From the IMG/VR virus record IMGVR_UViG_2541047766_000003: a stretch of 42,126 nucleotides of DNA, one strand, 5' to 3'. Within the stretch, counting starts at the first letter, position 1; every line of letters starts with the position of its first letter. The position numbers and the translations under genes were made by a program. Under the pieces are notes generated by a model, which saw only the letters and a list, made by a program, of their open reading frames with translations, was not told the DNA's origin and did no database searches. Positions 1 to 42,126 of this stretch are shown in pieces. The stretch comes from a virus. Lineage: Duplodnaviria; Heunggongvirae; Uroviricota; Caudoviricetes.

Positions 1-516
1 ATGAAATTTAAAAAATGTCTTCTGCCTGTGGCAACGTTAGCGTCATTCACTCTGGCAGGATGCCAGTCAAATGCTGATGATCATGCCGCCGATGTTTATC
101 AAACCGATCAACTGAATACCAAACAAGAAACTAAAACCGTTAATATTATTTCCATTCTTCCCGCAAAAGTTGCCGTAGACAACTCCCAAAATAAACGAAA
201 CGCACAAGCCTTCGGCGCGCTTATTGGTGCAGTCGCTGGCGGTGTTATTGGCCACAACGTCGGGTCTGGCAGCAATTCCGGAACGACGGCAGGTGCAGTT
301 GGCGGCGGAGCTGTTGGCGCGGCAGCGGGTTCTATGGTGAATGATAAAACCTTAGTGGAAGGTGTTTCTTTAACGTATAAGGAAGGCACCAAAGTGTATA
401 CCTCCACCCAGGTGGGTAAAGAGTGCCAGTTTACGACAGGTTTAGCCGTTGTTATTACCACGACGTATAACGAAACGCGTATTCAGCCAAATACGAAATG
501 TCCTGAAAAGAGCTAA
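1..516 (+). CDS. Glycine-zipper lipoprotein (SlyB/YcfJ-like), probably host-encoded
   Basis: ATG at 1; signal peptide with lipobox LAGC; Gly/Ala-rich glycine-zipper stretch (GALIGAVAGGVIGH...). Family assignment from memory. Confidence 0.6.
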   Translation: MKFKKCLLPVATLASFTLAGCQSNADDHAADVYQTDQLNTKQETKTVNIISILPAKVAVDNSQNKRNAQAFGALIGAVAGGVIGHNVGSGSNSGTTAGAVGGGAVGAAAGSMVNDKTLVEGVSLTYKEGTKVYTSTQVGKECQFTTGLAVVITTTYNETRIQPNTKCPEKS

Positions 517-531
517 TGATCAGGAGGAGTC

Positions 532-1071
532 ATGAAGAAAGTTTTTCTTTGCGCCATCTTAGCCTCCTTAAGCTATCCGGCTATCGCCTCATCATTGCAG
601 GATCAACTCTCTGCTGTCGCAGAAGCGGAACAGCAAGGTAAAAATGAAGAGCAAAGGCAGCATGACGAATGGATCGCGGAGCGCAACAGGGAAATCCAGC
701 AAGAGAAGCAACGTCGCGCAAACGCCCAGGCCGCCGCTAACAAAAGAGCGGCAACGGCAGCGGCAAATAAGAAAGCTCGTCAGGATAAACTGGATGCCGA
801 AGCCACTGCGGACAAAAAACGCGATCAAAGTTATGAAGATGAGCTACGCAGCTTAGAGATTCAGAAACAAAAACTGGCGCTGGCGAAAGAAGAAGCCCGC
901 GTTAAGCGCGAAAACGAATTTATCGATCAGGAACTGAAGCACAAAGCTGCGCAAACCGATGTGGTGCAATCTGAAGCTGACGCAAACAGGAATATGACTG
1001 AGGGCGGTCGCGATCTGATGAAAAGCGTGGGCAAAGCAGAAGAGAACAAATCGGACAGCTGGTTTAACTAA
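532..1071 (+). CDS. Secreted Lys/Glu/Ala-rich coiled-coil protein, unknown function
   Basis: RBS caggagg before ATG; N-terminal signal peptide; highly charged low-complexity body. Confidence 0.5.
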   Translation: MKKVFLCAILASLSYPAIASSLQDQLSAVAEAEQQGKNEEQRQHDEWIAERNREIQQEKQRRANAQAAANKRAATAAANKKARQDKLDAEATADKKRDQSYEDELRSLEIQKQKLALAKEEARVKRENEFIDQELKHKAAQTDVVQSEADANRNMTEGGRDLMKSVGKAEENKSDSWFN

Positions 1072-1118
1072 GCGATGTCAGTAACTTCAAGCCTATGATT
1101 CGTGAGTATAATAAATAT

Positions 1119-1143
1119 CCTCCGGCATAGCCGGAGGTTTTTC
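1119..1143 (+). terminator. Rho-independent terminator after 532..1071
   Basis: Hairpin cctccggc-atag-ccggagg followed by tttttc. Confidence 0.5.
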
Positions 1144-1149
1144 AAATGC

Positions 1150-1862
1150 GCCTATAAGGCTCTCTTACCAGCCGCGCCCTAACAGGCGCACACGATCTGA
1201 CATTTGCATCCAACTTCGTTACTTACGGCCCGTAAACGGGCTGCCCGGATAGGGAATCGATAACTGCTCTCCCATTTTATCCTCTTCAAGCTGGTGCTTT
1301 ATGTAATCCTGTATCTTCGCCGTGTTCTTACCCACTGTATCGACGTAGTACCCTCTGCACCAGAACTCCCTGTTCCTGTATTTGAATTTCAAATCACCAA
1401 ACTGCTCGTAAAGCATCAGACTGCTTTTCCCTTTCAGATATCCCATAAACCCGGATACGCTCATTTTAGGCGGGATCTCCACAAGCATATGGATATGATC
1501 TGCACAGCATTCAGCTTCCAGAATCCGTACGCTTTTCCACTCACACAGCTTTCTCAAAATACTGCCTATTGCTCTACGCTTCTCTCTGTAGAACACCTGT
1601 CTTCGGTATTTTGGCGCAAAAACTATGTGATATTTACAGTTCCATCGGGTGTGCGCTAAGCTCTTTTCGTTCCCCATTGGGACCCCCTTTTGATTTCTTG
1701 TTTGACACTTGCAGTTGCCAGACCGCAAGGTGTTTTAACAAATCAAAAGGGGTTTTAATAACTGGCTCAAAGCTGAAAGCTTTCCGGAACCCCCAGCCTA
1801 GCTGGGGGTTTTCTGTGCACAAAAAACCCTCTGTAGTAACAGAGGGTTTTGTTCATTCATAG
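1150..1862 (-). mobile_element. IS200 (IS200/IS605 family) insertion; boundaries approximate
   Basis: Contains a tnpA whose product matches IS200 TnpA as recalled; two hairpins upstream of tnpA (aaaaccctctgt-agtaa-cagagggtttt and cccccagcc-tag-ctggggg) typical of the IS200 left end; size ~0.7 kb. Confidence 0.75.
1219..1677 (-). CDS. tnpA: IS200 transposase TnpA (Y1/HUH type)
   Basis: 152-aa product MGNEKSLAHTRWNCKYHIVFAPKYRRQ... with HxH motif (ADHIHMLVEIPPK); start chosen at internal Met of the track ORF 1219..1728. Confidence 0.9.
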   Translation of the reverse strand: MGNEKSLAHTRWNCKYHIVFAPKYRRQVFYREKRRAIGSILRKLCEWKSVRILEAECCADHIHMLVEIPPKMSVSGFMGYLKGKSSLMLYEQFGDLKFKYRNREFWCRGYYVDTVGKNTAKIQDYIKHQLEEDKMGEQLSIPYPGSPFTGRK

Positions 1863-1976
1863 TGCAGGGTCAAATCATTCCCACTCAATTATTTACGGCA
1901 CGCATAACCAATTGACTGGTAACAACTTTCTGTAACCTGATTTTCACCGTACCGTTTTATATACCGTCACCGGAAA

Positions 1977-2474
1977 TCAGTGCCACGATTTTTGCTTCTT
2001 CAGTGAATCGTATTGCTGCTCGCAGAATTCCCCTGCGATACGATACTTTTCAGCCTCAGCTGCTGTTGCGTTGTAAACTCGGTTGCTTTCTTCAAGCATG
2101 TCGGCGAGCACACCGATGACCTTGCTGGCTGGCGTGCCAGGGGGGAAAGATCCGGTATAGTGTTCGGCGAGCCGCCTGGTTTTGTCAAGCTCGGCGCGCA
2201 TGCTGTCAGCAGCGGAATTAGCATACTCAGCATCAGCACGCGCCGCATCGATACGGGATTGTGCTTCACGTTCAATTTGTGTTTTCTCCTGCTCACGCTG
2301 TGACCTTAACTTATCATCAGCCTGTTTCTGATCTTCCTTCGCCTGCGCATACCCGGCATCGTACTGACGGATGCCGTGCACATTCCAGGCAACAACTCCT
2401 GATATGACCAGAACAGCAAGCACCGCCATGATAATCAACTGTTTCCGGTATGCTTTTACGAATGCCCAGATCAT
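1977..2474 (-). CDS. Rz: Rz-like i-spanin
   Basis: N-terminal TM helix then charged coiled-coil body; start overlaps endolysin stop; contains an embedded +1-frame lipoprotein ORF. Confidence 0.7.
2000..2248 (-). CDS. Rz1: Rz1-like o-spanin lipoprotein embedded in Rz
   Basis: Embedded ORF with signal peptide and lipobox LLTAC, Pro-rich mature part; start set at internal Met (MRRVLMLSM...). Confidence 0.5.
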   Translation of the reverse strand: MRRVLMLSMLIPLLTACAPSLTKPGGSPNTIPDLSPLARQPARSSVCSPTCLKKATEFTTQQQLRLKSIVSQGNSASSNTIH

Positions 2475-3100
2475 ACCGCCAGCACCTTACTGGCATTGAT
2501 GTATCGCGCGCGCCGGTCGTCGATGCCGTTCCGGCCACCATTGATAATCAGAGTTACACGTGCAATATCGCCGGTATACTTCATGCATCCTTTGCTGGCA
2601 AAGAACCACGCCGCGCTACGAGCCGCGTATTCGTCCTGCGCCAGCAGTTCAGGACTCTCCAGCAGGTCAACCTTAAGACCGTTTCCACAGTCACGATAGT
2701 TATTCAAACCGGTAACCTGGATAAGCCCGCGCCCACGGTAGTTCCAGCCATCACCAGGGGCATTGTTCCCCATGCGTTTGCTGTACACCAGATTGGCAAT
2801 CGCTCTCTGGCGCTCAAGTGGCAATGGTGGTTCGCCTGCACGTCGCCCCAATGCGTTGGCCTGTCCCTGAGTGAGACGCCCAGCCCGAACAAAGTTAGCC
2901 AGTCCGCTGACGCTGTAGTTGAAATTCTCCTGCAACCGGGTGAAGCCTCCAGACTCATGCCCGACCTGAGCAATAAACATAGCCTGATCTTCTGGTTTGC
3001 TGATACCAAACTCTTTCATCGCAGAAGTTATATGCGAGAACCAGCGTGCGGCCAGTGCCTCGCTGATACCAGCAGCTCGCTGGAATTGTTTAATCTCCAT
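2471..3100 (-). CDS. Endolysin, glycoside hydrolase family 19 (chitinase-like)
   Basis: [20 protein letters not shown]...[12 protein letters not shown]...[12 protein letters not shown]; resembles the SPN1S/epsilon15-type endolysin as recalled. Confidence 0.9.
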
Positions 3101-3398
3101 GTTTAGACCTCGATACTTTGAAAATTTGAACGACGTTACCGCGCGTTTTAATAACCGCAGCTAGCATGACAGCGTTGATAATGACCTCAGATAAATCCAC
3201 AGCCATTGGCGTACGTAACCAGATTGCATAGGCGACACGAACAGGAATACTGGCCGCAGCAACAATCAGGAAATAAGCAAGCCATCCTCCCCACCTTCGG
3301 TGTTGAGAGCCGTTACGCCGGAATGTGACAACGCGAATTGCTATGCCAGTGCAAATAACTGCATTGGTGATAAGCAAAAAAAACTCATGCGTTACCAT
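3090..3398 (-). CDS. Putative holin (small multi-TM protein)
   Basis: Hydrophobic segments, charged C-terminus, immediately upstream of the endolysin. Confidence 0.55.
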
Positions 3399-3798
3399 CG
3401 TCTTTTCTCCCCGGAATTAACTCGCGTGGATTATCGGAACGGTGATAGAGCCATATACCAATACGCACAGCGACAATTGCTGACACGAATGCGCCTGCAG
3501 AGAAAACAATCCCTTCTTCAAAAGAGTCCTGCGTGATGGTAGGGATCAGGCTGGCTATGCCGATAAGAATTGATGCTGCTGGTTTGTAAAAGAGAAGGCC
3601 GCAAAGAAAGCTGAGCATCGACAGGAGCACCCGGCGACGGATGGGGTACTCTACTGCAGAGGTAACAAAAATTACCGCTCCAGCCAAAGCACCCAAAGCA
3701 ACCTCAGGAGGAACTCCTGCTATCACCGCCGCCAGAGAACTCATGCTAAGCCACTGATTTAAAGTTTCACTGGTTAGTTGAGCTGACATGTTTTCCAC
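3385..3798 (-). CDS. Putative holin/antiholin-like membrane protein
   Basis: Several predicted TM helices; first gene of the lysis cassette. Confidence 0.5.
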   Translation of the reverse strand: MENMSAQLTSETLNQWLSMSSLAAVIAGVPPEVALGALAGAVIFVTSAVEYPIRRRVLLSMLSFLCGLLFYKPAASILIGIASLIPTITQDSFEEGIVFSAGAFVSAIVAVRIGIWLYHRSDNPRELIPGRKDDGNA

Positions 3799-3991
3799 CG
3801 TTTATATGCATAACAACCTCCTGAACAGTAAAGCATTACGCATAATAAACCATTTATGGTTTTTTGTTACTTTAACATCGTCAATTCCCTGTTTTTCATG
3901 CCGAGAATAAAGCTCACCTTTTACATGACTCTGAAGAAACAAACAGTGAAGAGCAGGTTGAATACCGCACCATTTAATGGCGCGGTAGCAG

Positions 3992-4288
3992 TCAAATAGA
4001 GAAATAAACACAAAAACAAAAAACAACAGGAACAGCAAAATCCAACAGACTTCCCACATCCCACACGCGTGGATCAAAACCTCCCCACCACGGCATGTTG
4101 ATACGTTTCCCTTTCCCAAACTTTTCTATCCAGCGATATTCTGCCTGGGTGTGTTCACGCGCAATGAAGAACGTACAACCGGCTATCGCACCGTAAGCCC
4201 AGTTTCCGGTAAAAATACCAACCAGTACCTGAGCCGCAAAAGCGCAAAGCGAGTGAAGAAATGGAGTGACATCAATGCTCTTAATCAT
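3992..4288 (-). CDS. Small membrane protein of unknown function downstream of tailspike
   Basis: ATG overlaps tailspike stop (ATGA); 2-3 hydrophobic helices. Confidence 0.4.
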   Translation of the reverse strand: MIKSIDVTPFLHSLCAFAAQVLVGIFTGNWAYGAIAGCTFFIAREHTQAEYRWIEKFGKGKRINMPWWGGFDPRVWDVGSLLDFAVPVVFCFCVYFSI

Positions 4289-6474
4289 GAAACTTCCCCA
4301 TTGGTTGAAAATATGGCTCCTCCAACGCCAAGTGTATTTCGTGTTGTGCTCAACCTCAGAGGGCTGGAGTCAGAATTAGAATATCCTGTAGCAGAAATAA
4401 AAGATCCTCCACTAATAGTCAACTGCGGAACATCGGCTATATCTGAATAAGTTCTGTCAGCAACAGTATTATTTATAGCCACATATGATCCAAAAAAACT
4501 TCTTATTGTTTGGTTTTTAACTTTACTTCCTTCAATGGTTATCCTACTACCACAGTCGGCAATAAATCCTGAATCTGCATCCAGCGTTGCATTCATAAAA
4601 GAAGCTTCAGATCTCTCTACATCAATCCATCTAATATCTTTTGTGGGATTTGCACCAAATACATGACAAATATTAGAGTTAAACCTTACACCATCTTGGA
4701 GGTGCATTAATTTTTTTATATCTGTACCCCATAGCCTTGGAAAATTAACAGATGCTCCTGCATGGCAATCAAATCCCAGCTCAGCCCCTGAGATATCTAC
4801 AGCCTTTCCTGAAATAACAGCACCAGTGTCTGCATTAACGGCTGTTCCACAATTGCGCATATCATTACCAGCAACATCAACGCAACCCGCACCATCAATA
4901 CGCACACCAAGTGCACATCCATAAAAACCTTTTTCAATATTTGGTTCAAGGACTTTACCACTTGTTTCTGCATCACTTTCTTCAACGTCATGTCGTCTTG
5001 CATCAACATATGCTGTATGAATGCAGGTTAATCCACGATATGAGCAATGTATAGTTTTATGGTCGCGTATATTAACATTTGAACCATCTCTTACATTCCA
5101 TCCTATATAACAATAGCTTGCACTTGACCCCTGAAAATCTGCTTTAACATTATAAATACAATTAACTGACGCAACCGTACTCTCTGTGCACCGTTCAAAC
5201 TTGCTTACAGGCATTGATGCCTTGACATTATTTACCAGTTGCAGGGAAGAGTATCTGCTATAAGAAAAATCACATACGTAATACCCTTCTGGCATATATG
5301 CAGCAACACTTTCCTCATCAGGAGCACATCCGGTATGATATGCACTAATTTTTGCACCAAAACTACCATGAATTCCAACGTAGAACTTTCGAGCACCTGA
5401 ATACGGATAGAAATTAAGTTCAGCTTTTTGAGTTACAATAAATGCACAAACATCGCTATCATCTCTATTTTCTTCGATCTGAATAGCAAATACAGGACTT
5501 TTTGCTGCATCGCAAATGTAAAATAAATACTTGTATTCGTAATACGTTCTAACGATTTTAGTAAACAAACGAGTGTCAGAGAAAACCACTGAGTCTTCTG
5601 ATGTTATTTTAATCCAAGACAAATCAACACCTGAACTGAATTCAATTTGATAGTTGATAATATGCCCGGTCTTAATTCTTATTTCGCAGAAAGCATTACC
5701 ACCATCCCACATAGGCCTCATTGACTGGGCTGCAATGATTGCATCTTTGAGTGTAGGGTAATCACCCCATTCGCCAACAGTAATAACAAAAGTATAATAT
5801 GAGTTAAAAACAGCGGCATTTTTGCCTTTGGATATCAACTCCTTAATCATAAAAATATTATCTTCGTAATCACAAGGAGAAATTATATCCCTCATTTTGC
5901 TTTGAAATGTTCGTTGTCTTGCCCCGCTTCCTGACGGTATAAACCAACCAAAACCACCAACAACCCCGGCGATTGCAGCATCGACATAATTACGCATTGA
6001 GCGATTATTTACAGCGTCCTGCTCAAATGATGGATCTGCAAGGTTAGAAATTTTGTTTTGCTTTGCATCGTAATATTTTGCAAGCAAAGATGGTTTCATC
6101 AATGCACGTCTGAACCACCCAAAACATCGCTGGATCAGCATCGTCAGGTAGTCAAATGCATCTTCATGAACTTCGGGGAAAAATTTTCCCTGATTGCGAA
6201 GATCAGTCTCCTGCACCACATCAAGCACACGCTCTATCGTAATTCGCCAGCCAGCAGCAAGCGGCGACGGGAGAACCACTTCACCGCCACTATAAGTGCC
6301 CGCTCCAGTTACCTTATAACCGGTATCCAGAACCAATTCTGTTACGTTCCCGTTCAGGTCAGACACCTGAACAACCAGGTCGGTTTTTTTGAAAATACGG
6401 AAGGTATACGGAAATGATGTCGTAGCTCCGTTACCAGTGTATTCGTTGTGGTCAACTTCGGTTGAGACCGTCAT
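4285..6474 (-). CDS. Tailspike / tail fiber with conserved N-terminal adaptor domain and beta-helix-like C-terminal receptor-binding domain
   Basis: N-terminus MTVSTEVDHNEYTGNGATTSFPYTFRIF... typical of enterobacterial tailspike N-domains; C-terminal two thirds Gly/Asn/Ser/Cys-rich repetitive and AT-rich. Confidence 0.85.
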   Translation of the reverse strand: MTVSTEVDHNEYTGNGATTSFPYTFRIFKKTDLVVQVSDLNGNVTELVLDTGYKVTGAGTYSGGEVVLPSPLAAGWRITIERVLDVVQETDLRNQGKFFPEVHEDAFDYLTMLIQRCFGWFRRALMKPSLLAKYYDAKQNKISNLADPSFEQDAVNNRSMRNYVDAAIAGVVGGFGWFIPSGSGARQRTFQSKMRDIISPCDYEDNIFMIKELISKGKNAAVFNSYYTFVITVGEWGDYPTLKDAIIAAQSMRPMWDGGNAFCEIRIKTGHIINYQIEFSSGVDLSWIKITSEDSVVFSDTRLFTKIVRTYYEYKYLFYICDAAKSPVFAIQIEENRDDSDVCAFIVTQKAELNFYPYSGARKFYVGIHGSFGAKISAYHTGCAPDEESVAAYMPEGYYVCDFSYSRYSSLQLVNNVKASMPVSKFERCTESTVASVNCIYNVKADFQGSSASYCYIGWNVRDGSNVNIRDHKTIHCSYRGLTCIHTAYVDARRHDVEESDAETSGKVLEPNIEKGFYGCALGVRIDGAGCVDVAGNDMRNCGTAVNADTGAVISGKAVDISGAELGFDCHAGASVNFPRLWGTDIKKLMHLQDGVRFNSNICHVFGANPTKDIRWIDVERSEASFMNATLDADSGFIADCGSRITIEGSKVKNQTIRSFFGSYVAINNTVADRTYSDIADVPQLTISGGSFISATGYSNSDSSPLRLSTTRNTLGVGGAIFSTNGEVS

Positions 6475-6578
6475 GTTAAATCTCCAGATAGTCGCAGCAC
6501 CCGTTGCGCCGCATATCTGGTTATTCTATTACCTGAAAAACCACATATGGATAGAAAGACTATAAATACCAATAGATA

Positions 6579-6593
6579 TTACCTTTCGGGTAA
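6579..6593. promoter_or_regulatory. Operator-like palindrome TTACC-TTTCG-GGTAA
   Basis: Same 15-bp palindrome family as the OL/OR sites; lies in the divergent tailspike / small-gene intergenic region. Confidence 0.5.
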
Positions 6594-6630
6594 TTTGCAA
6601 AACGTGCTGGATAGCAAACAAATTATTTGA

Positions 6631-6650
6631 TACTGTATAAATATACAGTT
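6631..6650 (+). promoter_or_regulatory. LexA (SOS) box
   Basis: tACTGTataaatatACAGtt = CTGT-N8-ACAG with AT-rich spacer, 20 bp before the ATG at 6670. Confidence 0.7.
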
Positions 6651-6669
6651 ATTGCATGGAGAAGATAAG

Positions 6670-6927
6670 ATGCAGCAGTATCACTATCCACTGGAAGACG
6701 GATTTACCGAAAGGATTCACACGCCGGGAGGCGTCAGGTCACTGGTGGAGGGATCGCACTTGATGAAATTACTCCGGGATCTCGATAAGGATGGATTTAA
6801 TGTCGATGGCCCACTTGCCGAACTGACTGCACTGATTAACTACGTCACCAGCTCACAGATGTCTATGCAGGATCTGCAAACACATCTCGACTATTGTGCC
6901 GAACAATTACGAAAACAAACCACATAA
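6670..6927 (+). CDS. Small protein (85 aa) homologous to C-terminal domain of the Bro-N protein; candidate SOS-controlled antirepressor
   Basis: RBS ggagaag then ATG; ...LMKLLRDLDKDGFNVDGPLAELT...DLQTH aligns with the C-terminus of 8075..8770 (...LMNLLNQLQDDGHDVSGAAAELT...DIQTH). Confidence 0.6.
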   Translation: MQQYHYPLEDGFTERIHTPGGVRSLVEGSHLMKLLRDLDKDGFNVDGPLAELTALINYVTSSQMSMQDLQTHLDYCAEQLRKQTT

Positions 6928-6932
6928 AGAAA

Positions 6933-6950
6933 AGGCCGCTAGAGCGGCCT
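6933..6950. terminator. Hairpin terminator between convergent genes
   Basis: aggccgc-taga-gcggcct; T-run follows on the minus strand. Confidence 0.5.
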
Positions 6951-7677
6951 ATCGTTTCGCTTTGTGCTCGTCCCAGCACGTTTTACACCATGCCATTAAG
7001 CCATCCGCATTTTGATTATTAGGGTAAAAGCTGGTTCGTTTTCTGCGGACATTACAAATTGGGCACCACTTCATATGACGTGTATTCTTTGGGCCATCGA
7101 GACACCTTGCACACCACTTAGTCAATCCATCTGGATTTTTTGACGATTTCCTGAACTTCTCATACGGAAGGTTTATTCTGCATCGCAAGCACTGCTTGCT
7201 ACCACTTGAAACTCTGTTAGCTGATTCTTCTTTTGGCGGCGATACAGAAGGTATTCTTGCTGGCTCTGATACTGCCTGAGGTGCTTTTTTAGATGACTGA
7301 GACGATATGTCATCACCAGGGAATCTTCCATGATATGCCGGAGGCGTTGACACTCCAGGTGGAAGCTCAGCTGTAAACGGCTTTGGCTGAATCAGTTGCC
7401 TCTCTTTTGCTAACTCCTGCTGTTTATAATATGTCTGGATTACCGCACTATCATAAGCAGGAGGTGCGGAAATATTAGGCGCATTACCTCCAGTTTTTTG
7501 AAACTGAGTAGAGGTGTGTTCTATCACCTGTGTACGATTAATCGTTATCTCCCCATCTTCGGTCTTTATCGTTTTGTTATGATTAACGACCGTACGATCA
7601 GAGATCTTAGTCTTGTTCTGGTTGATAACGTAAATAATCACCGCAACCACACCAACAACTATCCAGAAAACTTCCAT
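6949..7677 (-). CDS. Membrane-anchored protein with two PPAY motifs and a tandem C-terminal zinc ribbon
   Basis: N-terminal TM helix (VFWIVVGVVAVIIYVI); APPAY and TPPAY; four CxxC pairs (CLRC, CARC, CPIC, CKTC). Confidence 0.6.
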   Translation of the reverse strand: MEVFWIVVGVVAVIIYVINQNKTKISDRTVVNHNKTIKTEDGEITINRTQVIEHTSTQFQKTGGNAPNISAPPAYDSAVIQTYYKQQELAKERQLIQPKPFTAELPPGVSTPPAYHGRFPGDDISSQSSKKAPQAVSEPARIPSVSPPKEESANRVSSGSKQCLRCRINLPYEKFRKSSKNPDGLTKWCARCLDGPKNTRHMKWCPICNVRRKRTSFYPNNQNADGLMAWCKTCWDEHKAKR

Positions 7678-7697
7678 TGCTTTTCCTCACAATAACA

Positions 7698-7712
7698 TTA
7701 CCTTAAAGGTAA
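7698..7712. promoter_or_regulatory. Operator-like palindrome TTACC-TTAAA-GGTAA overlapping the promoter of 6949..7677
   Basis: 21 bp upstream of the minus-strand start; TTGATC -35-like element upstream on the minus strand. Confidence 0.5.
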
Positions 7713-7790
7713 TATCTTGCTTTCAGGTGATCAAGCGCTAAACGCCACCAACCAAATACGGTTGATTTTTATATACCTCCGCGCTTATCA

Positions 7791-7805
7791 TTACCTTTGC
7801 GGTAA
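7791..7805. promoter_or_regulatory. Operator-like palindrome TTACC-TTTGC-GGTAA with rightward promoter (TTGATT-18 bp-TATCAT)
   Basis: -35/-10-like hexamers immediately precede the palindrome; would transcribe toward the Bro-N gene. Confidence 0.45.
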
Positions 7806-8074
7806 ATTTACATCGCACTCCTCTTGTGTCATAGTAATCGGGCACTGGAAAAATCCAGTGCCGGGATTGGCGTCCCGGATTACTAAAAGGCGCATTCACC
7901 GCGCAAGCGGTTTTTTTATGCGTATAGCACGGCCACATTCGTATTATGGTGGGCTGTGTGGGGGCACCGAAAGGTGCGCCGGGTCCTTTTAGCCGGTTAC
8001 GCCAACCCTGCACAGTTCACCACCAACCGATTGGCGTCGGTAGTGGTGATTAACCAGACTAAAAGGTAACCACT

Positions 8075-8770
8075 ATGACAGCTACAAAAAGCACGTCCAT
8101 TTTTTCTTTCGAATCCCAAGCCGATATACGGGTAATCGTCATTAATGGTGAGCCATGGTTTATCGCTTCAGATGTTTGTCGGGCTATAGGCATAGCAAAC
8201 CATCGAGATGCTGTTCGAAAACTTGATGATGATGAGAAGGGCGTCGCTTCAACCGACACCCCTGGCGGTGAGCAAGAATCGATCATCATCTCCGAGTCAG
8301 GCCTCTACACACTGATCCTCCGCTGCCGCGATGCGGTGACACCAGGCACTATCCCCTACCGCTTTCGTAAATGGGTTACAGGTGAGGTTCTTCCTCAGAT
8401 CCGCCGCACCGGAAGTTACATTAAAAACTCGCTCCCGCAGGAAGAACGCATAAAGATGGTTGCCGACCAGGTAGCCAACGCCACGGCGTCAGCAGTAATG
8501 CAGGCGATGAAGATAGAGAACAAAACCTACAGCGCCCCGCTGAAGCCCGGCTACCGTAGCCTGATTCACTCGCCGTCTGGTGTTCTCGGCCTGACGGAAA
8601 ACTCACTGCTGATGAATCTGCTGAACCAGTTACAGGACGACGGGCACGATGTATCGGGCGCGGCGGCGGAGCTGACCACCATGTTCTGCTACATCGTCGG
8701 TGTGAGCAAATGCCTGCGTGATATCCAGACGCACGCGGAGTACATCAACGACAAAGCAGGGTTCTTCTGA
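8075..8770 (+). CDS. Bro-N domain protein, antirepressor-like
   Basis: N-terminal Bro-N signature (FSFESQADIRVIVINGEPWFIASDVCRAIGIANHRDAVRKLDDDEK); C-terminal domain is paralogous to 6670..6927. Confidence 0.8.
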   Translation: MTATKSTSIFSFESQADIRVIVINGEPWFIASDVCRAIGIANHRDAVRKLDDDEKGVASTDTPGGEQESIIISESGLYTLILRCRDAVTPGTIPYRFRKWVTGEVLPQIRRTGSYIKNSLPQEERIKMVADQVANATASAVMQAMKIENKTYSAPLKPGYRSLIHSPSGVLGLTENSLLMNLLNQLQDDGHDVSGAAAELTTMFCYIVGVSKCLRDIQTHAEYINDKAGFF

Positions 8771-8778
8771 CGGGCGGT

Positions 8779-8797
8779 GGCACAGGGATGTGCCTTT
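8779..8797 (+). terminator. Hairpin terminator after the Bro-N gene
   Basis: ggcaca-ggga-tgtgcc followed by ttt. Confidence 0.4.
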
Positions 8798-8842
8798 AAA
8801 TAATTCTGTACAGATTGCAGACTGTGGGTGAATAGCGTACTA

Positions 8843-8857
8843 TTACCTTAAAGGTAA
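8843..8857. promoter_or_regulatory. Operator-like palindrome TTACC-TTAAA-GGTAA overlapping RBS region of 8870..9037
   Basis: Identical 15-mer to the 7698 site; ends 13 bp before the ATG. Confidence 0.5.
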
Positions 8858-8869
8858 AGGAGGCGCGAT

Positions 8870-9037
8870 ATGACAGCGTTGAAAAATCGTACTCAGCACA
8901 ATAAACAAGCCAAGCAATGCTGGGATGTCATTGGAAAAGTTATGCTTGGCCGCGCAAGCAAAGAGCGCGACAAGGATATGGTTTACCAGACAGGAACATC
9001 TTTCAGCGACTTCAAGGCGGCATTTCGCTCCAAATAG
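8870..9037 (+). CDS. Small basic protein (55 aa), unknown function
   Basis: Strong RBS aaggagg 7 nt before ATG; not in the ORF track because under 60 aa. Confidence 0.5.
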   Translation: MTALKNRTQHNKQAKQCWDVIGKVMLGRASKERDKDMVYQTGTSFSDFKAAFRSK

Positions 9038-9057
9038 AAGCACATCAGGAGTTTTCC

Positions 9058-9498
9058 TTGAAGTTTAACATTAGAATATCTAATAGTTTTCTACATGGGG
9101 AAAGCAACACCCCTTTCGCTGTAGACGGACCTTTCCTTACTGATGATGAAATAAAAATCATACAAAGTTTTTTAGAGGATGTTGCCAATGGAAGGGCGCT
9201 TGTTGGAAAAAACAAGCCCTCGTGGGTTGATGATAACCATGATAAAATTCCCGGCTCAGACAATTATGAGCAAGAGAATTATTGGCATTATCATTGTGGG
9301 CCAACATGGTATCCAAACACATTTAAGAATTATACCATTAACTTAAATTTCAACCCTGGCGGAAGGCATTCTAATGAATGCATTCATTATGCAAAAAATG
9401 ATAATGAAATTGTCATTGTTGGATTTTCAAGAGAACACATACCTTTCCTTTCATCAGATGGAAACAACAATCCGCTTTTTAATGATGAAGAAGAATAG
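9058..9498 (+). CDS. Hypothetical AT-rich accessory protein (~146 aa), probable TTG start
   Basis: Open frame has no internal Met after the track start at 8917; RBS caggag 5 nt before TTG 9058; AT-rich; acidic C-terminal tail. Confidence 0.45.
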   Translation: MKFNIRISNSFLHGESNTPFAVDGPFLTDDEIKIIQSFLEDVANGRALVGKNKPSWVDDNHDKIPGSDNYEQENYWHYHCGPTWYPNTFKNYTINLNFNPGGRHSNECIHYAKNDNEIVIVGFSREHIPFLSSDGNNNPLFNDEEE

Positions 9499-9518
9499 CC
9501 CGCGCTGCGGGCTTTTTT
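9498..9518 (+). terminator. Rho-independent terminator
   Basis: gcccgc-gct-gcgggc followed by tttttt. Confidence 0.65.
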
Positions 9519-9590
9519 GTGGACGAAACAAAAGTCAGTGCTACACTCATTGACGCCACATTGAGGTGGCTTATAGATGGAAATTTCACA

Positions 9591-9752
9591 ATGAAAAAAG
9601 CATTTGCTGCACTGTTCGTTTTATTGTCTCTGGTAGCTTCAACTCAGGCCTTTGCCGGTCGTTGTCAGCACGACAGCGACACTGCTGCTGACGGCTCCCG
9701 CTGCGGTGGGCGTTCTGCGGATTCCCGCCCTGGCGGCGGTGGCATTCGTTAA
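9591..9752 (+). CDS. Small secreted peptide (signal peptide plus ~31-aa Gly/Arg/Asp-rich mature region with 2 Cys)
   Basis: MKKAFAALFVLLSLVASTQAFA then GRCQHDSDTAADGSRCGG...; weak RBS. Confidence 0.4.
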   Translation: MKKAFAALFVLLSLVASTQAFAGRCQHDSDTAADGSRCGGRSADSRPGGGGIR

Positions 9753-9758
9753 AAACAA

Positions 9759-9774
9759 GGCCGCGAAAGCGGCC
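9759..9774. terminator. Bidirectional hairpin terminator
   Basis: ggccgc-gaaa-gcggcc with U-runs on both strands; probable 3' end of the minus-strand late operon. Confidence 0.55.
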
Positions 9775-9783
9775 TGTGACATG

Positions 9784-10080
9784 TCACGTTCCTTTTCTGA
9801 ATGATAGCCGTTCGAAAAATGATGACATTCCACCGCAGACAATAGCAAAGATGATCCCACCAAAGAAGAGAAGGCCAGCCTGCCACCACTCCCACCGCCA
9901 TACATCCACAGCGCCAACCATACCAACAATCGCTCCAACAAATGGAATATAGCTCACGATGAAAGCAATGGGGGCTGCAATTATCCAGTGCAATCCCCAC
10001 CATGATTCAAGCCCAGCCATAATTGCTGCCAACTGAAAAAGACCAACGACGATATAAACAATGAATCCTATAGCTTGCAT
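9784..10080 (-). CDS. Small multi-TM membrane protein
   Basis: Three hydrophobic helices, Trp-rich. Confidence 0.55.
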   Translation of the reverse strand: MQAIGFIVYIVVGLFQLAAIMAGLESWWGLHWIIAAPIAFIVSYIPFVGAIVGMVGAVDVWRWEWWQAGLLFFGGIIFAIVCGGMSSFFERLSFRKGT

Positions 10081-10275
10081 GTAGTCACCTATTTACCCAG
10101 TAAAAATCAGAGGCCTCCCCTCAATAAGGCTTGCAACAAGAACTATTCCCTGCACAACAAAGATGAACCAGCAAATAGCTTGAGTCTGAGGGTTAAGAAA
10201 ATATTTGTAGCGGTCAATAAATAACAACCCACCAGAAATTATCACACTCAAAATAATTAAAAACACAACACTTCC

Positions 10276-12750
10276 TTATTGCGGAGTGACATCCTGAGGT
10301 CGCCACCAGTATGTCTGATTAAACTCTTTCTTCGAACGTTGCTCCATTTTGCGCAAATAGCCTGGTGAAAAATACTCCTGCATCTGGTTAAAGATCATGT
10401 GATCGAGAGCCGCCTTCAAGTACCAGAGATTCGCACCTGGCATCAAACCTTTCCCCAGTTTCACCAGATCACCTCCAGTCTGCTCACTCTTCCCTTCCAC
10501 AGCATTTAGCGGTATGCCCTGAGCAATCTTCACTACGTCATCAACCAGACCAGCTACCGGGCCAAGCATCGACGCCAGCGCGCCGCTTCCGTACCTAGTG
10601 TGATCTGACAATAAAAAGTCACCGTAAAGACCAAGACCACCACCTTTCAGTAGAGCACCAAGCCAGAATTTTGCGGCATCTTCTCCTGTCATCTCTCGAG
10701 GATTACGACCAGACGCAAGGTCGTTAAGTTGCTGCGACAAAGCGCCAAGAATGGTCGTACTGGCAATAAACGTCGCAATATATGCCGCACGACCACCAGC
10801 AGACGGCATACCCATAGCGCGTGACCAGTGACGCATAACAACCGAGATAGGGAACGATTTAAACAGGAAAACACTTCTCGTTAATTCACCTTTCCATGTT
10901 CCACGCTGAATACCAGAACCGGTTATCAGTTGCTCACGTGCTCCCGGTGTAATAACAGCCATATCAACTTCTTCAGTTACGGCACCGAGCAGTTTACGCA
11001 TTGCCTCAAATTTCACGCGTTCAGGCTCACCAAGATGTTTAACTGCTGAATCAGGGATACGCATAATGCTTTCCGGTGTCAGCATCGTATTATTACCGTT
11101 CCCCCAGTCCTCTTGTTGCGCCAGCTTCCATACGCTCCAGTCTGTGTCAGTAATCCCTTTGCTTTTCAGGATACGAAAATCAGAGTCATCGAGGCTACGA
11201 AGGTCTGGTGTCCGTGACACTACTTCTCCCAGGCTTCCCATCATAGTTACGCCATAGGCGCGCTTGTGCGCATCTGACCATGCTGTAAGCCCACTGGCAC
11301 GCATTACCGCCGTTGCCGCCCAACGAGACACAGACGGCCCCATATTATCCATCGCCCAGCGGTTAACGCTGCCAAGTAGAGATTCCATCGCCAGACCAGC
11401 GCGGCGCGCCCGCGCAAGTTCTGTACGGTTCGTTGGGTCCATAGCTTCAAGCTGGTTGCGGAATAACTGGTTCATTGGAAGGTTGGTAACCTTCGCAGAC
11501 AGATACATGGTTCCAAGGTCAGAGAACGATGACAGCAACGCGGATCCGAGTCTGCTGGCAACCAACCAGTTGCGGATATTGTCAGACCATCGCGCGATGT
11601 GCGGATTCGCTACAGGCTGTGTCTTTCCGGAAATAAAGTTGTACAGATTCTCTGTGTTGTTCGCCAGCCGCTCGACTTTACCGGTTTTACTCGGGTTAGC
11701 TGTTGCCGTTTCTGCCTTCACCTGATCAAGAAGAGAGCGGAAAACATGATCGGGGTTTGGGCCATATGTTTCCACCAGTGCAATATCTTTACTGATACCT
11801 TCAAGGTGACCGACCATGATTTCCCATAGAGAGCGATCGCCATAAAGTTGCTGATATTGCAGATAGGAATCTGCATCTTTGAAATGTATCTGTCGTGATG
11901 CATTACCACGGTTAGCACGTGCGCCGGAAATTCGCATTCCGGTATCAGTAAGCTTATTCAGCCCACCTGTAGCGATCGTGTTATAAGCCTCTCCAAGAAA
12001 TGCAGACAACTCGTCATCGTTCATCAGTTGTCCATCGGCTCGGGTATAATATTTGCGATCCAGCTTACCTATAACATCGCTAACCCATTTATCTTTTGAT
12101 ACCGCACCAACCTTTTCCATAGAATGATGTTGAGGGATCCCCCAGTTTTCGAGATAGCCAATGTCCCCACCAGCATCATTAAACCTGCGGCGGAGTAGAT
12201 CTGTCACTTCTCTCCACGCCTTAGCACCTTTTCTTGCTTTAGCATTGCCAGTATTTTGCCCTCGCATTTCATATACCAGGTCACGCACGCCAGCTTCATC
12301 TTCAAACAGGCCAAAAAAGCGAGGATCAACTGCTTCGAATGCCTCCTGCAATTGACTCAATGCATAATCACGAGTGGCTTTTGTTCTGGACTCAACAGAG
12401 AGGAAATTCGATTTACCGTCTGCATTAAAAGCAATAGTACGGTTAAGAGCGCCAAGTTTCCCATCAGCCCCTTGATAGCTATTGATAAATTTATCCAATC
12501 TCTGACGTGCAGCTATAGTGAGAGCCACACGACGTTTCTTTAATGCCGCTTCTCGCTGTAATTCTTCAGATGCCAATTGTGCTGCACGATACAGCCGCTC
12601 TGACTCGGAAAGTTGTCGCCACGACATAGGGTCATCACGAGCAATGGAGCGCATATTGCGATAAATGCGGTCTTCAATGTTCTGTATTTCTCGCGCCGTT
12701 AACGTGCGCTGCGCCGCCTTCTGGACCGCTTGTATACATTCCTGTCTCAT
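10276..12750 (-). CDS. Large virion/ejection (internal core) protein
   Basis: 824 aa, last of four consecutive large ORFs downstream of the gp11/gp12-like tail genes, as in podoviruses. Confidence 0.7.
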   Translation of the reverse strand: MRQECIQAVQKAAQRTLTAREIQNIEDRIYRNMRSIARDDPMSWRQLSESERLYRAAQLASEELQREAALKKRRVALTIAARQRLDKFINSYQGADGKLGALNRTIAFNADGKSNFLSVESRTKATRDYALSQLQEAFEAVDPRFFGLFEDEAGVRDLVYEMRGQNTGNAKARKGAKAWREVTDLLRRRFNDAGGDIGYLENWGIPQHHSMEKVGAVSKDKWVSDVIGKLDRKYYTRADGQLMNDDELSAFLGEAYNTIATGGLNKLTDTGMRISGARANRGNASRQIHFKDADSYLQYQQLYGDRSLWEIMVGHLEGISKDIALVETYGPNPDHVFRSLLDQVKAETATANPSKTGKVERLANNTENLYNFISGKTQPVANPHIARWSDNIRNWLVASRLGSALLSSFSDLGTMYLSAKVTNLPMNQLFRNQLEAMDPTNRTELARARRAGLAMESLLGSVNRWAMDNMGPSVSRWAATAVMRASGLTAWSDAHKRAYGVTMMGSLGEVVSRTPDLRSLDDSDFRILKSKGITDTDWSVWKLAQQEDWGNGNNTMLTPESIMRIPDSAVKHLGEPERVKFEAMRKLLGAVTEEVDMAVITPGAREQLITGSGIQRGTWKGELTRSVFLFKSFPISVVMRHWSRAMGMPSAGGRAAYIATFIASTTILGALSQQLNDLASGRNPREMTGEDAAKFWLGALLKGGGLGLYGDFLLSDHTRYGSGALASMLGPVAGLVDDVVKIAQGIPLNAVEGKSEQTGGDLVKLGKGLMPGANLWYLKAALDHMIFNQMQEYFSPGYLRKMEQRSKKEFNQTYWWRPQDVTPQ

Positions 12751-12755
12751 TTAAT

Positions 12756-14558
12756 TTAACCTCTCAAGAAACACGCCACAGCAACATCAAACAGGCTGGA
12801 ATCCTGTATTGCCTGCTCACTTTCCCTGTTAGCTTCATCCAGTACTTCACGCGCACTGCGCGATTGTGGATTACCATCATCATCCAGCACGGTGATTATC
12901 ATGTCAGGTGATTCAAGCAGCGAGTCTTCAGCTATACGCAGATCAATATCTCCTGCCGGATCTGCCATCATTTTTTGTTCTGTCTGTTGCAATATCTTAC
13001 CGGGCTCAAAAGGAGCTACTTCGTCTGGCGTCCTGACCTCTGCTGTTTTATAGAATGAAACAGCCTGAGCATTAAGTTCACTTTCTGCCTGCTGTCGCCG
13101 TGCCAGTTCTGCTCGAGCTTCAAAAAACTGACCTCCAGGCTCGTGCGGTGCCAACGCGTTACGGGAAAATTCCAGGCGTTCTTGTGCCTGCCGGATTCGT
13201 TGATCAATATCACGAAGTCTGGCCTGTTTATCTGATCGAGCACGAGACAAAGCTTTACCGCTACCGGTTGGCTCTTCTGCAAGAATTTGTGCACGCTGTT
13301 CAGTGAGATTTTCAATAATTCGTTGGCTATTAGCGATTTCAGACTGGTAAACCTGTCTATCTCCACGCGGCAAAAGCTGCGCGGCCTGTTCTTCAAGCAA
13401 CCGATTTTCTATAGCGCGCGCCGTTACTCCATCATCTACAGATGACAGAGCCTCATTAACTGCCTGAGACAGCAGACTCTTGCGCTCTGGAATTTCACTG
13501 AAAGATGCAGACTCAACAATGCTGGCAACGTCTACAGGTCTCCCCTGGCTAACATCAGACATAGCTTTTCGCAGAGCCTGAATGTGAGAATTGCGCGAAA
13601 GCACGTTGATCGGCACGCCGGGAGCAATATCAATTTCAGCATGATGAGCGGCATTCGCCGCCAGTGCAGCATCGACATCAACTGGTGAAAAATTTGGTGC
13701 GCTTGTAGACTCGCCGCGAGAGTTAATAAATCTGCCGACACCACCAAACGCCACCCCAAGAACAGCATCAATAGCAATTGCCTGTCGATCCAACACATCA
13801 TACTGGTTAGCCATTTCGCTATAGCCACCATCACGAAGCGTTTTTGCAGTAAGCCCACGCTGTGCCATACCGAACGCAATATTTGTACCTGCGGCATAGG
13901 CAATATCTGGCGTTGCACGTACTGCTGTTGCTGCGGCGCGTCGCACTGAACTCTCACCCGTCCGCGCGAGCTGAGCCGCCACACCTTCCGCCAGCGCACC
14001 ACCAGCACGTAACCCGAGGCTCATAGGGATCAATGTTCCGGCACCAGCAGTAATGCCCTGCACTAATCCCGCTTCCTGCGCTGTCCTGAAATCAACACCC
14101 TGTGCTGTCAGCCGTTCAAACTCAGAAAAACCCTGTAGCGAAGTTACCGCCGCTGCACCTCCGACCGGACCACCGAGCGTTGTACCGACAACAGCCTGCC
14201 CGCCCATATCGAACAACCCATAAAGAACCTGCCCTGCGGTTCCGGTTGTCGCGGCATCAGGCGTCAGCCGCTTAACCTGCTGCTCTGCTAGTTTTCTCTG
14301 CTCGGCAATGTATGAAACTGAAGTGTCATTGAGCGAGGTGTTTTCGTTAACAAACTGAGCAATCGGGGATACGATTTTATCCATCCCTGCCCATAGCAAC
14401 TGATCTGGCTTTGCCACCAGCCCGGAGTACAAACCAGACAATGCCGCTCCTACAGCATTGTCGAAAAAACCAACATCGCTGTTAAAGCCAGCTGGATTTG
14501 ATACTGCTTCGTCAAGCTGCTGATTCTGGTTTACTGGATTAAGGCCAAAGTAACTCAT
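12756..14558 (-). CDS. Virion/ejection protein
   Basis: 600 aa, Ala/Gly-rich N-terminal part, coiled-coil C-terminal part; operon position. Confidence 0.7.
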   Translation of the reverse strand: MSYFGLNPVNQNQQLDEAVSNPAGFNSDVGFFDNAVGAALSGLYSGLVAKPDQLLWAGMDKIVSPIAQFVNENTSLNDTSVSYIAEQRKLAEQQVKRLTPDAATTGTAGQVLYGLFDMGGQAVVGTTLGGPVGGAAAVTSLQGFSEFERLTAQGVDFRTAQEAGLVQGITAGAGTLIPMSLGLRAGGALAEGVAAQLARTGESSVRRAAATAVRATPDIAYAAGTNIAFGMAQRGLTAKTLRDGGYSEMANQYDVLDRQAIAIDAVLGVAFGGVGRFINSRGESTSAPNFSPVDVDAALAANAAHHAEIDIAPGVPINVLSRNSHIQALRKAMSDVSQGRPVDVASIVESASFSEIPERKSLLSQAVNEALSSVDDGVTARAIENRLLEEQAAQLLPRGDRQVYQSEIANSQRIIENLTEQRAQILAEEPTGSGKALSRARSDKQARLRDIDQRIRQAQERLEFSRNALAPHEPGGQFFEARAELARRQQAESELNAQAVSFYKTAEVRTPDEVAPFEPGKILQQTEQKMMADPAGDIDLRIAEDSLLESPDMIITVLDDDGNPQSRSAREVLDEANRESEQAIQDSSLFDVAVACFLRG

Positions 14559-17068
14559 TGCGGAATATCTCCGGAGAATCTCTGACGCTTCTGTGTCAGA
14601 TCAAGAACAACAGGAGAACCATCATCTTTCAGCAGATAACCAGTACCAAGTTTCACCAGATACTGACTATCGCCGTAACTTTGCAAACCATACTGACCAG
14701 GCGGTGTTTTTATCCCAGTGCCGACAACTTGTTCATTCCAAGCCTGATTAACCTGCTTATCGAATTGCTCTGCAGACATTCCCCACGGCAAAAGGACATT
14801 CCCCATTCCGTTATAGTCATGCACGCCACCTGTAGCTACGTTAACAGCCTGTTTCCAGGTATCAGTGTCAATTTCACCTGATATCACGCCTTTTTTCGCC
14901 ATCACACCAGCGTAATAGTCCTTTGCGATCTCGTATGCCATTGATGCCCCCTGAGCATCACCAGCAAATGCATCCTTCACCATGTCAGAAAACTCAAGGC
15001 GAAGATCAGCATCTTTAGGCATCGGAATACCTTTCGCATCATCAGTACCTTTACGAGCCGCCGCGCCAGCAAGAATTGTCTGCGCAGCGGTTTCAGGAGA
15101 CACGGAAACATCCGGATTAAACCAGTTTTTTTCTGCCAAAATACCACCAGGCTTGTCCATCAGTATCCCGGCAACGGCAGCAGATGGAGCGTTGGCACTG
15201 ATCTGCTGTAGTGCTGACATATACACCTGCCCACCACCAGTGCTCTGCCTGATGGTATCGAGATATGCTGCCTGTTGGGAAACTGGAGCATCACGAAAGA
15301 AAACACCGATCTGATTGGCCTCGTCTTTGGAAAAGAACGTCAGTGGAGTGCCATATGACTTAGCAAGGTCACTGACCTGAGCGGCACGCAAGGCAACGCT
15401 CTGTCCAAAGTTATCCTTATTGCTCATGTCGATAGGCTTTGTCTGTCCGGAGGCAAGAGAGAACTGCACAGGATCCGACTGCCGCTGCTTTATCACCTGA
15501 TTTGCAGCCGAAACAACGTTGTCATAAAGAGCTGCGCGTGCCGCATACCCCTCCCCTGTTTCACCAGTATCCGGGCGCAATTTCTCAACATATGCGGTAA
15601 TGCTGCTTGTCGGCATGTTGCGGAAAGAGCCTATATACTGTCCGGCGATCTGCGTATTTCTGAACTCGGTATATCGCAGGTTTCCTTCTCTGACGCCATA
15701 AGCTGCAATAAAATCATCCTCACCTGGTGGGTTAGGAAATTCAACGCCACGCATATACGCAGCCGTCGCATCGCGAACCCGGCTGTCGAGCATCGTTTTA
15801 TATTCAGCCTGCTGTTGTCTGGCTAGTGCATCAGTCTGTCGCAACACGCTGGCCTGATCTGATTCACTTAAAGCATCGAACCAGGCTACACCGGTATAAC
15901 GTTTATTTTTTGTCGGTAGCTGAGAAAGCCCCAGAGCAGCACTAACACCTGCAGTTAACTGCTGATCACTGTATGGCTGGCTACCGTTTTCATGATGGAT
16001 AATGGCTGCACAAAGCGCCTTCAGGGTATCAGGATTTGATGCATCGAGAGGCTCATCAGCAGAAACGCCAAGTTGTTCGCACACTGCTTTGATATACGAC
16101 ATAGTGTCATTTTTATCAGTAGGCGGTGCCCAGCGATTAATTATCTCGCTGACGGTATCAATACCCTGCCGCTGATACGACATCAGGTTCCGCCCTAATG
16201 CACGAATACCGTGTTCAGGGGTTTCGAATTTGGCAAAGCGACCATCATCACCAGTCTGCCCAACCCACGGATTAGTTTTGCTGTATTCAAGATTGCCGGG
16301 GTTATTGTTGCGTATACCGCGGGTACGATCGGAAGAGCCACTATCTGCTACAGCACGGCGAGATCCAGCAGCAGTATCGCTTAACTCGCCGTTTTGCTGT
16401 CTTACCTGAAGATAGTTTGCTCCAATAGCATTTTGAGCAGTTGCTTTTGCTGTTGCTTCTTTAAACTCGATTTTCTTGGCCTGGATTTGCTCGTCACTCC
16501 AGCCATGTGCAATGCCGTAATCCTCAATTTGCTGGAAAGTTTGCTTATTAGCCAATACGTATGCGACGTTGTCGCCATACAATGCTGCGGCATTTTTACC
16601 ATTGTTCAGCAGCGTAGCCTGAAACTGGCCTTCTTCGTAGGCATTTATTTGCCCTATCTCGTGCCGCCCTGCCTGCGTAGTGAACTGAATGCGCTGCTGC
16701 TGCGCCTGCTGCATGAAAGCATTACGAGCCTGTTCATCCGGCAGCGACATAGCCAGTTGTTCGACCTGAGCATCAAACTGCTGCGTATACTCCTGACCTT
16801 TTCCAATAGCATTTTTCCCTTTCAGGTTAAGCAATCCTGTTTCAGGATTATTCAGCAGATCACTGCTTATCTGACTGAGGTTAAGAGATGCCTCCTGAGC
16901 CAGAGCGATATTGGCACGCTGTTTTGCCTGACCAAAAACATCAATTGCCTCTGTCCCTGCCCGAACAAAAGCATCACCAATACCTGGCTGAGAAAACGTC
17001 TGCAAGCCTGCTGACTGAACTCCACGGCTCTGAACCTGACGGCCGGATACTGTTGGTACGACTGGCAT
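14555..17068 (-). CDS. Virion/ejection protein with GIRNNNPGN motif
   Basis: Start set at ATG overlapping upstream stop (TAATG) with RBS ggagg; the track ORF extends to 17143. Confidence 0.7.
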   Translation of the reverse strand: MPVVPTVSGRQVQSRGVQSAGLQTFSQPGIGDAFVRAGTEAIDVFGQAKQRANIALAQEASLNLSQISSDLLNNPETGLLNLKGKNAIGKGQEYTQQFDAQVEQLAMSLPDEQARNAFMQQAQQQRIQFTTQAGRHEIGQINAYEEGQFQATLLNNGKNAAALYGDNVAYVLANKQTFQQIEDYGIAHGWSDEQIQAKKIEFKEATAKATAQNAIGANYLQVRQQNGELSDTAAGSRRAVADSGSSDRTRGIRNNNPGNLEYSKTNPWVGQTGDDGRFAKFETPEHGIRALGRNLMSYQRQGIDTVSEIINRWAPPTDKNDTMSYIKAVCEQLGVSADEPLDASNPDTLKALCAAIIHHENGSQPYSDQQLTAGVSAALGLSQLPTKNKRYTGVAWFDALSESDQASVLRQTDALARQQQAEYKTMLDSRVRDATAAYMRGVEFPNPPGEDDFIAAYGVREGNLRYTEFRNTQIAGQYIGSFRNMPTSSITAYVEKLRPDTGETGEGYAARAALYDNVVSAANQVIKQRQSDPVQFSLASGQTKPIDMSNKDNFGQSVALRAAQVSDLAKSYGTPLTFFSKDEANQIGVFFRDAPVSQQAAYLDTIRQSTGGGQVYMSALQQISANAPSAAVAGILMDKPGGILAEKNWFNPDVSVSPETAAQTILAGAAARKGTDDAKGIPMPKDADLRLEFSDMVKDAFAGDAQGASMAYEIAKDYYAGVMAKKGVISGEIDTDTWKQAVNVATGGVHDYNGMGNVLLPWGMSAEQFDKQVNQAWNEQVVGTGIKTPPGQYGLQSYGDSQYLVKLGTGYLLKDDGSPVVLDLTQKRQRFSGDIPQ

Positions 17069-17613
17069 TATAATCCTCCGGGTAATCTGGTTCCTGCTGC
17101 TGCCCCGATTGGCGCAGGGGTGCTTTGAGTAAACGGACTCCACGTCCCACCAAACATCTGGTACGCACCGTATGCCTTCAGAGGCGCAGTGAGCAATGTT
17201 GTTGCTGCTCCCACATTCCCCTGTTTACGGGCTGAACTGGCTTCTGCTTTATAGTTGGCAGCCTGAACCTGATAACCGTAAGCCTCGCGTTGCGCGTTAT
17301 TCACCGTCGTCAGCGAATCAAGAGCGCCAAACTGAGCAGTGTCACCAAATATATCCAGCGCGTTACCTGTAGATAAATCGGCGCCGGTCGCCCCCATTGT
17401 CGCCGCCTGTGTACCAAGCCGCTGTCGGGTCTCTCTGCGCCGTTGCTCAGCTTCAGCGTTACCCCTGTTTATTGCATCATTTGCCTGAGCTGTGGCTATA
17501 TCTGCGTTCGCTTCTGCAACCTTCGAGGCATACCTTACCTGTTGGTACTGGGTGTATGCCTGAATGCCACTCATGGCGAGCATTGCGCCACCAGCAATAA
17601 CCGGATCGCACAT
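17068..17613 (-). CDS. Internal virion protein (gp14-like position)
   Basis: 181 aa, Ala/Gln-rich, in the tail/core operon. Confidence 0.6.
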   Translation of the reverse strand: MCDPVIAGGAMLAMSGIQAYTQYQQVRYASKVAEANADIATAQANDAINRGNAEAEQRRRETRQRLGTQAATMGATGADLSTGNALDIFGDTAQFGALDSLTTVNNAQREAYGYQVQAANYKAEASSARKQGNVGAATTLLTAPLKAYGAYQMFGGTWSPFTQSTPAPIGAAAGTRLPGGL

Positions 17614-18077
17614 TATTTTCTCTCCATGTGAAATCTGTGGAAATTAAGACCAAGAGCACCATAAGGCGCGGCTTCTTCAAGCCTGAATCCAAGCCAGTGC
17701 AGCCATGCTTTGGCAACATGGTTTCGCTCGTCGACGTAGTTTTCCAGGCGCGGATAAACTGCCAGCATCTGCTGCAATACAGGGCGGCAGTGGCGCAGAA
17801 ATGTCTTCTGATATTTTTCAATACGGCTGGTTCCTACCAGCCAGGGCGTACCATTGCCACCGATCATTGACGCCGGAGATACACCAAACATGGTTACCAG
17901 TTCTCCGTTCGCGAACCCTGACCAGGCCATAGTCGCAGTGCGAAGACCAACGCGCAGCGCATCTTCGGTAGTCATCAGCGATACCGCATACAGTTCGTCA
18001 ATATCAGCCTGACGAACATCCGGCAAAATCATCTGAAGATGCTCTTCGGTAGCGGGAATAATTTGAACATCGATCAT
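17613..18077 (-). CDS. Virion assembly protein (gp13-like position)
   Basis: 154 aa directly after the tail tubular B-like gene. Confidence 0.55.
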   Translation of the reverse strand: MIDVQIIPATEEHLQMILPDVRQADIDELYAVSLMTTEDALRVGLRTATMAWSGFANGELVTMFGVSPASMIGGNGTPWLVGTSRIEKYQKTFLRHCRPVLQQMLAVYPRLENYVDERNHVAKAWLHWLGFRLEEAAPYGALGLNFHRFHMERK

Positions 18078-20548
18078 CAGAATCCCCCAACAGTAAGGCG
18101 AGGAATAACGGCAAGAACAGACAGCGGCAACGGGTCAAGCTGACGGATTTTTACACGCCCGTTTTTGCCCCAGTTACTGTCCAGTTTCACTTCTACTTTT
18201 CCGGTAGCATCATCAACAGGATCATCGTAGAACTCGAATTCACGCTGTGGATATTCGTACCATTTACCGCCGGGCGTAGTCGCCCAGATGCCGCGACTGG
18301 CATTCACAACCAGAGTAACGGACGGGATCACCTGTTTTTTGTCCAGCAGCGTTTCCTGTCCGTTAATGTTGATATCCAGTGTTTCGAATTCAGCAGTTAT
18401 TGGCAGGCCGATGTGCACAACAGCCCCCGGTGATTCCAGCGTGACGGCACCTCCGGAAACCACTTTTTGTGGTTCCACGTTCGCATCAGAGAGGATGTTT
18501 ACGGTCTGGCCTTCAAGATGAGACAAGCCGCCAAATGTCCGGCGCGCCATCTGCCAGTTCGTGGTGGCCACATTCCTGAGGGATGGCGGGACGTTCCTGT
18601 TAGCACGAACCACTACTGCGGTATTGCTGGTTACAGAAATAATGTCGCAACGTAATTCTTTTGACAATTCATCGCCAGTATCAGGATCAGCTCCGGTATA
18701 AGGGAACTGTAGTTGCGCACCAACATCACTACTGGTGAAGTACGCACCACCAGAAACACTGATTGTATATTCCGCGTGGTAATCCCATTCACCAGAACCA
18801 CCAGTGATGGTCATCGTTCTGTCAGACGTATTTCTTCCATCATAGCTAAGGCCAGAATCAACAAAGAAAGCATCTTCATCGCTGGTAAATAAACGGCTGG
18901 ACAGTCGCTCTATGTATCTCACTGTTTGCCCGTTAACGGTTCGGTTAACGACGAAATACACCGCATCTTCATTGCCTTCGCTGATACTGCATGTGCTTTC
19001 ATATTTCCCGGTACTGGATTGTGGTGCCCATGCAAAAACCTGCTGATCACGCAAATAGGTCATCACCAGTAATTTACCGTCATCACGAATGCAGAAGGCG
19101 CTGGAGTAAGGGACAATAGAGAAGCACCAGTCAACAATGCTGTGCTTCTGAAAAAGATGATTGGCAAGGATAGTAAGGTCGTTCCCCTGATAGCCGTCAA
19201 CATCGAATGAGTAGGCCAGATCACGGACAACACTGCCTTTCTCCTGGACGAACAGAGCAATATTCGCCACGGCAATTGGTGGGACATTGCTCGAGCCATT
19301 TGATCCCTGAGAGCTGAATGCAAATGATGATGGGGTTAATACTTTGTTCTGGTCGCCGGTGATGACGTACTCACCTCCGGAAGTCAGCGCCACCAGCGAA
19401 CCAACATCAATCAGGTGGCGGATCTCATTAACCTGACGCCCGGCATAGGTGTAGATAATTCTGTCGTCATCCTGCGTAGGATTGCTTTTGCCAAAATCCT
19501 TATAATCCCCAGTACGGCTGGCCCAGATAGTCTGAGGGAACGCAGTCGATGCGGCGAAGTAAAGACGTTGTTGATAATAAACAACAGTGCCAGGATAACC
19601 GTTAATACTGTTCCAGGCATATTTAGCCCATTTGTAGCTGGCATTATCCTCGCCAACAACCTGCGAAGGGATATAGGAAATCACCTCGGCAGTTGCAGTA
19701 GTTCCATTTGCAGCAGAGATACGGGCAATGCCAAAACCACTGTGCAGATACTCCCACTCAATGCCGGTATCATCATCACCGGATCCGCCCCAGCCATCCC
19801 ATGATGTGCCTTCTGTATGCGAAGGGCGCAAAGTGCCTGTTTTGCCTGCTGTAACGGCGCGATAGTAGTTACTGTCTGCACGGCGAATATCGCCAATCGA
19901 CGTACTCTTACTGGTTTCCCATACCGGCACAGAATCCACTGCAGGCTGTTCCAGATAGAACAATTTGCCTACCTGCTCCGCGCCAAAAATAGAGGCGCTT
20001 GCCGTTAACGTAATTGTCCCGGTGCTGGCGCTGGCATAAACCGTCACTGACTCGTCAATATTGATATCTTCAAATGGCCCGTTCTTCGTTACCACATCAA
20101 CCAGTTGCCAGTTGTCATGCGCATAGCGGCGCAACTCTTTCGGCGGGTATGCCGGATGAACCAGCGTAAGCACGTCTGCGCTTTGCGTGAATTTAATTCG
20201 GAACAGATCGGCTTCAGTATATGGCGTGGCAATTTCATAAATAACATTGCTGCTGTTCAGCACCAACGCACCATCTTTGATAACGCGCATGTACTGGTGT
20301 CCGAACTCCAGAGCATAGGTCTGAACAGTCGAGAACTGGAACGGGATCAGGCGGCATTTCCGATTTGGGTATTTGGCGGCACCGACAAAACGCGTACCCG
20401 GTCGATTCTCAACGCCGCCATACTGCCGCACGATAAAGTTATCGCACTTGCGCAAAGCCACCTGGTACTTCGCCATGTCGATACGACCGTACAACGACGG
20501 TCCAATCTCACCACCGGCAAAGCTGGGCTGGATCCAACTGATAGCCAT
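18077..20548 (-). CDS. Tail tubular protein B-like (nozzle)
   Basis: 823 aa; N-terminus MAISWIQPSFAGGEIGPSLYGRID resembles gp12-type N-termini; follows the gp11-like gene. Confidence 0.7.
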   Translation of the reverse strand: MAISWIQPSFAGGEIGPSLYGRIDMAKYQVALRKCDNFIVRQYGGVENRPGTRFVGAAKYPNRKCRLIPFQFSTVQTYALEFGHQYMRVIKDGALVLNSSNVIYEIATPYTEADLFRIKFTQSADVLTLVHPAYPPKELRRYAHDNWQLVDVVTKNGPFEDINIDESVTVYASASTGTITLTASASIFGAEQVGKLFYLEQPAVDSVPVWETSKSTSIGDIRRADSNYYRAVTAGKTGTLRPSHTEGTSWDGWGGSGDDDTGIEWEYLHSGFGIARISAANGTTATAEVISYIPSQVVGEDNASYKWAKYAWNSINGYPGTVVYYQQRLYFAASTAFPQTIWASRTGDYKDFGKSNPTQDDDRIIYTYAGRQVNEIRHLIDVGSLVALTSGGEYVITGDQNKVLTPSSFAFSSQGSNGSSNVPPIAVANIALFVQEKGSVVRDLAYSFDVDGYQGNDLTILANHLFQKHSIVDWCFSIVPYSSAFCIRDDGKLLVMTYLRDQQVFAWAPQSSTGKYESTCSISEGNEDAVYFVVNRTVNGQTVRYIERLSSRLFTSDEDAFFVDSGLSYDGRNTSDRTMTITGGSGEWDYHAEYTISVSGGAYFTSSDVGAQLQFPYTGADPDTGDELSKELRCDIISVTSNTAVVVRANRNVPPSLRNVATTNWQMARRTFGGLSHLEGQTVNILSDANVEPQKVVSGGAVTLESPGAVVHIGLPITAEFETLDININGQETLLDKKQVIPSVTLVVNASRGIWATTPGGKWYEYPQREFEFYDDPVDDATGKVEVKLDSNWGKNGRVKIRQLDPLPLSVLAVIPRLTVGGF

Positions 20549-21153
20549 CAGGACAACCTCGCAATGGTAAACTCGTCAACCGGTGGCTGTGGTTCCTGTG
20601 ATTCATTCTGGCTATGCGAGCCAGCACTAAGAATCACGCGATTGTACATATTGAGGGCAAACGTACCGAGGTCTGCATTCCCAGTCAGCGCCATGTTAAT
20701 AGCTGCCGCAAGACGCCAGGCCAACGCCTCCATAAAAATGGCATCAAACATGTTCACATCTGAAACGCGAGAGACATACTTGAGCCATGCCTGCGGCTGG
20801 TCTGTGTAGATCAACTTTCCTGTTCCGTCGGTGTCTGCACCAACTTCGTACTGAACGCGCATTGCTGCTGTTGGATTGCGTACACCAGGAAGCATAATTT
20901 CAGTAATGCGCAGACAATCGGACGGGTACTGGTACGCATATTCCCAGTCAGGCGGTGGATTGCTCGTATCTGCAAGCGCCACGCGTTTGGTAGCAAAGTT
21001 CCAGTCAAAATCAGAAAGCACAGCATCACGGCAGGCCTCAAAGTGCAGCGAACATTCCCCCGCTTCCTTGCTGGCTTCCGTCAGGCTGTTAATGCTGCGG
21101 CTGTTGCCAATATTGGACAGCGCACGATTACAGATCTCTACTACAGAGGCCAT
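20548..21153 (-). CDS. Tail tubular protein A-like (adaptor/gatekeeper)
   Basis: 201 aa; N-terminal VVEICNRALSNIG and C-terminal FMEALAWRLAAAI resemble T7 gp11 as recalled. Confidence 0.65.
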   Translation of the reverse strand: MASVVEICNRALSNIGNSRSINSLTEASKEAGECSLHFEACRDAVLSDFDWNFATKRVALADTSNPPPDWEYAYQYPSDCLRITEIMLPGVRNPTAAMRVQYEVGADTDGTGKLIYTDQPQAWLKYVSRVSDVNMFDAIFMEALAWRLAAAINMALTGNADLGTFALNMYNRVILSAGSHSQNESQEPQPPVDEFTIARLS

Positions 21154-21482
21154 TACTCACCCCCATTGCCGTACAGAGTTTCAGCCGCTGATTTTTCTAC
21201 ATCCCCGGAAACAGGAGCGATCGCCATATCAGTGATCTGCAGATCGGCGCTGCGATTAACACCATCGTCAGTTTCTCTGGCAGACAGGCCTCGAATAACA
21301 GCCTTTGCAGTTATCATCACTTCTGTTCCGACGCCCTGAGGTTGCGCCTTCAGCTTATTCAATGTGTCGTTATTAAGAGTGATGCACAGCCCCCACGGGT
21401 ATTCATCGCGAGTTCTGGTTTCTCCGCTCTCATCCTGGTAGCTGTCAGTGCCGGTTTTGAGGTTTACGAGTTCCATATACAC
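21153..21482 (-). CDS. Hypothetical head/neck protein
   Basis: ORF in the structural operon. Confidence 0.55.
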   Translation of the reverse strand: MYMELVNLKTGTDSYQDESGETRTRDEYPWGLCITLNNDTLNKLKAQPQGVGTEVMITAKAVIRGLSARETDDGVNRSADLQITDMAIAPVSGDVEKSAAETLYGNGGE

Positions 21483-21526
21483 TCCTGCAATAAAGGGGCC
21501 GAAGCCCCTTGTCGGATTCGCGAGGC

Positions 21527-21871
21527 TTACACGCCCAGTTCTTTACGCTTATCTGCGATCTTCTCGCGGAGCGTTTCGGCTTTAGCGTTATGGTGTGGCT
21601 TCTCGTTAAAGAGCAATTCGTACTCTTCACGGAGCTTATCCAGTTCACCATCATCTGACACATCGTTGATGATTTTGGTGCTGGTTGCTGCCATAGACAC
21701 CTTTCCTGCTACCTTTGCTTTTGCCTGTCTGGCTGCATCGTTAACAGGTTCCAGTGCGCTACCAGGCTCACCTTCGTATTCGATTTCTGCCCCCTCCGGC
21801 CACAGTGTGTTATGGATATGAGAGAGGCGCAGAACGCGGTATCTTGGTTTCTCACCTGACATCGATATCAC
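21527..21871 (-). CDS. Hypothetical structural-operon protein
   Basis: ORF in the structural operon; start may be an internal Met. Confidence 0.5.
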   Translation of the reverse strand: MISMSGEKPRYRVLRLSHIHNTLWPEGAEIEYEGEPGSALEPVNDAARQAKAKVAGKVSMAATSTKIINDVSDDGELDKLREEYELLFNEKPHHNAKAETLREKIADKRKELGV

Positions 21872-21872
21872 C

Positions 21873-22310
21873 TTAACCAGTTACTTTTGAGCGGATCGGG
21901 TACGGTGTATTGGCATCAACATCCAGACTGATACCCGCAGTGAATTTGCCGGCCGTTAGTGGGCCAGTTGCGACGGAGTAGTTAACACGCAGATATCGCT
22001 GAACACCGGCAGGCACCTTTGCAGAAACAACTCGTTTACCTGCTGTCAGGGTAGCCTTTGCCAGTGCGCCACTATCATAAATAGTGGACCATGAGCTGTT
22101 ATTCTCACTCGTCTGCAACTGGATGTTTACAGTTGCCTCACCACTTGCCGTGGCGGCTTCGTTAACCAGCACCCAAAACTCAAGCGGATAACCCACGCCG
22201 ATATCGCGACGGTTTCCATCAATTGGACCGAGATCGATTACGTCAGTAGAAGCCGCGGTATTCGTAACCGCCTGAGCTTCGGAGAACATCAACAGTTTGT
22301 CGGTGATCAT
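21873..22310 (-). CDS. Putative capsid decoration/cement protein
   Basis: 145 aa, beta-rich, immediately downstream of the major capsid gene. Confidence 0.55.
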   Translation of the reverse strand: MITDKLLMFSEAQAVTNTAASTDVIDLGPIDGNRRDIGVGYPLEFWVLVNEAATASGEATVNIQLQTSENNSSWSTIYDSGALAKATLTAGKRVVSAKVPAGVQRYLRVNYSVATGPLTAGKFTAGISLDVDANTPYPIRSKVTG

Positions 22311-22361
22311 CTTCTTTCTCCATTAGTGGGTCTGTTACGACCCACAGGTTAATAACAGGCG

Positions 22362-23354
22362 TTACACCACGCGGGCTTCTGTTTCCAGAAGCGCATCAGT
22401 TTCACGGATTGGTACACCACGGAATGAAGTCCACCACTCGCCTTCTGTCTCTTTTACGCTGATCGCCAGAGATGTTTTCTCCAGAGATTGCAGATCAAGA
22501 GCCTGGCCTACAGTGCGGTTCATGTAGAACACCGGGCGGCCCATGCCACGGTTTGGAATGCGATGCAGTGCTTTAACCATCAACTTCGCAATATTTGCGG
22601 CAGAGGAAGGTTCTGAAAGATTGCTGACATCGATGTTTGCAATGCGAACAACATAACGCCAGTCACGCAGAGCAAGTCCGTTGTCCCATTTGTAATGGGT
22701 GCGATAGCCTTCGTACTTGCCGCCATTAGCATCTTCCAGTGTCACCTGGCCTTTATCTTCCATCTGGATGCCAGCCTTCTGCCCTTTCGGGAAGATGCCA
22801 TGCACGGTGTTTTCGCCCCACACCACTAACCAGATTGAGGTGTTATCTGTACCCGTGCCACCAGCATCAATGATGTTCTGAGCATTACCCGCAGACAGGC
22901 TGGAATAGCGGGAGGACAGTCCCATAAACTGCTGAGGGTTAACGCTGGAATCACCATAAAACAGCGTCTGCGCCATCTGCTGATTCATCGCTTCAATAAA
23001 TGCGCGGTCTTCAGACAGGCGGAATTCAGCGGTATTGCCGTTCAGATCAGCCAGTGACTTATCGACTTCAGCATAGGTTTCCAGCATGCCAACGGAATCG
23101 GTTACCTGCACTGTGGTTGATTTGCTTGGCTGTACGCCATAGTTCAGCAAACGCCAGGTAGCTGAAGGTAAACCAGAACGAATGGTGGTTCGGTGTCCGG
23201 TAGGAAGGTTCCCTTCGACAAAAGGCATATCCTGAAGGATCGGGTTAGTTTGACCGAGAAGCTCGATAATCTTATCGACTTTCCCGTTTGGATCGACGCG
23301 CTTACCCCAGTCAGCCAGCGTTAGCGCAGTTAAGCCTTTAACAGCCATTGTCAT
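22362..23354 (-). CDS. Major capsid protein
   Basis: 330 aa following the scaffold gene; size matches epsilon15/BPP-1-type capsid proteins as recalled. Confidence 0.75.
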   Translation of the reverse strand: MTMAVKGLTALTLADWGKRVDPNGKVDKIIELLGQTNPILQDMPFVEGNLPTGHRTTIRSGLPSATWRLLNYGVQPSKSTTVQVTDSVGMLETYAEVDKSLADLNGNTAEFRLSEDRAFIEAMNQQMAQTLFYGDSSVNPQQFMGLSSRYSSLSAGNAQNIIDAGGTGTDNTSIWLVVWGENTVHGIFPKGQKAGIQMEDKGQVTLEDANGGKYEGYRTHYKWDNGLALRDWRYVVRIANIDVSNLSEPSSAANIAKLMVKALHRIPNRGMGRPVFYMNRTVGQALDLQSLEKTSLAISVKETEGEWWTSFRGVPIRETDALLETEARVV

Positions 23355-23362
23355 TTCCTCTC

Positions 23363-24064
23363 TTATTTGCCATAGAGCACTTCGGCCGCACTACGCTGGC
23401 CTTCATTACCACCGGTGACCATGCCATCTTCAGACATCGCCTTTCCGATTTTCACGAACGTTTTGACCAGATCAGGGTGATTACCCAGCCCGGTGGTGTT
23501 CAGATATTCTTTGAGTTCAGGTGTCCCGAACTGGTCAAGCGCACGCTGTGCGGCGCTAAGGTTATAAATCAACTTGTCGCCACCGATTTCTTTGTCAGCT
23601 TTTACATCCGCAGCCCACTGCTCGGTTGTTTTCTGCCAGGCTTCTGCCTGGCGCTGCTGAACACCTGCCAGAATCTTCGGATAAGCATCAACCAGCTTTT
23701 GCGCTTGCTCGTTGGTCAGGTTAAGTTCTCGCGCCACCGGCTCGAATTCCTTCAACGCTTCTGTATCCAGCTCTACGCCTTCGGCAGCCTGAAACTCGTA
23801 CTTCTCAGGCGCACCCTCTGGTTTATCGCCGTCCTTTTTTTCATCCTGCTTATCGTTTTCAGGCTTTTTGTCATCAGCAGGTTTATCGCCATCAGCAACA
23901 GGTTGTGGCTTATCACCTTCCTGTTGTGATGGATCACCAACTGGAGCAGGGTTATCACCTGCAGGCGCTGACGGTTCTGACGCAGCCGGAGCTGCTCCAC
24001 CATCGACTGGTTGCTCATTGCAAAGACGGCGATACAGCAAACGCTCAAATAAATTCATGATCAC
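23363..24064 (-). CDS. Scaffolding protein
   Basis: Acidic, Pro/Asp/Lys-rich low-complexity N-terminal half and helical C-terminal half, between portal and capsid genes. Confidence 0.7.
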   Translation of the reverse strand: MIMNLFERLLYRRLCNEQPVDGGAAPAASEPSAPAGDNPAPVGDPSQQEGDKPQPVADGDKPADDKKPENDKQDEKKDGDKPEGAPEKYEFQAAEGVELDTEALKEFEPVARELNLTNEQAQKLVDAYPKILAGVQQRQAEAWQKTTEQWAADVKADKEIGGDKLIYNLSAAQRALDQFGTPELKEYLNTTGLGNHPDLVKTFVKIGKAMSEDGMVTGGNEGQRSAAEVLYGK

Positions 24065-24357
24065 TCCTGTTCACTGGCCTCTTTGGCCATCTTCAAATAC
24101 TGTTCAGGGCAATGCGCCATAACGCGCTGAAACAGTTCCAGCGCCAGATTGCGTTGCCCCTCATTAAATGCCATTGCCATAGCGTCCATCGGTGAGATAG
24201 CGGAAAACACACGGCCTTTCTCCAGCACCGACCAGACAACGCGACGCCCATGTTCACTGCTCATGACAAAGCGAATGTCATCAATTTCACGCTGTGCCAT
24301 GTCACGTTGCTTACTGGCGCTTTCTTCTTTCAGTTGATCGTCTTCGTAATCTGTCAT
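24061..24357 (-). CDS. Small acidic protein between portal and scaffold
   Basis: 98-aa ORF overlapping neighbours by 4 nt. Confidence 0.5.
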   Translation of the reverse strand: MTDYEDDQLKEESASKQRDMAQREIDDIRFVMSSEHGRRVVWSVLEKGRVFSAISPMDAMAMAFNEGQRNLALELFQRVMAHCPEQYLKMAKEASEQE

Positions 24358-26033
24358 TGTGATTGCCCACCCTGACCACTAACTGCATTCGCCATAGCTG
24401 ACAAAACACTCGGATCCGAAGTTTTAGCTTCGCTTAGCGTTTTGGCACCCTGTGCCGCCGCCATCCCCATCGCCATCATTTGTTGCTGCTGTTGCTGCTG
24501 TGCCCGTTGCTGGCGAGCCTGCTCAACCTGTTCCTGCGGAACAATGACGGTTGGAGACACTCCGGACATATCAGCGAATGCATCGATCGCCTGATCAACG
24601 TTGAGTTTGTCGAGAGCTTCTGGTTTCGCTTGCGCAAGTTGACCAATGAAGTTGACCGTAGACGCCAGACTGGACAAGCCGATAGACTTCTGCGCCTGAG
24701 CCATGACGGAAATGTATTCGACCTTCAGGGGCATACCTTCCATCGCGTCAGGCGGTGGCGGCAGCATGTTTTTACGCACCATCATCGAGAAAGCGCGGTC
24801 AATGAGAGGATTAAGACATTCGTCGTTCAGACGCTCCAGAACCGGCCCCAACATCAGAAGTTTTTCTTCTTTCATTTCGATCACCGCTTCAACAGGCATC
24901 GAGCGGGTATTGATGTTCTGCAACATCATGAACAGATCGACAAAGTAGGCGCTGTTAATGATTTGACGAGTGTCCTGAATGTCTGCTACCAGATCTGCTG
25001 TACTGGGGTTAACCAGATAAGCAGGCCTGAAACCATCCTGACCAGTAATCTGATCGATATACGTGATGTCGCCAGGAAGAAGGGAGGCGCGCTGATTCTT
25101 GAGGGAAGTCGGAGCAACCATCGGCGGATTGGTGGCTTTATCAATCAACTGCGACTTGCGCTTCTGGAGAAGTTGCAATGCCTTAACAGGTCCAAGCGCC
25201 AGCATACCCGGGCATGATGATCCATAAACATCTTCGCCGTTAACTTCCCAGCGCGGAGCCATAATTGGAAACTCATCGAATCCGGACTCACGCAACAACT
25301 TGTCGTTATCGCCACCAACCTCGTAATAAACCGATTTGAATGGCTTGTTCTTGCTATCCAGCTTCGATGTATCGCGGTCAATGTTCGGGTAAACCGAATG
25401 CATCACTTCAATCCACTTCTCGTAGGTGCCGCTTTCCCACATGCTTTTTACGGATTCGCTGACGTTATTTAGCCCGAACTCCTGAACAAGCTGACGAACA
25501 GTCATAGAGAACTTGCGGAAACAGGTGTCCACACTGCCACGAGGTGAGTTAGCCAGGTAGTAACTGCCTATAGGGAATGGCATTGTGCGAATGATGTCCT
25601 CGTCATCCTCCAGCACCGCCATTGCACCAGTGCTGTATGTGCCGAGGCTTCCGTATAACTGCGGCAGCGACTGATAGAGATTCGACTTATTGAACATATC
25701 GTTCATGCGGTTCTGCACCGCCTCAAGCCACAACTTAACAGGGCCATAATCCATCATTTCAGGATCTGGCGTAGCCAGGCGAAACCACGGACGCGCGGGG
25801 CTTGTGATGCCTGACATCATGCCGCTGGCGAGAGTGCGCGCCGCCATAGTCCCGGTCGAATCAATAATGCGTGTATTGCGTCGATCGTTACGGTTGACCT
25901 CAGAAGTCAGAAAGCGGGAACCACGCGGGTTGATGTAATCACTCAACTCGCGCCAGTGCGGCTCGAACGACTGACGCTCGCTTTCAAGTTGTGCGAACTG
26001 TTTGTTCAATCGCTCTTTAGTTGTTTCCGCCAT
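24354..26033 (-). CDS. Portal protein, T7 gp8-like head-to-tail connector
   Basis: 559 aa; C-terminal QQRAQQQQQQQMMAMGMAAAQGA tail and central TNPPMVAPTSLKNQRASLLPGD resemble T7 gp8 as recalled. Confidence 0.85.
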   Translation of the reverse strand: MAETTKERLNKQFAQLESERQSFEPHWRELSDYINPRGSRFLTSEVNRNDRRNTRIIDSTGTMAARTLASGMMSGITSPARPWFRLATPDPEMMDYGPVKLWLEAVQNRMNDMFNKSNLYQSLPQLYGSLGTYSTGAMAVLEDDEDIIRTMPFPIGSYYLANSPRGSVDTCFRKFSMTVRQLVQEFGLNNVSESVKSMWESGTYEKWIEVMHSVYPNIDRDTSKLDSKNKPFKSVYYEVGGDNDKLLRESGFDEFPIMAPRWEVNGEDVYGSSCPGMLALGPVKALQLLQKRKSQLIDKATNPPMVAPTSLKNQRASLLPGDITYIDQITGQDGFRPAYLVNPSTADLVADIQDTRQIINSAYFVDLFMMLQNINTRSMPVEAVIEMKEEKLLMLGPVLERLNDECLNPLIDRAFSMMVRKNMLPPPPDAMEGMPLKVEYISVMAQAQKSIGLSSLASTVNFIGQLAQAKPEALDKLNVDQAIDAFADMSGVSPTVIVPQEQVEQARQQRAQQQQQQQMMAMGMAAAQGAKTLSEAKTSDPSVLSAMANAVSGQGGQSQ

Positions 26034-26047
26034 TTCAATGACTCCGG

Positions 26048-26254
26048 TTACTGACCAAGTAGCGTTTTACCGCTGGTATTAGCGGTTGATGTGTCGCCCT
26101 GAGAACCGGTAAGCAGCGTAGAACTACGACCAGCAGCAGCGCGACGGCGACGTGTTTCTTCGTCGCGGGCATCAACAACGGCGGCATCCTGCTCCTGTGG
26201 TGCTGCCTGAACTTCTGGTGTTGCAGGCACTGATGGTGAGCTACCCATGCACAT
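26048..26254 (-). CDS. Small hypothetical protein upstream of portal
   Basis: 68-aa ORF with ggag RBS; frame choice uncertain. Confidence 0.3.
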   Translation of the reverse strand: MCMGSSPSVPATPEVQAAPQEQDAAVVDARDEETRRRRAAAGRSSTLLTGSQGDTSTANTSGKTLLGQ

Positions 26255-26322
26255 ATCAATGACTCCGTACGCAATTAAATTATTACCAATTTAACCACAT
26301 ATGATTTATTTATCGTAGGCAG

Positions 26323-26359
26323 TTGACATTTAACGCACGAATTATTACCTTTCAGGTAA
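26323..26359 (+). promoter_or_regulatory. Promoter-like TTGACA plus operator palindrome TTACC-TTTCA-GGTAA
   Basis: Architecture parallels pL (ttgacat...attattacc...ggtaa); faces the tRNA/Gp49 islet. Confidence 0.45.
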
Positions 26360-26681
26360 GTAAATAGTTCATTCCGGTTATTAACCTGACTGGCTTGTCG
26401 TTAAATTGAACAGGTGGAGTGAGCTTTTATTTTGAGCAGTACGGCGTATGGCACATGCGCCGATAGCGGTCTGGATACGTTTAAGGGGCACCCTCCCTTG
26501 CTCGGGCAAACGAACCAGGTAGCCGGAATGTGCAAGTCGAGCGGTTTTATTCCGCGCACGGGGATTCACCATCCCGGCGATTCGGTGTGACACCTCGGAA
26601 GAGACGAGGGTGCAACGATGAGAGCATTTATGGAGCCGCGACAAAGTGTGGCGCCTTAACAGGCTAAGTGCTCTCAGCGTT

Positions 26682-26758
26682 GTGGCATTAGCTCAGTTGG
26701 ACAGAGCAACCGCCTTCTAAGCGGTTGGTCGCAGGTTCGAATCCTGCATGCTACGCCA
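26682..26758 (+). tRNA. tRNA-Arg (anticodon TCT)
   Basis: Cloverleaf folded by hand: acceptor GTGGCAT/ATGCTAC, D-stem GCTC/GAGC, anticodon stem ACCGC/GCGGT with loop CTTCTAA, T-arm GCAGG-TTCGAAT-CCTGC, encoded CCA. Confidence 0.85.
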
Positions 26759-26801
26759 GAATCACGCCTAATGACCGTGATGCCAGAAGTTCCAGGTGCT
26801 T

Positions 26802-26845
26802 GGCGGTGATGGTTTCCCTTGAAGGACTATCACCGCCCTTTTTAC
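26802..26845 (+). terminator. Rho-independent terminator after the tRNA
   Basis: 9-bp stem ggcggtgat/atcaccgcc followed by ctttttac. Confidence 0.6.
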
Positions 26846-26921
26846 AGCAGGACGCCATTGCGATGACTTCATGCTGTAAACCAGTACAGCCACGGAAGGC
26901 AGAACTCATTGCTTCCAGTTC

Positions 26922-26946
26922 GCCCGGTTCGCCGGGCATTTTTTTA
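26922..26946 (+). terminator. Terminator/attenuator hairpin directly upstream of the Gp49-like gene
   Basis: gcccgg-ttcg-ccgggc followed by attttttt; RBS aaggtgag follows. Confidence 0.55.
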
Positions 26947-26956
26947 AGGTGAGATT

Positions 26957-27328
26957 ATGAACGACCAGCAAATCGAAAAAGAAATCGTTGAGAAAGGCAA
27001 AACGGCACCGCGCGTTACGCCAGACCATATCGAAGGCATTATTGCTCAGGAGGCATATTTCACAGCAGAAGATGGTGCCTTTGGCAAAGCCATAAAAGCG
27101 AAACATACTGGCGGAGAGGTAAACTACCAGCCGCACGAATCACTTTCTCTGCTGACGTTCTGCGTCCTGGTGCTGCGCAACGGCTTCACCGTCACCGGAG
27201 AGAGCGCCTGTGCAAGCCAGGAAAACTTTGATGCAGAAATTGGTCGGAAGATTGCCCGGCAGAATGCTGTAAACAAAATCTGGATGCTCGAAGGTTACTT
27301 GCTGAAGCAGAAGCTAAGCGAGCAATAA
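26957..27328 (+). CDS. Gp49-like phage protein (Phage_gp49_66-type), unknown function
   Basis: 123 aa; ...LLTFCVLVLRNGFTVTGESACASQENFDAEIGRKIARQNAVNKIWMLEGY recalled as this family; opposite strand to flanking late genes. Confidence 0.6.
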   Translation: MNDQQIEKEIVEKGKTAPRVTPDHIEGIIAQEAYFTAEDGAFGKAIKAKHTGGEVNYQPHESLSLLTFCVLVLRNGFTVTGESACASQENFDAEIGRKIARQNAVNKIWMLEGYLLKQKLSEQ

Positions 27329-27348
27329 CACCGTGACATGTCACAAAC

Positions 27349-27376
27349 AGCCAGCCGATGAGCTGGCTTTGTTTTA
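27349..27376 (+). terminator. Rho-independent terminator after the Gp49-like gene
   Basis: agccagc-cgatga-gctggct followed by ttgtttta. Confidence 0.7.
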
Positions 27377-27418
27377 TCCTCATCAGAGGATATCAACGAC
27401 ATTATCCCCACCAGCGGA

Positions 27419-28894
27419 TTAAGCATATGGATCGTAATCTGTGATGGCCTTGCCTTGCTGGTTCTGCTGCCCGGGAATTCGCAGACGCTTCGACACAGGG
27501 AACGCAAACGTCAGCAGTAGCGCATCGCCTTTACCAGGAGAACGCCCAAGCCGCTCCTTGATATCTTCCTTCGGTTCGATAACAATTTTACCGTCCACTC
27601 GAACTTTGTACTCTGCCGCAGACAGGTCGTCCGCTGTTTCCTGGTCATCCAGCATGCCGCCCAGCCTCAGCCATGTCTTGCATGAGTTGAACATCTCCCC
27701 ACGCTTGTTGAACATCTGCGGGTCAGTAGACGCGCCACCGAACGGAACAAGTTGCCATGTACGACCCCAGCCATCACCGATTGACTTCAGACCAGTTCCG
27801 TAACCGAAGTCGATGAACACTGCGTCAGCCTGGTACTGGTCTTCAAAGTCAGCGATACGCTTCGCCATAATCAGATCGTCAGTGGTCTTGTTGCCAGTCC
27901 ACAGCACCTTACTGTGCAGCCCCTGCCGCAGGTATATCACAGCGTCATCAACGCCGGAGTATGCCGGGTCAACGCCGATTATCACCGGAGCATGTGCAAC
28001 CTGCGCAGCGGTTACCACCCGTTTCATTGCCTCGTCAGTAAGGCCGGTAGGGATAAACTGCAATTCAGATGCATCCGGGAATATGCCGCGCACACGGATT
28101 TTAACGAAGTCGCTGTCTTCCCCGTAGTCATCAACCCATTTCTGCAACTGCTGTTTGTTAGTGCCTTCCACCGTCCGGCTGTCAATCTGCGCAGTTTTCC
28201 AGCGGTGTTTATATTTGCGGAAACATTCGCGGAAACGTCCGGTATTACGCGTCGGGTTTCCGAACGCCACCCAGATAATCTCAGTGTCTTCGTCCGTCAG
28301 CGCACCCTCTGCTACCTCCCACACCAGATCGGCAATGTTGGATGCTTCGTCGAATACCACGATGATGCGTTTGCGCTCGTTGTGTAGTCCGGCGAATGCC
28401 TCAGTGTTGTGCTCAGACCAGGGGATTGCGTCAGCTCGCCACCGCTTGTCGTGCCCAGGGTCATTGCTGTACATCGCGGTAGCGGTACAGGTAAACCAGT
28501 CTTTCGTGATAGCAAGGTTTGACCACTTGATAATTTCCGGCCAGGTCTTCGTTCGTAGCTGGTTGTCGGTGTTGGCGGTCACCACGACCTTACAATCCTC
28601 GCAAGTGGACATGCCCCAGTTGATCAACATTGAGATGAATGCTGATTTACCAATACCGTGACCCGAAGCACGTGCCAGCATAAGCGGCTGATAACGCGTC
28701 TCTGGATTCTGCAGGTGATCACGTATCTCTCGGAACGCATCGGCCTGCCACTGACGTGGACCGGTAGCATGTGCCAGTTCAGTCCCCTCTTCCCCCCAAG
28801 GGAACGCATAGAGGGCATAGCCAAGCGGATCGTGAGTGAACCCTGCAATATCTTCGATTAACTGCTCTTCAGGAGATAACGCTGCATCTGTCAC
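27419..28894 (-). CDS. Terminase large subunit
   Basis: 491 aa; Walker A-like GHGIGKS, ATPase and nuclease halves; follows the small subunit with 4-nt overlap. Confidence 0.9.
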   Translation of the reverse strand: MTDAALSPEEQLIEDIAGFTHDPLGYALYAFPWGEEGTELAHATGPRQWQADAFREIRDHLQNPETRYQPLMLARASGHGIGKSAFISMLINWGMSTCEDCKVVVTANTDNQLRTKTWPEIIKWSNLAITKDWFTCTATAMYSNDPGHDKRWRADAIPWSEHNTEAFAGLHNERKRIIVVFDEASNIADLVWEVAEGALTDEDTEIIWVAFGNPTRNTGRFRECFRKYKHRWKTAQIDSRTVEGTNKQQLQKWVDDYGEDSDFVKIRVRGIFPDASELQFIPTGLTDEAMKRVVTAAQVAHAPVIIGVDPAYSGVDDAVIYLRQGLHSKVLWTGNKTTDDLIMAKRIADFEDQYQADAVFIDFGYGTGLKSIGDGWGRTWQLVPFGGASTDPQMFNKRGEMFNSCKTWLRLGGMLDDQETADDLSAAEYKVRVDGKIVIEPKEDIKERLGRSPGKGDALLLTFAFPVSKRLRIPGQQNQQGKAITDYDPYA

Positions 28895-29487
28895 TGATTA
28901 CCATCCTGACGTTCTTTGAGTCGCTTCCTGGCTGCTGCTATGCGATCAGCAATTGTCACATTCACATTAACATCCAGGCGTTCTTTGAATGCGTTGACGT
29001 CGACGTGCTTACCAATCAGTTCGAGGTTCTTCACCTTGTCAGGCCATTTAATTTTTTTGAGGATTGTCTCTATCGAATCCTCGTTCATGTTCATGATGGT
29101 CGATGACAGATCAAAGCCACTAAGCGTAGTGCGCCAGATTTTCGGCCACTCACGGATTGGTTTAAGGCTCCCATCGTCGTTGAGGATGTCGATCACGTCC
29201 ATCTGGTCGATCTCCACCAGGCGCATGAGAACGTAATCAGCACTGACGCGCATTCGTTTGTTGCGCTCCTCCATCAACTCGGCAATCCGTTTTTGAATGC
29301 GTTCATCGCGCATCATGACACTGGCTTTAACTGCCGCTGTATTTGGGGAGAATCCTGCGTTAATCGCTGCCTGAGTCTGGTTTTCAGGCGTTTTGATGTA
29401 TGACTGGCAATAAGCCTCCTGCATTGCTGTTAGTGGCTTAAATTGCGTTGATTTGCGTTTATAGGTTTTAGGTTCAGCAGGCATCAT
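28891..29487 (-). CDS. Terminase small subunit (start uncertain; the open frame runs to 29565)
   Basis: Terminase_2-like ...FKPLTAMQEAYCQSYIKTPENQTQAAINAGFSPNTA...; start set at the internal MMPAEP because the upstream 26 codons translate a DNA tandem repeat. Confidence 0.7.
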   Translation of the reverse strand: MMPAEPKTYKRKSTQFKPLTAMQEAYCQSYIKTPENQTQAAINAGFSPNTAAVKASVMMRDERIQKRIAELMEERNKRMRVSADYVLMRLVEIDQMDVIDILNDDGSLKPIREWPKIWRTTLSGFDLSSTIMNMNEDSIETILKKIKWPDKVKNLELIGKHVDVNAFKERLDVNVNVTIADRIAAARKRLKERQDGNQ

Positions 29488-29561
29488 AACCACCGTGGTA
29501 ATAGTTACCGTTGTGGTAATAGTAACATGCAAAATAAAGCCGCCATAGTTGGCGGCAGCAT

Positions 29562-29795
29562 TCAAAGTCCATCAAATTCATCGTAAAAACTCTCGTCAAG
29601 ATACCCTTCCCATTTACCGCGAATGAAAATTACATCCTCACCGCAAGGGTGCTGACTGTCGATAACTATATCCCTCCTGGCGCAACCATACTTGTGCATA
29701 AGAAATTTAACCTCTTTCGGAAAATTTGCTGAGTTATCTCTCATATCTTCAAGGTCGTAGCGTATTTTTGGCATAACACCTTCGTGACATGTCAC
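29562..29795 (-). CDS. Hypothetical small protein
   Basis: 77-aa ORF; ATG lies inside the GTGACATGTCAC palindrome. Confidence 0.5.
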   Translation of the reverse strand: MTCHEGVMPKIRYDLEDMRDNSANFPKEVKFLMHKYGCARRDIVIDSQHPCGEDVIFIRGKWEGYLDESFYDEFDGL

Positions 29796-30133
29796 ACTAT
29801 TAATTTCGTTTCATGCCAGCCTTTGGTCACCCAGCATTGCGAGTCACCATTACACGGGCATGAATTCACAGGTACTCTCTCGCCGCACTTACCGCAACGT
29901 TTTCTGCTGATCGATTTTATACGCCCGCGCACGCGTGCATCATCCTGGCGGATCAGTAACGCTATATACTCACCAAATTCGTAAGGCGCACGCCCGGGGC
30001 GACGCGTGGCACAGTTACGCTCCAGCATTTCAATTTCCTGAGCATCAAGCACAATCTCCAGCTTACGTACACCGGATTCAGCTTGTCTGGCTCTCTGAGC
30101 GGCTTTGCGCTCTGCTGCTGATTTAGCCATCAA
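29792..30133 (-). CDS. Hypothetical protein with C-terminal Cys-rich zinc-finger-like motif
   Basis: CGKCG...CPCNGDSQC. Confidence 0.5.
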   Translation of the reverse strand: MMAKSAAERKAAQRARQAESGVRKLEIVLDAQEIEMLERNCATRRPGRAPYEFGEYIALLIRQDDARVRGRIKSISRKRCGKCGERVPVNSCPCNGDSQCWVTKGWHETKLIV

Positions 30134-30404
30134 TATTTACCTTTATCGCGAACACCTTTACCGGTTTATCGCCGAAGTGCGGATGTGTGATTGTCTTGAT
30201 TTCATATCCGTCATACGGGACGTTAATTCTGCGACTGAAGTCGTCGCGCTTCGGATATCCCTTTGTGATAATCAGGCGGTCATACTTACGGTTAACGAGG
30301 CGCTTATTCCAATAGTCATTAACAAGGCGATACTCTTCCGTTTTCTCTCCGCGAATCATGGCATCGAAGTATTCACCTTTAACGGCTAGTTGCAGGTTAG
30401 CCAC
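30123..30404 (-). CDS. Hypothetical protein (ASCH-like?), GTG start
   Basis: RBS aggagg then GTG; VKGEYFDAMIRGEKTEEYRL motif. Confidence 0.45.
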   Translation of the reverse strand: MANLQLAVKGEYFDAMIRGEKTEEYRLVNDYWNKRLVNRKYDRLIITKGYPKRDDFSRRINVPYDGYEIKTITHPHFGDKPVKVFAIKVNIDG

Positions 30405-31332
30405 GGTTAACCTCCTGCGGCGGTTCTGGTAGCGGCATCCAGTGTGACGGCTCACATACCCCCTCAACACCATTCATGTAAAAGAATTGAAATAACCCTT
30501 TACCTTTGTGAAACCCTACCATCTGCTCTTTTGTGTCTGAGCAATAAACCAAAACATCTTCTTCGTTCGGCATTCGCTCACTACAGCTTATCCAACCATC
30601 CGGAGTTACCGGATAGTTGCCAGCCAGTCTACGCAAAACAGCCTTAACAGCCTCAATACGGTCATCATCGCAACTTTCCAGCGTATCTATGCGATCGAGC
30701 ATGATGATGGCGTTATCAATATCAGGATTGCCGGTCCACTCATTACCGCGATTGGATTCGGCAGTCTGGTTGCCGCGTACTGGTTGATTCTCGGCTTTAC
30801 CCTGTCTGTCGTTGCTGCATGAATGCCCTTCCAGCCAGACCAGTGCTTGTCGCATGAAATACGCAATATGCTTGCCGTGGTAATCGTCTTCATCGATGTG
30901 AAAAGCGATACTGCGGATATATTCAATTGCGTTTTCAATGGCCTCTAACGCTATCGGTGCTGGCGGAGTGGTATATAGTTTTCGACATTTGTTTATCCAA
31001 CCGGCATGGTCAGGCGTGTCTGTAAAGCGCAAATCGTCTTCGTAGCACTCACGACTTCGTTCTTTCCATTCCGTCCACGGAACACCGCTATTCCAGGTGG
31101 GACGAGTGCAGGACTGATACAGAACAGGCTCTGCTTCCAGTGATGCCAGTGCAATCCGTGCCAGCTCACGCACAACTTCCGGCGGCGCGTAACGGTCATT
31201 CAGGTCATCCCACAGGCGTAGCATGTTATCGCTACCAGGGTGAACATCCTCGTTAGTTCCGGCCAGCGCACTAATAACCTCATCGGCTGCTTCAATAATT
31301 TTCTGTGCCTGTTCTCTGGTAATAGTGGTCAT
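30397..31332 (-). CDS. DUF551-domain protein with ead-like N-terminal module
   Basis: C-terminal DGWISCSERMPNEEDVLV...HWMPLPEPP is DUF551-like; N-terminal MTTIT... module repeated in 31765..32160. Confidence 0.65.
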   Translation of the reverse strand: MTTITREQAQKIIEAADEVISALAGTNEDVHPGSDNMLRLWDDLNDRYAPPEVVRELARIALASLEAEPVLYQSCTRPTWNSGVPWTEWKERSRECYEDDLRFTDTPDHAGWINKCRKLYTTPPAPIALEAIENAIEYIRSIAFHIDEDDYHGKHIAYFMRQALVWLEGHSCSNDRQGKAENQPVRGNQTAESNRGNEWTGNPDIDNAIIMLDRIDTLESCDDDRIEAVKAVLRRLAGNYPVTPDGWISCSERMPNEEDVLVYCSDTKEQMVGFHKGKGLFQFFYMNGVEGVCEPSHWMPLPEPPQEVNRG

Positions 31333-31342
31333 TTGTTATGCC

Positions 31343-31540
31343 TCAATACACGAAATCTGTTTTAAATTCATGGTTACATTCTGGACAGCATGTTTCGTAA
31401 CCTTTTATTTCTTCACATGCCTGTTTAGCTCCAGAAAACTCCCAGAAATCAGCATCACAAAGCAGATCGAAATTGTGACCGCATTTTGGGCATTCGGTAT
31501 CAAGTGACAGATTCCAGTAAGCAGTGGTGTTTTTATCCAT
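31343..31540 (-). CDS. Small zinc-ribbon protein
   Basis: RBS aaaggag; CPKCGH...CCPECNH. Confidence 0.5.
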   Translation of the reverse strand: MDKNTTAYWNLSLDTECPKCGHNFDLLCDADFWEFSGAKQACEEIKGYETCCPECNHEFKTDFVY

Positions 31541-31541
31541 A

Positions 31542-31763
31542 TCAGTCTCCTTTACCCGCTGCTTTCTCCTGCTCTTTAGCAAGCCGCTCCGCTTCTCTGA
31601 AATCCCAGTCAACTCGACGTGCTATATCAATTGCAGAACGCACGGTACGTTCAATTAGCGTATCCAGATTATCGATTGTCATTGCCATATCTGGATTGCG
31701 AGATAAAATCTCCGCCCTCTGAATCTGCCAGTTGTTGCAGGTTTCAAGTAATGAGTTAGCCAT
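31542..31763 (-). CDS. Hypothetical small protein
   Basis: RBS ggaaagg before internal Met MANSLL. Confidence 0.5.
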   Translation of the reverse strand: MANSLLETCNNWQIQRAEILSRNPDMAMTIDNLDTLIERTVRSAIDIARRVDWDFREAERLAKEQEKAAGKGD

Positions 31764-31764
31764 A

Positions 31765-32160
31765 TCACTTTCCTTTCCCATGAAGCATAGCCGCGCGGCA
31801 GGCATTCCAGCCTCTCACCTCTGCAATAGCGGCAACAGCATCAACCGCGTACATGCTAAGAGGATTAGGCATTGGTTTTTCTTCCGGTACTACTGGCGCT
31901 GGAGGGGCGGCGTAAATACCCTCTATCACTAAATGTTTGCGCTCAAAATCATCTGGCTCTCGATGATATACGTAACTCCAATCACCAAGGTTATCATTGC
32001 GCCTGCAACGGAAACCTATCGGCTCGACTTCCAGCGCTGCCAGAGCAATTCGTGCCAGTTCTTCCGCTTCTTCTGCTGGCAGTACAACGTTGCTACCAGG
32101 TCCGTATGTTTCGCGCCACTGCTTGATTGTCAGTAGTCGCTCTTTGGTAATAGTGGTCAT
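31765..32160 (-). CDS. Hypothetical protein with N-terminal module paralogous to 30397..31332
   Basis: RBS aaaggag; MTTITKERLL...ELARIALAALEVEP. Confidence 0.55.
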   Translation of the reverse strand: MTTITKERLLTIKQWRETYGPGSNVVLPAEEAEELARIALAALEVEPIGFRCRRNDNLGDWSYVYHREPDDFERKHLVIEGIYAAPPAPVVPEEKPMPNPLSMYAVDAVAAIAEVRGWNACRAAMLHGKGK

Positions 32161-32161
32161 C

Positions 32162-32884
32162 TCACTCTCCTTTGATGCGAATGCCAGCGGCGCGGGAATC
32201 ATTCCATCGCTTTACTTCTTCACGAATTACGTCAATGCATTCTTTCGAATCCATTAGGTAATCTTCATCAAAAAGACGTTCCTGTTCGTTTTCTATCGCA
32301 ACAATGATTGCTTCAACTAACTTTTGTGCCTGAGAACCACTTTCTAACTCTGCTATGCGCTTACTTCCATCCGCGATTACTCCCTCGTAATATTCACGCT
32401 GCTCGTTGAGTTTTGATTTTGCGGCTTCCAGCGCCGCAACCAATTCGTCTACAGTTCCGGCAGCTTGCAGTGCGTAATCGGTAATAGACATCTCATGATC
32501 AATTTCAGTACCGTTCTCATTAGTTGAGGTGATAGCAAAATAATCAGAGTCGATTTCGTTATCAGCTAAGTGGCGTAGCGTATCGGCAACAAGCTGACCG
32601 TTTTCGATTAACAGCTTCCCTACCGTTAGCGCAATATCCTCGTTCTCCTGGTCGCGAGATTTGATGTATTGCTGGTTTCTTTCCCGTTCATCCAGTAGCG
32701 CCAGCACGGTTTCTGGTCCGGCCAGAATTTTGAAGGCGTTGAGCGCATCAATATCAACACCGCTATCTTTAAGTTCCTGCTCGCTTATCAGATCATCATC
32801 AACTGGCAACATTAACAGGCGTTCCATTGCCGGAATTGCACGCTCTGCCGCCTCACGCAGTGCCTGATAGTCAATCTTGCTCAC
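32162..32884 (-). CDS. ead/Ea22-like protein
   Basis: MSKIDYQALREAAERA... acidic coiled-coil protein typical of this family. Confidence 0.6.
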   Translation of the reverse strand: MSKIDYQALREAAERAIPAMERLLMLPVDDDLISEQELKDSGVDIDALNAFKILAGPETVLALLDERERNQQYIKSRDQENEDIALTVGKLLIENGQLVADTLRHLADNEIDSDYFAITSTNENGTEIDHEMSITDYALQAAGTVDELVAALEAAKSKLNEQREYYEGVIADGSKRIAELESGSQAQKLVEAIIVAIENEQERLFDEDYLMDSKECIDVIREEVKRWNDSRAAGIRIKGE

Positions 32885-33570
32885 TGGTTGCCTCCTTTGC
32901 GAAGCTGGGCTGCGAACTCGTGAGCCAACGATGAATATGGATGCTCTTGACCACCAACAACCTTCAGGCTGGCAGCAAACATCTCCACACCACGCGCCCG
33001 CACTTCAGCCAGGAAGGCGTCAGTGGACGGAGTTTGCACCGTGATGCTGTCACGCAGGATGAAGTACGCGTTAAGCATTCCGGTTTCAGGCATCTCCTCT
33101 GCATTAAATGCATCGATTGCAGCATCCATTACAGGGCCAAGTGGTTGAGGGTGTGCGCTACGGATAGCATCACATTCAGCTATGATAGATTTGATTTTAT
33201 CTACCAGGTCAGATGGTGACACGTCGTCAGCTGACCGATTAAACCCAAGTGCCTCCCGAACTGCGCACGACTCCGACATTCTTTGGTCTGCTTGCCCTGC
33301 TGACATTGAGTAGCGAGCATTCTCAGCAGCCAGAGCCGAAAACTTCTCGTGTGCCAACTTAACAGCCGCATCAGCCTGCTTAATTGACTCAATCGCTCTC
33401 TGGTGGTCTTCGGCCAGCGCATTAGCACGCACCAGTTGCACTTCCAGTTGCGTTGCCAAATCGCTGAGCAGCTTTGCCACATTACGCATATCAACGGCAC
33501 CACATTCTGCTTTCAGTTCCGAAGCCATCTCATGCCCGGCGGCAACGAACCCTTTGATATTACTTTCCAT
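32881..33570 (-). CDS. Hypothetical early protein
   Basis: 229-aa ORF with 4-nt overlap to the next gene. Confidence 0.55.
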   Translation of the reverse strand: MESNIKGFVAAGHEMASELKAECGAVDMRNVAKLLSDLATQLEVQLVRANALAEDHQRAIESIKQADAAVKLAHEKFSALAAENARYSMSAGQADQRMSESCAVREALGFNRSADDVSPSDLVDKIKSIIAECDAIRSAHPQPLGPVMDAAIDAFNAEEMPETGMLNAYFILRDSITVQTPSTDAFLAEVRARGVEMFAASLKVVGGQEHPYSSLAHEFAAQLRKGGNQ

Positions 33571-33631
33571 CTTTACCCTCGCTTATCCACATAACTTATT
33601 GATTACATTGATAACTAAAAAGATCGTCGAT

Positions 33632-33976
33632 TCAGAACTCTTCGATTTTCCAGCCACCACCTGCTTTCTTTGGTTTAACCGTTACCCCGATGATTCGGAA
33701 CGGATACTGATCTGCGGCGACTTTGGTTTTCACCCTGGCGTCTTCGGTCCAGAAACCTTTCACTTCGTGCAGTTCCATCTCGCCGGTGGCGAGCATCACA
33801 GCGAAATCGGGCGTATAAAACGTGTTATCAGCTAACCGCAGCTTGATACCCTCGAATCGATACCAGGCGATTTCCCCTGCACGTTTACGCTGCTCAAGGT
33901 GCTGGCAATACGCAGATTCTGTTTTGTTCATCTGGCCTGTTTTGAGTCGACCAAGAGCCTGTATCTGTTTTCTCAT
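33632..33976 (-). CDS. DUF1064-family phage protein
   Basis: 114 aa; ...YTPDFAVMLATGEMELHEVKGFWTEDARVK... pattern. Confidence 0.6.
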   Translation of the reverse strand: MRKQIQALGRLKTGQMNKTESAYCQHLEQRKRAGEIAWYRFEGIKLRLADNTFYTPDFAVMLATGEMELHEVKGFWTEDARVKTKVAADQYPFRIIGVTVKPKKAGGGWKIEEF

Positions 33977-33979
33977 GAT

Positions 33980-33994
33980 TTACCTCTAAGGTAA
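33980..33994. promoter_or_regulatory. Operator-like palindrome TTACC-TCTAA-GGTAA immediately upstream of the DUF1064 gene
   Basis: Ends 4 bp before the ATG; TTGATT -35-like element upstream on the minus strand. Confidence 0.5.
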
Positions 33995-34041
33995 TTAAAA
34001 ACCACATAAGACACGAAATCAATAGAATTTAGAATATTTTG

Positions 34042-34056
34042 TTACCCAATAGGTAA
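34042..34056. promoter_or_regulatory. Operator-like palindrome TTACC-CAATA-GGTAA
   Basis: Second site in the same intergenic region, after a terminator-like hairpin at the end of the P-like gene. Confidence 0.5.
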
Positions 34057-34093
34057 CTATCGAGGCGTAAAAAAATGCGCTATCGCGCTGGTA

Positions 34094-34879
34094 TTACTTG
34101 ATAAATCCTGCCGCCTTTCCCCGCCTGTATTCCTCCATCAGCCACTGCGCCGGTGTTATTCCCCCAAGGGTGGCGGCGTTAGGCATGCACCCGAAACTTC
34201 GCCCTGGTGGATGGTAAACGTCTCTCCCTGTGTCCGGAGGCGTACTCATGGGTTCTGGCTTTGCCTGTATGCTGATCACCGGATCCGGTATCTGCTGTCC
34301 GGAAGCCACCTTTTTCGCCCAATCATCGAGCAGCCTGCGCGCGTGTTTCTCAACCTCAATCTCGCTAAGCTGGCGCTGATACATTGCACGGCGGGTATCA
34401 CATACGACCCAGTACATAACCGGATGTCGCCACGGGAATCTTTCGGGACCACCAGGATATAAACTTTTTTCCTTGCTGTACCTGTGAAACTCCGCCATCA
34501 CATCGTCAATGGTGACGCCAAGAACCATCTTGCTGTCTTTGCACCACTTGATAAATTGCCCTGGAGACGGCCAGAACGGAGATTCACTGGCGCGGGCGTG
34601 GCGCATACCAGCAGAAACCTGTTCACGGGTTCGGATCCCCCCTTCGGCAAACGCAGCAATCCACTGCTGTTTTGCAGCAACTTCCTGCTCTGGCGTCTTC
34701 AGGTTGGTTACCACTGCCGCCGGAAACAGTTGTTTCAGCTGTTTGAAAAGGGCATCAACAAGCCTCTCTGCTGACATGTTCACCACGTTGTCATTGTTGG
34801 TGTACTGATGCTCATAACCTGACATGCGAGAAAGGGCTTCTCCGTCACGGTTTTGTATCGCGGTAAAAACGTTGTTCAC
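34094..34879 (-). CDS. Replication protein P-like (helicase loader)
   Basis: ...REQVSAGMRHARASESPFWPSPGQFIKWCKD aligns with lambda P (EQVNAGMRVARRQNRPFLPSPGQFVAWCRE, from memory); GTG start after RBS ggagga. Confidence 0.75.
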   Translation of the reverse strand: MNNVFTAIQNRDGEALSRMSGYEHQYTNNDNVVNMSAERLVDALFKQLKQLFPAAVVTNLKTPEQEVAAKQQWIAAFAEGGIRTREQVSAGMRHARASESPFWPSPGQFIKWCKDSKMVLGVTIDDVMAEFHRYSKEKSLYPGGPERFPWRHPVMYWVVCDTRRAMYQRQLSEIEVEKHARRLLDDWAKKVASGQQIPDPVISIQAKPEPMSTPPDTGRDVYHPPGRSFGCMPNAATLGGITPAQWLMEEYRRGKAAGFIK

Positions 34880-35691
34880 AAGAAATCCTCCCATGCTTCA
34901 GGGCTGTTCCAGTGCGGAACGTTGTTATCAGGTAATGTTGATTGCTTCTGTCTGCTAATCTGCAGCCGCCTTGCCAGCTTCTGCTCCCACTGTGCCTGAT
35001 GGTATGCCTTACCCTCAGCCATCCAGTAAATTCTGAACTCTGCAAGTTCCTGTGCCGTTGGCAGACTGTCCAGGTAGATCCCCTGCAATGAGCTTTTCCG
35101 AAGAAAGTCATCTGATGGCTGCCATTGTTCATGCATGACAAATTTGCCTAATTGCCCTGGCCCACCAGGAGGAACAAAGTTATTCATCACGGCGTTGTTT
35201 GCGCCGGGGTCATGAGGCACAGAATCCCCGGTTTTTGTCCTGCTCTCCCTCTCTTGGTTAAATGACTGGTTATATGACTGGTTCTGGATCCCGTTTTTGG
35301 GATCATTCAACATCCCGTTTTTGGGATCATTCAACATCCCGTTTTTGGGTATATTCCCGTTTTCGGTAACATTACCGTTTTCGGGTTCATTACCCCCTTC
35401 CCGGTTGCCTTTAATGTTCCCGTTTTTGGTTATATTAAGAGAGAAAACCCGCACTCTTTTCGTCGCTCCCTTTCTCTCTCCGGTATCTGAAATAAGCCCC
35501 ATTTTCATGAGCGATATAAGTCCGGCCTGCACGGTTTTTTTATTCAGGCAAGTGTCTTTAACGAGGCGTTCTATGCTGGGGTAGCAGAGGTTATATTCAT
35601 CGGCTCTGTCAGCCATCGAGAGCAGTATGAGCTTTAATGACGAGCTACCTGGATCTGTCTCCCAGGCCCAATCTGTTGCATGTCTGCTCAT
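34876..35691 (-). CDS. Replication initiator, lambda O-like, with in-gene origin
   Basis: N-terminal HTH; central Asn/Gly/Pro repeats encoded by iterons. Confidence 0.75.
   Translation of the reverse strand: MSRHATDWAWETDPGSSSLKLILLSMADRADEYNLCYPSIERLVKDTCLNKKTVQAGLISLMKMGLISDTGERKGATKRVRVFSLNITKNGNIKGNREGGNEPENGNVTENGNIPKNGMLNDPKNGMLNDPKNGIQNQSYNQSFNQERESRTKTGDSVPHDPGANNAVMNNFVPPGGPGQLGKFVMHEQWQPSDDFLRKSSLQGIYLDSLPTAQELAEFRIYWMAEGKAYHQAQWEQKLARRLQISRQKQSTLPDNNVPHWNSPEAWEDFL
35288..35436. repeat. Replication-origin iterons (about six copies of CCGTTTT(T/C)GG, two perfect 24-bp repeats)
   Basis: atcccgtttttgggatcattcaac repeated in tandem, then degenerate copies at ~19-bp spacing. Confidence 0.7.
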
Positions 35692-35706
35692 GATTAATCT
35701 CAGCTA

Positions 35707-35976
35707 TCAGCTTGAATGTTGTGGGGAGGAATTAATCATGATCTGCTTAATCTCTGCCCTGATACGACGGTTTGATTCCATGGTGCACTCAACACAGTGT
35801 CCGTTGTAAACCCAGCGTTCACTGTCATGTCCGTGCTTACATGTTTTTCCGGTGTAGTAGCGTTTAAGTCCGCGCTTTGCGGCATCAATACGTGTAATGA
35901 TTTCCATGGTAAGCCCTGTTATTGGTATTGGGATTACGGTCATTTTGTGCTGACACAAAAAAAAGATCAACCACAT
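35707..35976 (-). CDS. Hypothetical protein at cII position (Cys/His-rich), start uncertain
   Basis: ORF after a tR1-like terminator downstream of the cro-like gene; alternative starts at MTVIP or MEIITR. Confidence 0.4.
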   Translation of the reverse strand: MWLIFFLCQHKMTVIPIPITGLTMEIITRIDAAKRGLKRYYTGKTCKHGHDSERWVYNGHCVECTMESNRRIRAEIKQIMINSSPQHSS

Positions 35977-35987
35977 TTGGTTTTTTA

Positions 35988-36002
35988 TTACCTTTGAGGT
36001 AC
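35988..36002. promoter_or_regulatory. Operator-like palindrome TTACC-TTTGA-GGTAC (imperfect)
   Basis: Lies between a hairpin terminator (gaccgcc-gggt-ggcggtc, ~36012..36031) and the next gene. Confidence 0.35.
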
Positions 36003-36057
36003 GAATAGATATGAAAAGACCGCCGGGTGGCGGTCTACAGAGGGTTGTAGCTGGATA

Positions 36058-36288
36058 TCATGAGTAGAAGAAGTATGCCAGTTCTGCTTTTGAGCGCAGC
36101 CATTGTCTTGTTTTACAGGCTTTAAAAAGCCCATTCATCAATACTTTACCTGGCATTTTGCGCTTACCTGTTAAGTGAGTCTGGATATAATGACTCGTCG
36201 TTCCGGCTTCCTGTGCGAAGGCTTCACGCTCATCCGGAGTAAGTGCAAGCCAGTGCTTTTTGAAATCGAAATGTCCGTTATCGCTCAT
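36058..36288 (-). CDS. Cro-like HTH regulator
   Basis: Divergent from the repressor; HTH segment EAFAQEAGTTSHYIQTHLTG. Confidence 0.6.
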   Translation of the reverse strand: MSDNGHFDFKKHWLALTPDEREAFAQEAGTTSHYIQTHLTGKRKMPGKVLMNGLFKACKTRQWLRSKAELAYFFYS

Positions 36289-36324
36289 AGCTATTGCCTG
36301 ATATTTATTTCAGATAATAAATAT

Positions 36325-36387
36325 TCACCCATAAGGTAACAAAAATCAAGGATAGTTACCTATGGGGTGCATTTACCTATTGGGTAA
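36325..36387. promoter_or_regulatory. OR-like tripartite operator
   Basis: Three palindromes: tCACC-CATAA-GGTAA (36325..36339), TTACC-TATGG-GGTgc (36356..36370), TTACC-TATTG-GGTAA (36373..36387). Confidence 0.6.
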
Positions 36388-36442
36388 TATTGCTTTAAAT
36401 TGAATCATCTACTGATTCATATATGAGGCGATTTTCCAGAAA

Positions 36443-37027
36443 ATGAAAAGTATCCAGGACGTCCGCAGGCAAAATCTCAACGACTTGATCGACCGTGAAT
36501 TCAATGGTGTTCAGACGCGGATGGCTGAAAAACTTGGAACTCAGGCAAATCTGGTAAACCGCTGGGCTCTTGGCAAGAAGGTTATCGGCGACCAGGTTGC
36601 GCGAAAAATTGAAGCTGCCGCCAATAAACCCCGTAACTGGCTTGATATCGATCGCTCGCTTTCTCAGGAAGGTTTTCAGCCTGTCGGCCCAAGCGACATT
36701 GGTCAGCTGGCGGCTCACAACCTGGAACGCTGGATGAGCGAAAGCCGCGACCTTTCAACACAGGGAAAACTTCACCGCGCATCCGGCGTCGCCCAGGTGA
36801 CAATCAGCCGCCTGTTAAACAATGAGGTCAGCGTTTCCATTTCCACCCTGGAGAATGTTGCATCTGCATTCGGGCGTCACGGATATGAACTACTGATTCA
36901 CCCGCACGACCCTGCAACTATCAACTATGACCGCTCGCGCTACGCATTGTTACCTGAAACCGAGAAAGCAAAGATCGAAAGTTACATTGAATTTGTCATC
37001 AACCAGAACGAAAAAAACAAACAATAA
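36443..37027 (+). CDS. Prophage repressor, dual-HTH, without LexA-like peptidase domain
   Basis: Position between the divergent cro-like gene and the pL-side operon; two HTH-like segments; no Ala-Gly/Ser-Lys S24 signature. Confidence 0.7.
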   Translation: MKSIQDVRRQNLNDLIDREFNGVQTRMAEKLGTQANLVNRWALGKKVIGDQVARKIEAAANKPRNWLDIDRSLSQEGFQPVGPSDIGQLAAHNLERWMSESRDLSTQGKLHRASGVAQVTISRLLNNEVSVSISTLENVASAFGRHGYELLIHPHDPATINYDRSRYALLPETEKAKIESYIEFVINQNEKNKQ

Positions 37028-37048
37028 AATAATACTTTTCAGTAAGTA

Positions 37049-37072
37049 AGCCGCCTTCTGGCGGCTTTTTTA
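37049..37072 (+). terminator. Rho-independent terminator after the repressor gene
   Basis: agccgcc-ttct-ggcggct followed by tttttt. Confidence 0.7.
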
Positions 37073-37084
37073 TTGCCTATACTA

Positions 37085-37161
37085 TTACCTAATGGGTAAT
37101 TTTTTTAACTCATATCTATTGACATCAAACCAAATACGCATAATTATTACCTAAACGGTAA
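37085..37161 (+). promoter_or_regulatory. OL-like operators and pL-like promoter
   Basis: TTACC-TAATG-GGTAA (37085..37099), TTGACA at 37119..37124, TTACC-TAAAC-GGTAA (37147..37161) overlapping the -10/+1 region. Confidence 0.55.
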
Positions 37162-37180
37162 CAGACCGAGGTAACAAGTT

Positions 37181-37333
37181 ATGCAGTGGAAAATCATCAA
37201 CGGTTGGTACTGCGTTACTGCATGCGGATTCATGAGCTGGAAGTTCCGCACCTTACAGGAAGGCATTAAGTGGGCTTTCGTCAGCAAAGAAGCTCGCGAT
37301 GTGGCCAACGATAACGAGATATGGGAGGGCTGA
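37181..37333 (+). CDS. Small hypothetical protein (50 aa), first gene of the leftward-type early operon
   Basis: RBS gaggt then ATG; MQWKIINGWYCVTACGFMSWKF...; under the 60-aa track cutoff. Confidence 0.4.
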   Translation: MQWKIINGWYCVTACGFMSWKFRTLQEGIKWAFVSKEARDVANDNEIWEG

Positions 37334-37335
37334 TA

Positions 37336-37635
37336 ATGAACGTTAATCAGCAGAAAAATCTTCAAAAAATCATGCTGGCATTCGACAAGGACTACCGCCT
37401 GTCAGAACAGCTATATGACCGACAAGTTGAACTGATTGAGAGCATCCGACTTCATCAACTGTCCTCAACTTTCGACGTTGTAACAGGCAAAGGCGTTCGT
37501 CAGGAAGTACTGGAGGCTGCTAAAGACAGCCCTGAGTTCGAAGAACTGATGGATGCCTATCGGCGAGAGGCAATGGCAATTATCGCCCGCTGGGATCTGG
37601 CGGATCAGCTTGATGGACAGAGGGACGCGGCATGA
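37336..37635 (+). CDS. Hypothetical early protein
   Basis: RBS gggaggg; 99 aa. Confidence 0.5.
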   Translation: MNVNQQKNLQKIMLAFDKDYRLSEQLYDRQVELIESIRLHQLSSTFDVVTGKGVRQEVLEAAKDSPEFEELMDAYRREAMAIIARWDLADQLDGQRDAA

Positions 37636-38453
37636 AACCGGGAATTTATTTCGACATCAGCAACGAAGACTACCACGCCGGTGACGGCGTGAGTAAGTCG
37701 CAACTGGACATGGTTGCCAAGAATCCGGCGCTTCTTAAATGGGTTCAGGCAGCACCAGAAGACGAAGAGAAAAAGTCTGCACTGGATATGGGAACCGCAT
37801 TGCACTGTCTGCTTCTGGAGCCTGGAGAGTTCGACAAACGCTTCATTGTTTCACCGAAATTCGATCGTCGGACAAAACAAGGTAAAGCTGACGAAGAAGC
37901 ATTTCTTCGTGATGTGGCGGATATGGGTATTACGGTACTTGATGTCGAGCAGTGGCGAAAACTGGAGCTGATGCGTGATAGCGCAATGGCTCACCCGGCT
38001 GCACGCTGGATGCTGGAAGCACCTGGTTACTGCGAAGCATCAATGTACTGGAACGATGAAGAGACTGGTGAGTTGTGCCGCATTCGTCCAGACAAATGGC
38101 TGAACGAGCACAACGTGATCGTCGACGTGAAAAAGGTTGCAGATATGGACCGTTTTGCACGCCACATCGAGGAATTCCGCTACCACGTGCAGGACGCAAT
38201 GTACCGCGAAGGCGCAATGAAGGTTACTGGTCAGCCGCATGGTTTTTTCTTTCTTGCCGTGAGCGAAAGCATTGATTGTGGTCGGTATCCGGTACGCGTG
38301 TTCGAGCTGGATGCGCCGGATGTCGATGCCGGGCACGCTCTGTTCCGCCGGGATCTGAATACCTATCACGAATGCCGCATCAACGATGAGTGGGGCGGAG
38401 TGGAAATTATTAAACGCCCTGACTGGGCACGTAAACAGGATATGTACGTATGA
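37632..38453 (+). CDS. PD-(D/E)XK exonuclease, RecE C-terminal-domain-like
   Basis: ...GELCRIRPDKWLNEHNVIVDVKKVADM... and gene order directly upstream of recT. Confidence 0.75.
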   Translation: MKPGIYFDISNEDYHAGDGVSKSQLDMVAKNPALLKWVQAAPEDEEKKSALDMGTALHCLLLEPGEFDKRFIVSPKFDRRTKQGKADEEAFLRDVADMGITVLDVEQWRKLELMRDSAMAHPAARWMLEAPGYCEASMYWNDEETGELCRIRPDKWLNEHNVIVDVKKVADMDRFARHIEEFRYHVQDAMYREGAMKVTGQPHGFFFLAVSESIDCGRYPVRVFELDAPDVDAGHALFRRDLNTYHECRINDEWGGVEIIKRPDWARKQDMYV

Positions 38454-39331
38454 GCAATGATATCGCAATCACATCACAACCAGGCGCAACTGTAGGTACT
38501 GCTGCGGCAATCTTCAGCCCGGAGGGCATGAATCAACTGGTGCGTTTCGCGGAGTTGATGTCACAAAGCAAAGCGACTGTACCGAAACATCTTGAAGGCA
38601 AACCTGCCGATTGTCTGGCGGTGACCATGCAGGCGGCACAGTGGGGAATGAATCCTTTCGCCGTGGCGCAGAAAACGCATGTGGTAAACGGAACGTTAGG
38701 CTACGAAGCACAGTTGGTAAACGCGGTCGTATCCTCTTCCAGCCTGCTAGCGACACGCCTGAATTATCGCTGGAGCGGTGACTGGTCGAATGTTAACGGC
38801 AAAACAGATAAATCACCGAATCTGACGGTAACTGTGTCAGCAGTTCTTAAAGGAGAAGCAGAACCCCGTGAGCTTACCATCAGTATGGCGCAAGCCGGAG
38901 TGCGTAACTCTCCATTGTGGGAACAGGATCCGCGCCAGCAGCTTGCCTATCTTTGCACGAAACGATGGGCTCGCCTGCACGCTCCTGATGTACTTCTCGG
39001 TGTTTACACCCCTGACGAATTACAGGAAACGGCACCGCGCGTTGAGCGAGACATTACTCCGCAAACGACCACTGCTGCGGGAATGAACAGTCTGATCAAC
39101 GCTAAACCAGCGAAAAAGCCTGATGAGCAAACGCGTAAAGCGGATAGCCGTGATCCAGAAGAAATGCTGATGGCCTTTACCAGCGCAGCGATGAATTACA
39201 GCACTGTCTCCGAACTGGATAAGGCTTACAAATACATTGCACAAAAACTTTCAGATGATGAAGAACTGCTGGCAAAAGCCACCGACGTTTACAGCGTTCG
39301 TCGGGAAGAATTAAACGAAACATCTATGTAA
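38450..39331 (+). CDS. recT: RecT-family single-strand annealing recombinase
   Basis: ...GMNPFAVAQKTHVVNGTLGYEAQLVNAVV...; paired with the exonuclease. Confidence 0.85.
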   Translation: MSNDIAITSQPGATVGTAAAIFSPEGMNQLVRFAELMSQSKATVPKHLEGKPADCLAVTMQAAQWGMNPFAVAQKTHVVNGTLGYEAQLVNAVVSSSSLLATRLNYRWSGDWSNVNGKTDKSPNLTVTVSAVLKGEAEPRELTISMAQAGVRNSPLWEQDPRQQLAYLCTKRWARLHAPDVLLGVYTPDELQETAPRVERDITPQTTTAAGMNSLINAKPAKKPDEQTRKADSRDPEEMLMAFTSAAMNYSTVSELDKAYKYIAQKLSDDEELLAKATDVYSVRREELNETSM

Positions 39332-39380
39332 CCACCACCGCGGCGCCACGCGCGCCGCACTGCAACCAAGAGAGGTATTT

Positions 39381-39629
39381 ATGAAAGGTGCATTAGGTAA
39401 GAAGGAACTCCTGGCGGTGGTGCCACTGTCATGGAGCACTATCGACCGTATGGAGCGCGCAGGGGAATTTCCTAAACGCTGGTATATCACTGACAAACGC
39501 TGCGCATGGAACCGTGATGAAGTTGAGCGTTGGCTTGATGAACGTCAGGCAGCAAGCCCGGCAGAGTTCCAGGGTAAAAAACCTCCTGTTCAGCAACGTG
39601 TATATCGTCCTGTGAGCAACGCTGCATGA
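39381..39629 (+). CDS. AlpA/Xis-like excisionase
   Basis: 82-aa HTH protein (LSWSTIDRMERAGEFPKRWYITDKRCAWNRDEVERWL) next to the integrase. Confidence 0.65.
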   Translation: MKGALGKKELLAVVPLSWSTIDRMERAGEFPKRWYITDKRCAWNRDEVERWLDERQAASPAEFQGKKPPVQQRVYRPVSNAA

Positions 39630-39738
39630 GTGCGCTGCTAAGGCACTGGAGCAAATGGTCAGGCTGGTACTTATTCCTGGCCTCTGTTTCAGCATGGCTT
39701 TATCTGCTGGCATTAATTTTCAGAGAGGGTTGGATTAA

Positions 39739-40038
39739 GTGAGAAAGTTAAGCCGACTTGAAAAATATCACATGAATAAGGTTTCAATGCGCAGTCCGTC
39801 AAAGATTGTCGCCGTTACTCCTGCGGCGATAGAGATCGAAAAACGCGCGATTGAAAGAGAGAAAAAAGGGCAATTCCGCATTGCCGCTCACCTTTGGCTT
39901 CAGTGTATGGATGTTGCTTCTGGTGATGTTGAACGTGCAAGGATCGCGGTTCGCAGGGACCAATGTATCACAAAAGGTAACGGCCTTCGCCGTGGCGACT
40001 ATAGCGGCATAGGATGTTGTGGGGTGGTTTATGACTAA
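39739..40038 (+). CDS. Hypothetical protein
   Basis: 99-aa ORF; start may be the internal Met at 39772. Confidence 0.4.
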   Translation: MRKLSRLEKYHMNKVSMRSPSKIVAVTPAAIEIEKRAIEREKKGQFRIAAHLWLQCMDVASGDVERARIAVRRDQCITKGNGLRRGDYSGIGCCGVVYD

Positions 40039-40681
40039 GAAATACACACTAATCTATGCAGATCCACCCTGGGTATACCGGGACAAAGCCGCAGATGGTA
40101 ATCGCGGTGCCTGTTTTAAATATCCAGTTATGAGTGTGCTGGATATCTGCCGCCTTCCTGTGTGGGATTTGACCGCTGAAAACTGTCTGTTGGCCATGTG
40201 GTGGGTGCCAACACAACCACTCGAAGCACTAAAAGTTGTTGAAGCCTGGGGATTCCGTCTGATGACCATGAAGGGCTTCACGTGGATAAAATGTGGTAGT
40301 CGACAACCAGATAAACTGGTTATGGGTATGGGACACATGACTCGCGCCAATAGTGAAGATTGCCTGTTTGCGGTAAAGGGAAAACTACCTACGCGCATTA
40401 ATGCAGGGATCGTTCAGTCATTTACCGCACCGCGGCTTGAGCATTCAAGAAAACCAGATATCGTTCGTGAAAAACTTGTGCAATTGTTAGGCGATGTTTC
40501 TCGCATTGAACTGTTCGCCCGCCAGACGTCTCATGGCTTCGATGTTTGGGGTAATCAGTGTGAAGACCCGGCAGTGCAACTACACCCCGGATACGCGTTG
40601 GATATTGGCGGATTAACAAATGCATTCAGCAATTCTCCGCTGTCACCAACAGACAACCAGGGACGGGAGCGTGCAGCATGA
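40031..40681 (+). CDS. MT-A70-family DNA adenine methyltransferase
   Basis: DPPW motif (LIYADPPWVY) and MT-A70-like core; start set at the internal Met. Confidence 0.8.
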   Translation: MTKKYTLIYADPPWVYRDKAADGNRGACFKYPVMSVLDICRLPVWDLTAENCLLAMWWVPTQPLEALKVVEAWGFRLMTMKGFTWIKCGSRQPDKLVMGMGHMTRANSEDCLFAVKGKLPTRINAGIVQSFTAPRLEHSRKPDIVREKLVQLLGDVSRIELFARQTSHGFDVWGNQCEDPAVQLHPGYALDIGGLTNAFSNSPLSPTDNQGRERAA

Positions 40682-40872
40682 ACAGGGCATCACCAGCAGA
40701 TTTAAGGAAATGCCTTGAAACTGCAAACATGCTTGCACACAGCGGGATCAGGTTTGTTCCAATTCCCGCTGTCACTGATGCTGAATTTGCAACACTGTCA
40801 GCAATATTCGCAGATAAAATTGAATCACTGGCAGCAGAAGCAGAGATGGAAGAAAATCAGCAGAACTATTAA
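40678..40872 (+). CDS. Small phage protein (DUF1382-like?)
   Basis: 64-aa ORF with 4-nt overlap to the methyltransferase gene. Confidence 0.5.
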   Translation: MNRASPADLRKCLETANMLAHSGIRFVPIPAVTDAEFATLSAIFADKIESLAAEAEMEENQQNY

Positions 40873-40875
40873 ACG

Positions 40876-42126
40876 TTATTCCCCCGCCATCCACTTCTCA
40901 AACTTCGACGGGGAGAACGGAATCAGATCCGTATGCTCCCCGTTAATCCAGGAATCAATCATATCGGCCCACTGCTGCAACATGTAGGCGCGCTGTCTGG
41001 CGTATTCCGCTTTGTTATATACGGCGCGCACACCTTTCTGCTCATGTGCCAGAGCCTTTTCAATCCAGTCTGAAGGATAACCAGCCTCATGCAACAACGT
41101 ACTGGCTGTACGGCGCATATCGTGTACGGTGAAGTCCTGAATATGCTCACCATCTTCATTTATTATTTTCACCGTTCTGTCGATCAGAGAGTTCAGCGCG
41201 GCATTAGATAATGGCTTCCGGAAATTGTAACGACCAGGAACCAGATATTCACTTCCACCAGCGCACATCTGCAACCCGACCAATATATCCTGTGCCTGTT
41301 TAGGCAGGTAAATAACGTGCGCCCGGCTTCCCTTCATGCGGTCTGGAGGAATTGTCCATGTCCATTTTTTAAAATCTATTTCATCCCACGTTGCATTGGT
41401 GAATTCGCCCTTACGAACCATAGTGATAAGCACCAGTTTTAAAGCCATTTTCATAGTGCCCATAGCACCAATGGCATCCAGCGTGCGGAAGAACATGCCA
41501 ATTTCTTCTGGTGTCAGTGTTCGCTCTCGTGGTTTAAATATGGCGATAGACGAAGGTTTAATGTCAGCCGCAGGATTAAACAAACCATGACCACGGTCAT
41601 TGGCGTGACGGTATACGCTGCTGATGATCTCTCTGGCCTGTACTGCTGTTGCCCGACCACCGCGTTCGACAATCCGGTCACACAAATCACGAACCATCGA
41701 TGTGGTAATTTCAGCCATCATTTTGTTGCCAAGAACCGGAAGTATGTCACGGTCGATCACCGCCTGCTTCATTGCGCGGGTACTGTCAGCCAGGATGACG
41801 TGTTTCATATAACTGTCGGTATGTACCGCAAACGTCTCGGCACCACGAATCTTTTTGATACCGTCACGTTTAGCCGCAGCCGGTGACTGGCCTGCTTTAA
41901 GCAGCTTCTTTGCAGCAATCAGTTCTTCTCGCGCTTCTGCCAGGCTGATACCGTCACGCCCATACTGCCCGATTACCAGTGTTTCGCGGCGACCGTTGAT
42001 ACGGTAGTCATAGCGAAACGAGACCGTGCCTGACGTAAGCACAGCTACATACAGCCCGTCACGATCGGAGACCTTGTACAGTTTGTCCTGCGGCTTGAGG
42101 TTTTTTAATTTTGTATCGGTAAGCAC
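40876..42126 (-). CDS. int: Tyrosine integrase (P4-like); N-terminus at the window edge
   Basis: N-terminal DUF4102-like (LTDTKLKNLKPQDKLYKVSDRDGLY), C-terminal catalytic ...HDMRRTASTLL...; GTG at the last three bases of the window, so the true start may lie just outside. Confidence 0.9.
   Translation of the reverse strand: MLTDTKLKNLKPQDKLYKVSDRDGLYVAVLTSGTVSFRYDYRINGRRETLVIGQYGRDGISLAEAREELIAAKKLLKAGQSPAAAKRDGIKKIRGAETFAVHTDSYMKHVILADSTRAMKQAVIDRDILPVLGNKMMAEITTSMVRDLCDRIVERGGRATAVQAREIISSVYRHANDRGHGLFNPAADIKPSSIAIFKPRERTLTPEEIGMFFRTLDAIGAMGTMKMALKLVLITMVRKGEFTNATWDEIDFKKWTWTIPPDRMKGSRAHVIYLPKQAQDILVGLQMCAGGSEYLVPGRYNFRKPLSNAALNSLIDRTVKIINEDGEHIQDFTVHDMRRTASTLLHEAGYPSDWIEKALAHEQKGVRAVYNKAEYARQRAYMLQQWADMIDSWINGEHTDLIPFSPSKFEKWMAGE

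Follow-up and report, generated by a model that had tools for sequence, protein, structure and literature searches.

Uetakeviruses such as epsilon15, phiV10, SPN1S and SPC32H are common serotype-converting prophages of E. coli and Salmonella. They serve as reporter and biocontrol phages, and the structure of their Rep/Ant switch has been solved. The Rep operator is a 15-bp dyad, TTACC-N5-GGTAA, copies of which are annotated as 'repressor' protein_bind sites in the epsilon15 GenBank record AY150271.2. The Rep protein of SPC32H binds DNA as a tetramer with two palindrome-binding pairs, each from different dimers (PMC9638917). Within the searchable literature, we found no description of how the late and lysis genes of Uetakeviruses are switched on. 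Here we analyzed a stretch of 42,126 nt of viral DNA (IMG/VR record IMGVR_UViG_2541047766_000003; hereafter the window), which by its homology is an epsilon15/phiV10-type (Uetakevirus) prophage. This region shares 99.8% identity with Escherichia phage HEMP4 and ~82% with phiV10, epsilon15, SPN1S and Tyrion, all of them Uetakevirus, and has a 99.9% identical match in the chromosome NZ_CP033635.1. Judging from the comparison of these genomes, a palindrome upstream of its lysis cassette is probably one copy of a genus-wide cis-regulatory motif, with a consensus of about AACCAWAWRYGGTT.

Four described systems invite comparison. Like the Rep operators of epsilon15 and SPC32H, the motif is a dyad with an ACC...GGT core and an A+T-rich centre; both elements occur many times per genome in promoter regions, paired at fixed distances. 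They differ in that the motif spacing is one bp longer (ACC-N6-GGT) and its flanks are AACC/GGTT rather than TACC/GGTA. Unlike the Rep operators, the motif is also without annotation as a repressor site, or as anything else, in the epsilon15 record, which marks repressor, IHF, integrase and RNase III sites. The lambda operators at PL and PR, bound by Cro and CI, are similar in being short palindromes within the core promoters of a temperate phage, where binding would occlude RNA polymerase, and the window also encodes a Cro-like helix-turn-helix gene. In lambda, however, Cro and CI share operators that are confined to the immunity region, whereas the motif differs from the Rep operator, is not found at PR/PRM and stands at the heads of structural and lysis genes. 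The stoperators of cluster A mycobacteriophages are asymmetric, lie in one orientation within transcribed regions and block elongation. They are repressor-related sites found genome-wide, as are the Rep operators and the motif here; unlike stoperators, the present sites are dyads at promoter regions. Finally, AY150271.2 annotates a stem in the epsilon15 lysis leader (24755-24817), homologous to the leader stem described below, as an 'RNaseIII' site. This feature begins inside the palindrome, the 3′ arm of which is the foot of the stem; however, the overlap is just 4-7 nt, the left arm is not part of the stem, and the other motif copies have no such hairpin. RNase III cleavage in the epsilon15 record is a prediction only.

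The palindrome in the lysis leader and its conservation

A sequence-only reading of the window had reported the palindrome AAACCAT-TT-ATGGTTT at 3847-3862, and it was found exactly there, with perfect arms (Table 1). On the gene strand it reads AAACCAT-AA-ATGGTTT. It contains a core 12-mer, CCATAAATGGTT (3848-3859, minus strand), with 0 mismatches to the 12-mer consensus CCAWAWRYGGTT, and a repeat finder lengthened it to 10-nt arms of 90% complementarity (3844-3853 and 3856-3865). The same reading had placed it ~50 bp upstream of the first lysis gene in a 190-bp gap, and both values were close: the palindrome spans 58-73 nt ahead of the first holin-like gene, counted from its ATG (3789), and is 49 nt ahead of it if an alternative GTG start (3798) is used, inside a gap of 202 nt that separates this gene from the 98-aa ORF. 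The holin-like gene, on the minus strand, is preceded by the Shine-Dalgarno sequence GGTGG (3795-3799) and is homologous to phiV10 p27 and to epsilon15 gp23, the record of which gives three transmembrane domains. Epsilon15-type phages mostly carry divergent serotype-conversion genes upstream, where the window has the 98-aa ORF; in the window, the genes upstream of the lysis cassette are co-oriented with the lysis genes. A further palindrome at 3963-3987 does not count as a motif copy: this G+C-rich hairpin has a variable loop and a stem that is kept, and it belongs to the module of the 98-aa ORF.

Table 1. Features of the lysis region and copies of the motif in the window
Feature	Position	Strand	Remarks
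Palindrome AAACCATTTATGGTTT	3847-3862	-	perfect 7-nt arms, 2-nt spacer
Lysis -35, GTAACA	3865-3870	-	predicted; kept in all window-type relatives
Lysis -10, TATTAT	3842-3847	-	predicted; begins 2 nt past the 10-mer core CCATAAATGG and shares one base, the last, with the palindrome
Leader inverted repeat, 5′ arm	3827-3850	-	from the fold; GUUU (3847-3850) in common with the palindrome 3′ arm
Leader inverted repeat, 3′ arm	3800-3822	-	from sequence and fold
Short upstream ORF	3767-3811	-	overlaps the start of the holin-like gene
Tailspike gene	4285-6474	-	
98-aa membrane ORF (phrog_1443)	3992-4288	-	
First holin-like gene	3385-3789	-	phrog_198 holin, E = 7e-42
Second holin gene (phrog_217)	3090-3398	-	
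GH19-type endolysin gene	2471-3100	-	
Rz/Rz1	1977-2474	-	
Motif copy CCATATGTGGTT	6539-6550	-	upstream of the tailspike gene; Rep operator at 6579-6593
Motif copy TCATATGTGGTT	26293-26304	-	upstream of gp3/portal; Rep operator at 26345-26359
Motif copy CCAAATGTGGTT	35969-35980	-	after the cro-like gene and terminator (post-cro)
Motif copy CCAAATACGGTT	7752-7763	+	promoter of the isrK-C4-antirepressor operon
Degenerate motif copy CCAAATACGC	37130-37139	+	in the PL promoter spacer
Degenerate motif copy TCTTATGTGG	34002-34011	-	spacer of the promoter of the DUF1064 (resolvase-like) gene

On its own, the palindrome is not beyond chance. Its exact pattern is expected 0.13 times per window, and the whole window holds 36 perfect inverted repeats of this class (arms ≥7 nt, spacers 0-4 nt), where Markov-1 simulations gave 15 ± 4.4. 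The palindrome is meaningful because of its conservation, its recurrence and its association with Rep operators, and not because of the length of its arms.

Conservation in related prophages, which the sequence-only reading had named as the check, was indeed found. The 80 IMG/VR loci that encode the holin-like protein yielded 45 distinct upstream sequences; 36 distinct lysis leaders were aligned, and all 36 have the palindrome at the same place. Columns C9, G16 and G17 of the alignment are invariant, and the CC...GG core as a whole is invariant or nearly so. Both phiV10 and Tyrion carry a perfect 14-mer, AACCATATATGGTT, in their lysis leaders, and epsilon15 carries the copy CCATATGTGG. The right arm is nearly invariant and the left arm is weaker; in column 8, 27 sequences have C, 8 have T and one has A, opposite the invariant G17. 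Because the left arm is less conserved, part of the conservation of the palindrome is due to the leader inverted repeat rather than to dyad recognition. A single leader (L054) has a double change, CCGT...ACGG. In BUCT711, a Klebsiella relative, the leader is missing altogether, with just 7 nt between the tailspike stop codon and the holin start, so at least this member of the genus can express its lysis genes without the element.

The conserved block of the alignment, with the consensus AACCATATATGGTTTATTGTGTATGAT, begins at the palindrome. The 5′ flank is unrelated between lineages, and BLAST homology of the window to phiV10, epsilon15, SPN1S and Tyrion stops at 3859-3870, that is, at the palindrome. 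This raises the question of whether the motif is a module junction, a short conserved crossover island for the exchange of tailspike, conversion and lysis modules. The exact coincidence of the homology break with the motif is what such a role would predict, motif copies flank the most exchangeable regions, and in the IMG/VR locus L096 the ends of a deletion meet at the tailspike copy through TATGTG microhomology. However, 12-14 bp is very short for homologous exchange, and the position of the motif is conserved relative to operators and -10 blocks, which points to a transcriptional role. Junctions at promoters are, moreover, the expected by-product of selection on functional modules, and we regard a role in module exchange as extremely improbable.

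Recurrence of the motif and its relation to Rep operators and predicted promoters

The motif is built of AACC-N6-GGTT half-sites around an A+T-rich centre. A search of the window with CCAWAWRTGGTT, allowing at most one mismatch, returned 8 matches where 1.55 were expected, a number reached by none of 100 shuffles. The good sites are all intergenic and stand at the heads of transcription units, and copies are found at orthologous places in epsilon15, phiV10, Tyrion and the Klebsiella phage BUCT711. The portal-site copy has orthologues in all four; the lysis-site copy is present in epsilon15, phiV10, Tyrion and the 36 distinct IMG/VR leaders and is absent in BUCT711; and where the window has its degenerate PL copy, Tyrion has a perfect CCATATATGG at the same place. 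Inner positions of the motif often break the symmetry, as in CCAAATGTGG. At the tailspike site, where a conserved block, GGTAATAGAAT, comes after the motif, we compared 38 distinct close relatives: one of 12 motif columns and none of the 10 columns in the -10 block vary, as against 13 of 28 columns in the upstream linker and 3 of 6 in the other linker. This pattern suggests that the tailspike copy is under purifying selection. No conserved copy was found in the PR/PRM region. Sites for the host factors IHF, DnaA, LexA, CRP, sigma-54 and PhoP were rejected by inspection, the consensus patterns (among them the LexA box CTGT-N8-ACAG, IHF WATCAANNNNTTR and the DnaA box TTATNCACA) being inconsistent across the copies. 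A true LexA box does occur at 6633-6648, and the 85-aa ORF behind it (6670-6927) is an SPC32H-type antirepressor (5D50_E, E = 1e-47).

The Rep of the window is homologous to SPC32H Rep (5D50_A, E = 4e-42). Outside this phage group no Rep homologues were found, and the operator is the same in every genome that we examined, including where Rep identity falls to 42%. The window has ~15-17 copies of TTACC-N5-GGTAA (29 strand matches against 0.6 expected, merging into 17 sites). In its sequence the palindrome, as AACC-N6-GGTT, is not a canonical Rep operator. Since TACC-N6-GGTA never occurs, the motif and the Rep operator form discrete classes, which argues against simple degenerate Rep binding.

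The two classes are closely associated in position. Of the 34 motif sites in five genomes, 21 have a Rep operator within 70 nt, and windows of this kind make up 4.4% of the sequence (binomial P about 1e-20, though orthologous sites are not independent). The distances between motif and operator centres cluster at 19-20, 40-43 and 51-53 bp, or roughly 2, 4 and 5 helical turns, and they are fixed while the sequence in between drifts. In the window, the post-cro copy follows a Rep operator (35987-36001) by 7 nt, the copy at the antirepressor operon lies between operators at 7697-7713 and 7790-7806, and the DUF1064 copy also sits between two operators. At the lysis site of the window no TTACC-N5-GGTAA occurs within 2.7 kb, the nearest being the operator upstream of the tailspike gene (Table 1); the orthologous lysis sites of epsilon15, phiV10 and Tyrion do have a Rep operator, with the two centres 43 bp apart. 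The motif thus persists at lysis sites that lack a nearby operator, and Rep bridging at those sites would therefore need to act over a long range.

Promoters were identified as matches to the consensus hexamers only, and the positions of motif centres were read by eye from these hexamers. The predicted lysis promoter of the window, GTAACA-17-TATTAT, was returned by two separate scans and has 9 of 12 matches; one of these scans, of 3300-4500, found 1 such promoter where 1.9 are expected by chance. In the aligned leaders, the -10 hexamer follows T-A-n-n-n-T (columns 20, 21 and 26) in 31 of the 36. The phiV10 lysis promoter is predicted as TTAACC-17-TATAAT (10 of 12 matches), with the motif over the -35 and the spacer. 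The layout of the window lysis site, -35 / 5 nt / 10-mer / 2 nt / -10, is that of PL, where the motif fills the spacer of the predicted promoter TTGACA (37119-37124)-17-AATTAT (37142-37147; 10 of 12 matches) and a Rep operator (37147-37161) begins at the last base of the -10 hexamer. Similarly, the motif lies in the spacer of the predicted DUF1064 promoter of epsilon15 and BUCT711 (TTGAAA/TTGATA-18-TAAATT). It abuts the -35 of the predicted promoters at the antirepressor operon (TTGATT-18-TATCAT) and, in all five genomes, at the post-cro site (TTGATC-16/17-CAAAAT, with AAAAAT in Tyrion); the post-cro copy of the window overlaps this predicted TTGATC. At the tailspike site, again in all five genomes, the left half of the motif is the predicted -35 itself (T(C/T/A)CATA-17-TAGAAT). 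At most predicted promoters, then, the motif overlaps core elements. The position of its centre relative to the best -10-like hexamer varies (about -19.5, -26.5 to -29.5 and -40.5), which rules out one fixed promoter geometry for all copies; because of this variation, a single mode of action does not account cleanly for every site. A literature search returned no transcription-start data for Uetakevirus promoters or for phiV10 reporter constructs.

These geometries bear on two further explanations. In the first, the motif is plain promoter DNA, a -35 with its spacer fused to the foot of the leader repeat, having no dedicated binder; the copies would have arisen by promoter duplication and the dyad would be incidental. 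The much better conservation of the right arm, which belongs to the long stem, fits this account, as do the frequent asymmetry of the inner positions, the fact that palindromes of such size are common by chance, and the behaviour of the tailspike left half, T(C/T)CATA, which acts as a -35 would, 17 nt upstream of an invariant TAGAAT. The account does not, however, sit well with the shifting place of the 12-mer, which is found in the spacer (PL, DUF1064), over the -35 (late sites) and upstream of the -35 (post-cro, antirepressor operon). Furthermore, the DUF1064 copies of Tyrion and BUCT711 match better on the opposite strand, as expected for a dyad, and the distances between motif and operator are fixed despite drift between them. 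We consider plain promoter DNA an unlikely explanation.

In the second, the motif recruits an activator: an early product of the phage, such as the phrog_536 regulator, whose gene immediately precedes terS, would bind it and supply the missing -35 contact at late promoters (portal, tailspike, lysis) and so set up a temporal cascade, acting across the -35 region as do lambda CII and T4 MotA. An annotated transcriptional regulator gene (29792-30133, phrog_536) does lie at the end of the early operon, and the late sites combine a poor -35 with good -10-like hexamers (TATGAT/TATAAT, TAGAAT, AATAAT), which follow the centre of the motif by 14-17 nt; the centre falls at about -40.5/-41.5, the classical class II activator position, at the post-cro and antirepressor-operon sites. 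By contrast, at PL and DUF1064 the motif lies in the spacer of promoters with a near-consensus -35, where binding should repress. A centre near -26.5 is unusual for activators in the established promoter classes, and DNA binding by the phrog_536 protein has no backing from family or structure assignments. Activation through the motif is, in our estimate, distinctly unlikely.

The long leader inverted repeat and tests at the RNA level

From GGTTTAT on, the lysis leader is complementary to, and predicted to pair with, the stretch that immediately precedes the Shine-Dalgarno sequence of the holin-like gene. In the alignment, 86% of the cells of this long stem are paired, as against at most 55% when the partner columns were slid, and in 9 pairs both partners have changed, for instance by a GC/AU swap at columns 24/66. 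The stem has an energy of -35.1 kcal/mol (z = -5.8) in epsilon15 and of -17.2 kcal/mol (z = -0.9) in the window. The first 4 nt of the stem, its foot, come from the 3′ arm of the palindrome. This arm is accordingly under a second, separate constraint as the base of a conserved leader inverted repeat, and the right arm of the palindrome is better conserved because it is also part of the long stem. The 3′ arm of the leader repeat contains a strong Shine-Dalgarno sequence (AGGAGG, 3817-3822), and a short upstream ORF starts in it with an ATG at 3809-3811; this ATG is kept in ~30 of the 36 leaders, and the frame and peptide of the ORF are not conserved.

The small hairpin that the palindrome itself could form behaves differently from the long stem. 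It is weak, at -3 to -4.4 kcal/mol with z about -1 (-4.4 kcal/mol, z = -1.2 in the window), and covariation of its arms has no support in the 36 sequences, in which one double change occurs and 302 of 500 shuffles reach the observed score. A role at the DNA level is favoured because the small hairpin is weak and without arm covariation. A terminator was rejected: the stem has only 2 G-C pairs and -4.4 kcal/mol, and a terminator scan gave no match. A T run follows the stem on the non-coding (plus) strand only. In Rfam, the palindrome had no match at the gathering score and one weak, chance-level match at E ≤1.

An RNA-level function would have the hairpin AAACCAUAAAUGGUUU in read-through transcripts compete with the long leader hairpin for GGUUU and thereby tune RNase III processing or access to the ribosome-binding sites of the upstream ORF and the holin gene. 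The overlap of the palindrome 3′ arm with the 5′ arm of the long stem is in keeping with such competition. So are the long stem itself, which has covariation support, is very stable in epsilon15 and is annotated there as an RNase III site, and the co-oriented upstream genes of the window, from which read-through of the tailspike operon is possible. However, the small helix shows no covariation, is weak and is missing from the minimum-energy fold; several copies (in the PL spacer, upstream of -35 hexamers) would lie outside the RNA if the predicted promoters are real; the epsilon15-type phages have divergent upstream genes; and the element matches no Rfam family. A function of this kind is very unlikely.

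An operator reading and its candidate binders

The reading that we favour, with a probability of roughly 45%, is that the motif is an operator-type, putative protein-binding site that overlaps the predicted lysis promoter and forms part of the Rep network. Uetakevirus genomes would carry the motif within or directly beside the core elements of the promoters of most of their transcription units, usually on the same face of the helix as a Rep operator, with the lysis copy occupying the -35 and spacer of a predicted sigma-70 promoter. A dimeric phage DNA-binding protein on the motif would bar RNA polymerase from the lysis promoter, so that the lysogen would make neither holin nor endolysin before the Rep network is inactivated by the antirepressor. 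The motif, its conservation and recurrence, the association with Rep operators and the location relative to promoter-like hexamers are observed; genuine promoters at the hexamers, protein binding to the motif and negative control are our inferences. An operator with negative control is favoured because, at most predicted promoters, the motif overlaps elements that RNA polymerase must contact. An unguarded promoter before the holin and endolysin genes should be harmful to the lysogen, and since the lysis promoter of the window has no canonical operator nearby, a non-canonical silencer would be needed there.

The sequence-only reading had suggested a possible regulator site for lysis timing. The first half of that suggestion is reasonable, in that a conserved site with the properties of regulatory DNA lies in the predicted lysis promoter region; nothing links the site to timing. 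The same motif stands at early (PL, DUF1064/ruvC-like, post-cro), antirepressor-operon, portal and tailspike promoters, and because it is common to early, structural and antirepressor promoters, it is probably a general control site of the phage rather than a dedicated lysis timer.

Two candidate binders emerge from the sequence comparisons. One is the second DNA-binding pair of the Rep tetramer, for which the association with operators, the spacing and the shared ACC/GGT core speak, and against which stand the discrete N6 spacing and the motif copies that have no nearby operator. The other is a helix-turn-helix protein distinct from Rep, for instance the Cro-like one encoded at 36058-36288, whose helix-turn-helix is weakly similar to the N-terminal one of Rep (E = 0.004). 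This second candidate is weakened by the lack of a conserved motif copy at PR/PRM. The Cro-like protein, a gp40-like zinc-finger protein and the phrog_536 regulator received no Pfam or NCBIfam assignment, and a PDB search with the Cro-like protein and the phrog_536 regulator gave no match.

The operator reading can be extended to a more specific model, which we put forward as possible though doubtful. The motif would be the operator of a second lysis-lysogeny layer of Uetakeviruses, an N6 site for the second pair of Rep or for a distinct Rep-like helix-turn-helix protein, to which fold-back of the lysis leader may be added. In the Rep form of this model, an operator-motif bridge over 2, 4 or 5 helical turns would close every lytic promoter, including that of the lysis cassette. 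Read-through transcripts would carry the full leader stem, hiding the ribosome-binding site and start codon of the upstream ORF; transcripts from the lysis promoter would be without the 5′ arm and hence translatable.

A literature search with the motif string and for Uetakevirus promoters found no mention of the motif in the part of the literature that it covered, and a prior description is possible. As a phage promoter/operator element, the motif is an incremental addition to a well-understood kind of system and brings no new principle. A second conserved cis-element at most promoter regions would nevertheless give a concrete handle on the regulatory circuit of Uetakeviruses. It could reveal which protein silences the lysis cassette where a Rep operator is absent, and could clarify how a single Rep tetramer engages two DNA sites and which positions are safe for the insertion of reporters.

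Lysis leader and tailspike junctions

The leader of the holin-like gene carries a strong Shine-Dalgarno sequence and, overlapping the gene's start, an upstream ORF of 14 codons. The ATG of this ORF is retained in most relatives, but its frame and peptide are not. The upstream ORF could provide translational coupling, or the leader stem, a long inverted repeat, could exert fold-back control. A strong hairpin that lacks a U tract is also found 3′ of the stop codon of a 98-aa ORF. Among the relatives its stem is conserved and its loop is variable; this hairpin may act as a stabiliser or be terminator-like, as part of the 98-aa ORF module.

In Klebsiella phage BUCT711, 7 nt separate the tailspike stop codon from the holin-like gene start (14525-14533 of that locus); the entire palindrome-bearing leader is lost or was never present. 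In another relative (IMG/VR UViG_2585427789_000028), internal sequence of a replication-P-like gene runs directly, via TATGTG microhomology, into the paralogous copy of the palindrome's motif 5′ of the tailspike gene. This junction seems to result from a large deletion that left the prophage defective or arose in one already defective.

Inserts, replication gene and terS upstream region

The IS200-type transposase ORF and STnc490 (together 1219-1810) sit between the Rz gene and the two lipoprotein-like genes found at the window start. The tRNA-Arg gene is located in a reverse-oriented insert with terminase genes on one side and portal genes on the other. Tandem repeats within the replication initiator gene, which correspond to a peptide repeat (NDPKNGML) in its protein, are probably origin iterons within an O-like gene.

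Upstream of terS, a promoter-like sequence (TTGACG-17-TTTGAT) immediately precedes a terminator-like hairpin; past this hairpin lie a canonical operator for the phage repressor Rep and a hybrid operator (TTACC-ACGGT-GGTTA) that overlaps the terS ribosome-binding site. This layout is reminiscent of lambda PR'-tR'.

Features of the prophage by position
Feature	Position	Strand	Remark
IS200-type transposase ORF	1219-1728	-	recognised from sequence
STnc490 RNA	1687-1810	-	Rfam, 146 bits
AGGAGG and upstream ORF	3767-3822	-	lysis leader
Hairpin UACCGCGCCAUU-A-AAUGGUGCGGUA	3963-3987	-	-17.4 kcal/mol, z = -4.1
Perfect LexA box CTGTATAAATATACAG	6633-6648		5′ of 85-aa ORF
85-aa ORF	6670-6927	+	
isrK	7842-7917	+	Rfam, 76.7 bits
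C4 antisense RNA	7942-8027	+	Rfam, 77.7 bits
Second antirepressor gene	8075-8770	+	Bro-N/Ant-type
tRNA-Arg	26682-26758	+	anticodon TCT
Hairpin GCCGCC-AACTAT-GGCGGC, then TTTATTTT	within 29480-29570	-	5′ of terS
Replication initiator gene	34876-35691	-	
Tandem repeats (24-nt, 18-nt) with CCCAAAAACGGGAT	35288-35430		
TTACC-N5-GGTAA	6579-6593, 7697-7713, 7790-7806, 8842-8858, 26345-26359, 29505-29519, 33980-33994, 34042-34056, 35987-36001, 36325-36387 (three sites), 37085-37099, 37147-37161		

Antirepressor modules and Rep operators

The 85-aa ORF behind the LexA box matches Ant, the antirepressor of SPC32H (5D50_E, E = 1e-47); the arrangement is the SOS-controlled Ant/Rep induction switch. The second antirepressor gene lies directly 3′ of isrK and C4, in a module that looks like the P1 immI or Gifsy IsrK type, and the promoter of this module is flanked by two Rep operators, one on either side.

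About 15-17 copies of TTACC-N5-GGTAA are spread over the entire prophage (29 strand hits versus 0.6 expected), and they match epsilon15 sites annotated as 'repressor' binding. Rep control seems to extend beyond the immunity region, to nearly all transcription units.

What the first reader, a model, noticed from the sequence alone, without database searches (positions are those of the whole stretch)
3992..6474. Mosaic tailspike with an AT-rich receptor-binding domain, followed by a small membrane protein
The N-terminal ~120 aa is the conserved adaptor domain; the remainder is compositionally distinct (AT-rich codons, Cys/Asn/Gly-rich), consistent with receptor-domain swapping. The 98-aa membrane protein overlapping its stop codon sits where epsilon15-type phages carry seroconversion functions (recalled); that role is only a guess.
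Basis: partly seen in the sequence, partly recalled or inferred. Interest (0 to 1): 0.45.

Follow-up and report, generated by a model that had tools for sequence, protein, structure and literature searches.

The report
Swapped tailspike module plus companion membrane gene
This is an ordinary modular phage tailspike whose sugar-cutting receptor module was imported from other phages. It is followed by a small, very widespread membrane-protein gene of unknown function that sits directly after receptor-binding genes in many unrelated phages and is probably not a serotype-converting gene.

Summary
On the minus strand, 4285-6474 encodes a 729-aa tailspike. ORF 3992-4288 encodes a 98-aa three-helix membrane protein whose ATG overlaps the tailspike stop codon (ATGA). 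The AT-rich stretch is real: it is the lowest-GC 1.5 kb of the window (0.374 against a mean of 0.489).

The tailspike has three segments:
- aa 1-184: an epsilon15-type adaptor, 92-94% identical to phage phiv142-3.
- aa 185-272: a connector.
- aa 273-729: a right-handed beta-helix, 94-100% identical to the spikes of P22-like phage JEP4 and the 130-kb phage 92CQ.

The whole gene already exists in phage HEMP4, in 11 complete E. coli genomes and in phrog_5662, so this part is ordinary.

The small ORF does occupy the slot where epsilon15 (gp21/gp22) and phiV10 (oac) carry seroconversion genes. However, it is unrelated to them, lies on the tailspike strand, follows a conserved repressor operator, and also occurs in an Ackermannviridae-type phage.

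It belongs to phrog_1443, which has no Pfam, NCBIfam, PADLOC or PDB match. In 18 of the 21 loci I examined it lies directly 3' of a tailspike or tail-fibre gene. It is present in 35% of complete E. coli genomes. Its function is unknown. My best guess is a lytic-cycle envelope or superinfection-exclusion factor.

The parts
4285..6474 (-). Tailspike gene (729 aa plus stop codon)
   Evidence: ORF. phrog_5662 matches full length at 1634 bits. 99.3% DNA identity to phage HEMP4. Present full length in 11 complete E. coli genomes.
5923..6474 (-). aa 1-184: epsilon15/Uetakevirus-type particle-binding (adaptor) domain
   Evidence: 92-94% aa identity to the phiv142-3 spike. DNA homology to phiv142-3 runs from 5939 upward; weaker homology to phiV10 and epsilon15. 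aa 1-202 match solved tailspike Dpo31 (PDB 28lx/8ck1), E 5.9e-32. About 20 PHROG tail families match aa 1-166 only.
5659..5922 (-). aa 185-272: connector/neck segment of a third ancestry
   Evidence: Only 43-46% identical to JEP4 and 92CQ, and 20-40% to phiv142-3. The AF2 model shows short helices and strands ahead of the beta-helix.
4288..5658 (-). aa 273-729: right-handed parallel beta-helix receptor-binding / putative depolymerase module; the AT-rich island
3992..4288 (-). 98-aa three-helix inner-membrane protein, phrog_1443 family; companion gene of receptor-binding proteins
   Evidence: ATGA overlap with the tailspike stop. phrog_1443 E 2.5e-55. No Pfam, NCBIfam, PADLOC or PDB match. AF2 pLDDT 91.8. 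Nearly invariant H12, R44, E45, Q48, A49, E50, W76, P87 across 102 distant members. dN/dS 0.17-0.2.
3963..3987 (-). 11-bp stem-loop immediately after the small ORF's stop codon (3' end of the tailspike/small-ORF unit; no U-tract)
   Evidence: RNA fold: centroid -17.4 kcal/mol, z -2.8 against shuffles. No hairpin lies between the tailspike and the small ORF.
6578..6594 (.). Palindrome ATTACC-N5-GGTAAT upstream of the tailspike start; counterpart of the site annotated as repressor-binding in the epsilon15 record
   Evidence: Conserved in epsilon15, phiV10 and phiv142-3. Three copies in the window against 0 expected.

Best explanation
SHOWN.
- The locus is the distal end of the virion-gene cluster of an epsilon15/phiV10-like (Uetakevirus) temperate phage.
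- The tailspike has three modules: a genus-typical N-terminal adaptor (aa 1-184), a connector (aa 185-272), and a beta-helix receptor-binding module (aa 273-729).
- That beta-helix module circulates horizontally among epsilon15-like, P22-like, P2/HP1-like, Ackermannviridae-type (PF18668 N-terminus) and other phages. Its GC (0.37) matches the 92CQ locus rather than the temperate backbone.
- The next gene, start/stop-overlapped with the spike and followed rather than preceded by a hairpin, encodes a member of a large uncharacterised family (phrog_1443).
- In 18 of the 21 loci I examined this family lies directly 3' of a tailspike or tail-fibre gene on the same strand.
- Both recombination breakpoints on that side fall at or inside it (4276 against phiv142-3, 4029 against JEP4). 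It therefore also serves as the conserved 3' flank between which receptor modules are exchanged.

INFERRED.
- The spike binds and cleaves a surface polysaccharide. The substrate is unknown.
- The small protein is made together with the spike once the prophage repressor is gone, and inserts in the inner membrane with its conserved basic loop (R44-E45-x-x-Q48-A49-E50-Y-R ... W76) facing the cytoplasm.
- It acts on a conserved host envelope or uptake step and does not recognise a particular O-antigen.
- My preferred mechanism is superinfection exclusion or protection of progeny, comparable in role to the small membrane exclusion proteins that, from memory, other phages encode beside their receptor-binding genes (T5 Llp, phi80/T1 Cor, HK97 gp15, P22 SieA). 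It would not be an O-antigen-modifying enzyme.
For: Anatomy and mosaicism. Beta-helix fold. Promiscuous fusion of the receptor module to other adaptor types. GC match to the 92CQ locus.

One transcription/translation unit: ATGA overlap with a GGGGA ribosome-binding site. There is no hairpin or promoter-like site on the minus strand between the two genes, and a hairpin follows the small ORF.

Repressor control: the ATTACC-N5-GGTAAT site annotated as repressor-binding in the epsilon15 record is conserved upstream of the spike. It is over-represented in the window, 3 copies against 0 expected.

Family synteny. The small ORF lies directly 3' of a receptor-binding gene, on the same strand, in 18 loci:
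- this window, JEP4 and phiv142-3;
- phage 21 and PhiR55_1;
- metagenome loci L009 and L010, and a Comamonas prophage;
- Leclercia and Aeromonas P2/HP1-like prophages and the Ackermannviridae-type contig L016;
- the Qin prophage of E. coli B;
- four randomly sampled E. coli loci, two of them on plasmid records;
- L019 and L020.

The gene is real and constrained: 447 cluster representatives, dN/dS 0.17-0.2, and an invariant core from Comamonas to E. coli.

Topology: 5.4 K+R in the 34-aa loop against about 0.1 in the TM1-TM2 turn.

Breakpoints at or inside the small ORF.
Against: No functional evidence exists for the small protein.
- Fold searches gave only generic helical-bundle matches. No profile or PDB link was found.
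- Exclusion proteins are usually expressed from the prophage or early in infection. Here the gene looks repressor-controlled and coupled to a structural gene.
- A protein 60-90% identical in podo-, sipho- and myoviruses cannot be tuned to one DNA-ejection machine, so a classical Sie mechanism aimed at its own phage type is unlikely.
- Nearly invariant H12, E45 and D83 (82%), which by their positions along the predicted helices should lie near the cytoplasmic membrane interface, could instead mark a small membrane enzyme or a lipid-binding site.
- In three distant Aeromonas phage loci the linkage to a receptor-binding gene is loose or unclear.
- The repressor-site argument rests on an annotation in the epsilon15 record, not on an experiment here.
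Confidence: 0.4

Rival explanations
1. One reading: the 98-aa protein is a lysogenic seroconversion factor. It would alter the host O-antigen, for example by inhibiting or redirecting an O-antigen polymerase as epsilon15 gp22 does, so that lysogens resist the phage's own tailspike.
For: It occupies exactly the slot that holds gp21/gp22 in epsilon15 and oac in phiV10. In JEP4 it lies between the tailspike and int, where from memory P22 and Sf6 carry gtrABC and oac. It is a small multi-helix inner-membrane protein, like gp22.
Against: No similarity to gp22 and no match to any Pfam, NCBIfam or PADLOC model. It is co-directional and overlapped with the spike, whereas the known converters are antisense. 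A conserved repressor operator lies upstream of the unit. A member occurs in an Ackermannviridae-type phage contig. Nearly the same protein follows unrelated receptor-binding proteins (GH28-type spike, lambdoid side fibres, S74 fibres) in hosts of many serotypes and genera, so it cannot recognise a serotype-specific Wzy or O-unit.
Confidence: 0.1
2. The small protein is an assembly or maturation factor for receptor-binding proteins, filling the position that tail-fibre assembly chaperones (Tfa) normally occupy. It might, for example, hold or organise nascent trimeric spikes or fibres at the membrane.
For: It is strictly directly 3' of the receptor-binding gene, often with start/stop overlap, just like Tfa genes. 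The lambdoid variants that carry it show no intact tfa after the distal fibre gene. The conserved loop is predicted to face the cytoplasm, where spikes fold.
Against: It is an integral membrane protein with no match to any chaperone family. As far as I know, beta-helix tailspikes and S74-containing fibres fold without a separate chaperone. Phage 92CQ carries a 94-99% identical beta-helix module without this gene. One conserved protein serves structurally unrelated receptor-binding proteins.
Confidence: 0.12
3. The small protein is a lysis-module accessory (holin, antiholin or lysis-timing factor), since in this window it directly precedes the gp23-like protein, holin, endolysin and Rz genes.
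For: In this window it is adjacent to PF16931 and PF05449 holin-family genes. It is a three-helix membrane protein. One of 102 distant members gave a weak PF16931 match, E 0.0036.
Against: In the P22-like, lambdoid and P2-like loci and on the Ackermannviridae-type contig it follows the receptor-binding gene and no lysis gene was seen beside it. epsilon15 and phiV10 have the same lysis cassette without it. It ends inside the last helix, without the charged C-terminal tail that I recall as typical of holins.
Confidence: 0.08
4. The small ORF matters mainly as DNA: a conserved homology arm that lets receptor modules be swapped by homologous recombination, with little function of its own.
For: Both 3'-side breakpoints fall at or inside it, at 4276 against phiv142-3 and 4029 against JEP4. 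The same flanks enclose a different (GH28-type) module in many E. coli prophages.
Against: Strong purifying selection on the protein (dN/dS 0.17-0.2, with synonymous sites saturated between genera) and an invariant 14-residue motif. A confident fold prediction. These two roles are not mutually exclusive.
Confidence: 0.05

Closest known systems
Tailspikes of epsilon15-like phages (epsilon15 gp20, phiV10 p25, phiv142-3 Orf6) and solved tailspike Dpo31 (PDB 28lx/8ck1)
   Same: Homologous N-terminal particle-binding domain, with 92-94% aa identity to phiv142-3. Same genome position between the gp19-like gene and the lysis cassette. Same upstream operator.
   Different: From aa 185 on the sequence is unrelated to those spikes, at 20-29% identity in a forced alignment. 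The receptor module comes from a different pool.
Tailspike of P22-like phage JEP4 (QOC67869.1) and tail fibre of the 130-kb phage 92CQ (XVC02409.1)
   Same: The beta-helix module aa 273-729 is 94-100% identical, about 98% at the DNA level. JEP4 also carries the small ORF, 98% identical in DNA through codon 87.
   Different: They have different N-terminal adaptors (P22 head-binding domain PF09008; a short 92CQ N-terminus). 92CQ lacks the small ORF and has an unrelated 81-aa membrane protein downstream.
Seroconversion genes of epsilon15 (gp21 with gp22, the alpha-polymerase inhibitor) and phiV10 (Oac)
   Same: The same slot between the tailspike and the gp23-like/holin genes. gp22 is also a small membrane protein.
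   Different: They lie on the opposite strand, have very low GC (0.26-0.32 against 0.455), and show no sequence similarity. The family here also occurs in an Ackermannviridae-type phage contig and beside many other kinds of receptor-binding protein.
Exclusion proteins encoded beside receptor-binding or tail genes (T5 Llp next to pb5; from my own knowledge also phi80/T1 Cor, HK97 gp15, P22 SieA, T4 Imm)
   Same: A small envelope protein genetically linked to the receptor-binding gene and carried along with it. The T5 case is described in PMC9586334, which I saw only as title and abstract.
   Different: No sequence or fold relationship was shown. Llp and Cor are receptor-specific outer-membrane or lipoproteins. 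This protein is a predicted inner-membrane protein, is not specific to one receptor module, and is apparently co-expressed with a structural gene. No exclusion phenotype has been tested.
PHROG family phrog_1443 (unknown function); phage 21 CPT_21_24 'putative membrane protein'; E. coli B Qin prophage WP_000355603.1
   Same: Direct membership: HMM E 2.5e-55, and 77-78% aa identity to the lambdoid members.
   Different: None in kind. This copy sits in an epsilon15-like podovirus rather than a lambdoid siphovirus.

Membership tests
epsilon15/Uetakevirus-type tailspike | Homologous N-terminal particle-binding domain | tested here: met
   aa 1-184 are 92-94% identical to phiv142-3. PHROG tail families match aa 1-166 or 1-203. 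PDB tailspike Dpo31 matches aa 1-202, E 5.9e-32.
epsilon15/Uetakevirus-type tailspike | C-terminal right-handed parallel beta-helix (pectin-lyase-like) receptor-binding/depolymerase body | tested here: met
epsilon15/Uetakevirus-type tailspike | Polysaccharide-cleaving activity and trimeric assembly on the virion | not testable with these tools
   Needs purified protein and host LPS or capsule. Only a monomer model was made.
Phage seroconversion module (Wzy-like polymerase/Iap, Oac acyltransferase-3, GtrABC) | Homology to a known O-antigen-modifying or polymerase-inhibiting protein | tested here: not met
   No Pfam, NCBIfam or PADLOC match. hhalign against epsilon15 gp22 gives probability 0.1%.
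Phage seroconversion module (Wzy-like polymerase/Iap, Oac acyltransferase-3, GtrABC) | Located in the variable slot next to the tailspike | tested here: met
   Same slot as epsilon15 gp21/gp22 and phiV10 oac.
Phage seroconversion module (Wzy-like polymerase/Iap, Oac acyltransferase-3, GtrABC) | Independent transcription in the lysogen (own promoter, usually antisense to virion genes) | tested here: not met
   Same strand as the spike with ATGA overlap and no predicted promoter between them. Repressor operator upstream of the unit. This is prediction only; no expression data.
Phage seroconversion module (Wzy-like polymerase/Iap, Oac acyltransferase-3, GtrABC) | Changed O-antigen in lysogens | not testable with these tools
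   Needs LPS profiling of lysogen, cured strain and ORF deletion.
phrog_1443 (uncharacterised phage membrane protein) | Full-length match to the family profile | tested here: met
   E 2.5e-55, residues 5-98 on profile positions 1-94 of 97. 428 homologues and 447 cluster representatives share the R-E-x-x-Q-A-E-Y-R ... W core.
Holins | Match to a holin family, conserved adjacency to an endolysin gene, charged C-terminal tail | tested here: not met
   No holin Pfam match for this protein. It is adjacent to lysis genes in this window but not in the P22-like, lambdoid or P2-like loci examined or on the Ackermannviridae-type contig. The protein ends inside helix 3.
Tail-fibre assembly chaperones (Tfa) | Soluble chaperone encoded directly 3' of the fibre gene | tested here: inconclusive
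   The position criterion is met in the loci examined. The protein is an integral membrane protein with no Tfa-family match.
Small membrane superinfection-exclusion proteins (functional class, no single sequence family) | Small envelope protein linked to tail/receptor-binding genes that blocks incoming phage | not testable with these tools
   Size, membrane location (predicted) and linkage are met (and the synteny calls). The exclusion phenotype itself cannot be tested here.

The most novel reading that the evidence does not exclude
phrog_1443 could be a previously unrecognised, near-universal companion of receptor-binding proteins. It would be a small inner-membrane protein, possibly a miniature enzyme or lipid-carrier-binding protein built around the nearly invariant H12/E45/E50 and the well-conserved D83 on the cytoplasmic side. 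Phages of at least six lineages, apparently including virulent ones, would co-express it with glycan-targeting spikes and fibres. Its job would be to shut down or rewire a conserved envelope step, such as display of undecaprenyl-linked glycans or DNA uptake. That would protect progeny or exclude competitors. The same gene doubles as the 3' homology arm for receptor-module exchange.
Probability: 0.25. Interest if true: 0.7.

Novelty: new member of a known kind. Interest (0 to 1): 0.42.

Why it matters
The tailspike is a textbook example of modular receptor-domain exchange and adds little by itself. It may be practically useful that the same beta-helix module sits on JEP4, a phage reported to infect 28 of 38 phylogroup-A ESBL E. 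coli isolates (PMC8425383).

The small ORF is the more useful lead.
- It is a strongly constrained, unannotated gene present in 1918 of 5426 complete E. coli genomes, with a median of two copies, including laboratory E. coli B.
- In the enterobacterial, Comamonas and Aeromonas prophage loci I examined it is always the gene right after the receptor-binding gene.
- If it has an exclusion or envelope-remodelling role, it would affect host-range prediction, phage-cocktail design and the engineering of chimeric spikes. Designs that replace the segment from the adaptor to the end of the spike would keep or lose it.
- It also gives a concrete, conserved landmark for finding receptor-binding genes and their recombination boundaries in prophages.

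Tried and rejected
- Pfam, NCBIfam, PADLOC and PDB sequence searches with the small protein found nothing. Searches with 102 distant members (Pfam) and with their profile (PDB) gave only scattered chance-level matches.
- The profile comparison with epsilon15 gp22 was negative.
- I checked whether Kapi1 'hyp24', a gene between tailspike and integrase that was experimentally shown not to change LPS, belongs to this family. It does not. It is a 34-aa ORF on the opposite strand, so that experiment says nothing here.
- Literature searches for phrog_1443, for WP_000355603 and for small membrane proteins downstream of receptor-binding genes found no description of the family.
- The simple scan found no canonical intrinsic terminator after the small ORF. 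Folding found a stable hairpin without a U-tract.
- The identical length (42,126 bp) of Logan contig L019 and this window is a coincidence. Only the receptor module and the small ORF are similar.
- I did not determine the polysaccharide substrate or the O-types of the lysogens.
Full report
**What is there.**
- On the minus strand, 4285..6474 is a 729-aa ORF and 3992..4288 is a 98-aa ORF.
- The junction reads GAAGTTTCATGATTAAG. The small ORF's ATG overlaps the tailspike's TGA, and a GGGGA motif lies 6 nt upstream.
- Downstream on the same strand come:
  - a gp23-like membrane protein, 3385..3798 (PF16931);
  - a holin, 3090..3398 (PF05449);
  - a GH19 endolysin, 2471..3100;
  - a DUF2514 (PF10721) gene homologous to the ORF annotated as putative endopeptidase in phiv142-3, 1977..2474.
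- The window ends with an integrase.
- Overall it is an epsilon15/phiV10-like (Uetakevirus) phage. The region is 99.3% identical to Escherichia phage HEMP4. It is present full length in 11 complete E. coli genomes.

**Composition.**
- The AT-rich island is real. The lowest-GC 1.5-kb stretch of the whole window starts at 4401 (0.374, against a mean of 0.489 and sd of 0.031).
- GC3 falls from about 0.5 to 0.14-0.36.
- The small ORF is not part of the island (GC 0.455).
- The receptor module's GC equals the ambient GC of the 130-kb phage 92CQ locus (0.364-0.376). This suggests a low-GC phage pool as its source. However, the unrelated receptor module of phiv142-3 is equally AT-rich (0.368), so low GC is general for these modules.

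**The tailspike is a three-part mosaic.**

| Segment | Window coordinates | Closest relatives | Identity |
|---|---|---|---|
| aa 1-184, adaptor | 5923-6474 | phiv142-3 spike | 92-94% |
| aa 185-272, connector | 5659-5922 | JEP4, 92CQ | 43-46% |
| aa 273-729, beta-helix | 4288-5658 | JEP4 (P22-like), 92CQ | 94-100% |

- The adaptor also matches the solved tailspike Dpo31 (E 5.9e-32).
- At the DNA level, homology to phiv142-3 covers 3301-4275 and 5939-6927. Only 4276-5938 has been replaced.
- Homology to JEP4 covers 4029-5657, and homology to 92CQ covers 4272-5657.
- The receptor module belongs to a small family of 24 clusters. Members are fused to P22 head-binding (PF09008), TSP1/Gp66 (PF18668), tail-collar (PF12571) and T7-tail (PF03906) N-termini. 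Some also carry an SGNH esterase domain.
- AlphaFold2 on aa 150-729 gives pLDDT 90.9 and a long beta-helix.
- This is a well-known phenomenon, and the exact protein already forms phrog_5662.

**The slot.**
- epsilon15 carries gp21 (annotated in the record as an O-antigen ligase family protein, ten transmembrane domains) and gp22 (alpha-polymerase inhibitor) between its tailspike and the gp23/holin genes.
- phiV10 carries oac in the same slot. All of these lie on the opposite strand.
- The gene here is different in kind:
  - It is unrelated in sequence.
  - It is co-directional and overlapped with the spike.
  - A stable hairpin follows it (3963-3987, -17.4 kcal/mol, z -2.8), and none separates it from the spike.
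  - Upstream of the spike, the palindrome that the epsilon15 record annotates as a repressor site is conserved (6578-6594). It occurs three times in the window against none expected.
- The unit therefore looks repressed in lysogens. This is an inference from annotation and motif conservation.

**The small protein.**
- It matches phrog_1443, 'unknown function' (E 2.5e-55), and nothing in Pfam, NCBIfam, PADLOC or the PDB.
- Homologue searches found 428 proteins and 447 representatives at 50% clustering. All are about 90-130 aa and unnamed, and none of the representatives listed is longer than 146 aa. The homologues come from Enterobacteriaceae, Aeromonas and Comamonas.
- The core C-x-W-F-I-A-R-E-H-T-Q-A-E-Y-R-W-I ... 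G-K-R-x-N-M-P-W-W-G-G-F-D-x-R-x-W is almost invariant among close members.
- Among 102 distant members, H12, R44, E45, Q48, A49, E50, W76 and P87 remain at 95% or more, and D83 at 82%.
- dN/dS against lambdoid and Ackermannviridae-type copies is 0.17-0.20, and synonymous sites are saturated between genera.
- AlphaFold2 gives pLDDT 91.8, with helices 8-27, 30-57 and 78-97.
- The 34-residue loop carries 5.4 K+R on average, against 0.1 in the helix 1-2 turn. I infer that the loop is cytoplasmic and that both termini are very short.
- Fold searches were uninformative.

**Synteny.** In 18 loci the gene lies directly 3' of a receptor-binding gene on the same strand, often with overlapping start and stop codons:
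- this window;
- P22-like JEP4;
- phiv142-3, after a different, GH28-type spike;
- phage 21 and PhiR55_1, after side tail fibres;
- metagenomic myovirus-type loci L009 and L010, after a 49%-identical homologue of this very receptor module;
- a Comamonas prophage, after a GpJ-like protein;
- P2/HP1-like prophages of Leclercia and Aeromonas;
- an Ackermannviridae-type contig related to Ag3 and pSal-SNUABM-02, between two tailspike genes;
- the Qin prophage of E. coli B;
- four further loci taken at even steps down the ranking of the E. coli hits, two of them on plasmid records;
- two more receptor-module homologues, L019 and L020.

Other points on distribution:
- Only three distant Aeromonas phage copies have a looser or unclear context.
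- Phage 92CQ carries the receptor module without the gene.
- The gene is found in 1918 of 5426 complete E. coli genomes, with a median of two copies.

**Interpretation.**
- The companion is not tied to one receptor chemistry and is not restricted to temperate phages. It is apparently made together with the spike.
- That argues against a classical seroconversion gene and against a holin.
- Its position resembles that of Tfa chaperones, but it is an integral membrane protein. The same receptor module also exists without it in 92CQ.
- My preferred reading, at roughly 30-40%, is a lytic-cycle inner-membrane factor acting on a conserved envelope or uptake step. That would be superinfection exclusion or protection of progeny, analogous in logic to the exclusion genes other phages keep beside their receptor-binding genes.
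- I recall those cases from the literature (T5 Llp/pb5, Cor, HK97 gp15, SieA). I did not test any of them here.
- The nearly invariant H12 and E45, together with D83 (82%), which by their positions along the predicted helices should lie near the cytoplasmic membrane interface, leave open a small enzyme or lipid-carrier-binding function.
- Independently of its function, both 3'-side recombination breakpoints fall at or inside this gene. The adaptor and the companion gene are thus the two conserved flanks between which receptor modules are exchanged.

**Verdict.**
- The mosaic interpretation is supported and is ordinary.
- The seroconversion guess is not supported.
- The residual interest lies in an abundant, strongly constrained, uncharacterised gene family linked to receptor-binding genes, for which I found no description in the searchable literature.

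Noticed in passing
window 6633-6648: A perfect palindrome of the LexA-box type as I recall it (CTGT-N8-ACAG), CTGTATAAATATACAG, sits directly upstream of the gp19-like ORF (6652/6670..6927 +). That ORF is phrog_450 with C-terminal anti-repressor similarity. The site is conserved in epsilon15, phiV10 and phiv142-3. It suggests SOS-controlled expression of an antirepressor-like gene divergent from the tailspike.
   Followed up: partly
window 6578-6594, 7697-7713, 37084-37100: There are three copies of the palindrome ATTACC-N5-GGTAAT, against 0 expected by shuffling. The epsilon15 record annotates the equivalent site upstream of gp20 as repressor-binding. The sites lie upstream of the tailspike, upstream of the 242-aa ORF 6949..7677, and in the 36.4-37.6 kb region.
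   Followed up: partly
window 6949-7677 (-): This 242-aa ORF (phrog_6762, unknown function) begins with a hydrophobic stretch and has two C-terminal Cys-rich repeats that match endonuclease VII, Lar-like and HNH-type PHROG families, with a weak Stc1 match in Pfam. It has its own copy of the operator palindrome.
   Followed up: no
window 1219-1728 (-): An IS200-like Y1 transposase gene (PF01797, E 5e-38) lies between the DUF5384 gene and the DUF2514 gene of the lysis region. It looks like an insertion into the phage genome and may explain part of the length difference from HEMP4 (39,891 bp).
   Followed up: no
window 1-1071 (+): Two likely accessory genes sit next to the integrase end of the window: a glycine-zipper protein with a sub-threshold TraT-like match (1..516) and a DUF5384 protein (532..1071).
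   Followed up: no
L023 1460-3359 and L024 1454-3353 (E. coli chromosomes): In two lambdoid prophages, the gene pair directly after the small ORF on the opposite strand is a SLATT-domain protein plus a reverse transcriptase. This looks to me like a retron or defence-type cargo.
   Followed up: no
L019 (Logan ERR14127513 contig, 42,126 bp): This contig has exactly the same length as the window but is a different phage (P22-type portal, DNA ligase, GH108 lysin). It carries a 58%-identical receptor module, then a family member, then an S74 fibre. The equal length is a coincidence.
   Followed up: yes
L004 4710-4988; L006 3029-3298; L018 6979-7260: In the lambdoid loci a second small conserved ORF of about 90 aa (phrog_1361 in phage 21, unknown function, acidic and soluble-looking) separates the proximal and distal side-fibre genes, upstream of the membrane ORF. 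It may be another fibre accessory gene.
   Followed up: no

Follow-up and report, generated by a model that had tools for sequence, protein, structure and literature searches.

A recurring 15-bp palindrome as the probable operator of a broad, directly acting repressor in a phiV10/ε15-like prophage

Described repressors with related operators

The closest described systems are those of phages SPC32H and ε15. SPC32H has a Rep-Ant-LexA switch (PDB 5D50/5D4Z). According to a later paper citing Kim et al. 2016 (PMC9638917), its Rep attaches to palindromic DNA in tetrameric form, and Ant breaks this tetramer up; secondary accounts (PMC9638917, PMC9986798) describe Rep as escaping cleavage on SOS induction. 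The C-terminal domain of this Rep has a fold associated with DNA looping, and one review notes of the mechanism of repression that it 'has not been extensively characterized' (PMC9986798). The window, i.e., the whole 42,126-nucleotide stretch of viral DNA analysed here (Caudoviricetes; IMG/VR record IMGVR_UViG_2541047766_000003), is, judging by its sequence, a phiV10/ε15-like (Uetakevirus) prophage. Its Rep and Ant are homologous to those of SPC32H (E 4e-42 and 1.3e-47), a LexA box stands at the same position before ant, and the SPC32H genome has the same operator motif and site map; the Rep proteins are 42% identical overall, whereas Ant (5D50 chain E) is 88% identical.

The ε15 genome (AY150271 / NC_004775) carries the identical palindrome in 11 exact copies, with matching positions ahead of terS and of gp3, in the gap between gp19(ant) and the tailspike gene, at OL, and in an internal pair after the replication genes. 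Seven sites are marked 'protein_bind: repressor, lysogeny' in its GenBank record, among them those ahead of terS and gp3, the one in the gp19/tailspike gap and those of the internal promoter, and all seven read TTACC-N5-GGTAA. However, these annotations, apparently predictions, cover only 7 of ~15 sites and leave the OR triple unannotated, the ε15 Rep is only 42% identical to that of the window, and the window has extra accessory-cassette operators (7698, 7791 and 8843) and is without the site at the conversion/lysis junction. As the ε15 record already lists these scattered sites, the dispersed operators are, on this genome comparison, conserved within the family and not a novel type of regulon.

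More distant parallels exist. The C1 repressor of P1 acts on 22 dispersed operators, and it resembles Rep in that one repressor serves many scattered operons and is inactivated by a protein, not by cleavage (PMC8546580). The P1 immI locus (c4-icd-ant) is likewise an antirepressor module with a C4 antisense RNA, that of the window lying behind operator 7791. However, P1 uses an asymmetric 17-mer operator, ATTGCTCTAATAAATTT (PMC8546580), whereas the window operator is a symmetric 15-mer. P1 is also a plasmid prophage, and C1 is not known to be homologous to Rep. Cluster A mycobacteriophages (L5) carry 20-30 operators/stoperators, similarly spread genome-wide over short intergenic gaps (PMC6550527). 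These stoperators are asymmetric 13-mers which are oriented with transcription, lie mostly off promoters and block elongation, whereas the window sites are palindromic, and the majority either cover a -10/+1 or form part of a promoter pair. In addition, Cluster A motifs co-vary with the repressor, whereas the window motif is constant across the genus.

With λ CI, the window shares a tripartite OR between divergent repressor and cro-like genes, palindromic operators that overlap PL and PR, and paired sites that suggest cooperative binding. It differs from λ in having no peptidase S24 autocleavage domain in Rep (Pfam found HTH families only), operators beyond OL/OR, and a proposed antirepressor-based induction. 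The original prediction had taken the repressor to be λ-type; instead, Rep is a full-length homologue of the tetrameric, antirepressor-inactivated SPC32H Rep. It had also called the regulon unusually broad, which is not the case for this lineage, as the ε15 record already marks seven such sites, and dispersed operators are established for P1 C1 (PMC8546580) and Cluster A mycobacteriophages (PMC6550527). The regulon is likely to be broad and direct, neither λ-type nor new.

The repressor and the recurring palindrome

The proteins of the switch and the LexA box are as follows (in this and later lists, strand is given where the feature has one).

36443-37027, plus strand: rep, SPC32H/ε15-type prophage repressor (match to PDB 5D50_A over residues 1-190)
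36058-36288, minus strand: cro-like small HTH regulator, divergent from rep (phrog_35 'transcriptional repressor', E 5.6e-13)
6670-6927, plus strand: ant, small antirepressor predicted to inactivate Rep (match to PDB 5D50_E 'Anti-repressor protein')
6631-6650: LexA box before ant, TACTGTATAAATATACAGTT, a perfect match to CTGT-N8-ACAG

By its full-length homology with the SPC32H protein, Rep divides into an N-terminal DNA-binding, a middle dimerisation and a C-terminal tetramerisation domain. The window Rep is 100% identical to that of phiV10/ZX5. Its N-terminal domain is better conserved than the remainder (54-56% vs 36-37% identity), and the helix segment NLVNRW does not vary among 5 genomes; both features fit the unchanged operator half-site. 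C-terminal residues are also conserved in 5 genomes, and this end of the protein aligns with the SPC32H tetramerisation domain. The cro-like gene has counterparts in ε15 gp39 and phiV10 p41, and ant, divergent from the tailspike gene, encodes ~86 aa.

The exact palindrome TTACC-N5-GGTAA occurs 11 times in the window (at 6579, 7698, 7791, 8843, 26345, 29505, 33980, 34042, 36373, 37085 and 37147), as against 0.02 expected from 100 dinucleotide shuffles. Allowing one mismatch adds three copies (29487, 35988 and 36325), giving 14 vs 0.83 expected. A log-odds matrix trained on the five OL/OR sites only found 6 distal sites at a cut-off equal to the lowest training score (mean 0.013 in 300 shuffles), and 9 distal sites at a score of at least 12 (0.69 in shuffles). 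The recurrence claimed in the original prediction is thus real and withstands a matrix scan with shuffled control. An exact copy at 29505 and a one-mismatch copy at 29487, which form a tandem pair upstream of terS, had been missed. A further 22 two-mismatch matches elsewhere in the window, nearly all within called ORFs, look like background. The distal copies, 9-10 sites outside OL/OR, are the same element as the OL/OR sites, non-random and outside genes, and sites of this kind accompany ~10 transcription units. The prophage's repressor almost certainly binds this palindrome.

In phiV10, ε15, SPC32H, Tyrion and Klebsiella BUCT711, which have repressors with 42-100% identity, the palindrome is likewise 20- to 35-fold over-represented. 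The orthologous positions in these five genomes comprise OL, OR, the internal early promoter, the regions upstream of terS and of the late operon/tRNA, the ant/tailspike region and the accessory antirepressor cassettes. In alignments, the operator half-sites stand out as invariant islands within otherwise diverged intergenic DNA. These orthologous positions and invariant half-sites argue that the distal sites are functional. Rep probably binds them directly. The repeat might instead serve chiefly as a promoter element of the phage (TATTACC or GGTAAT(A), resembling a -10) for RNA polymerase or a phage activator, its dispersal reflecting a promoter consensus rather than repressor binding. Such an element would account for a -10 hexamer that regularly ends on operator base 1, for the lone GGTAAT half-site in an invariant late-promoter block and for the ~2-fold over-representation of ATTACC. 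However, the conservation of both half-sites at a fixed 5-bp spacing around a variable spacer is the hallmark of dimeric HTH binding, the distal members of the 62-bp pairs described below lie upstream of the -35 with no promoter role, three copies sit together in the gap separating rep from the cro-like gene, and the ε15 annotators made the same repressor assignment, all of which leave the promoter element quite improbable.

Operator positions

The early region contains the following sites.

37147-37161: OL proximal operator, exact; its first base is the last base of the PL -10
37085-37099: OL distal operator, exact, directly after the rep terminator
37119-37147, plus strand: PL-like early-left promoter, TTGACA-17-AATTAT
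36373-36387: OR site closest to rep, exact
36356-36370: OR middle site, TTACCTATGGGGTGC, 2 mismatches
36325-36339: OR site closest to the cro-like gene, TCACC variant, 1 mismatch
35988-36002: operator upstream of p42/replication genes, 1 mismatch, after the cro-gene terminator (36036-36017)
34042-34056: distal operator of the internal early promoter, exact, directly after the replication-gene terminator
33980-33994: proximal operator of the internal early promoter, exact; minus-strand TTGATT-17-TTTAAT

A two-site OL and a three-site OR flank rep, as originally proposed, the middle OR site being that at 36356-36370. All three OR sites lie between 36288 and 36443. The middle one owes its credibility solely to ε15, where a perfect site stands at the equivalent place (spacings of 17 + 31 bp in the window vs 17 + 30 bp in ε15). 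The 36325 site falls inside the spacer of a minus-strand promoter (TTGTTA-17-TATTAT, 36342-36314), and the TCACC variant at this position also occurs in phiV10, ε15, SPC32H and Tyrion. At PL, the final T of AATTAT is base 1 of operator 37147, and the alignment shows CTATTGAC and ATTATTACC to be invariant, as is the PL/OL architecture in 6 genomes. PL and the internal promoter have an invariant common layout: terminator, distal operator, CTATTGA (-35), 17 bp, -10, proximal operator. The OL centres are 62 bp apart in 5 of 6 genomes (63 bp in BUCT711), and those of the 33980/34042 pair in 6 of 6. This invariant 62-bp operator pair at two promoters is added by the present analysis. Operator 33980 contains the Shine-Dalgarno of a DUF1064 gene (ATG at 33976). 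A one-mismatch site equivalent to 35988 is present in phiV10, Tyrion and BUCT711, and genome motif scans found none in ε15 and SPC32H.

The divergent small HTH regulator suggests a different user of these sites. In λ-type switches, Cro and CI use the same operators, and the Cro-like protein (36058-36288) could share the palindromes or be the main user at distal positions, turning down early and accessory transcription in lytic growth, in place of Rep in the lysogen. However, silencing of the antirepressor, packaging and late genes in a lysogen needs a factor present in the lysogen, namely Rep. We regard this reading as unlikely.

The terS, late, tRNA and ant/tail-fibre regions contain the following.

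29505-29519: operator upstream of terS, exact, after the early-right terminator (29559-29539); ε15 counterpart 12-27, annotated 'repressor'
29487-29501: second, degenerate terS operator, 1 mismatch, 18 bp from 29505, abutting the terS ATG (29484)
26345-26359: operator separating the late structural operon (gp3/p06 homologue, minus strand) from the tRNA-Arg side, exact; ε15 counterpart 2931-2947, annotated 'repressor'
26682-26758, plus strand: tRNA-Arg(TCT), downstream of the operator-overlapped plus-strand promoter
6579-6593: operator in the divergent ant/tail-fibre control region, exact; ε15 counterpart 19895-19911, annotated 'repressor'

The tandem partner at terS is conserved in phiV10, ε15 and Tyrion. 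With terS starting at ATG 29484, the product has 198 aa, matching ε15, and all copies are intergenic, as had been claimed; with the start further upstream, as in the mechanical ORF and the phiV10 annotation, terS would include 29487 and 29505 and the claim fails for them. Operator 26345 overlaps a plus-strand promoter (TTGACA at 26321, 17 bp, TACCTT), and its half-sites and a TGTCAA hexamer are invariant in 6 genomes. Operator 6579 lies upstream of a shared late motif (6546-6539, minus strand), by ~47 bp, and of the LexA box, by ~40 bp. The shared late-promoter motif is a further addition of the present analysis. It is also present in the control region of the lysis cassette of the window, where no operator was found; therefore, direct coverage does not extend to every late unit.

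The accessory cassettes contain the following.

8843-8857: operator of a small accessory gene pair, exact; TTGCAG-17-TACTAT, 13 bp before ATG (8870)
7791-7805: operator of the isrK / C4 / Bro-N antirepressor module, exact, beginning at the -10 end
7842-7917, plus strand: isrK-family sRNA (Rfam 76.7 bits, above gathering score)
7942-8027, plus strand: C4 antisense RNA (Rfam 77.7 bits, above gathering score)
8075-8770, plus strand: Bro-N/Ant-type antirepressor gene (Pfam Bro-N E 2.3e-21; phrog_130 'anti-repressor Ant' E 2.2e-62)
7698-7712: operator of a minus-strand accessory gene, exact; TTGATC-17-TACCTT, 21 bp upstream of ATG (7677)

The isrK-C4-antirepressor module under an operator is likewise new to the present analysis. 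Its promoter is TTGATT-18-TATCAT (7762-7791), phiV10 has a site identical to 7791, and folding of 7798-7918 gave z = -5.95. The gene pair behind 8843 (phrog_8607 and phrog_5954) has no function assigned; at this position TL-2011b carries a different cassette (YafO-type toxin) with an operator in front likewise. The gene behind 7698 encodes 242 aa (phrog_6762) with a zinc-finger-like C-terminus.

The original prediction, partly supported overall, correctly placed distal copies at an internal early promoter, accessory genes and a tRNA-facing promoter. Its statement that copies lie within 25 bp of a start codon is right for 7698, 8843, 29487, 33980 and 37147, and wrong for 6579, 7791, 26345, 34042, 35988 and 37085. 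The promoter overlap it described is convincing at 37147, 33980 (minus), 7791, 8843, 26345 (plus) and 7698 (minus).

Proposed mode of repression

We consider it highly probable that the palindrome is the Rep operator, placed to shut off almost every lytic transcription unit directly. Two Rep N-terminal HTH domains would together recognise each palindrome, and in the lysogen Rep would occupy ~15 operators, giving direct shut-off instead of a λ-like cascade. The proposed targets are PL, through its distal and proximal sites; PR, through the three-site OR common to the rep promoter; a secondary site ahead of the replication genes; the internal early promoter built like PL; the terS/terL unit; the late-operon/tRNA control region; the ant/tail-fibre region; and the three accessory units, including the isrK-C4-Bro-N module. 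At most sites, the operator starts on the final -10 base or includes the -10 itself, and therefore bound Rep would exclude RNA polymerase. The 62-bp pairs are probably each bridged by a single Rep tetramer. On induction, DNA damage would lead to LexA cleavage and to Ant made from the LexA-boxed promoter, which would then take apart Rep tetramers and derepress all units jointly.

Against Rep occupancy and repression at each distal site, as we infer it, sites 6579, 34042 and 37085 do not sit on promoter cores but upstream of these, with weak or absent overlap, and sigma-70 predictions are weak at several sites. In the late units, the operator is ~70-80 bp upstream of the presumed start, and simple occlusion therefore cannot explain them. 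It is possible, albeit doubtful, that distal copies are roadblocks or looping anchors rather than classical promoter operators: bound Rep would stop read-through past leaky terminators, as stoperators do, or would pair with OL/OR and other sites, folding the prophage into loops. Along with the late-unit distances, the positions of 29505, 34042, 35988 and 37085 directly downstream of intrinsic terminators, a tetrameric Rep with a looping-type C-terminal domain (PMC9986798) and the stoperator precedent (PMC6550527) point this way. However, the sites, being palindromic, are not oriented with transcription as stoperators are, the best-conserved ones fall exactly on the -10/+1 of conserved promoters, and none (0) lies inside an operon between translationally coupled genes. 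In favour of the palindrome as Rep operator, overexpression of a Rep identical to that of the window abolished free phage and lowered holin and endolysin mRNA by >99.9% (PMC9782041).

Recurrence of the operator palindrome in the window and its relatives

The exact 15-bp palindrome TTACC-N5-GGTAA, the operator ascribed to the repressor Rep (36443-37027), occurs 11 times in the 42,126-bp window, whereas 0.02 copies are expected from dinucleotide shuffles and 0 of 100 shuffles reach 11. At up to one mismatch, 14 copies are present versus 0.83 expected, so the recurrence first noticed by the original prediction is solid. As the original prediction had proposed, the window and 300 shuffles were searched with a log-odds matrix trained on only the five OL/OR sites (OL, 37085 and 37147; OR, 36325, 36356 and 36373). 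With the lowest training score as the cut-off, six distal sites, i.e., operators outside OL and OR, came up (shuffle mean 0.013), and a cut-off of 12 gave nine (shuffle mean 0.69). An exact copy at 29505 and its one-mismatch neighbour at 29487 had been absent from the earlier site list. One OR site is more degenerate:

36356-36370: middle OR site, with two mismatches to the palindrome

A further 22 two-mismatch matches were rejected as background, being scattered and nearly all within called ORFs; 36356 alone was kept.

The terminase gene terS affects how the sites at 29487 and 29505 are read. The terS annotation in phiV10 (41-715 of its record) and the mechanical ORF in the window (28891-29565, minus strand) both begin 27 codons too early. 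The overlong ORF would span a terminator and two operators, whereas the conserved ATG lies at window position 29484 and gives a 198-aa protein, the same as in ε15. Given this start, all credible sites lie outside genes, as had been claimed. No operator was found in the lysis-cassette control region of the window, although relatives have one there.

The palindrome is similarly enriched in the five related genomes.

Palindrome copies at up to one mismatch in related phages (expected number in brackets)
phiV10: 14 (0.65)
ε15: 15 (0.61)
SPC32H: 18 (0.74)
Enterobacter phage Tyrion: 15 (0.63)
Klebsiella phage BUCT711: 13 (0.36)

The repressor of phiV10 is 100% identical to that of the window, and those of the other four genomes are 42-78% identical. 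Orthologous sites comprise OL and OR, a tandem pair directly ahead of terS, a pair after the replication genes, a one-mismatch copy that separates the cro-like gene from the replication genes, a single site where the late structural operon borders the tRNA/gp50 side, one within the gap between the antirepressor gene ant and the tailspike gene, and one to three amid the accessory genes adjoining ant. In the relatives, a TCACC variant with one mismatch also lies at the junction of the lysogenic-conversion genes with the lysis cassette; the window lacks this site. In alignments, the operator half-sites form invariant islands within otherwise diverged spacers. The N-terminal domain of Rep is 54-56% identical between the window and ε15, SPC32H and BUCT711, versus 36-37% for the rest of the protein, and its NLVNRW segment is invariant, in agreement with the unchanged half-site. 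In cI of Pseudomonas phage PseuP_224, an S24-type repressor distantly related in this domain, the helix differs, and the nearby sequence contains no comparable palindrome.

Weak operator variants are also conserved. A one-mismatch GGTAT variant, TTACCnTAAAGGTAT, lies about 57 bp upstream of int in all five relatives, and the orthologous spot falls just past window position 42126:

phiV10 (L001) 26870; ε15 (L004) 26882; further relatives L005 26960, L006 28568 and L007 12620: operator variant upstream of int

The weak TCACC variant is likewise kept at the cro-side OR site and at the conversion/lysis junction. This conservation suggests deliberately graded affinities. In relatives, genes for lysogenic conversion (ε15 gp22, oac, gtr-like) also have an operator 26-42 bp ahead of the start codon, with no equivalent in the window:

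ε15 24704; phiV10 24692; L005 24782; L006 26408: operator upstream of a conversion gene

Lysogenic-conversion genes are expected to be expressed in lysogens; at these sites Rep might activate instead of repress, or the site might serve a divergent lysis promoter.

Part of this distribution is already on record. The ε15 GenBank entry (AY150271 / NC_004775) contains seven features labelled "protein_bind: repressor; lysogeny", and 7/7 are this palindrome:

12-27: before terS
2931-2947: before gp3
19895-19911: in the gp19/tailspike gap
32479, 32554 and 32616: OL
35906-35922: internal promoter

Scattered-site action of the repressor in this phage group had therefore been published already, if only as a prediction. 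Operators are not annotated in the records of phiV10, SPC32H, Tyrion and BUCT711, and literature searches on the motif and on operators of Uetakevirus gave no specific result. The dispersed operators, proposed earlier to make up an unusually broad regulon, are thus a conserved and already annotated trait of the genus.

The Rep-Ant switch compared with known immunity systems

The window is a reverse-oriented prophage of the phiV10/ε15 type (Uetakevirus). It begins at the integrase start codon (42126) and covers everything up to the lysis genes plus a little more; across the immunity region it shares 98% identity with Escherichia phage phiV10 and relatives. The 194-aa product of 36443-37027 matched only HTH families in a domain search, with no S24 peptidase domain, and its full length aligns to the Salmonella phage SPC32H repressor (PDB 5D50_A, E 4e-42). 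The 6670-6927 ORF shares 88% identity with SPC32H Ant; its match within 5D50 is chain E, "Anti-repressor protein" (E 1.3e-47). Upstream of this ORF, at 6631-6650, lies a perfect LexA box, TACTGTATAAATATACAGTT, and SPC32H has a box at the same place. The homology of Rep and Ant, the lack of S24 and the LexA box together indicate that the window holds a complete Rep-Ant-LexA switch rather than a λ-type CI, so the λ-type repressor of the original prediction gives way to a different family.

SPC32H Rep is described as a tetramer on palindromic DNA, with the two DNA-binding domains at each palindrome contributed by different dimers, and a tetrameric Ant is described as splitting it (PMC9638917). 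Three domains are assigned to Rep: DNA binding at the N-terminus, dimerisation in the middle and tetramerisation at the C-terminus, the last with a fold associated with looping of DNA (PMC9986798). The Rep of ZX5 is identical to that of the window; its overexpression abolished free phage and lowered holin and endolysin mRNA by >99.9%, in a study that contains no operator definition (PMC9782041).

Among known systems, those of ε15 and SPC32H work alike with that of the window in every respect tested for membership. We note two defining differences from λ-type immunity. First, the window repressor has no S24 domain. Second, its operators extend beyond OL/OR. Lambdoid repressors have been said to bind "a few symmetric operators", in contrast to the many-site repressors of other phages (PMC1934351). 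P1 C1 is analogous in its 22 dispersed operators, protein-mediated inactivation and C4/ant module (PMC8546580); however, its operator is an asymmetric 17-mer, unlike the window palindrome. The repressors of Cluster A mycobacteriophages, with 20-30 sites, are analogous as well (PMC6550527), whereas those sites are asymmetric, aligned with the direction of transcription and mostly elongation blocks.

Promoter anatomy and the units under probable Rep control

The leftward promoter shows how operators and promoter cores are placed:

37119-37147: PL, TTGACA-17-AATTAT; the proximal operator begins at the final T of the -10

The second OL operator is centred 62 bp upstream of the proximal one, directly after the rep terminator. 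The internal promoter (minus strand) has the same build, i.e., terminator, operator 34042, TTGATT, 17-bp spacer, TTTAAT and operator 33980, the last of which also contains the Shine-Dalgarno sequence of the next gene. The 62-bp spacing, about 5.9 helical turns, is invariant at both promoters in the six genomes with a single exception of 63 bp, which would fit the bridging of each pair by one Rep tetramer with two reading heads. At OR, three sites are spaced by 17 and 31 bp, and a TCACC variant lies within the spacer of the cro-like gene promoter.

Two geometries recur. The first, with the operator beginning at the -10 end, is also found at 7791 (TTGATT-18-TATCAT) and 8843 (TTGCAG-17-TACTAT). 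In the second, operator bases 2-7 (TACCTT) form the -10 behind a good -35:

26345: TTGACA, plus strand, toward tRNA-Arg
7698: TTGATC, minus strand

In either geometry, Rep on the operator would occlude RNA polymerase. The promoter cores lie downstream of the sites 6579, 34042 and 37085, so that these must act in some other way, for example by pairing, looping or activator blocking. In a generic sigma-70 scan of these regions, promoter-like sites were no commoner than in shuffles; the promoter assignments therefore rely on cross-genome conservation and not on its scores. One repressor probably controls many units directly.

Three of these units lie among the accessory genes. One encodes a second antirepressor:

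7842-7917, plus strand: isrK-family Hfq-binding sRNA (Rfam, above the gathering score)
7942-8027, plus strand: C4 antisense RNA in tandem with isrK (Rfam, above the gathering score)
8075-8770: Bro-N/Ant-type antirepressor gene, downstream of both RNAs

In this podovirus prophage, both RNAs thus lie between the operator-promoter at 7762-7805 and the Bro-N gene, a layout like P1 immI (c4-icd-ant) and the Gifsy-1 isrK locus (PMC4825925). Operator 7698 precedes a 242-aa gene with a zinc-finger-like C-terminus and no known function, and operator 8843 precedes two small genes without known function. Phage TL-2011b carries another cassette (YafO-type toxin) at the place equivalent to 8843, behind its own operator, so the operator belongs to the conserved junction and not to the cargo. 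That antirepressor and toxin-like genes are kept off in the lysogen makes biological sense.

Wider readings and additional observations

A joint reading that combines looped silencing, a two-tier antirepressor cascade and a frozen operator specificity appears rather unlikely as a whole. As to its parts, the 62-bp pairs and the OR triple could be a docking geometry for a single two-headed Rep tetramer, in which case about 15 sites would loop the whole prophage into global silence, to be undone by Ant at one step. Through Rep control of the isrK/C4 module, a cascade could run from LexA to the small Ant, then to inactivation of Rep and on to the Bro-N Ant; if so, it would end in the induction of further prophages resident in the cell. 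Immunity specificity may be frozen by the need to alter about 15 sites simultaneously. Phages of E. coli, Salmonella, Enterobacter and Klebsiella have one half-site and one recognition segment in common despite repressors only 42% identical; in lambdoid phages and in Cluster A mycobacteriophages, by contrast, specificities diversify.

Distributed operators have precedents in the ε15 annotation, P1 and mycobacteriophages, so little is added as a general principle. What may be new is the invariant paired-operator geometry, a shared late-promoter motif, Rep control of a second, sRNA-gated antirepressor, and the apparent freezing of one operator specificity over phages of four host genera. Among E. 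coli, with O157 and further pathogenic strains included, prophages of the phiV10 type are common; their gene content includes O-antigen-modifying and accessory genes. One antirepressor-sensitive Rep probably holds every lytic unit directly, including the second antirepressor module with its sRNAs, which yields a complete and testable scheme of how induction and superinfection immunity are wired in the genus. The operator/promoter map is also usable for phage engineering, e.g., of phiV10 reporter phages.

The control regions of the structural operon, tailspike gene and lysis cassette share a "late" motif, CATAT(G/A)(T/A)GGTT-N6-GTAAT(A), 30-45 bp downstream of an operator:

26255-26330, 6520-6550 and 3850-3885, minus strand: late motif in the window
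2980-3020, 24745-24790 and 19950-19990: late motif in ε15

Upstream of gp3, it belongs to an approximately 50-bp block, invariant in 6/6 genomes, with a lone GGTAAT half-operator, and the lysis-cassette copy in the window has the motif without an operator. The motif is a candidate activator-dependent late promoter, and a candidate activator is encoded at the end of the early-right genes (29792-30133, the last of them; phrog_536 "transcriptional regulator"). As a lone word, ATGTGGTT is marginal (5 copies versus 1.7 expected; 3 of 100 shuffles reach 5) and is meaningful only inside the aligned motif.

Two further features were observed in the window:

1687-1810, minus strand: STnc490 Hfq-binding sRNA (Rfam, 146 bits), just past the Rz gene
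35255-35394: iteron-like tandem repeats, ATCCCGTTTTTGGGATCATTCAAC x2.6 and CCGTTTTCGGGTACATTA x3, within the replication-initiator gene (34876-35691, minus strand)

The neighbours of STnc490 are a DNA methyltransferase fragment (1-516) and a DUF5384 gene (532-1071), and the whole set is also present in phage TL-2011b but not in phiV10. By analogy with the λ ori inside gene O, the iteron-like repeats are probably the origin of replication.

Follow-up and report, generated by a model that had tools for sequence, protein, structure and literature searches.

The closest described relative of the locus analysed here is the induction switch of the Salmonella phage SPC32H, described by Kim & Ryu (2013, J Virol 87:11775) and Kim et al. 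(2016, PNAS 113:E2480); PMC7380047 and PMC9638917 give summaries of it. According to these summaries, cleavage of LexA driven by the SOS response leads to production of the antirepressor Ant, which inhibits the phage repressor by protein-protein interaction (PMC7380047); the DNA-bound form of the repressor, Rep, is a tetramer, which is disrupted when an Ant tetramer engages two Rep dimers (PMC9638917; also bioRxiv 10.1101/2025.11.27.690993). For SPC32H, control by LexA, binding of Ant to Rep and the architecture of their complex (PDB 5D50, 5D4Z) are presented there as established (PMC7380047, PMC9638917). The same logic, in which a non-cleavable repressor is combined with a LexA-controlled antirepressor encoded outside the immunity region, is found in the Gifsy prophages (GfoA, GftA and GfhA), in phage 186 (Tum) and in N15 (AntC) (PMC3121763), although the Gifsy, Fels, 186 and N15 phages are of a different type from the prophage considered below. 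In the Gifsy-1 arrangement isrK-orf45-anrP, the downstream gene is an antirepressor that is fed by read-through of the isrK terminator (PMC4825925).

The DNA analysed here, a stretch of 42,126 nucleotides referred to as the window, is recognisable by homology as a phiV10/epsilon15-like (Uetakevirus) podovirus prophage in E. coli. The surroundings of the locus are 96-99% identical to the Escherichia phages phiV10, TL-2011b, vB_EcoP_ZX5 and others, and gene order throughout the window tracks that of phiV10, which belongs to the genus Uetakevirus (epsilon15-like podoviruses). Host genes make up the first 1.1 kb or so, and the same two genes border the same prophage type in L006. The window then runs through the lysis genes, the tail-fibre gene (4285-6474, minus strand), the ant locus and a long structural operon (minus strand), and continues with the terminase, the replication genes, the immunity region near 36 kb, the recombination genes and, at the right end, the integrase.

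On every point that can be judged from sequence, the locus matches a LexA-Ant-Rep switch of the SPC32H type. The two phages share their genus, an Ant protein that is 88% identical, a Rep with homology from end to end that is, going by its domains, non-cleavable, an aligned LexA box 19 nt before the ATG, the placing of ant with the tailspike gene on one side and the structural operon on the other, and the operator motif. They differ in host, which is E. coli for the window, and in Rep, which is just 42% identical in the window; furthermore, SPC32H lacks about 3.3 kb found downstream of ant in the window, comprising a 242-aa membrane/zinc-finger gene, an isrK-C4-Bro-N::Ant-like cassette and further small genes.

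The initial annotation of this DNA had likened the locus to the induction of Gifsy/Fels-type prophages. The logic proposed there, a distant LexA-controlled antirepressor acting on a non-cleavable repressor, is supported because Ant, Rep and the box are orthologous to those of SPC32H, where this logic has been shown. Kinship with Gifsy or Fels is rejected: the window is a phiV10/epsilon15-like podovirus prophage, and detectable similarity to Ant is confined to that group. Ant showed no detectable similarity to the antirepressors of Gifsy, 186 and N15 (the tblastn collection included N15, which remained unmatched, and the comparison with Gifsy was indirect), and as there is no detectable Ant similarity outside Uetakevirus-like phages, the likeness to Gifsy, Fels, 186 and N15 is to be understood as functional analogy rather than homology. 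Where the review PMC7380047 speaks of Ant, the word 'homologous', applied to its relation with Tum, is meant functionally and is not based on sequence. Because the locus agrees with SPC32H on every point that sequence can decide and resembles Gifsy, 186 and N15 in logic only, the core of the finding is already known; genetic, biochemical and structural work has described the switch in another phage of this genus.

The ant gene and its LexA box

The ant gene occupies positions 6670-6927 on the plus strand; it begins with the ATG at 6670 and consists of 85 codons and a stop. Its 85-aa product matched a single sequence in the PDB (phmmer), chain E of 5D50, named 'Anti-repressor protein', with an E value of 1.3e-47 over residues 2-85, and the 88% identity to SPC32H Ant (tblastn) is to a gene that is annotated 'ant' in GenBank. 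The gene stands in the place of SPC32H_020, and the order of a tail-fibre or tailspike gene on the minus strand followed by ant on the plus strand is common to the window and SPC32H (in which the genes ant and rep are annotated as such). By orthology, we identify it as ant, the predicted SOS-inducible antirepressor of a Uetakevirus prophage. When the protein was compared by tblastn with 50,697 phage records, 35 records were matched, all Uetakevirus-like. No DinI or other Pfam domain was found in Ant; a match to DUF724 (E 0.004, 17.6 bits against a cut-off of 38.4) is attributed to chance.

The near-consensus LexA box that the initial annotation had placed in front of this gene is borne out by closer inspection. 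The box, TACTGTATAAATATACAGTT (6631-6650), agrees with 18 of the 20 letters of the E. coli consensus TACTGTATATATATACAGTA; the two deviations fall outside the arms (CTGT and ACAG), and the box is separated from the ant ATG by 19 nt. It is the only LexA-like site with three mismatches or fewer on either strand of the 42-kb window, and 100 dinucleotide-preserving shuffles yielded none. The looser pattern CTGT-N8-ACAG has three matches in the window against 0.44 expected; those at 22332 and 26874 were rejected as LexA sites, as they have more than three mismatches from the consensus and G+C-rich spacers.

The position of the box is conserved. The window, phiV10, SPC32H, epsilon15, Tyrion (an Enterobacter phage) and BUCT554, a set with members from E. 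coli, Salmonella and Enterobacter, all retain both arms and the 19-nt gap to the ATG, and across these six Uetakeviruses the 8-nt spacer of the box is variable while the arms are invariant, a pattern expected for a functional protein-binding site. In an alignment of the upstream regions, the box of the window falls in the same columns as that of SPC32H. The left arm reads ATGT instead of CTGT in two Klebsiella phages and in the more distant prophage L007, which suggests that LexA control may vary within the family and is perhaps weaker in these phages. Over the compared stretch 19600-20200, SPC32H and its variant SPC32N have only two differences, one of which, G19960T, lies in the CTG of the box. 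A point mutation in the LexA site reportedly made Ant constitutive and the phage lytic in the work of Kim and Ryu in 2013, and the G19960T difference agrees with that account.

Between the LexA box and an operator-like site further upstream lies the block TGCTGGATAG (6605-6614, plus strand), which is invariant in the window, SPC32H, phiV10 and TL-2011b, is conserved in epsilon15, Tyrion and BUCT554, and contains a candidate -35 hexamer (TGGATA). Our best guess for the ant promoter is the pair TGGATA-17-TACTGT, which would put the LexA box over the -10 region, the exact overlap of box and promoter being a prediction. This pair was chosen because it is the only one conserved across the genomes; other hand-fitted hexamer pairs, not being conserved, were discarded. 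It scores just 7 of 12 against the sigma-70 consensus, and a scan of 6475-6670 with that consensus found nothing at 9 of 12 or above on either strand, that is, no strong ant promoter. A leftward tail-fibre promoter overlapping the operator-like site was looked for and not found. The Shine-Dalgarno sequence of ant, GGAGAA (6658-6663, plus strand), lies 6 nt before the ATG and is invariant in the alignment. At the other end of the gene, a terminator scan returned a G+C-rich hairpin, AGGCCGCTCTAGCGGCCT (6933-6950), a likely terminator that separates ant from the convergent 242-aa gene; for epsilon15, RefSeq annotates a rho-independent terminator directly after gp19, the orthologue of ant.

The repressor and its operator-like sites

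The presumed target of Ant is the 194-aa prophage repressor encoded by rep (36443-37027, plus strand), which contains two HTH-type domains. Rep aligns end to end with SPC32H Rep (42% identity over 196 aa, E 2e-53), and in the PDB it matches chain A of 5D50, named 'Repressor' (E 4e-42), and chain A of 5D4Z (E 4e-20). It had been claimed that the repressor has no LexA-like cleavage domain, and the Pfam search agrees, since at E<=0.1 it returned only HTH-type families (HTH_3, HTH_26 and similar) and no Peptidase_S24. On the prophage map, ant (6670) and rep (36443) are 29.5 kb apart, which places ant outside the immunity region.

With one mismatch allowed, the window contains 14 copies of the motif TTACC-N5-GGTAA where 0.83 would be expected, and the copies cluster around rep. 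Five of these operator-like sites flank the gene (three towards cro, at 35988, 36325 and 36373, and two on the opposite side, at 37085 and 37147), and the remaining sites in the window are at the starts of transcription units. Two of the five (36325-36339 and 36373-36387) lie between rep and a divergent cro-like gene (36058-36288, minus strand), and paired sites with the same layout are present in SPC32H (34390-34451) and phiV10; another two (37085-37099 and 37147-37161) lie in the interval that separates the end of rep from the early recombination operon. The motif and its clustering around rep were seen in all three genomes examined (the window, SPC32H and phiV10).

One such inverted repeat, TTACC-N5-GGTAA at 6579-6593, stands beside ant, upstream of the LexA box at a distance of 37 nt. 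RefSeq annotates the epsilon15 site in the same position, upstream of gp19, as 'protein_bind: repressor', and the operator-like site is conserved, at near-constant spacing, in SPC32H, epsilon15, Tyrion, BUCT554, phiV10 and the Klebsiella phages. Binding of Rep is predicted at 6579-6593; the site may add sensitivity to Rep to the LexA-sensitivity of ant, or may serve the divergent tail-fibre gene.

The Bro-N paralogue and the Ant-like domain

A second Ant-like domain lies a short distance downstream, in the 231-aa product of a gene at 8075-8770 (plus strand), which consists of a Bro-N domain (residues 17-107; Pfam Bro-N, E 2e-21) and an Ant-like domain (residues 150-226, nt 8522-8752). The initial annotation had taken the 85-aa product for a paralogue of the C-terminus of this protein, and pairwise BLASTP confirms it, with 31 identities in 74 positions (42%) and an E value of 2e-15 over residues 150-223 of the Bro-N protein, in an alignment that spans the LM.LL, DG, AEL and D(L/I)QTH blocks named at the time. 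The same C-terminus matches 5D50_E directly (E 1.9e-13), and the protein also matches PHROG 'anti-repressor Ant' families together with phrog_450. No third Ant-like copy was found in the window. Judged by homology, the Bro-N::Ant-like protein is a second antirepressor, one that appears to be wired differently from ant, through a Rep-operator-like site and a C4 antisense RNA.

The operator-like site in question (7791-7805) abuts the -35 of the cassette's promoter-like site, TTTACA-17-CATAGT with TG (7807-7835, plus strand), whose predicted start is near 7842, where the Rfam isrK match begins; the juxtaposition GGTAA-A/G-TTTACA is likewise present in L006 and L007. There follows an isrK-like sRNA with its own terminator (7842-7917, plus strand; Rfam isrK, 76.7 bits against a gathering threshold of 50), which corresponds to the decoys a1/b1 targeted by C4, and a c4-a1b1 target element was matched at 7829-7881 (Rfam, 39.5 bits). 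The C4 antisense RNA itself lies at 7942-8027 (plus strand; Rfam C4, 77.7 bits against a gathering threshold of 45, E 1e-15). Its loops, CCUUUUAG and ACGCCAA, can pair without mismatch with both target pairs, the upstream pair b1 (7867-7873) and a1 (7883-7890) and the downstream pair b2 (8031-8037) and a2 (8059-8066), the latter two, on the plus strand, being exact complements of C4 7999-8005 and 7985-7992. Target a2 covers the Shine-Dalgarno sequence of the Bro-N gene (ATG at 8075), and the leader of that gene is strongly structured (folding z = -5.97). No icd-like ORF overlaps the ATG at 8075, since the overlapping TGA frame is closed by a TAA at 8067-8069, and a 35-codon ORF inside C4 (7946-8053) stops 22 nt before the ATG. 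A Trp-leader match at 9414-9520 is weak (21.5 bits against 41) and was dismissed.

The RNA cassette is 70-80% identical to that of many Stx phages and APSE. With P1 immI (c4-icd-ant), the N15 anti-immunity region and Gifsy-1 isrK-orf45-anrP it has in common C4 with its a1/b1 and a2/b2 targets, an isrK-like sRNA with an architecture for terminator read-through (PMC4825925) and a repressor-operator-like site at the promoter; the N-terminal part of the Bro-N protein is 44% identical to N15 gp30/31. It differs from these systems in having no icd-like ORF, in the position of a2 directly on the Bro-N Shine-Dalgarno sequence, and in that its C-terminal effector is SPC32H-Ant-like, not KilAC/ANT.

A profile made from Ant and the Bro-N C-terminus retrieved 60 cluster representatives out of 1.84 billion, so few that the Ant-like domain is a rare module. 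In these relatives the domain either stands alone, as a protein of about 85 aa, or forms the C-terminal part behind one of three heads: Bro-N (P0124, P0145 and P0174), AntA (P0122) or Rha (P0131 and P0173). The AntA and Rha fusions are found in other Uetakevirus-like prophages, in the order tail fibre (minus strand), small ant (plus strand), isrK-C4 and X::Ant-like gene (plus strand; X being the head), and the operator-like site at the -35 is present in these versions of the locus too. The adjacent pairing of a small ant with an X::Ant-like gene is conserved in three divergent prophages, while SPC32H and epsilon15 carry the small ant gene alone, without the large paralogue. Across phages, stand-alone and fused Ant-like domains form separate clades, indicating that the duplication is old and ruling out a recent duplication of ant out of the Bro-N gene; the occurrence of AntA and Bro-N heads on nearly identical C-domains, on the other hand, indicates that head swapping is recent.

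Proposed induction route and alternatives

We consider it very probable that LexA represses ant, that the SOS response relieves this repression, and that Ant inactivates the resident, non-cleavable Rep. Host LexA on the box at 6631-6650, overlapping the ant promoter, would keep ant silent in the lysogen. DNA damage would activate RecA, LexA would cleave itself and ant would be transcribed; Ant, a tetramer in SPC32H, would bind Rep, which has no autocleavage domain, and split the DNA-binding Rep tetramer into dimers. Rep would then leave the ATTACC-N5-GGTAAT operators around the immunity region, allowing expression of the lytic genes. LexA binding, SOS induction and the Ant-Rep interaction are predicted for this prophage from the orthology of Ant, Rep and the box, from synteny and from conservation. 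The main uncertainty is that, with Rep at 42% and Ant at 88% identity to SPC32H, retention of the Ant-Rep interface is assumed. Moreover, a neighbouring gene encodes a second Ant-like domain, so that there may be routes of induction other than Ant.

The far higher conservation of Ant (88%) than of Rep (42%) between the window and SPC32H could also be read, together with the presence of two anciently diverged Ant-like clades in one phage, as a sign that Ant mainly targets the repressors of co-resident prophages, in crosstalk like that of Gifsy and Fels-1, with the Bro-N::Ant-like protein handling the resident Rep, or the reverse. Precedents exist in Salmonella, where an antirepressor can act on a repressor that is not its cognate one, and where FsoA answers to a phage repressor, not to LexA (PMC3121763). 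In SPC32H, however, which has the small Ant only, Ant acts on its own Rep and the complex has been crystallised, and the confinement of the Ant-like family to Uetakevirus-like prophages makes Rep-family repressors the likely targets; we regard crosstalk as the main role of Ant as improbable. The shared domain (42% identity, with conserved core positions), the adjacent arrangement kept in three divergent prophages and the tetrameric state reported for Ant in PMC9638917 would also suit a small Ant that works through its paralogue, forming mixed oligomers with the Bro-N Ant-like domain that modulate, activate or titrate the larger antirepressor. Yet SPC32H and epsilon15 retain ant and the LexA box while having no large paralogue, the crystal complex is one of Ant with Rep, and the long-ago divergence of the two clades speaks against obligate co-assembly, so that we give this idea very little credence.

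There is still less to recommend the notion that the LexA box is fortuitous, or that it serves the divergent tail-fibre gene (4285-6474, minus strand) instead of ant. The box does lie within a 195-bp intergenic region that ant shares with the tail-fibre gene, and no strong promoter was detected on either strand, but the number of such sites expected by chance is zero, the box always lies 19 nt from the ant ATG (the tail-fibre start being about 157 nt away), and the arms are conserved while the spacer varies. The difference in the SPC32N box, moreover, has reportedly been tied to Ant expression. All three alternatives are rated low, since in SPC32H the small gene suffices and the crystal complex is that of Ant and Rep.

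The preferred reading, in which LexA-controlled Ant inactivates Rep, can be extended, for Uetakevirus-like prophages of E. coli and relatives, to a two-input circuit built from one rare repressor-binding domain, although we put this forward only as a tentative and rather doubtful possibility. LexA-controlled Ant would form one input and an X::Ant-like protein (X being Bro-N, AntA or Rha) under the control of a Rep operator, C4 and isrK the other; the conserved Rep operator about 55 bp upstream of the LexA box would make ant itself Rep-sensitive, creating positive feedback, and the C-terminal module would be the effector. If so, the first Ant made after LexA cleavage would clear Rep from both promoters, the resulting feedback locking the switch, and the repressor-binding effector of the Bro-N, AntA and Rha 'antirepressors' would be their C-terminal and not their N-terminal module. 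An Ant-like domain that binds repressors would give a handle on the C-terminal halves of these common, poorly understood proteins, and the coexistence of an SOS-controlled and an RNA/repressor-controlled copy would offer a tractable model for multi-input prophage induction. What the present comparison adds is incremental: the literature searched contained nothing relevant on a link between SPC32H Ant and Bro-N-type proteins, and no description of Ant as a shuffled C-terminal module, of the conserved pairing of SOS-controlled and C4/Rep-controlled copies, or of a conserved operator beside the LexA box.

The practical use of the locus is in annotation, where it fills a gap in labels rather than constituting a discovery. 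Of 5,426 complete E. coli genomes, 531 contain the ant gene, as do all the E. coli phage records that were found, and in every record among those listed its product is annotated 'hypothetical protein'; PHROG 450 likewise bears the label 'unknown function', though a crystal structure exists.

An RNA-controlled antirepressor cassette and its variable heads

Directly upstream of the Bro-N gene, which encodes a 231-aa paralogue of the small antirepressor Ant at 8075-8770 on the plus strand, the window contains a full set of P1-type C4 antisense RNA parts (7829-8066): an isrK-like sRNA with the a1-b1 targets, the C4 RNA, and the b2/a2 targets, of which a2 lies on the Shine-Dalgarno sequence of the Bro-N gene. 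From this C4 system we infer that the Bro-N protein belongs with P1 Ant and AnrP of Gifsy-1 among the antirepressors controlled by RNA. Within the C4 RNA lies a 35-codon open reading frame (7946-8053) that matches the position of "orf45" in the isrK-orf45-anrP operon of Gifsy-1; unlike Gifsy-1 orf45 it does not overlap the antirepressor gene, its stop codon falling 22 nt before the Bro-N ATG.

The Ant-like C-terminal domain of the Bro-N protein (8492-8767) is nearly identical to that of P0122, an AntA-headed protein whose gene occupies this locus in a different E. coli prophage (L006, 10001-10651). This near-identity behind different heads suggests that the N-terminal head was swapped recently on a C-terminal module that stayed constant. 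For the Rha-headed protein P0131, a 319-aa gene call in the related prophage L007 (10001-10960), about 90 N-terminal residues are probably a mis-annotation, because the call spans the isrK (10003-10080) and C4 (10103-10189) RNA genes and the Rha domain begins at residue 100.

Candidate repressor operators and the LexA box

The window has 14 copies of the inverted repeat TTACC-N5-GGTAA versus 0.83 expected, as 15-nt sites starting at 6579, 7698, 7791, 8843, 26345, 29487, 29505, 33980, 34042, 35988, 36325, 36373, 37085 and 37147. The copies cluster near the prophage repressor gene rep and also stand at the starts of transcription units, with one immediately upstream of the LexA box, one at the -35 element of the isrK promoter and one (7698-7712) directly upstream of the start of a 242-aa gene (6949-7677). 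In epsilon15, the counterpart of the copy next to the LexA box carries a repressor-site annotation. These sites are probably Rep operators.

In Klebsiella phages BUCT711 and Kp4865-1 (roughly 40 to 20 nt ahead of the ant start codon at 1495) and in L007 (about 9560-9580), the box preceding ant reads ATATGTATATATATACAGTA, with ATGT in the left arm where others have CTGT. This changed arm is the one whose CTG carries the SPC32N difference. Members of this sub-lineage may have weakened or altered control by LexA.

Distribution of ant and neighbouring genes

Among 5,426 complete genomes of E. coli, 531 carry the ant locus (6480-6960; identity of at least 90%). It is annotated as "hypothetical protein" in every one of the matches listed; PHROG 450, which includes the window Ant, is labelled "unknown function" despite an orthologue with a crystal structure.

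The Bro-N cassette is separated from ant by an inserted minus-strand gene of 242 aa (6949-7677), which SPC32H and epsilon15 lack. Its product, which has a transmembrane helix at the N-terminal end and is rich in Cys at the C-terminal end, matches phrog_6762 (labelled unknown function) and, weakly, Stc1 and an endonuclease-VII-like zinc finger.

Ahead of the prophage (1-1071) stand two host genes, for a Gly-zipper lipoprotein-like protein (171 aa) and a DUF5384 protein (179 aa). The same two genes flank the related prophage of L006, adjoining ppx and a MASE1-EAL gene, and this shared flank places the predicted left end between about 1100 and 1950.

Follow-up and report, generated by a model that had tools for sequence, protein, structure and literature searches.

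What might a small membrane protein with a tandem zinc module do for the temperate phage that encodes it, when its gene lies beside an antirepressor module? This question is raised by a gene, here called X, in a window of 42,126 nucleotides (the whole stretch of DNA analysed, IMG/VR record IMGVR_UViG_2541047766_000003). An earlier note had described its product as a membrane-anchored protein with two PPAY motifs and a duplicated zinc ribbon, and had proposed a superinfection-exclusion factor or a host-interaction protein. The features of the locus are collected in Table 1.

Table 1. Coordinates of gene X, its cassette and control elements in the window, with the basis of each assignment
Feature	Position	Strand	Details and basis
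X cassette (terminator, gene, promoter/operator)	6928..7780	.	extent relative to phiV10, which is without the cassette
Bidirectional terminator, G+C-rich hairpin AGGCCGCTCTAGCGGCCT	6933..6950	.	includes the TAG stop of X
CDS of protein X, 242 aa	6949..7677	-	ATG start; ORF listing; PHROG 6762; PGAP 'hypothetical protein'
Zinc ribbon 2, residues 197-242	6952..7089	-	C205, C208, C231, C234, plus conserved RRKRTSFY stretch; Cys, pLDDT, PHROG matches
Zinc ribbon 1, residues 159-196	7090..7203	-	C163, C166, C189, C192; beta4-alpha unit
Hypervariable disordered Pro/Ser/Gln-rich linker, residues 59-158	7204..7503	-	carries both PPAY; pLDDT and variability
Conserved juxtamembrane segment, residues 21-58, predicted beta-hairpin	7504..7617	-	TIKTEDGEI.I.RTQV; conservation and AF2
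N-terminal transmembrane anchor, residues 1-20, predicted N-out/C-in	7618..7677	-	hydropathy and AF2
Shine-Dalgarno GAGGA	7683-7687	-	5 nt 5' of X ATG; read directly from the sequence
Operator O1, ATTACC-N5-GGTAAT, perfect 17-bp palindrome ATTACCTTAAAGGTAAT	7697-7713	.	20-36 nt 5' of X ATG; covers -10
Inferred X promoter	7706..7734	-	-35 TTGATC (7734-7729), 17-nt spacer, -10 TACCTT (7711-7706)
Plus-strand promoter TTGATT-18-TATCAT	7762-7791	+	abuts O2; promoter scan
Operator O2 at the divergent isrK-C4-ant promoter	7790..7806	.	93 bp from O1
Putative master repressor, 194-aa HTH protein	36443..37027	+	phrog_8 transcriptional regulator, E 4.5e-27; operator clusters on flanks

A conserved accessory gene in its own cassette

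Protein X is matched over its full length by phrog_6762 (E 1.2e-149), and a homology search retrieved 33 homologs; orthologs across the Enterobacterales are 40-63% identical, and the annotation of an E. coli RefSeq chromosome lists X as a hypothetical protein of 242 aa. The reading frame is intact, with all four CxxC pairs, in 80 of 80 related IMG/VR loci. The start MEVFW or MEIFW is common to every homolog, and GAGG/GAG is kept in the aligned leaders of the orthologs. X is thus far an uncharacterised gene, but a genuine and conserved accessory gene of a temperate E. coli phage, and the element that hosts it is an epsilon15/phiV10-type (Uetakevirus) prophage. In phage TL-2011b, the corresponding region is annotated as a 1089-bp misc_feature 'similar to hypothetical protein', which would make X a pseudogene or part of a longer gene; this reading was rejected because the additional 360 bp are the isrK/C4 RNA leader of ant and the starts of the homologs are all identical in position. 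An NCBIfam search with X gave no match, and the PADLOC-DB v2 defence-protein models yielded 0 families at E <= 0.1.

Among complete E. coli genomes, 114 of 5426 (about 2%) carry X. It occurs in only six phage records, which represent three phage types, TL-2011b (two records), Yersinia YeP4/5/6 and Aeromonas phiARM81mr, and phiV10, ZX5 and most of the Uetakeviruses sequenced do not have it. In the window, the gene is located between the ejection-protein and tailspike genes, beside the C4-RNA/ant module. A convergent gene, 6670-6927(+), ends 6 nt from the X terminator, a hairpin of seven pairs, six of them G-C, followed by a T-run (terminator scan, minus strand). In phiV10, no more than about 30 nt separate the stop of the p19-like gene from the ant operator/promoter downstream, and the matches of phiV10-like phages to 6600-8100 are confined to its flanks. 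With an inferred promoter and a terminator of its own and a clean presence/absence pattern relative to phiV10, X is a self-contained moron of the immunity/accessory region. A role in lysis was considered and rejected because the holin/endolysin/spanin cassette sits elsewhere, at ~1977-3798.

The neighbourhood of X, read from IMG/VR loci and per-protein look-ups (a scan of genome contigs yielded only two loci), differs between phage types. In Uetakevirus-type prophages, the gene always occupies the ejection-protein/tailspike slot, with Bro-N, Rha or KilA-N antirepressors and toxin-antitoxin pairs as neighbours. In phiARM81mr, the X homolog lies 18 nt after an S24-type cI on the same strand; in a metagenomic relative (38% identical), the homolog again shares the strand of an S24-type cI and lies downstream of it, separated by one intervening gene, and on a second metagenomic contig (99% identical to phiARM81mr) the homolog is likewise downstream of the S24 repressor on the cI strand. 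No partner gene is conserved beside X across the loci compared.

The operator and the predicted promoter of X

The 17-bp palindrome of O1, an operator reportedly described in the epsilon15 genome paper, has 15 matches in the window compared to 1.1 expected, and because of this excess it is taken as a genuine operator of the phage. An element of the O1 type is found at equal distance 5' of the orthologs in Enterobacter, Serratia and Pectobacterium prophages, and in Providencia a different palindrome is found at the corresponding position. The geometry of -35, 17-nt spacer and operator is kept 5' of X orthologs in four genera, TTGAnC being fixed 16-17 nt from the operator half-site within otherwise diverged upstream regions, and the operator at 26344 displays the identical arrangement (TTGACA-17-TACCTT). 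In Enterobacter-type loci, a terminator lies directly upstream, and the predicted site is therefore the only remaining room for a promoter. A generic promoter scan does not call it, because its -10 matches only 3/6 positions. Transcription would be expected to start around 7699-7703 (minus strand). The -10 of the inferred promoter falls inside the perfect O1, in agreement with the promoter overlapping an operator palindrome that had been claimed for this gene.

Operators are also found near the gene of the putative repressor, at 36372 (plus two degenerate copies just upstream), 37084 and 37146, and operator clusters surround the repressor and cro-like genes. From the distribution of sites in the window, the operator may be assigned to the master repressor, and the 194-aa protein presumably represses X. 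Because its -10 is embedded in a perfect operator of the master repressor, a stable lysogen is not expected to express X. Since O1 covers the -10, synthesis of X would require the repressor to be missing or inactivated, a condition expected early in infection, upon induction or through antirepressor action, and the divergent C4-RNA/ant operon would be switched on simultaneously. The lambdoid homologs look co-transcribed with cI, and the timing that this implies differs from that of the operator-controlled X.

Irrespective of its function, X provides a clean example of a Uetakevirus-type master operator wired onto an imported accessory cassette, with one divergent control region serving both this cassette and a P1-like C4-RNA/antirepressor module.

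Anchor, linker and zinc module

The Kyte-Doolittle profile of X (19-residue window) has its maximum of 2.33 at residue 1 and stays at or below 1.0 in the rest of the protein, and AlphaFold (AF2) models a helix at residues 3-20 with a pLDDT of about 90. Hydropathy and structure prediction agree on one hydrophobic segment, as expected from the single N-terminal transmembrane (TM) helix of the earlier note. The segment is well conserved (mean pairwise identity of 0.72 among orthologs); the N-terminus is non-positive in 59/59 relatives, and the flank C-terminal of the helix is positive in 49/59. We infer that X is a bitopic inner-membrane protein with a cytoplasmic C-terminal part. In the juxtamembrane segment, columns T36, K38, T39, G42, E43 and T49 are conserved among orthologs, and the pattern is still present in distant relatives; AF2 places strands at 26-39 and 42-55, albeit with low confidence (pLDDT 45-56). 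Across 31 orthologs and 59 family representatives, the TM helix, the hairpin and all eight Cys are kept, whereas the linker is not.

The linker is the fastest-evolving part of the protein. Its pLDDT is below 50 along most of its length, its mean pairwise identity among orthologs is 0.17, its length in the family varies between 32 and 104 residues, and the E. coli alleles display 47 non-synonymous vs 20 synonymous codon states. Both APPAY (residues 71-75) and TPPAY (111-115) are indeed present in this Pro-rich stretch, with PPAY cores at 72-75 and 112-115. Given the linker composition, two PPxY are improbable (P = 0.0026, shuffling), as one might expect if both were functional ligands of WW-type domains mediating an interaction with the host. 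However, the site of the second motif reads STRPAYH in 46/55 E. coli alleles and STPPAYH in only 3/55, the first motif is present only in E. coli-type alleles, and no PPxY at all was found in orthologs outside the E. coli type. Moreover, both motifs lie in the hypervariable disordered region, and WW-domain partners are essentially eukaryotic, whereas the linker of X would be located in the cytoplasm of a bacterium. Because the motifs are not conserved in homologs, an outcome that the earlier note itself had counted against its WW-ligand idea, the second PPAY is judged to be a private substitution and the pair evolutionary noise rather than a selected feature; the probability that we would give to functional PPxY ligands is close to nil.

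The C-terminal module contrasts with the linker in its constraint: only 6 non-synonymous vs 27 synonymous codon states are found among the E. coli alleles, and the module appears to be under strong purifying selection. The four CxxC pairs start at 163/189 and 205/231, and the fold is predicted with confidence (pLDDT 92-97 in AF2; Cys invariant). A duplicated zinc ribbon had thus been recognized correctly, but not its spacing, which is CxxC-N22-CxxC in both repeats, as in 111/118 ribbons across the family, instead of 16-18 residues. Roughly 70 protein clusters combine a TM segment with two ribbons. The net charge of the module is +7 to +19 in 59/59 relatives. Besides the eight Cys and W188, residues K161, F175, D183, G184, K203, R212, D225, G226, L227 and W230 are near-invariant in the family, and no conserved catalytic His or Asn is found among the invariant or near-invariant columns of its 59 members. 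The ribbons probably bind zinc, two ions per chain being expected.

Several similarities of the module lead to proteins acting on DNA. The zinc module matches phrog_2633, phrog_5558 and phrog_2255, and these matches coincide with the zinc modules of 'endonuclease VII', HNH and primase families; a Foldseek search of viral models retrieved tandem zinc modules of HNH/beta-beta-alpha-Me endonucleases (E down to 2.6e-7), among them dozens of viral HNH proteins. Residues 161-193 match Pfam Stc1 (PF12898) with 21.0 bits (E 5.1e-4), which is below the gathering threshold of 24.8 bits. The X profile retrieved 82 soluble relatives, of which 41 match Pfam Stc1 at E <= 1e-3 (best 3.4e-18); their partner domains are Endonuclease_7 (9), HNH (9) and helicases. 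The top Foldseek match in the PDB is the Stc1 structure 2LUY (E 4.6e-3, probability 0.84), with a poor global superposition (TM 0.32 on target), and a profile search of PDB sequences retrieved only PacI, marginally.

The structural CxxC...CxxC zinc site within a beta4-alpha repeat, as found in HNH/beta-beta-alpha-Me endonucleases (PF01844, PF02945), is present in X, and the repeats might accordingly be imagined as an active HNH-type enzyme that cuts DNA at the membrane. This is highly improbable: X has no Pfam HNH or Endonuclease_7 match, it has no conserved His or Asn to serve as general base or metal ligand, and the part of the nuclease relatives that matches X is an accessory N-terminal module and not the catalytic domain. 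With catalytic residues and domains missing, the nuclease reading was rejected. Removal of the zinc-ribbon domain from a phage HNH nickase resulted in weaker activity and relaxed site recognition (PMC3592412). The module of X appears to belong to the Stc1 type, and its resemblance is to zinc repeats that accompany phage HNH/EndoVII nucleases without being catalytic; its charge and domain associations suggest that it binds DNA. A literature search on Stc1 in phages, zinc-ribbon exclusion proteins or the X family found nothing.

Possible roles and known systems

Our favoured reading, which we consider plausible and hold tentatively, is that X may be a DNA-binding protein that is tethered to the membrane, controlled by the repressor and involved in exclusion or a defence-like function. 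It could be realized in the following manner: Two or three N-terminal residues would be periplasmic, followed by the TM helix and the juxtamembrane hairpin; a freely evolving, disordered spacer of 30-100 residues would separate the hairpin from a rigid, very basic tandem Cys4 module at the cytoplasmic end. Anchor and flexible leash would place this polyanion (DNA)-binding module at the inner membrane face, where it may act on DNA that enters or is located at the membrane. The most likely biological role would be an exclusion or defence-type action against other incoming phage DNA. Superinfection exclusion is our leading functional guess for reasons other than PPxY, namely because the accessory slot that the cassette occupies, between ejection-protein and tailspike genes, adjoins the ant module and because distant homologs lie directly downstream of cI.

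Some observations run counter to this reading. Classical exclusion genes of prophages are expressed in the lysogen, whereas X, judging from its operator, should be silent in a stable one, and the interface of an arms race would be expected to diversify, whereas the zinc module seems to be under purifying selection. As to DNA binding, the domain in 2LUY, the only solved Stc1 domain, is a protein-protein adaptor.

The tandem zinc fingers might bind protein, as S. pombe Stc1 and LIM domains do, and X would then be an adaptor that sequesters or recruits its target at the membrane. Candidate targets are host factors (of cell division, a protease or a polymerase) and the repressor or antirepressor in the phage's own immunity circuit, and X would accordingly tune host takeover or the lysis-lysogeny switch. 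We regard an adaptor as possible, though rather doubtful. It would be in keeping with the Stc1 hits, both the best solved-structure match and the sub-threshold Pfam match, and with the position of X, which always adjoins immunity regulators (Bro-N, Rha, KilA-N antirepressors or cI); the strong purifying selection on the zinc module would suit a conserved protein target. The architecture is ZipA-like (the JGI pipeline labels one X homolog, P0181, as 'ZipA'), and the equivalent C4-ant operon of P1 carries the division inhibitor icd. On the other hand, the positive charge of every member points to a polyanion, the nearest relatives of the zinc module are attached to DNA enzymes, no conserved partner gene adjoins X, and neither ZipA_C nor another protein-binding domain is matched.

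Returning to the favoured DNA-binding reading, X may in a more specific form represent an undescribed class of single-gene, membrane-tethered DNA sensors or excluders in the immI/ant (podovirus) and cI-operon (lambdoid) immunity regions, which we deem unlikely. The basic zinc heads would bind DNA emerging at the inner membrane face and jam its entry; alternatively, many heads on one DNA could cluster the TM helices and hairpins and so open a lesion in the membrane, which would amount to abortive infection. In this model, the conserved TM and juxtamembrane residues would exert the effect, and the hypervariable leash would serve solely for spacing.

If an exclusion or defence role holds true, the design would be new and very compact, one TM helix and one DNA-binding zinc module acting from the cytoplasmic side, and it would be present in about 2% of complete E. 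coli genomes and in prophages of many Enterobacterales. It would also imply that a Stc1-type zinc ribbon, otherwise associated with nucleases, can be put to new use in a protein that has no nuclease. If X is merely a regulator or a tether, it would be an ordinary hypothetical phage protein.

Among known exclusion systems, SieA of P22 is comparable to X, being a small inner-membrane protein whose accessory gene is flanked by those for the ejection proteins and the tailspike; sieA adjoins immI (mnt/arc/ant), and X adjoins C4-RNA/ant. The P22 gene lies beside mnt and is up-regulated on induction (PMC10883804). The two proteins differ in their number of TM segments, predicted to be three in SieA as opposed to one in X, and SieA lacks a cytoplasmic zinc domain; lysogens express SieA, whereas the -10 of X is covered by an operator; and SieA targets the gp16/gp20 conduit, whereas the conserved business end of X is predicted to be cytoplasmic. 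The Pfam and PHROG searches showed no sequence similarity to SieA, and the PHROG matches of X comprise only phrog_6762 and the zinc-module PHROGs, none of which is a SieA or exclusion family. Lambda rexAB and BTP1 bstA are located beside cI, a position resembling that of the X homologs of phiARM81mr and the two metagenomic contigs; this likeness is positional only, without homology, and X in the window is ~29 kb away from the repressor gene.

The p16.7 protein of phi29 is an early membrane-anchored DNA-binding protein whose C-terminal domain has been solved. It shares with X the outline of an N-terminal TM anchor, a spacer and a C-terminal nucleic-acid-binding domain (putative in X), as well as early expression (predicted in X, under repressor control). 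By analogy, X could anchor the phage's own replicating or incoming DNA to the membrane for replication or packaging. We consider such a genome tether improbable: X is dispensable, as seen from its absence in phiV10, ZX5 and most sequenced Uetakeviruses, it occupies an accessory slot rather than the replication module, and the cI-operon placement in lambdoid relatives implies expression in the lysogen. A profile search of all PDB sequences revealed no similarity to p16.7, the C-terminal domain of which is a helical dimer, whereas that of X is a zinc ribbon.

ZipA, the FtsZ membrane tether of E. coli, has in common with X a bitopic topology of type Ib (predicted in X), charged residues next to the membrane, and a globular head in the cytoplasm at the end of a long, flexible linker rich in Pro and Gln. 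In X, however, the head is a pair of zinc ribbons, and the C-terminal FtsZ-binding domain of ZipA has no Pfam or NCBIfam match in it. The zinc module itself appears to be most closely paralleled by Stc1 (PF12898, 2LUY) and the zinc domains of HNH/EndoVII nucleases (Hpy99I 3FC3, PacI 3M7K), which, like X, consist of two consecutive CxxC-N22-CxxC beta4-alpha units. X differs from the nucleases by the lack of any enzymatic domain, nuclease or otherwise, and from the soluble Stc1-type relatives scanned in that its module is fused to an N-terminal membrane anchor via a disordered linker.

Gene X and its cassette

The window is a temperate phage or prophage of E. coli, of the epsilon15/phiV10 type (Uetakevirus). 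Phage TL-2011b shares 98.3% identity with it across 6600-8100, a region in which phiV10-like phages align at the flanks only. In phiV10, the operator/promoter of ant lies within ~30 nt of the stop codon of the p19-like gene, and at this junction the window carries ~850 bp extra (~6928-7780), comprising a terminator, the gene of the 242-aa protein X and its control region (Table). The full length of X aligns with PHROG 6762, a family of unknown function (E 1.2e-149). PGAP labels it 'hypothetical protein' in E. coli chromosomes, and the TL-2011b annotation covering it is a misc_feature of 1089 bp, no more. The extra 360 bp upstream in that feature were rejected as coding: Rfam finds the isrK-like and C4 antisense RNAs there.

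X is a real gene whose conservation is sharply modular, as measured by mean pairwise identity among orthologs and by codon states in 38 distinct E. coli alleles. The ORF is intact in 80 of 80 related IMG/VR loci, and 33 homologs of 173-242 aa come from Escherichia, Superficieibacter, Enterobacter, Citrobacter, Salmonella, Serratia, Providencia, Pectobacterium and Buttiauxella, the Buttiauxella copy sitting in a small element flanked by a recombinase. The family occurs in 114 of 5426 complete E. coli genomes and is rare in sequenced phages, with six records of three phage types: TL-2011b (two records), Yersinia YeP4/5/6 and Aeromonas phiARM81mr.

Features of the X cassette, operator sites and conservation of the parts of X (identity, mean pairwise; N vs S, non-synonymous vs synonymous)
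Feature	Position	Strand	Remarks
X coding sequence	6949-7677	-	242 codons, ATG start
Shine-Dalgarno of X			GAGGA
Hairpin terminator, G+C-rich	6933-6950		holds TAG stop of X
Predicted X promoter, -35	7734-7729	-	TTGATC
Predicted X promoter, -10	7711-7706	-	TACCTT; 17 nt after -35; left half of operator 7697-7713
isrK-like RNA	7842-7917	+	Rfam, 76.7 bits; leader of ant
C4 antisense RNA	7942-8027	+	Rfam, 77.7 bits; leader of ant
Bro-N antirepressor gene (ant)	8075-8770	+	
Operator sites (15)	3430, 6578, 7697, 7790, 8842, 17070, 26344, 29486, 29504, 33979, 34041, 35987, 36372, 37084, 37146		
TM helix	residues 1-20		identity 0.72; N vs S 4 vs 3
Juxtamembrane	residues 21-58		identity 0.57; N vs S 11 vs 10
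Linker	residues 59-158		identity 0.17; N vs S 47 vs 20
Zinc module	residues 159-242		identity 0.70; N vs S 6 vs 27

Architecture and relatives of the protein

An earlier note had described a single N-terminal TM helix and a duplicated zinc ribbon. The helix is borne out by one hydrophobic segment, residues 1-20; the duplication stands with four CxxC pairs, but the spacing is CxxC-N22-CxxC in both repeats (111 of 118 ribbons family-wide) rather than N16-18. In the AlphaFold model, the TM helix (3-20) and a C-terminal domain of two beta4-alpha units (pLDDT 92-97) are confident; between them come a beta-hairpin (26-55) predicted with low confidence and then the disordered linker. Across 59 family members the eight Cys and W188 are invariant, and K161, F175, D183, G184, K203, R212, D225, G226, L227 and W230 are nearly so. 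None of the 59 has a positively charged N-terminus and 49 are positive in the flank after the TM helix, which by the positive-inside rule would place the C-terminus in the cytoplasm, presumably the sole compartment keeping eight Cys reduced for zinc binding. The zinc module has a net charge of +7 to +19 (median +14) in all 59. In the Yersinia phage YeP5 (locus L009, 1900-2634), the annotated start of the homolog is 29 codons too early, the MEIFW family start being internal, and a (TK)8 repeat directly after the TM helix expands the positive juxtamembrane flank.

The two PPAY motifs of the same note are present (APPAY at residues 71-75, TPPAY at 111-115; P = 0.0026 for two PPxY given the linker composition, by shuffling), but they are noise, not being conserved in homologs, an outcome that the note itself had named as refuting. 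The first is limited to the E. coli type; at the second site, STRPAYH stands in 46 of 55 E. coli alleles and STPPAYH in three, the window included. No PPxY was found in orthologs outside the E. coli type, and the segment holding both motifs is disordered (pLDDT < 50). That they mediate host interaction can practically be dismissed.

Compared with the PDB by Foldseek, X comes closest to 2LUY, the tandem zinc finger of Stc1 (E 4.6e-3), and Pfam Stc1 scores 21 bits, just under its threshold of 24.8. In a viral model library, most of the 35 best matches (lowest E 2.6e-7) are to HNH/beta-beta-alpha-Me endonucleases from phages and giant viruses, at their tandem zinc modules; N-terminal zinc modules of PHROGs labelled endonuclease VII, HNH endonuclease, Lar-like and primase match as well and, marginally, the N-terminal ribbon of the restriction enzyme PacI. 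Hpy99I has two beta4-alpha2 repeats, each holding one structural zinc via two CXXC motifs (PMC2699513), and phage HNH nickases often bear zinc-ribbon domains, loss of one of which weakens activity and loosens site recognition (PMC3592412). An exhaustive profile search with X returned 1732 proteins at E <= 1e-3. About 70 cluster representatives share its plan (N-terminal TM helix and exactly two ribbons, 150-240 aa); 41 of 82 soluble relatives contain Pfam Stc1, with Endonuclease_7 (9), HNH (9) and helicases as partner domains. A Pfam search of X gave no nuclease domain, and the 59-member alignment has no conserved His or Asn; X therefore carries only a non-catalytic, presumably nucleic-acid-binding module, and an active membrane nuclease is most improbable. 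All in all, X is probably a repressor-controlled moron encoding a bitopic, ZipA-like membrane tether, with a basic tandem Stc1/HNH-accessory zinc-ribbon module as its cytoplasmic head.

Two further types of zinc-ribbon protein were encountered. Seven soluble relatives (P0049, P0060, P0064, P0066, P0073, P0079, P0096; up to 2046 aa) form an uncharacterised poly-zinc-ribbon array family, with 7-12 tandem CxxC-N22-CxxC ribbons spaced by basic helical segments. The phage itself encodes a second, soluble zinc-ribbon protein, an 89-aa early-region product (35707-35976, minus strand; phrog_1081) with a single CxHGH...CxxC ribbon and an operator directly upstream, which also matches the N-terminal module of 'endonuclease VII' phrog_1035.

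Operators and predicted control

The window contains 15 matches to the palindrome ATTACC-N5-GGTAAT, versus 1.1 expected. A tripartite OR-like cluster (~36326-36388) lies between a cro-like gene (36058-36288, minus strand) and the gene of a 194-aa HTH repressor (36443-37027, plus strand), and operators also come in pairs, both past the end of the repressor gene and at other promoters; from these clusters we infer that the palindrome is the phage's master operator. The epsilon15 genome paper reportedly describes a similar 17-bp operator. Operators also occur at tailspike, late-operon and tRNA promoters, and the dispersed layout resembles that of P1 control.

As noted earlier, the predicted X promoter overlaps such a palindrome: a perfect copy just upstream of the X start (7697-7713) covers the predicted -10, which is weak (3/6 consensus positions). 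The -35/spacer/operator geometry is kept upstream of orthologs in Enterobacter, Citrobacter-type, Serratia and Pectobacterium prophages, the surrounding sequence having diverged. In Enterobacter-type loci, a terminator immediately upstream leaves no room for a promoter elsewhere; Providencia has another palindrome, TTAACC-N5-GGTTAA, at the equivalent position. The arrangement TTGACA-17-TACCTT recurs at the 26344 operator. Another operator (7790-7806), 93 bp from the first, overlies the start of the divergent isrK-C4-ant promoter. This layout suggests joint repressor control: in a stable lysogen, the repressor would shut both X and the ant operon, and infection, induction or antirepression would free them together.

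Enterobacter/Citrobacter-type prophages (L069-L074) have a second palindrome, TGTGACATGTCACA, ~45-60 nt upstream of the X start (~3935-3950 in L070). It adjoins the upstream side of the -35, just past the terminator; a further regulator may bind there.

Genomic homes and possible roles

In Uetakevirus-type prophages of five genera, X invariably lies in an accessory slot flanked on one side by the tailspike gene and on the other by those of the ejection/internal virion proteins. There it is found next to antirepressors (Bro-N, Rha or KilA-N/ANT) and toxin-antitoxin pairs (HicAB; in the window, a YafO-like gene), and no conserved partner gene was found across these prophages. A second home is seen in the lambdoid Aeromonas phage phiARM81mr, whose homolog has the same TM-hairpin-linker-two-ribbon plan. 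It follows an S24-type cI by 18 nt, counted from stop to start, has its own Shine-Dalgarno and is not separated from cI by a terminator. A 99% identical metagenomic contig has the same order, and for a relative at 38% identity one gene intervenes between it and another S24 repressor gene upstream.

Several neighbouring features of the window deserve mention. The tandem isrK-like and C4 RNAs before ant represent P1/P7-type immI control in a Uetakevirus, and this stretch is ~80% identical to unannotated DNA of many Stx-converting phages. The convergent neighbour of X (6652-6927, plus strand; probable true start ATG 6670), an epsilon15 p19 homolog, is phrog_450; as this domain also forms residues 148-229 of Ant, the neighbour is a free-standing copy of the antirepressor C-terminal domain. 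The start or frame of the YafO-like toxin gene may be misassigned: the ORF 8917-9498 (plus strand) matches phrog_5954 from residue 49 only, TL-2011b splits this stretch into two genes (59 aa and a YafO-family toxin of 181 aa), and the operator 8842-8858 directly precedes a Shine-Dalgarno and an ATG at 8870. A full-length STnc490 Hfq-binding sRNA (1687-1810, minus strand; 146 bits) lies near the lysis/spanin end.

X may act in an exclusion or defence-type role on DNA at the inner face of the membrane, a prediction we make tentatively. Its head resembles a DNA-binding module, and the gene recurs in two places, the ejection/tailspike slot next to ant and the site behind cI, where genes of the sie, rex and bstA types are classically found; however, a PADLOC search gave no match, silence in the lysogen is predicted, the head is under purifying rather than diversifying selection, and Stc1 itself is a protein-binding precedent. 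X could instead be an adaptor sequestering host or immunity-circuit proteins, which seems unlikely, and a tether for the phage's own DNA, similar to phi29 p16.7, is less plausible still.

Pfam, NCBIfam and PHROGs hold no name for the family, and no account was found in the literature of a membrane anchor fused to a nuclease-less Stc1-type ribbon pair, or of its link to immunity regions. Fold and cassette logic are already of known kinds. In the slot corresponding to that of X, P22 carries sieA-orf59a-mnt(-arc-ant). SieA is an inner-membrane exclusion protein, and induction raises sieA transcription, too (PMC10883804). The X homologs downstream of cI, in turn, are in the position of rexAB in lambda.

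Follow-up and report, generated by a model that had tools for sequence, protein, structure and literature searches.

The structured leader that precedes a Bro-N domain gene in the DNA analyzed here is very probably the leader of an immunity operon of the phage P1 immI type, in which a c4 antisense RNA controls the antirepressor. The DNA, a stretch of 42,126 nucleotides from a virus of the Caudoviricetes (IMG/VR record IMGVR_UViG_2541047766_000003), is referred to below as the window, and the leader occupies the interval between nucleotides 7806 and 8074. A scan of the whole window with Rfam placed two families, isrK and C4, in this interval, both on the plus strand, in full length and above their gathering scores, with E-values of 1e-13 to 1e-15. 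Judged from its sequence, what lies ahead of the Bro-N gene is not an unknown leader but a control module already known from phages, in an ordinary copy. This module has been studied best in P1 and in the Salmonella prophage Gifsy-1, and in it the ribosome-binding site of an antirepressor gene is masked by a small processed RNA. The families are curated in Rfam, and the phiV10 lineage simply lacks the annotation. The assignment gives a function to an unannotated 280-bp gap in this phage and predicts how the Bro-N antirepressor would stay silent in the lysogen. In a wider context it contributes nothing that is new in kind.

The phage and the regulated gene

Sequence comparison identified the window as a prophage of the epsilon15/phiV10 type (Uetakevirus). 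The region from 7600 to 8800 has 99.1% identity to Escherichia phage TL-2011b; its identity to phiV10 and vB_EcoP_ZX5 (Uetakevirus) is 96-98%. A terminator is the sole mark in the gap in the phiV10 record, and the TL-2011b record carries none of these RNA features. The module itself is present in 279 phage records, many Stx phages among them.

The gene that follows the leader (8075..8770, plus strand) encodes a putative antirepressor of 231 amino acids with a Bro-N domain (Pfam PF02498, E = 2.3e-21). Its nucleotide sequence can be compared with that of phage vB_EcoP_ZX5, which is 98.4% identical to the window over this stretch. Overexpression of ORF4, the anti-repressor of that phage, lowered the prophage titre about 1000-fold, from 10^9 to 10^6, and so shifted the phage away from lysogeny (PMC9782041), and an antirepressor role of the Bro-N gene in the window fits this drop. 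The same recent study described the protein, but no RNA control of it (PMC9782041).

Both structure prediction and a covariance search had been proposed as checks in a sequence-only reading of the interval, according to which it could be an attenuator or small RNA gating antirepressor expression. The two analyses gave positive results: besides the isrK and C4 matches, the 285 nucleotides from 7806 to 8090 have a predicted folding energy of -119.2 kcal/mol, compared with -87.2 +/- 5 kcal/mol in 200 shuffled sequences, none of which folded as well (z = -6.4). A tRNA or tmRNA was ruled out as the identity of the interval, since the sole match found by ARAGORN in the window is a tRNA-Arg at 26682, outside the interval.

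The short RNA and its terminator

The first of the two elements is a predicted RNA of the isrK type (RF01394), or a1b1 leader, at 7842..7917 on the plus strand; its match covers model positions 1-77 with 76.7 bits, the gathering score being 50. Hairpin 1 of the isrK/c4-a1b1 fold (7842-7861) has the arms GGCACTGG (7841-7848) and CCAGTGCC (7855-7862), and in an alignment of 53 loci it is 91% paired with five covarying pairs. Hairpin 2 (7862-7877) carries in its loop the site a1, TTGGCGT (7867-7873), which is complementary to the a' site of the c4-type RNA described below. The site b1, CTAAAAGG (7883-7890), is the complement of b', and it lies in a single-stranded segment. An intrinsic terminator begins 8 nt after b1 with the stem ACCGC (7898-7902)/GCGGT (7907-7911) and ends with a T-run at 7917. 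The terminator is conserved, and in the same alignment its stem is 88% paired with two covarying pairs.

In a terminator scan this was the sole plus-strand terminator-like site inside the interval, a result that bears on the description of the leader as a series of terminator-like hairpins. All three stem-loops noticed in the sequence-only reading lie where it had placed them, and the term is apt for the hairpin at 7898-7911 with its T-run. It does not apply to the other two, the first being hairpin 1 of the isrK/c4-a1b1 fold and the third an inner hairpin of c4; the run CCTTTT that had been read as the tail of the third hairpin is a targeting loop, b', and not a terminator tail. An extended stem that encloses the terminator (7890-7895/7918-7923) appears in the minimum free energy (MFE) fold of the leader, but it is not supported, being only 41% paired in the relatives, no better than in shuffled sequences.

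The relation of this element to the leader of P1 is apparent from both of the models concerned. The c4-a1b1 family (RF03163), defined as the a1 and b1 targets of C4 antisense RNA, matched nucleotides 7829..7881 in a permissive scan (E = 1.4e-8) with 39.5 bits, which is below its gathering score of 46.7 and speaks somewhat against the assignment; P1 scores 51 bits. Both hairpins of that family are present in the window, with a1 in the loop of the second. Conversely, the isrK model matches the P1 leader, including its terminator hairpin, with 35 bits, so that the P1 leader and isrK can be regarded as the same kind of element.

Putative promoters and operator

Two putative promoters precede the short RNA. 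The downstream one, TTTACA-17-CATAGT (7807..7835, plus strand), was found in a promoter scan and is conserved in the family. Its -10 hexamer is of the TG-extended type, and it is the counterpart of P1 promoter P51b: in the Rfam c4-a1b1 alignments the CATAGT of the window occupies the model positions of the P51b -10 hexamer (TATAGT). The -35 and -10 hexamers are in a constant register in about 60 distinct loci, the window included, and the end of the -10 precedes hairpin 1 by 7 nt. This fixed register supports the predicted start of transcription at about 7842, where the isrK model begins. The upstream promoter, TTGATT-18-TATCAT (7762..7791, plus strand), had already been pointed out from the sequence and is present as described; it is sigma-70-like, scores 9/12 and may be the counterpart of P1 P51a. 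Its -35- and -10-like hexamers are retained in five loci (L014, L066, L077, L083 and L118) in which the upstream DNA is otherwise unrelated, which makes a tandem arrangement of promoters like that of P1 plausible.

The operator-like palindrome ATTACCTTTGCGGTAAA (7790..7806), which the sequence-only reading had also recognized, overlaps both the -10 and the start of the upstream promoter and ends directly next to the downstream -35. Its half-sites are retained with a different spacer in two other loci (L083 and L103). With up to two mismatches allowed, the window contains 15 copies of the motif ATTACCnnnnnGGTAAT, where 1.1 would be expected; this number was reached in 0 of 100 shuffles. The copies cluster around a gene at 36443..37027 that encodes an HTH_3 protein, which looks like a repressor that would bind operators scattered over the prophage.

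The c4-type RNA

The second element matches the C4 antisense RNA family (RF01695) in full length at 7942..8027 on the plus strand, with 77.7 bits against a gathering score of 45; P1 c4 itself scores 68.8 bits with the same model. By alignment with the c4 annotated in P1 (48343..48419), the mature RNA is predicted to comprise the 77 nucleotides from 7948 to 8024, and it would be excised from the operon transcript. Folded alone, this piece assumes the c4 shape with -45.1 kcal/mol, and the predicted molecule has a tRNA-like stem and a 3' tail consisting of ACC followed by A. The long closing stem (7947-7963/8006-8022, plus strand) is 99.9% paired with seven covarying pairs in the 53-locus alignment, and the first inner hairpin (7964-7977, plus strand; GGCACC/GGTGC, 7963-7977) is 100% paired with three covarying pairs, while controls in which the helices were slid along the alignment are 35-47% paired. 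The second inner hairpin (7978-7997) exposes in its loop the site b', CCUUUUAG (7985-7992). The site a', ACGCCAA (7999-8005), lies in the junction.

An AUG is conserved at the 5' end of the c4 region and opens an ORF of 35 codons (7946..8053) that ends 22 nt before the Bro-N ATG. A Pfam search with this ORF gave no match. Comparison across 73 distinct loci revealed that the frame after the variable-length loop takes three forms, and that the length of the ORF ranges from 15 to more than 100 codons. In L006, L077, L083 and L118, four loci whose Bro-N-like genes are related, it is just 15 codons long. It is thus the nucleotide sequence that is conserved and not the peptide. A small protein encoded at 7946..8053 was rejected on these grounds, and the interval indeed holds no convincing ORF, as the sequence-only reading had stated; a conserved coding gene, which it had named as evidence against its proposal, was not found in the interval in this comparison.

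Target sites ahead of the Bro-N gene

Downstream of c4 the sites a and b occur a second time. The target hairpin of a2 (8017..8049, plus strand) was recognized from complementarity and covariation, and the site itself, TTGGCGT (8031-8037), is an exact 7-nt complement of a', with UUGGCG forming the loop. The inner stem of the hairpin (8026-8030/8037-8041) is 83% paired with four covarying pairs and its outer helix (8017-8023/8043-8049) is 99.5% paired with five, compared with 28-58% in slid controls. Because one side of the outer helix is the 3' strand of the c4 closing stem, this helix excludes the c4 fold and is possible only before processing. The site b2, CTAAAAGG (8059..8066, plus strand), is an exact 8-nt complement of the b' loop and overlaps the Shine-Dalgarno sequence AAGG; the Bro-N ATG (8075) follows 8 nt past it. 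The short duplexes at the a and b sites have predicted energies of -8.6 to -10.3 kcal/mol. A further hairpin, 8041-8047/8069-8075, with b2 and the Shine-Dalgarno sequence in its loop, is predicted in the window, and similar ones are predicted singly in the relatives. RNAalifold found no shared register for it (-1.9 kcal/mol), and it is kept here only as a single-sequence prediction.

Co-variation of the b sites across relatives

When IMG/VR was scanned with a pattern for the conserved core of c4, 120 loci were obtained. Those in which a' is ACGCC(AA) contain 29-30 different b' loops. The complement of the b' loop of each locus recurs in that same locus, downstream at a fixed offset (b2) and also upstream (b1). 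For b2 the longest exact complement has a mean length of 8.5 nt within the locus and 4.5 nt between loci; for b1 the values are 7.2 and 4.3 nt. A complement of at least 7 nt to the loop of the same locus is found at b2 in 27 of 29 loop types and at b1 in 20 of 29, but in only 22 of the 812 cross-locus pairs; in a permutation test of the summed own-locus complement, none of 10,000 permutations reached the observed value for either b2 or b1. The a pair is constant within the IMG/VR set, and P1 differs from it on both sides at the same positions (TTGACAG with CUGUCAA).

Pairing of the b'-b2 columns in the MAFFT alignment amounts to only 48-60%, a low value that is due to the variation in loop length, which ranges from 8 to 13 nt. 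For this reason the support for the b'-b2 pairing rests on the alignment-free comparison of own and foreign loops.

The position of b2 relative to the gene that it precedes is also maintained. In 52 of 56 distinct loci b2 is followed at 6-13 nt (mostly 7-11) by a start codon, and this holds for every type of gene downstream. These genes encode Icd-like proteins (62-81 aa; in many loci), proteins of about 120-187 aa, and Bro-N-like proteins (about 230 aa); since genes of several kinds follow b2, the RNA module can be considered a portable cassette.

Relationship to the immI region of P1 and P7

The closest model for this organization is immI of P1 and P7. According to the GenBank annotation of P1, that region includes the operator Oc4/Op51 (48140-48156), the promoters P51a (48155-48183) and P51b (48195-48223), a1 (48255-48261), b1 (48269-48276), the 77-nt c4 (48343-48419), a2 (48423-48429), b2 (48452-48459) and the icd ATG (48470). 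The window has all the RNA parts in the same order and at nearly equal spacing, and a putative operator likewise adjoins two putative promoters in tandem. As in P1, the leader has a1 in a hairpin loop, then b1, and then a terminator-like hairpin; the c4 fold, to which a length of 77 nt is attributed by homology, presents b' in a loop, with a' at the junction. In both phages a2 starts 4-7 nt past c4, b2 lies at a ribosome-binding site, and an antirepressor gene is found downstream. The distance from a2 to b2 is 28 nt in the window and 29 nt in P1, and repressor operators are scattered over both phages.

There are also differences. P1 has between c4 and ant the small gene icd, the translation of which is the direct target there, whereas in the window icd is absent and b2 directly precedes the Bro-N ORF; icd is a feature of the P1 operon and not of the C4 RNA family. 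The a and b sites are TTGGCGT and CTAAAAGG in the window, and TTGACAG and GTTAGTGA in P1. The operator of the window is a symmetric palindrome, unlike that of P1, the regulated protein bears a Bro-N domain, and the host phage is a small podovirus prophage rather than a plasmid prophage.

The function of the P1 element is known from earlier work. P1 c4 represses the synthesis of the Ant proteins (PMC8546580; PMC12197685), and it was described as a processed RNA of 77 bases by Citron and Schuster (1992), while Hartmann et al. (1995) reported that the C4 precursor of P1 and P7 is a substrate of RNase P. The c4 and a1b1 motifs were presented by Weinberg et al. (2010), in whose supplement a proposal made for P1 is quoted, namely that a1/b1 compete with a2/b2 as a decoy.

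Relationship to Gifsy-1 IsrK and to the APSE phages

The Gifsy-1 isrK-orf45-anrP region of Salmonella resembles the window in the full-length isrK match, the register of the promoter, the terminator, and the presence of an antirepressor gene downstream. Some of the transcripts initiated at the Gifsy-1 isrK promoter extend past the terminator, and a stable processed RNA that is complementary to IsrK, STnc1160, is found downstream of it (PMC4825925). The compensatory mutant pairs G28A/C162U and G31A/C159U restored the inactive conformation of the Gifsy-1 transcript (PMC4825925). When +1 is set at 7842, nucleotides 28 and 31 of the window fall in a1 and nucleotides 159 and 162 fall in a', which are the positions of these mutants. 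From this numbering and from the homology we infer that the "helix b-I" of Gifsy-1 would correspond to the a1/a' pairing. Hfq binding and trans-activation by isrK are known only from the experiments in Salmonella (PMC4825925). The regions are not alike in every respect: orf45 has 45 codons and its counterpart here 35, the latter being neither adjacent to the antirepressor start nor conserved, and the antirepressor of the window is a Bro-N protein, unlike that of Gifsy-1.

The APSE phages of Hamiltonella have isrK, then C4, then a Bro-N gene, in the same order and at the same spacing as in the window. This order is annotated in GenBank LR794146 and described in PMC7313666. The APSE module is about 71% identical to the window over 92% of the module. 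These phages belong to another genus (Sendosyvirus), live in another host and have other b' specificities; one target was assigned by the authors to a DNA polymerase gene some distance away (PMC7313666).

Proposed mechanism and alternatives

The features described above suggest the following mode of action. Transcription would start at about 7842 from a promoter adjoining the operator of the prophage repressor, and many transcripts would end at the intrinsic terminator at about 7917, which would produce an IsrK-type RNA of about 76 nt bearing a1 and b1. Transcripts that read through would carry the tRNA-like c4 RNA, which would be cut out as a 77-nt molecule (7948-8024). The a' and b' sites of c4 could then pair with a2, in its hairpin loop, and with b2, over the Bro-N Shine-Dalgarno sequence, and this pairing would block translation of the antirepressor and maintain prophage immunity, the specificity of which would be set by the variable b' sequence. 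The short RNA, having the same a and b sites, would most likely act as a decoy: it would titrate c4, and repression would be relieved when the short RNA is abundant. In the absence of icd, c4 would act directly on the Bro-N start site; P1 acts partly through translation-coupled transcription, and with icd missing here its mechanism cannot be transferred step by step. The idea of an RNA gate ahead of the antirepressor thus holds, in the form of a c4 and an IsrK-type RNA upstream of the Bro-N gene, although the gate includes a single intrinsic terminator instead of a series and is probably no classical attenuator. As read from the sequence, the regulator is a same-strand, trans-acting and probably processed RNA with two loops that would pair with two sites at the ribosome-binding site.

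Other modes of control have to be weighed against this c4-based repression. It is unlikely that the operon is activated through translational coupling in the manner published for Gifsy-1 IsrK, where a1 and b1 would pair in cis with a' and b' in an inactive form, the short RNA would act in trans to open the AUG at 7946, and translation of the small ORF would turn on Bro-N, the c4 region acting as mRNA and not as a free repressor RNA. The experiments with the homologous Gifsy-1 region support such a scheme, and their authors invoked a 45-codon ORF overlapping the c4 region rather than titration of c4 (PMC4825925). The window has an ATG at the equivalent place (nt 105 versus nt 107), opening the 35-codon ORF at 7946..8053, and the MFE fold of the whole leader does pair a1/b1 with a'/b' in cis. 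However, neither frame nor length of the ORF is conserved between loci, so that the model fits this locus poorly, and since the ORF stops upstream of b2, 22 nt short of the Bro-N ATG, coupling would need re-initiation. The pattern of nucleotide conservation is that of an RNA, with compensatory changes in the stems and a strong Rfam C4 score, and coupling does not explain why b2 lies at the Shine-Dalgarno sequence or why it co-varies with b'.

Control by antisense-mediated attenuation of transcription, exerted on read-through at 7917 or on Rho-dependent termination before Bro-N, appears less probable still. The precedent is satellite phage P4, whose CI RNA pairs with sites up- and downstream of itself and causes premature termination; P1 c4 also lowers ant transcription indirectly, and the intrinsic terminator 8 nt past b1 is conserved, which are points in favor of attenuation. 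In the case of Gifsy-1 the possibility was raised by the authors, and IsrK in trans increased the expression of a transcriptional fusion 8-fold, but the effect on translation was 139-fold (PMC4825925). The one alternative helix examined near the terminator, the extended stem at 7890-7895/7918-7923, is only 41% paired, and the fact that b2 covers the Shine-Dalgarno sequence in nearly every locus indicates that translation is the primary target. Termination control like that of P4 CI is possible as a second layer. There is hardly any probability left for a small RNA transcribed from the opposite strand across the antirepressor start, such as sar of P22. Sar is a cis-antisense RNA that is transcribed in this way across the start of ant, and it shares with the window the general theme of an RNA that limits translation of an antirepressor. 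The one minus-strand promoter-like match (7832..7805), which might speak for a similar RNA here, points away from the Bro-N start, while it is the plus strand that carries the Rfam matches of the interval, all conserved structure and the co-varying sites b1, b' and b2, and an Arc/Mnt-type gene was not seen next to the operon. Unlike sar, the regulator in the window is encoded on the same strand, would be cut from the operon transcript and would make two short loop contacts. The analogy with the P22 immI region drawn in the sequence-only reading was rejected on strand and architecture, sar being of the wrong family by virtue of its opposite-strand transcription; the correct relatives are P1/P7 immI and Gifsy-1 isrK (PMC4825925).

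If the c4-based scheme is extended to Gifsy-1, a common model for the two systems can be proposed, which we consider tentative, with chances slightly below even. Rfam isrK would be the a1b1 leader of P1, and the orf45/STnc1160 region of Gifsy-1 would be a c4 RNA; one promoter with a leaky terminator would give rise to two products, a short decoy and a long RNA including repressor and target, and the trans-activation by IsrK would be titration of c4. The short form of IsrK supplied in trans raised antirepressor translation 139-fold, and co-expression of the STnc1160 region with IsrK led to stronger, not weaker, growth arrest (PMC4825925); this latter result is not obviously predicted by a simple model of repressor and decoy, and it weighs against the scheme proposed for the window as well. 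Should the common model be true, the ratio of termination to read-through at the leaky terminator would set antirepressor production, and the approximately 30 variants of the b site would constitute a large family of mutually non-cross-reacting immunity types.

The side results obtained here are modest: the joint variation of all three b sites (b1, b' and b2) in about 30 specificities, the helix that competes with the closing stem of c4, and the coincidence of the positions mutated in Gifsy-1 IsrK with the a1/a' sites of the P1 type. Together they could help to reconcile the IsrK and c4 models, and the common model, if correct, would join two literatures that have treated these RNAs separately. 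A review of 2025 entered IsrK and c4 as unrelated (PMC12197685). In Rfam, isrK stands without a clan, and C4 and c4-a1b1 both belong to clan CL00128.

Alternative folding and variation around c4

A helix between nucleotides 8017-8023 and 8043-8049 shows strong covariation, being 99.5% paired with 5 compensatory pairs. Its upstream strand is the 3′ strand of the closing stem of c4, the C4-type antisense RNA, and its partner lies downstream of a2, one of the targets of c4. Since this helix uses the c4 closing-stem strand, the unprocessed transcript has two mutually exclusive folds: one in which c4 is formed and another in which an extended a2 hairpin is formed. Ordering of the folding pathway, definition of the 3′ end and a switch are candidate roles for the helix.

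A subset of the relatives (IMG/VR loci L015, L019, L023, L024, L027, L047, L061, L068, L069, L095, L098 and L119) includes an insert of about 38 nt that separates the terminator of the short RNA isrK from c4 (columns 117-154 of alignment A1, which compares the loci of the relatives). A TATAAT-like sequence is frequent within this insert, which is absent in the window. The insert may act as an additional promoter dedicated to c4.

In 46 of the 73 distinct IMG/VR loci (L003, L007, L019 and L022 are examples), the AUG located at the 5′ end of c4 opens a frame of 100 codons or more without a stop, and the b′ targeting loop is 12 nt long in every one of these 46. The long frames may be a product of chance in related GC-rich sequences. 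Many of them continue in frame to the ATG of the next gene, and they may alternatively be tied to the model of translation coupling proposed in the Gifsy-1 study, in which an ORF from the c4 AUG drives translation of the antirepressor.

Dispersed copies of the operator-like palindrome

A scan of the window for the 17-bp palindrome ATTACCnnnnnGGTAAT, allowing up to 2 mismatches, revealed 15 copies vs 1.1 expected, located at positions 3430, 6578, 7697, 7790, 8842, 17070, 26344, 29486, 29504, 33979, 34041, 35987, 36372, 37084 and 37146. Exact copies are found at 37084, and also immediately 5′ of the minus-strand ORF 6949..7677 and of the small ORF 6652..6927. Several sites flank a gene coding for an HTH_3 protein (36443..37027). 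Judged by sequence, this arrangement looks like that of a repressor with putative operators scattered genome-wide, and is similar to that of P1, where the repressor operators are likewise dispersed through the genome.

The ORF at 6652..6927 (+), located upstream of the Bro-N gene (8075..8770) and with a putative operator of its own at 6578, codes for 91 amino acids that match the C-terminal part of the Bro-N protein (amino acids 150-223; 42% identity over 74 residues, E = 2e-15). By this similarity it is a separate copy of the Bro-N C-terminal domain. The same position is occupied in phiV10 by p24, annotated as similar to epsilon15 p19. The product could be an antirepressor modulator, or the ORF could be a remnant.

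Beyond the Bro-N gene, a further copy of the palindrome (8842..8858) lies 5′ of two overlapping small ORFs on the plus strand, 8870..9037 and 8917..9498, neither of which had a Pfam match. The equivalent site in TL-2011b is annotated with a YafO-family toxin gene and, overlapping it, a hypothetical protein.

Left end of the window

An Rfam scan of the whole window identified a full-length match to STnc490 (146 bits) at 1687..1810 (-), directly upstream of a minus-strand ORF, 1219..1728, that starts MGNEKSLAHTRWNCKYHIVFAPKYRR. We take these two features to resemble a 5′ leader RNA and its IS200-type transposase. The sequence attgagtgggaatgatt, found at about 1873-1889 (-), is the reported attachment core of phiV10, epsilon15 and ZX5, phages whose integration site is the 3′ end of guaA (PMC9782041). 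Because of the location of this core, the prophage boundary is probably at about 1873-1889 and host chromosome probably occupies the left end of the window.
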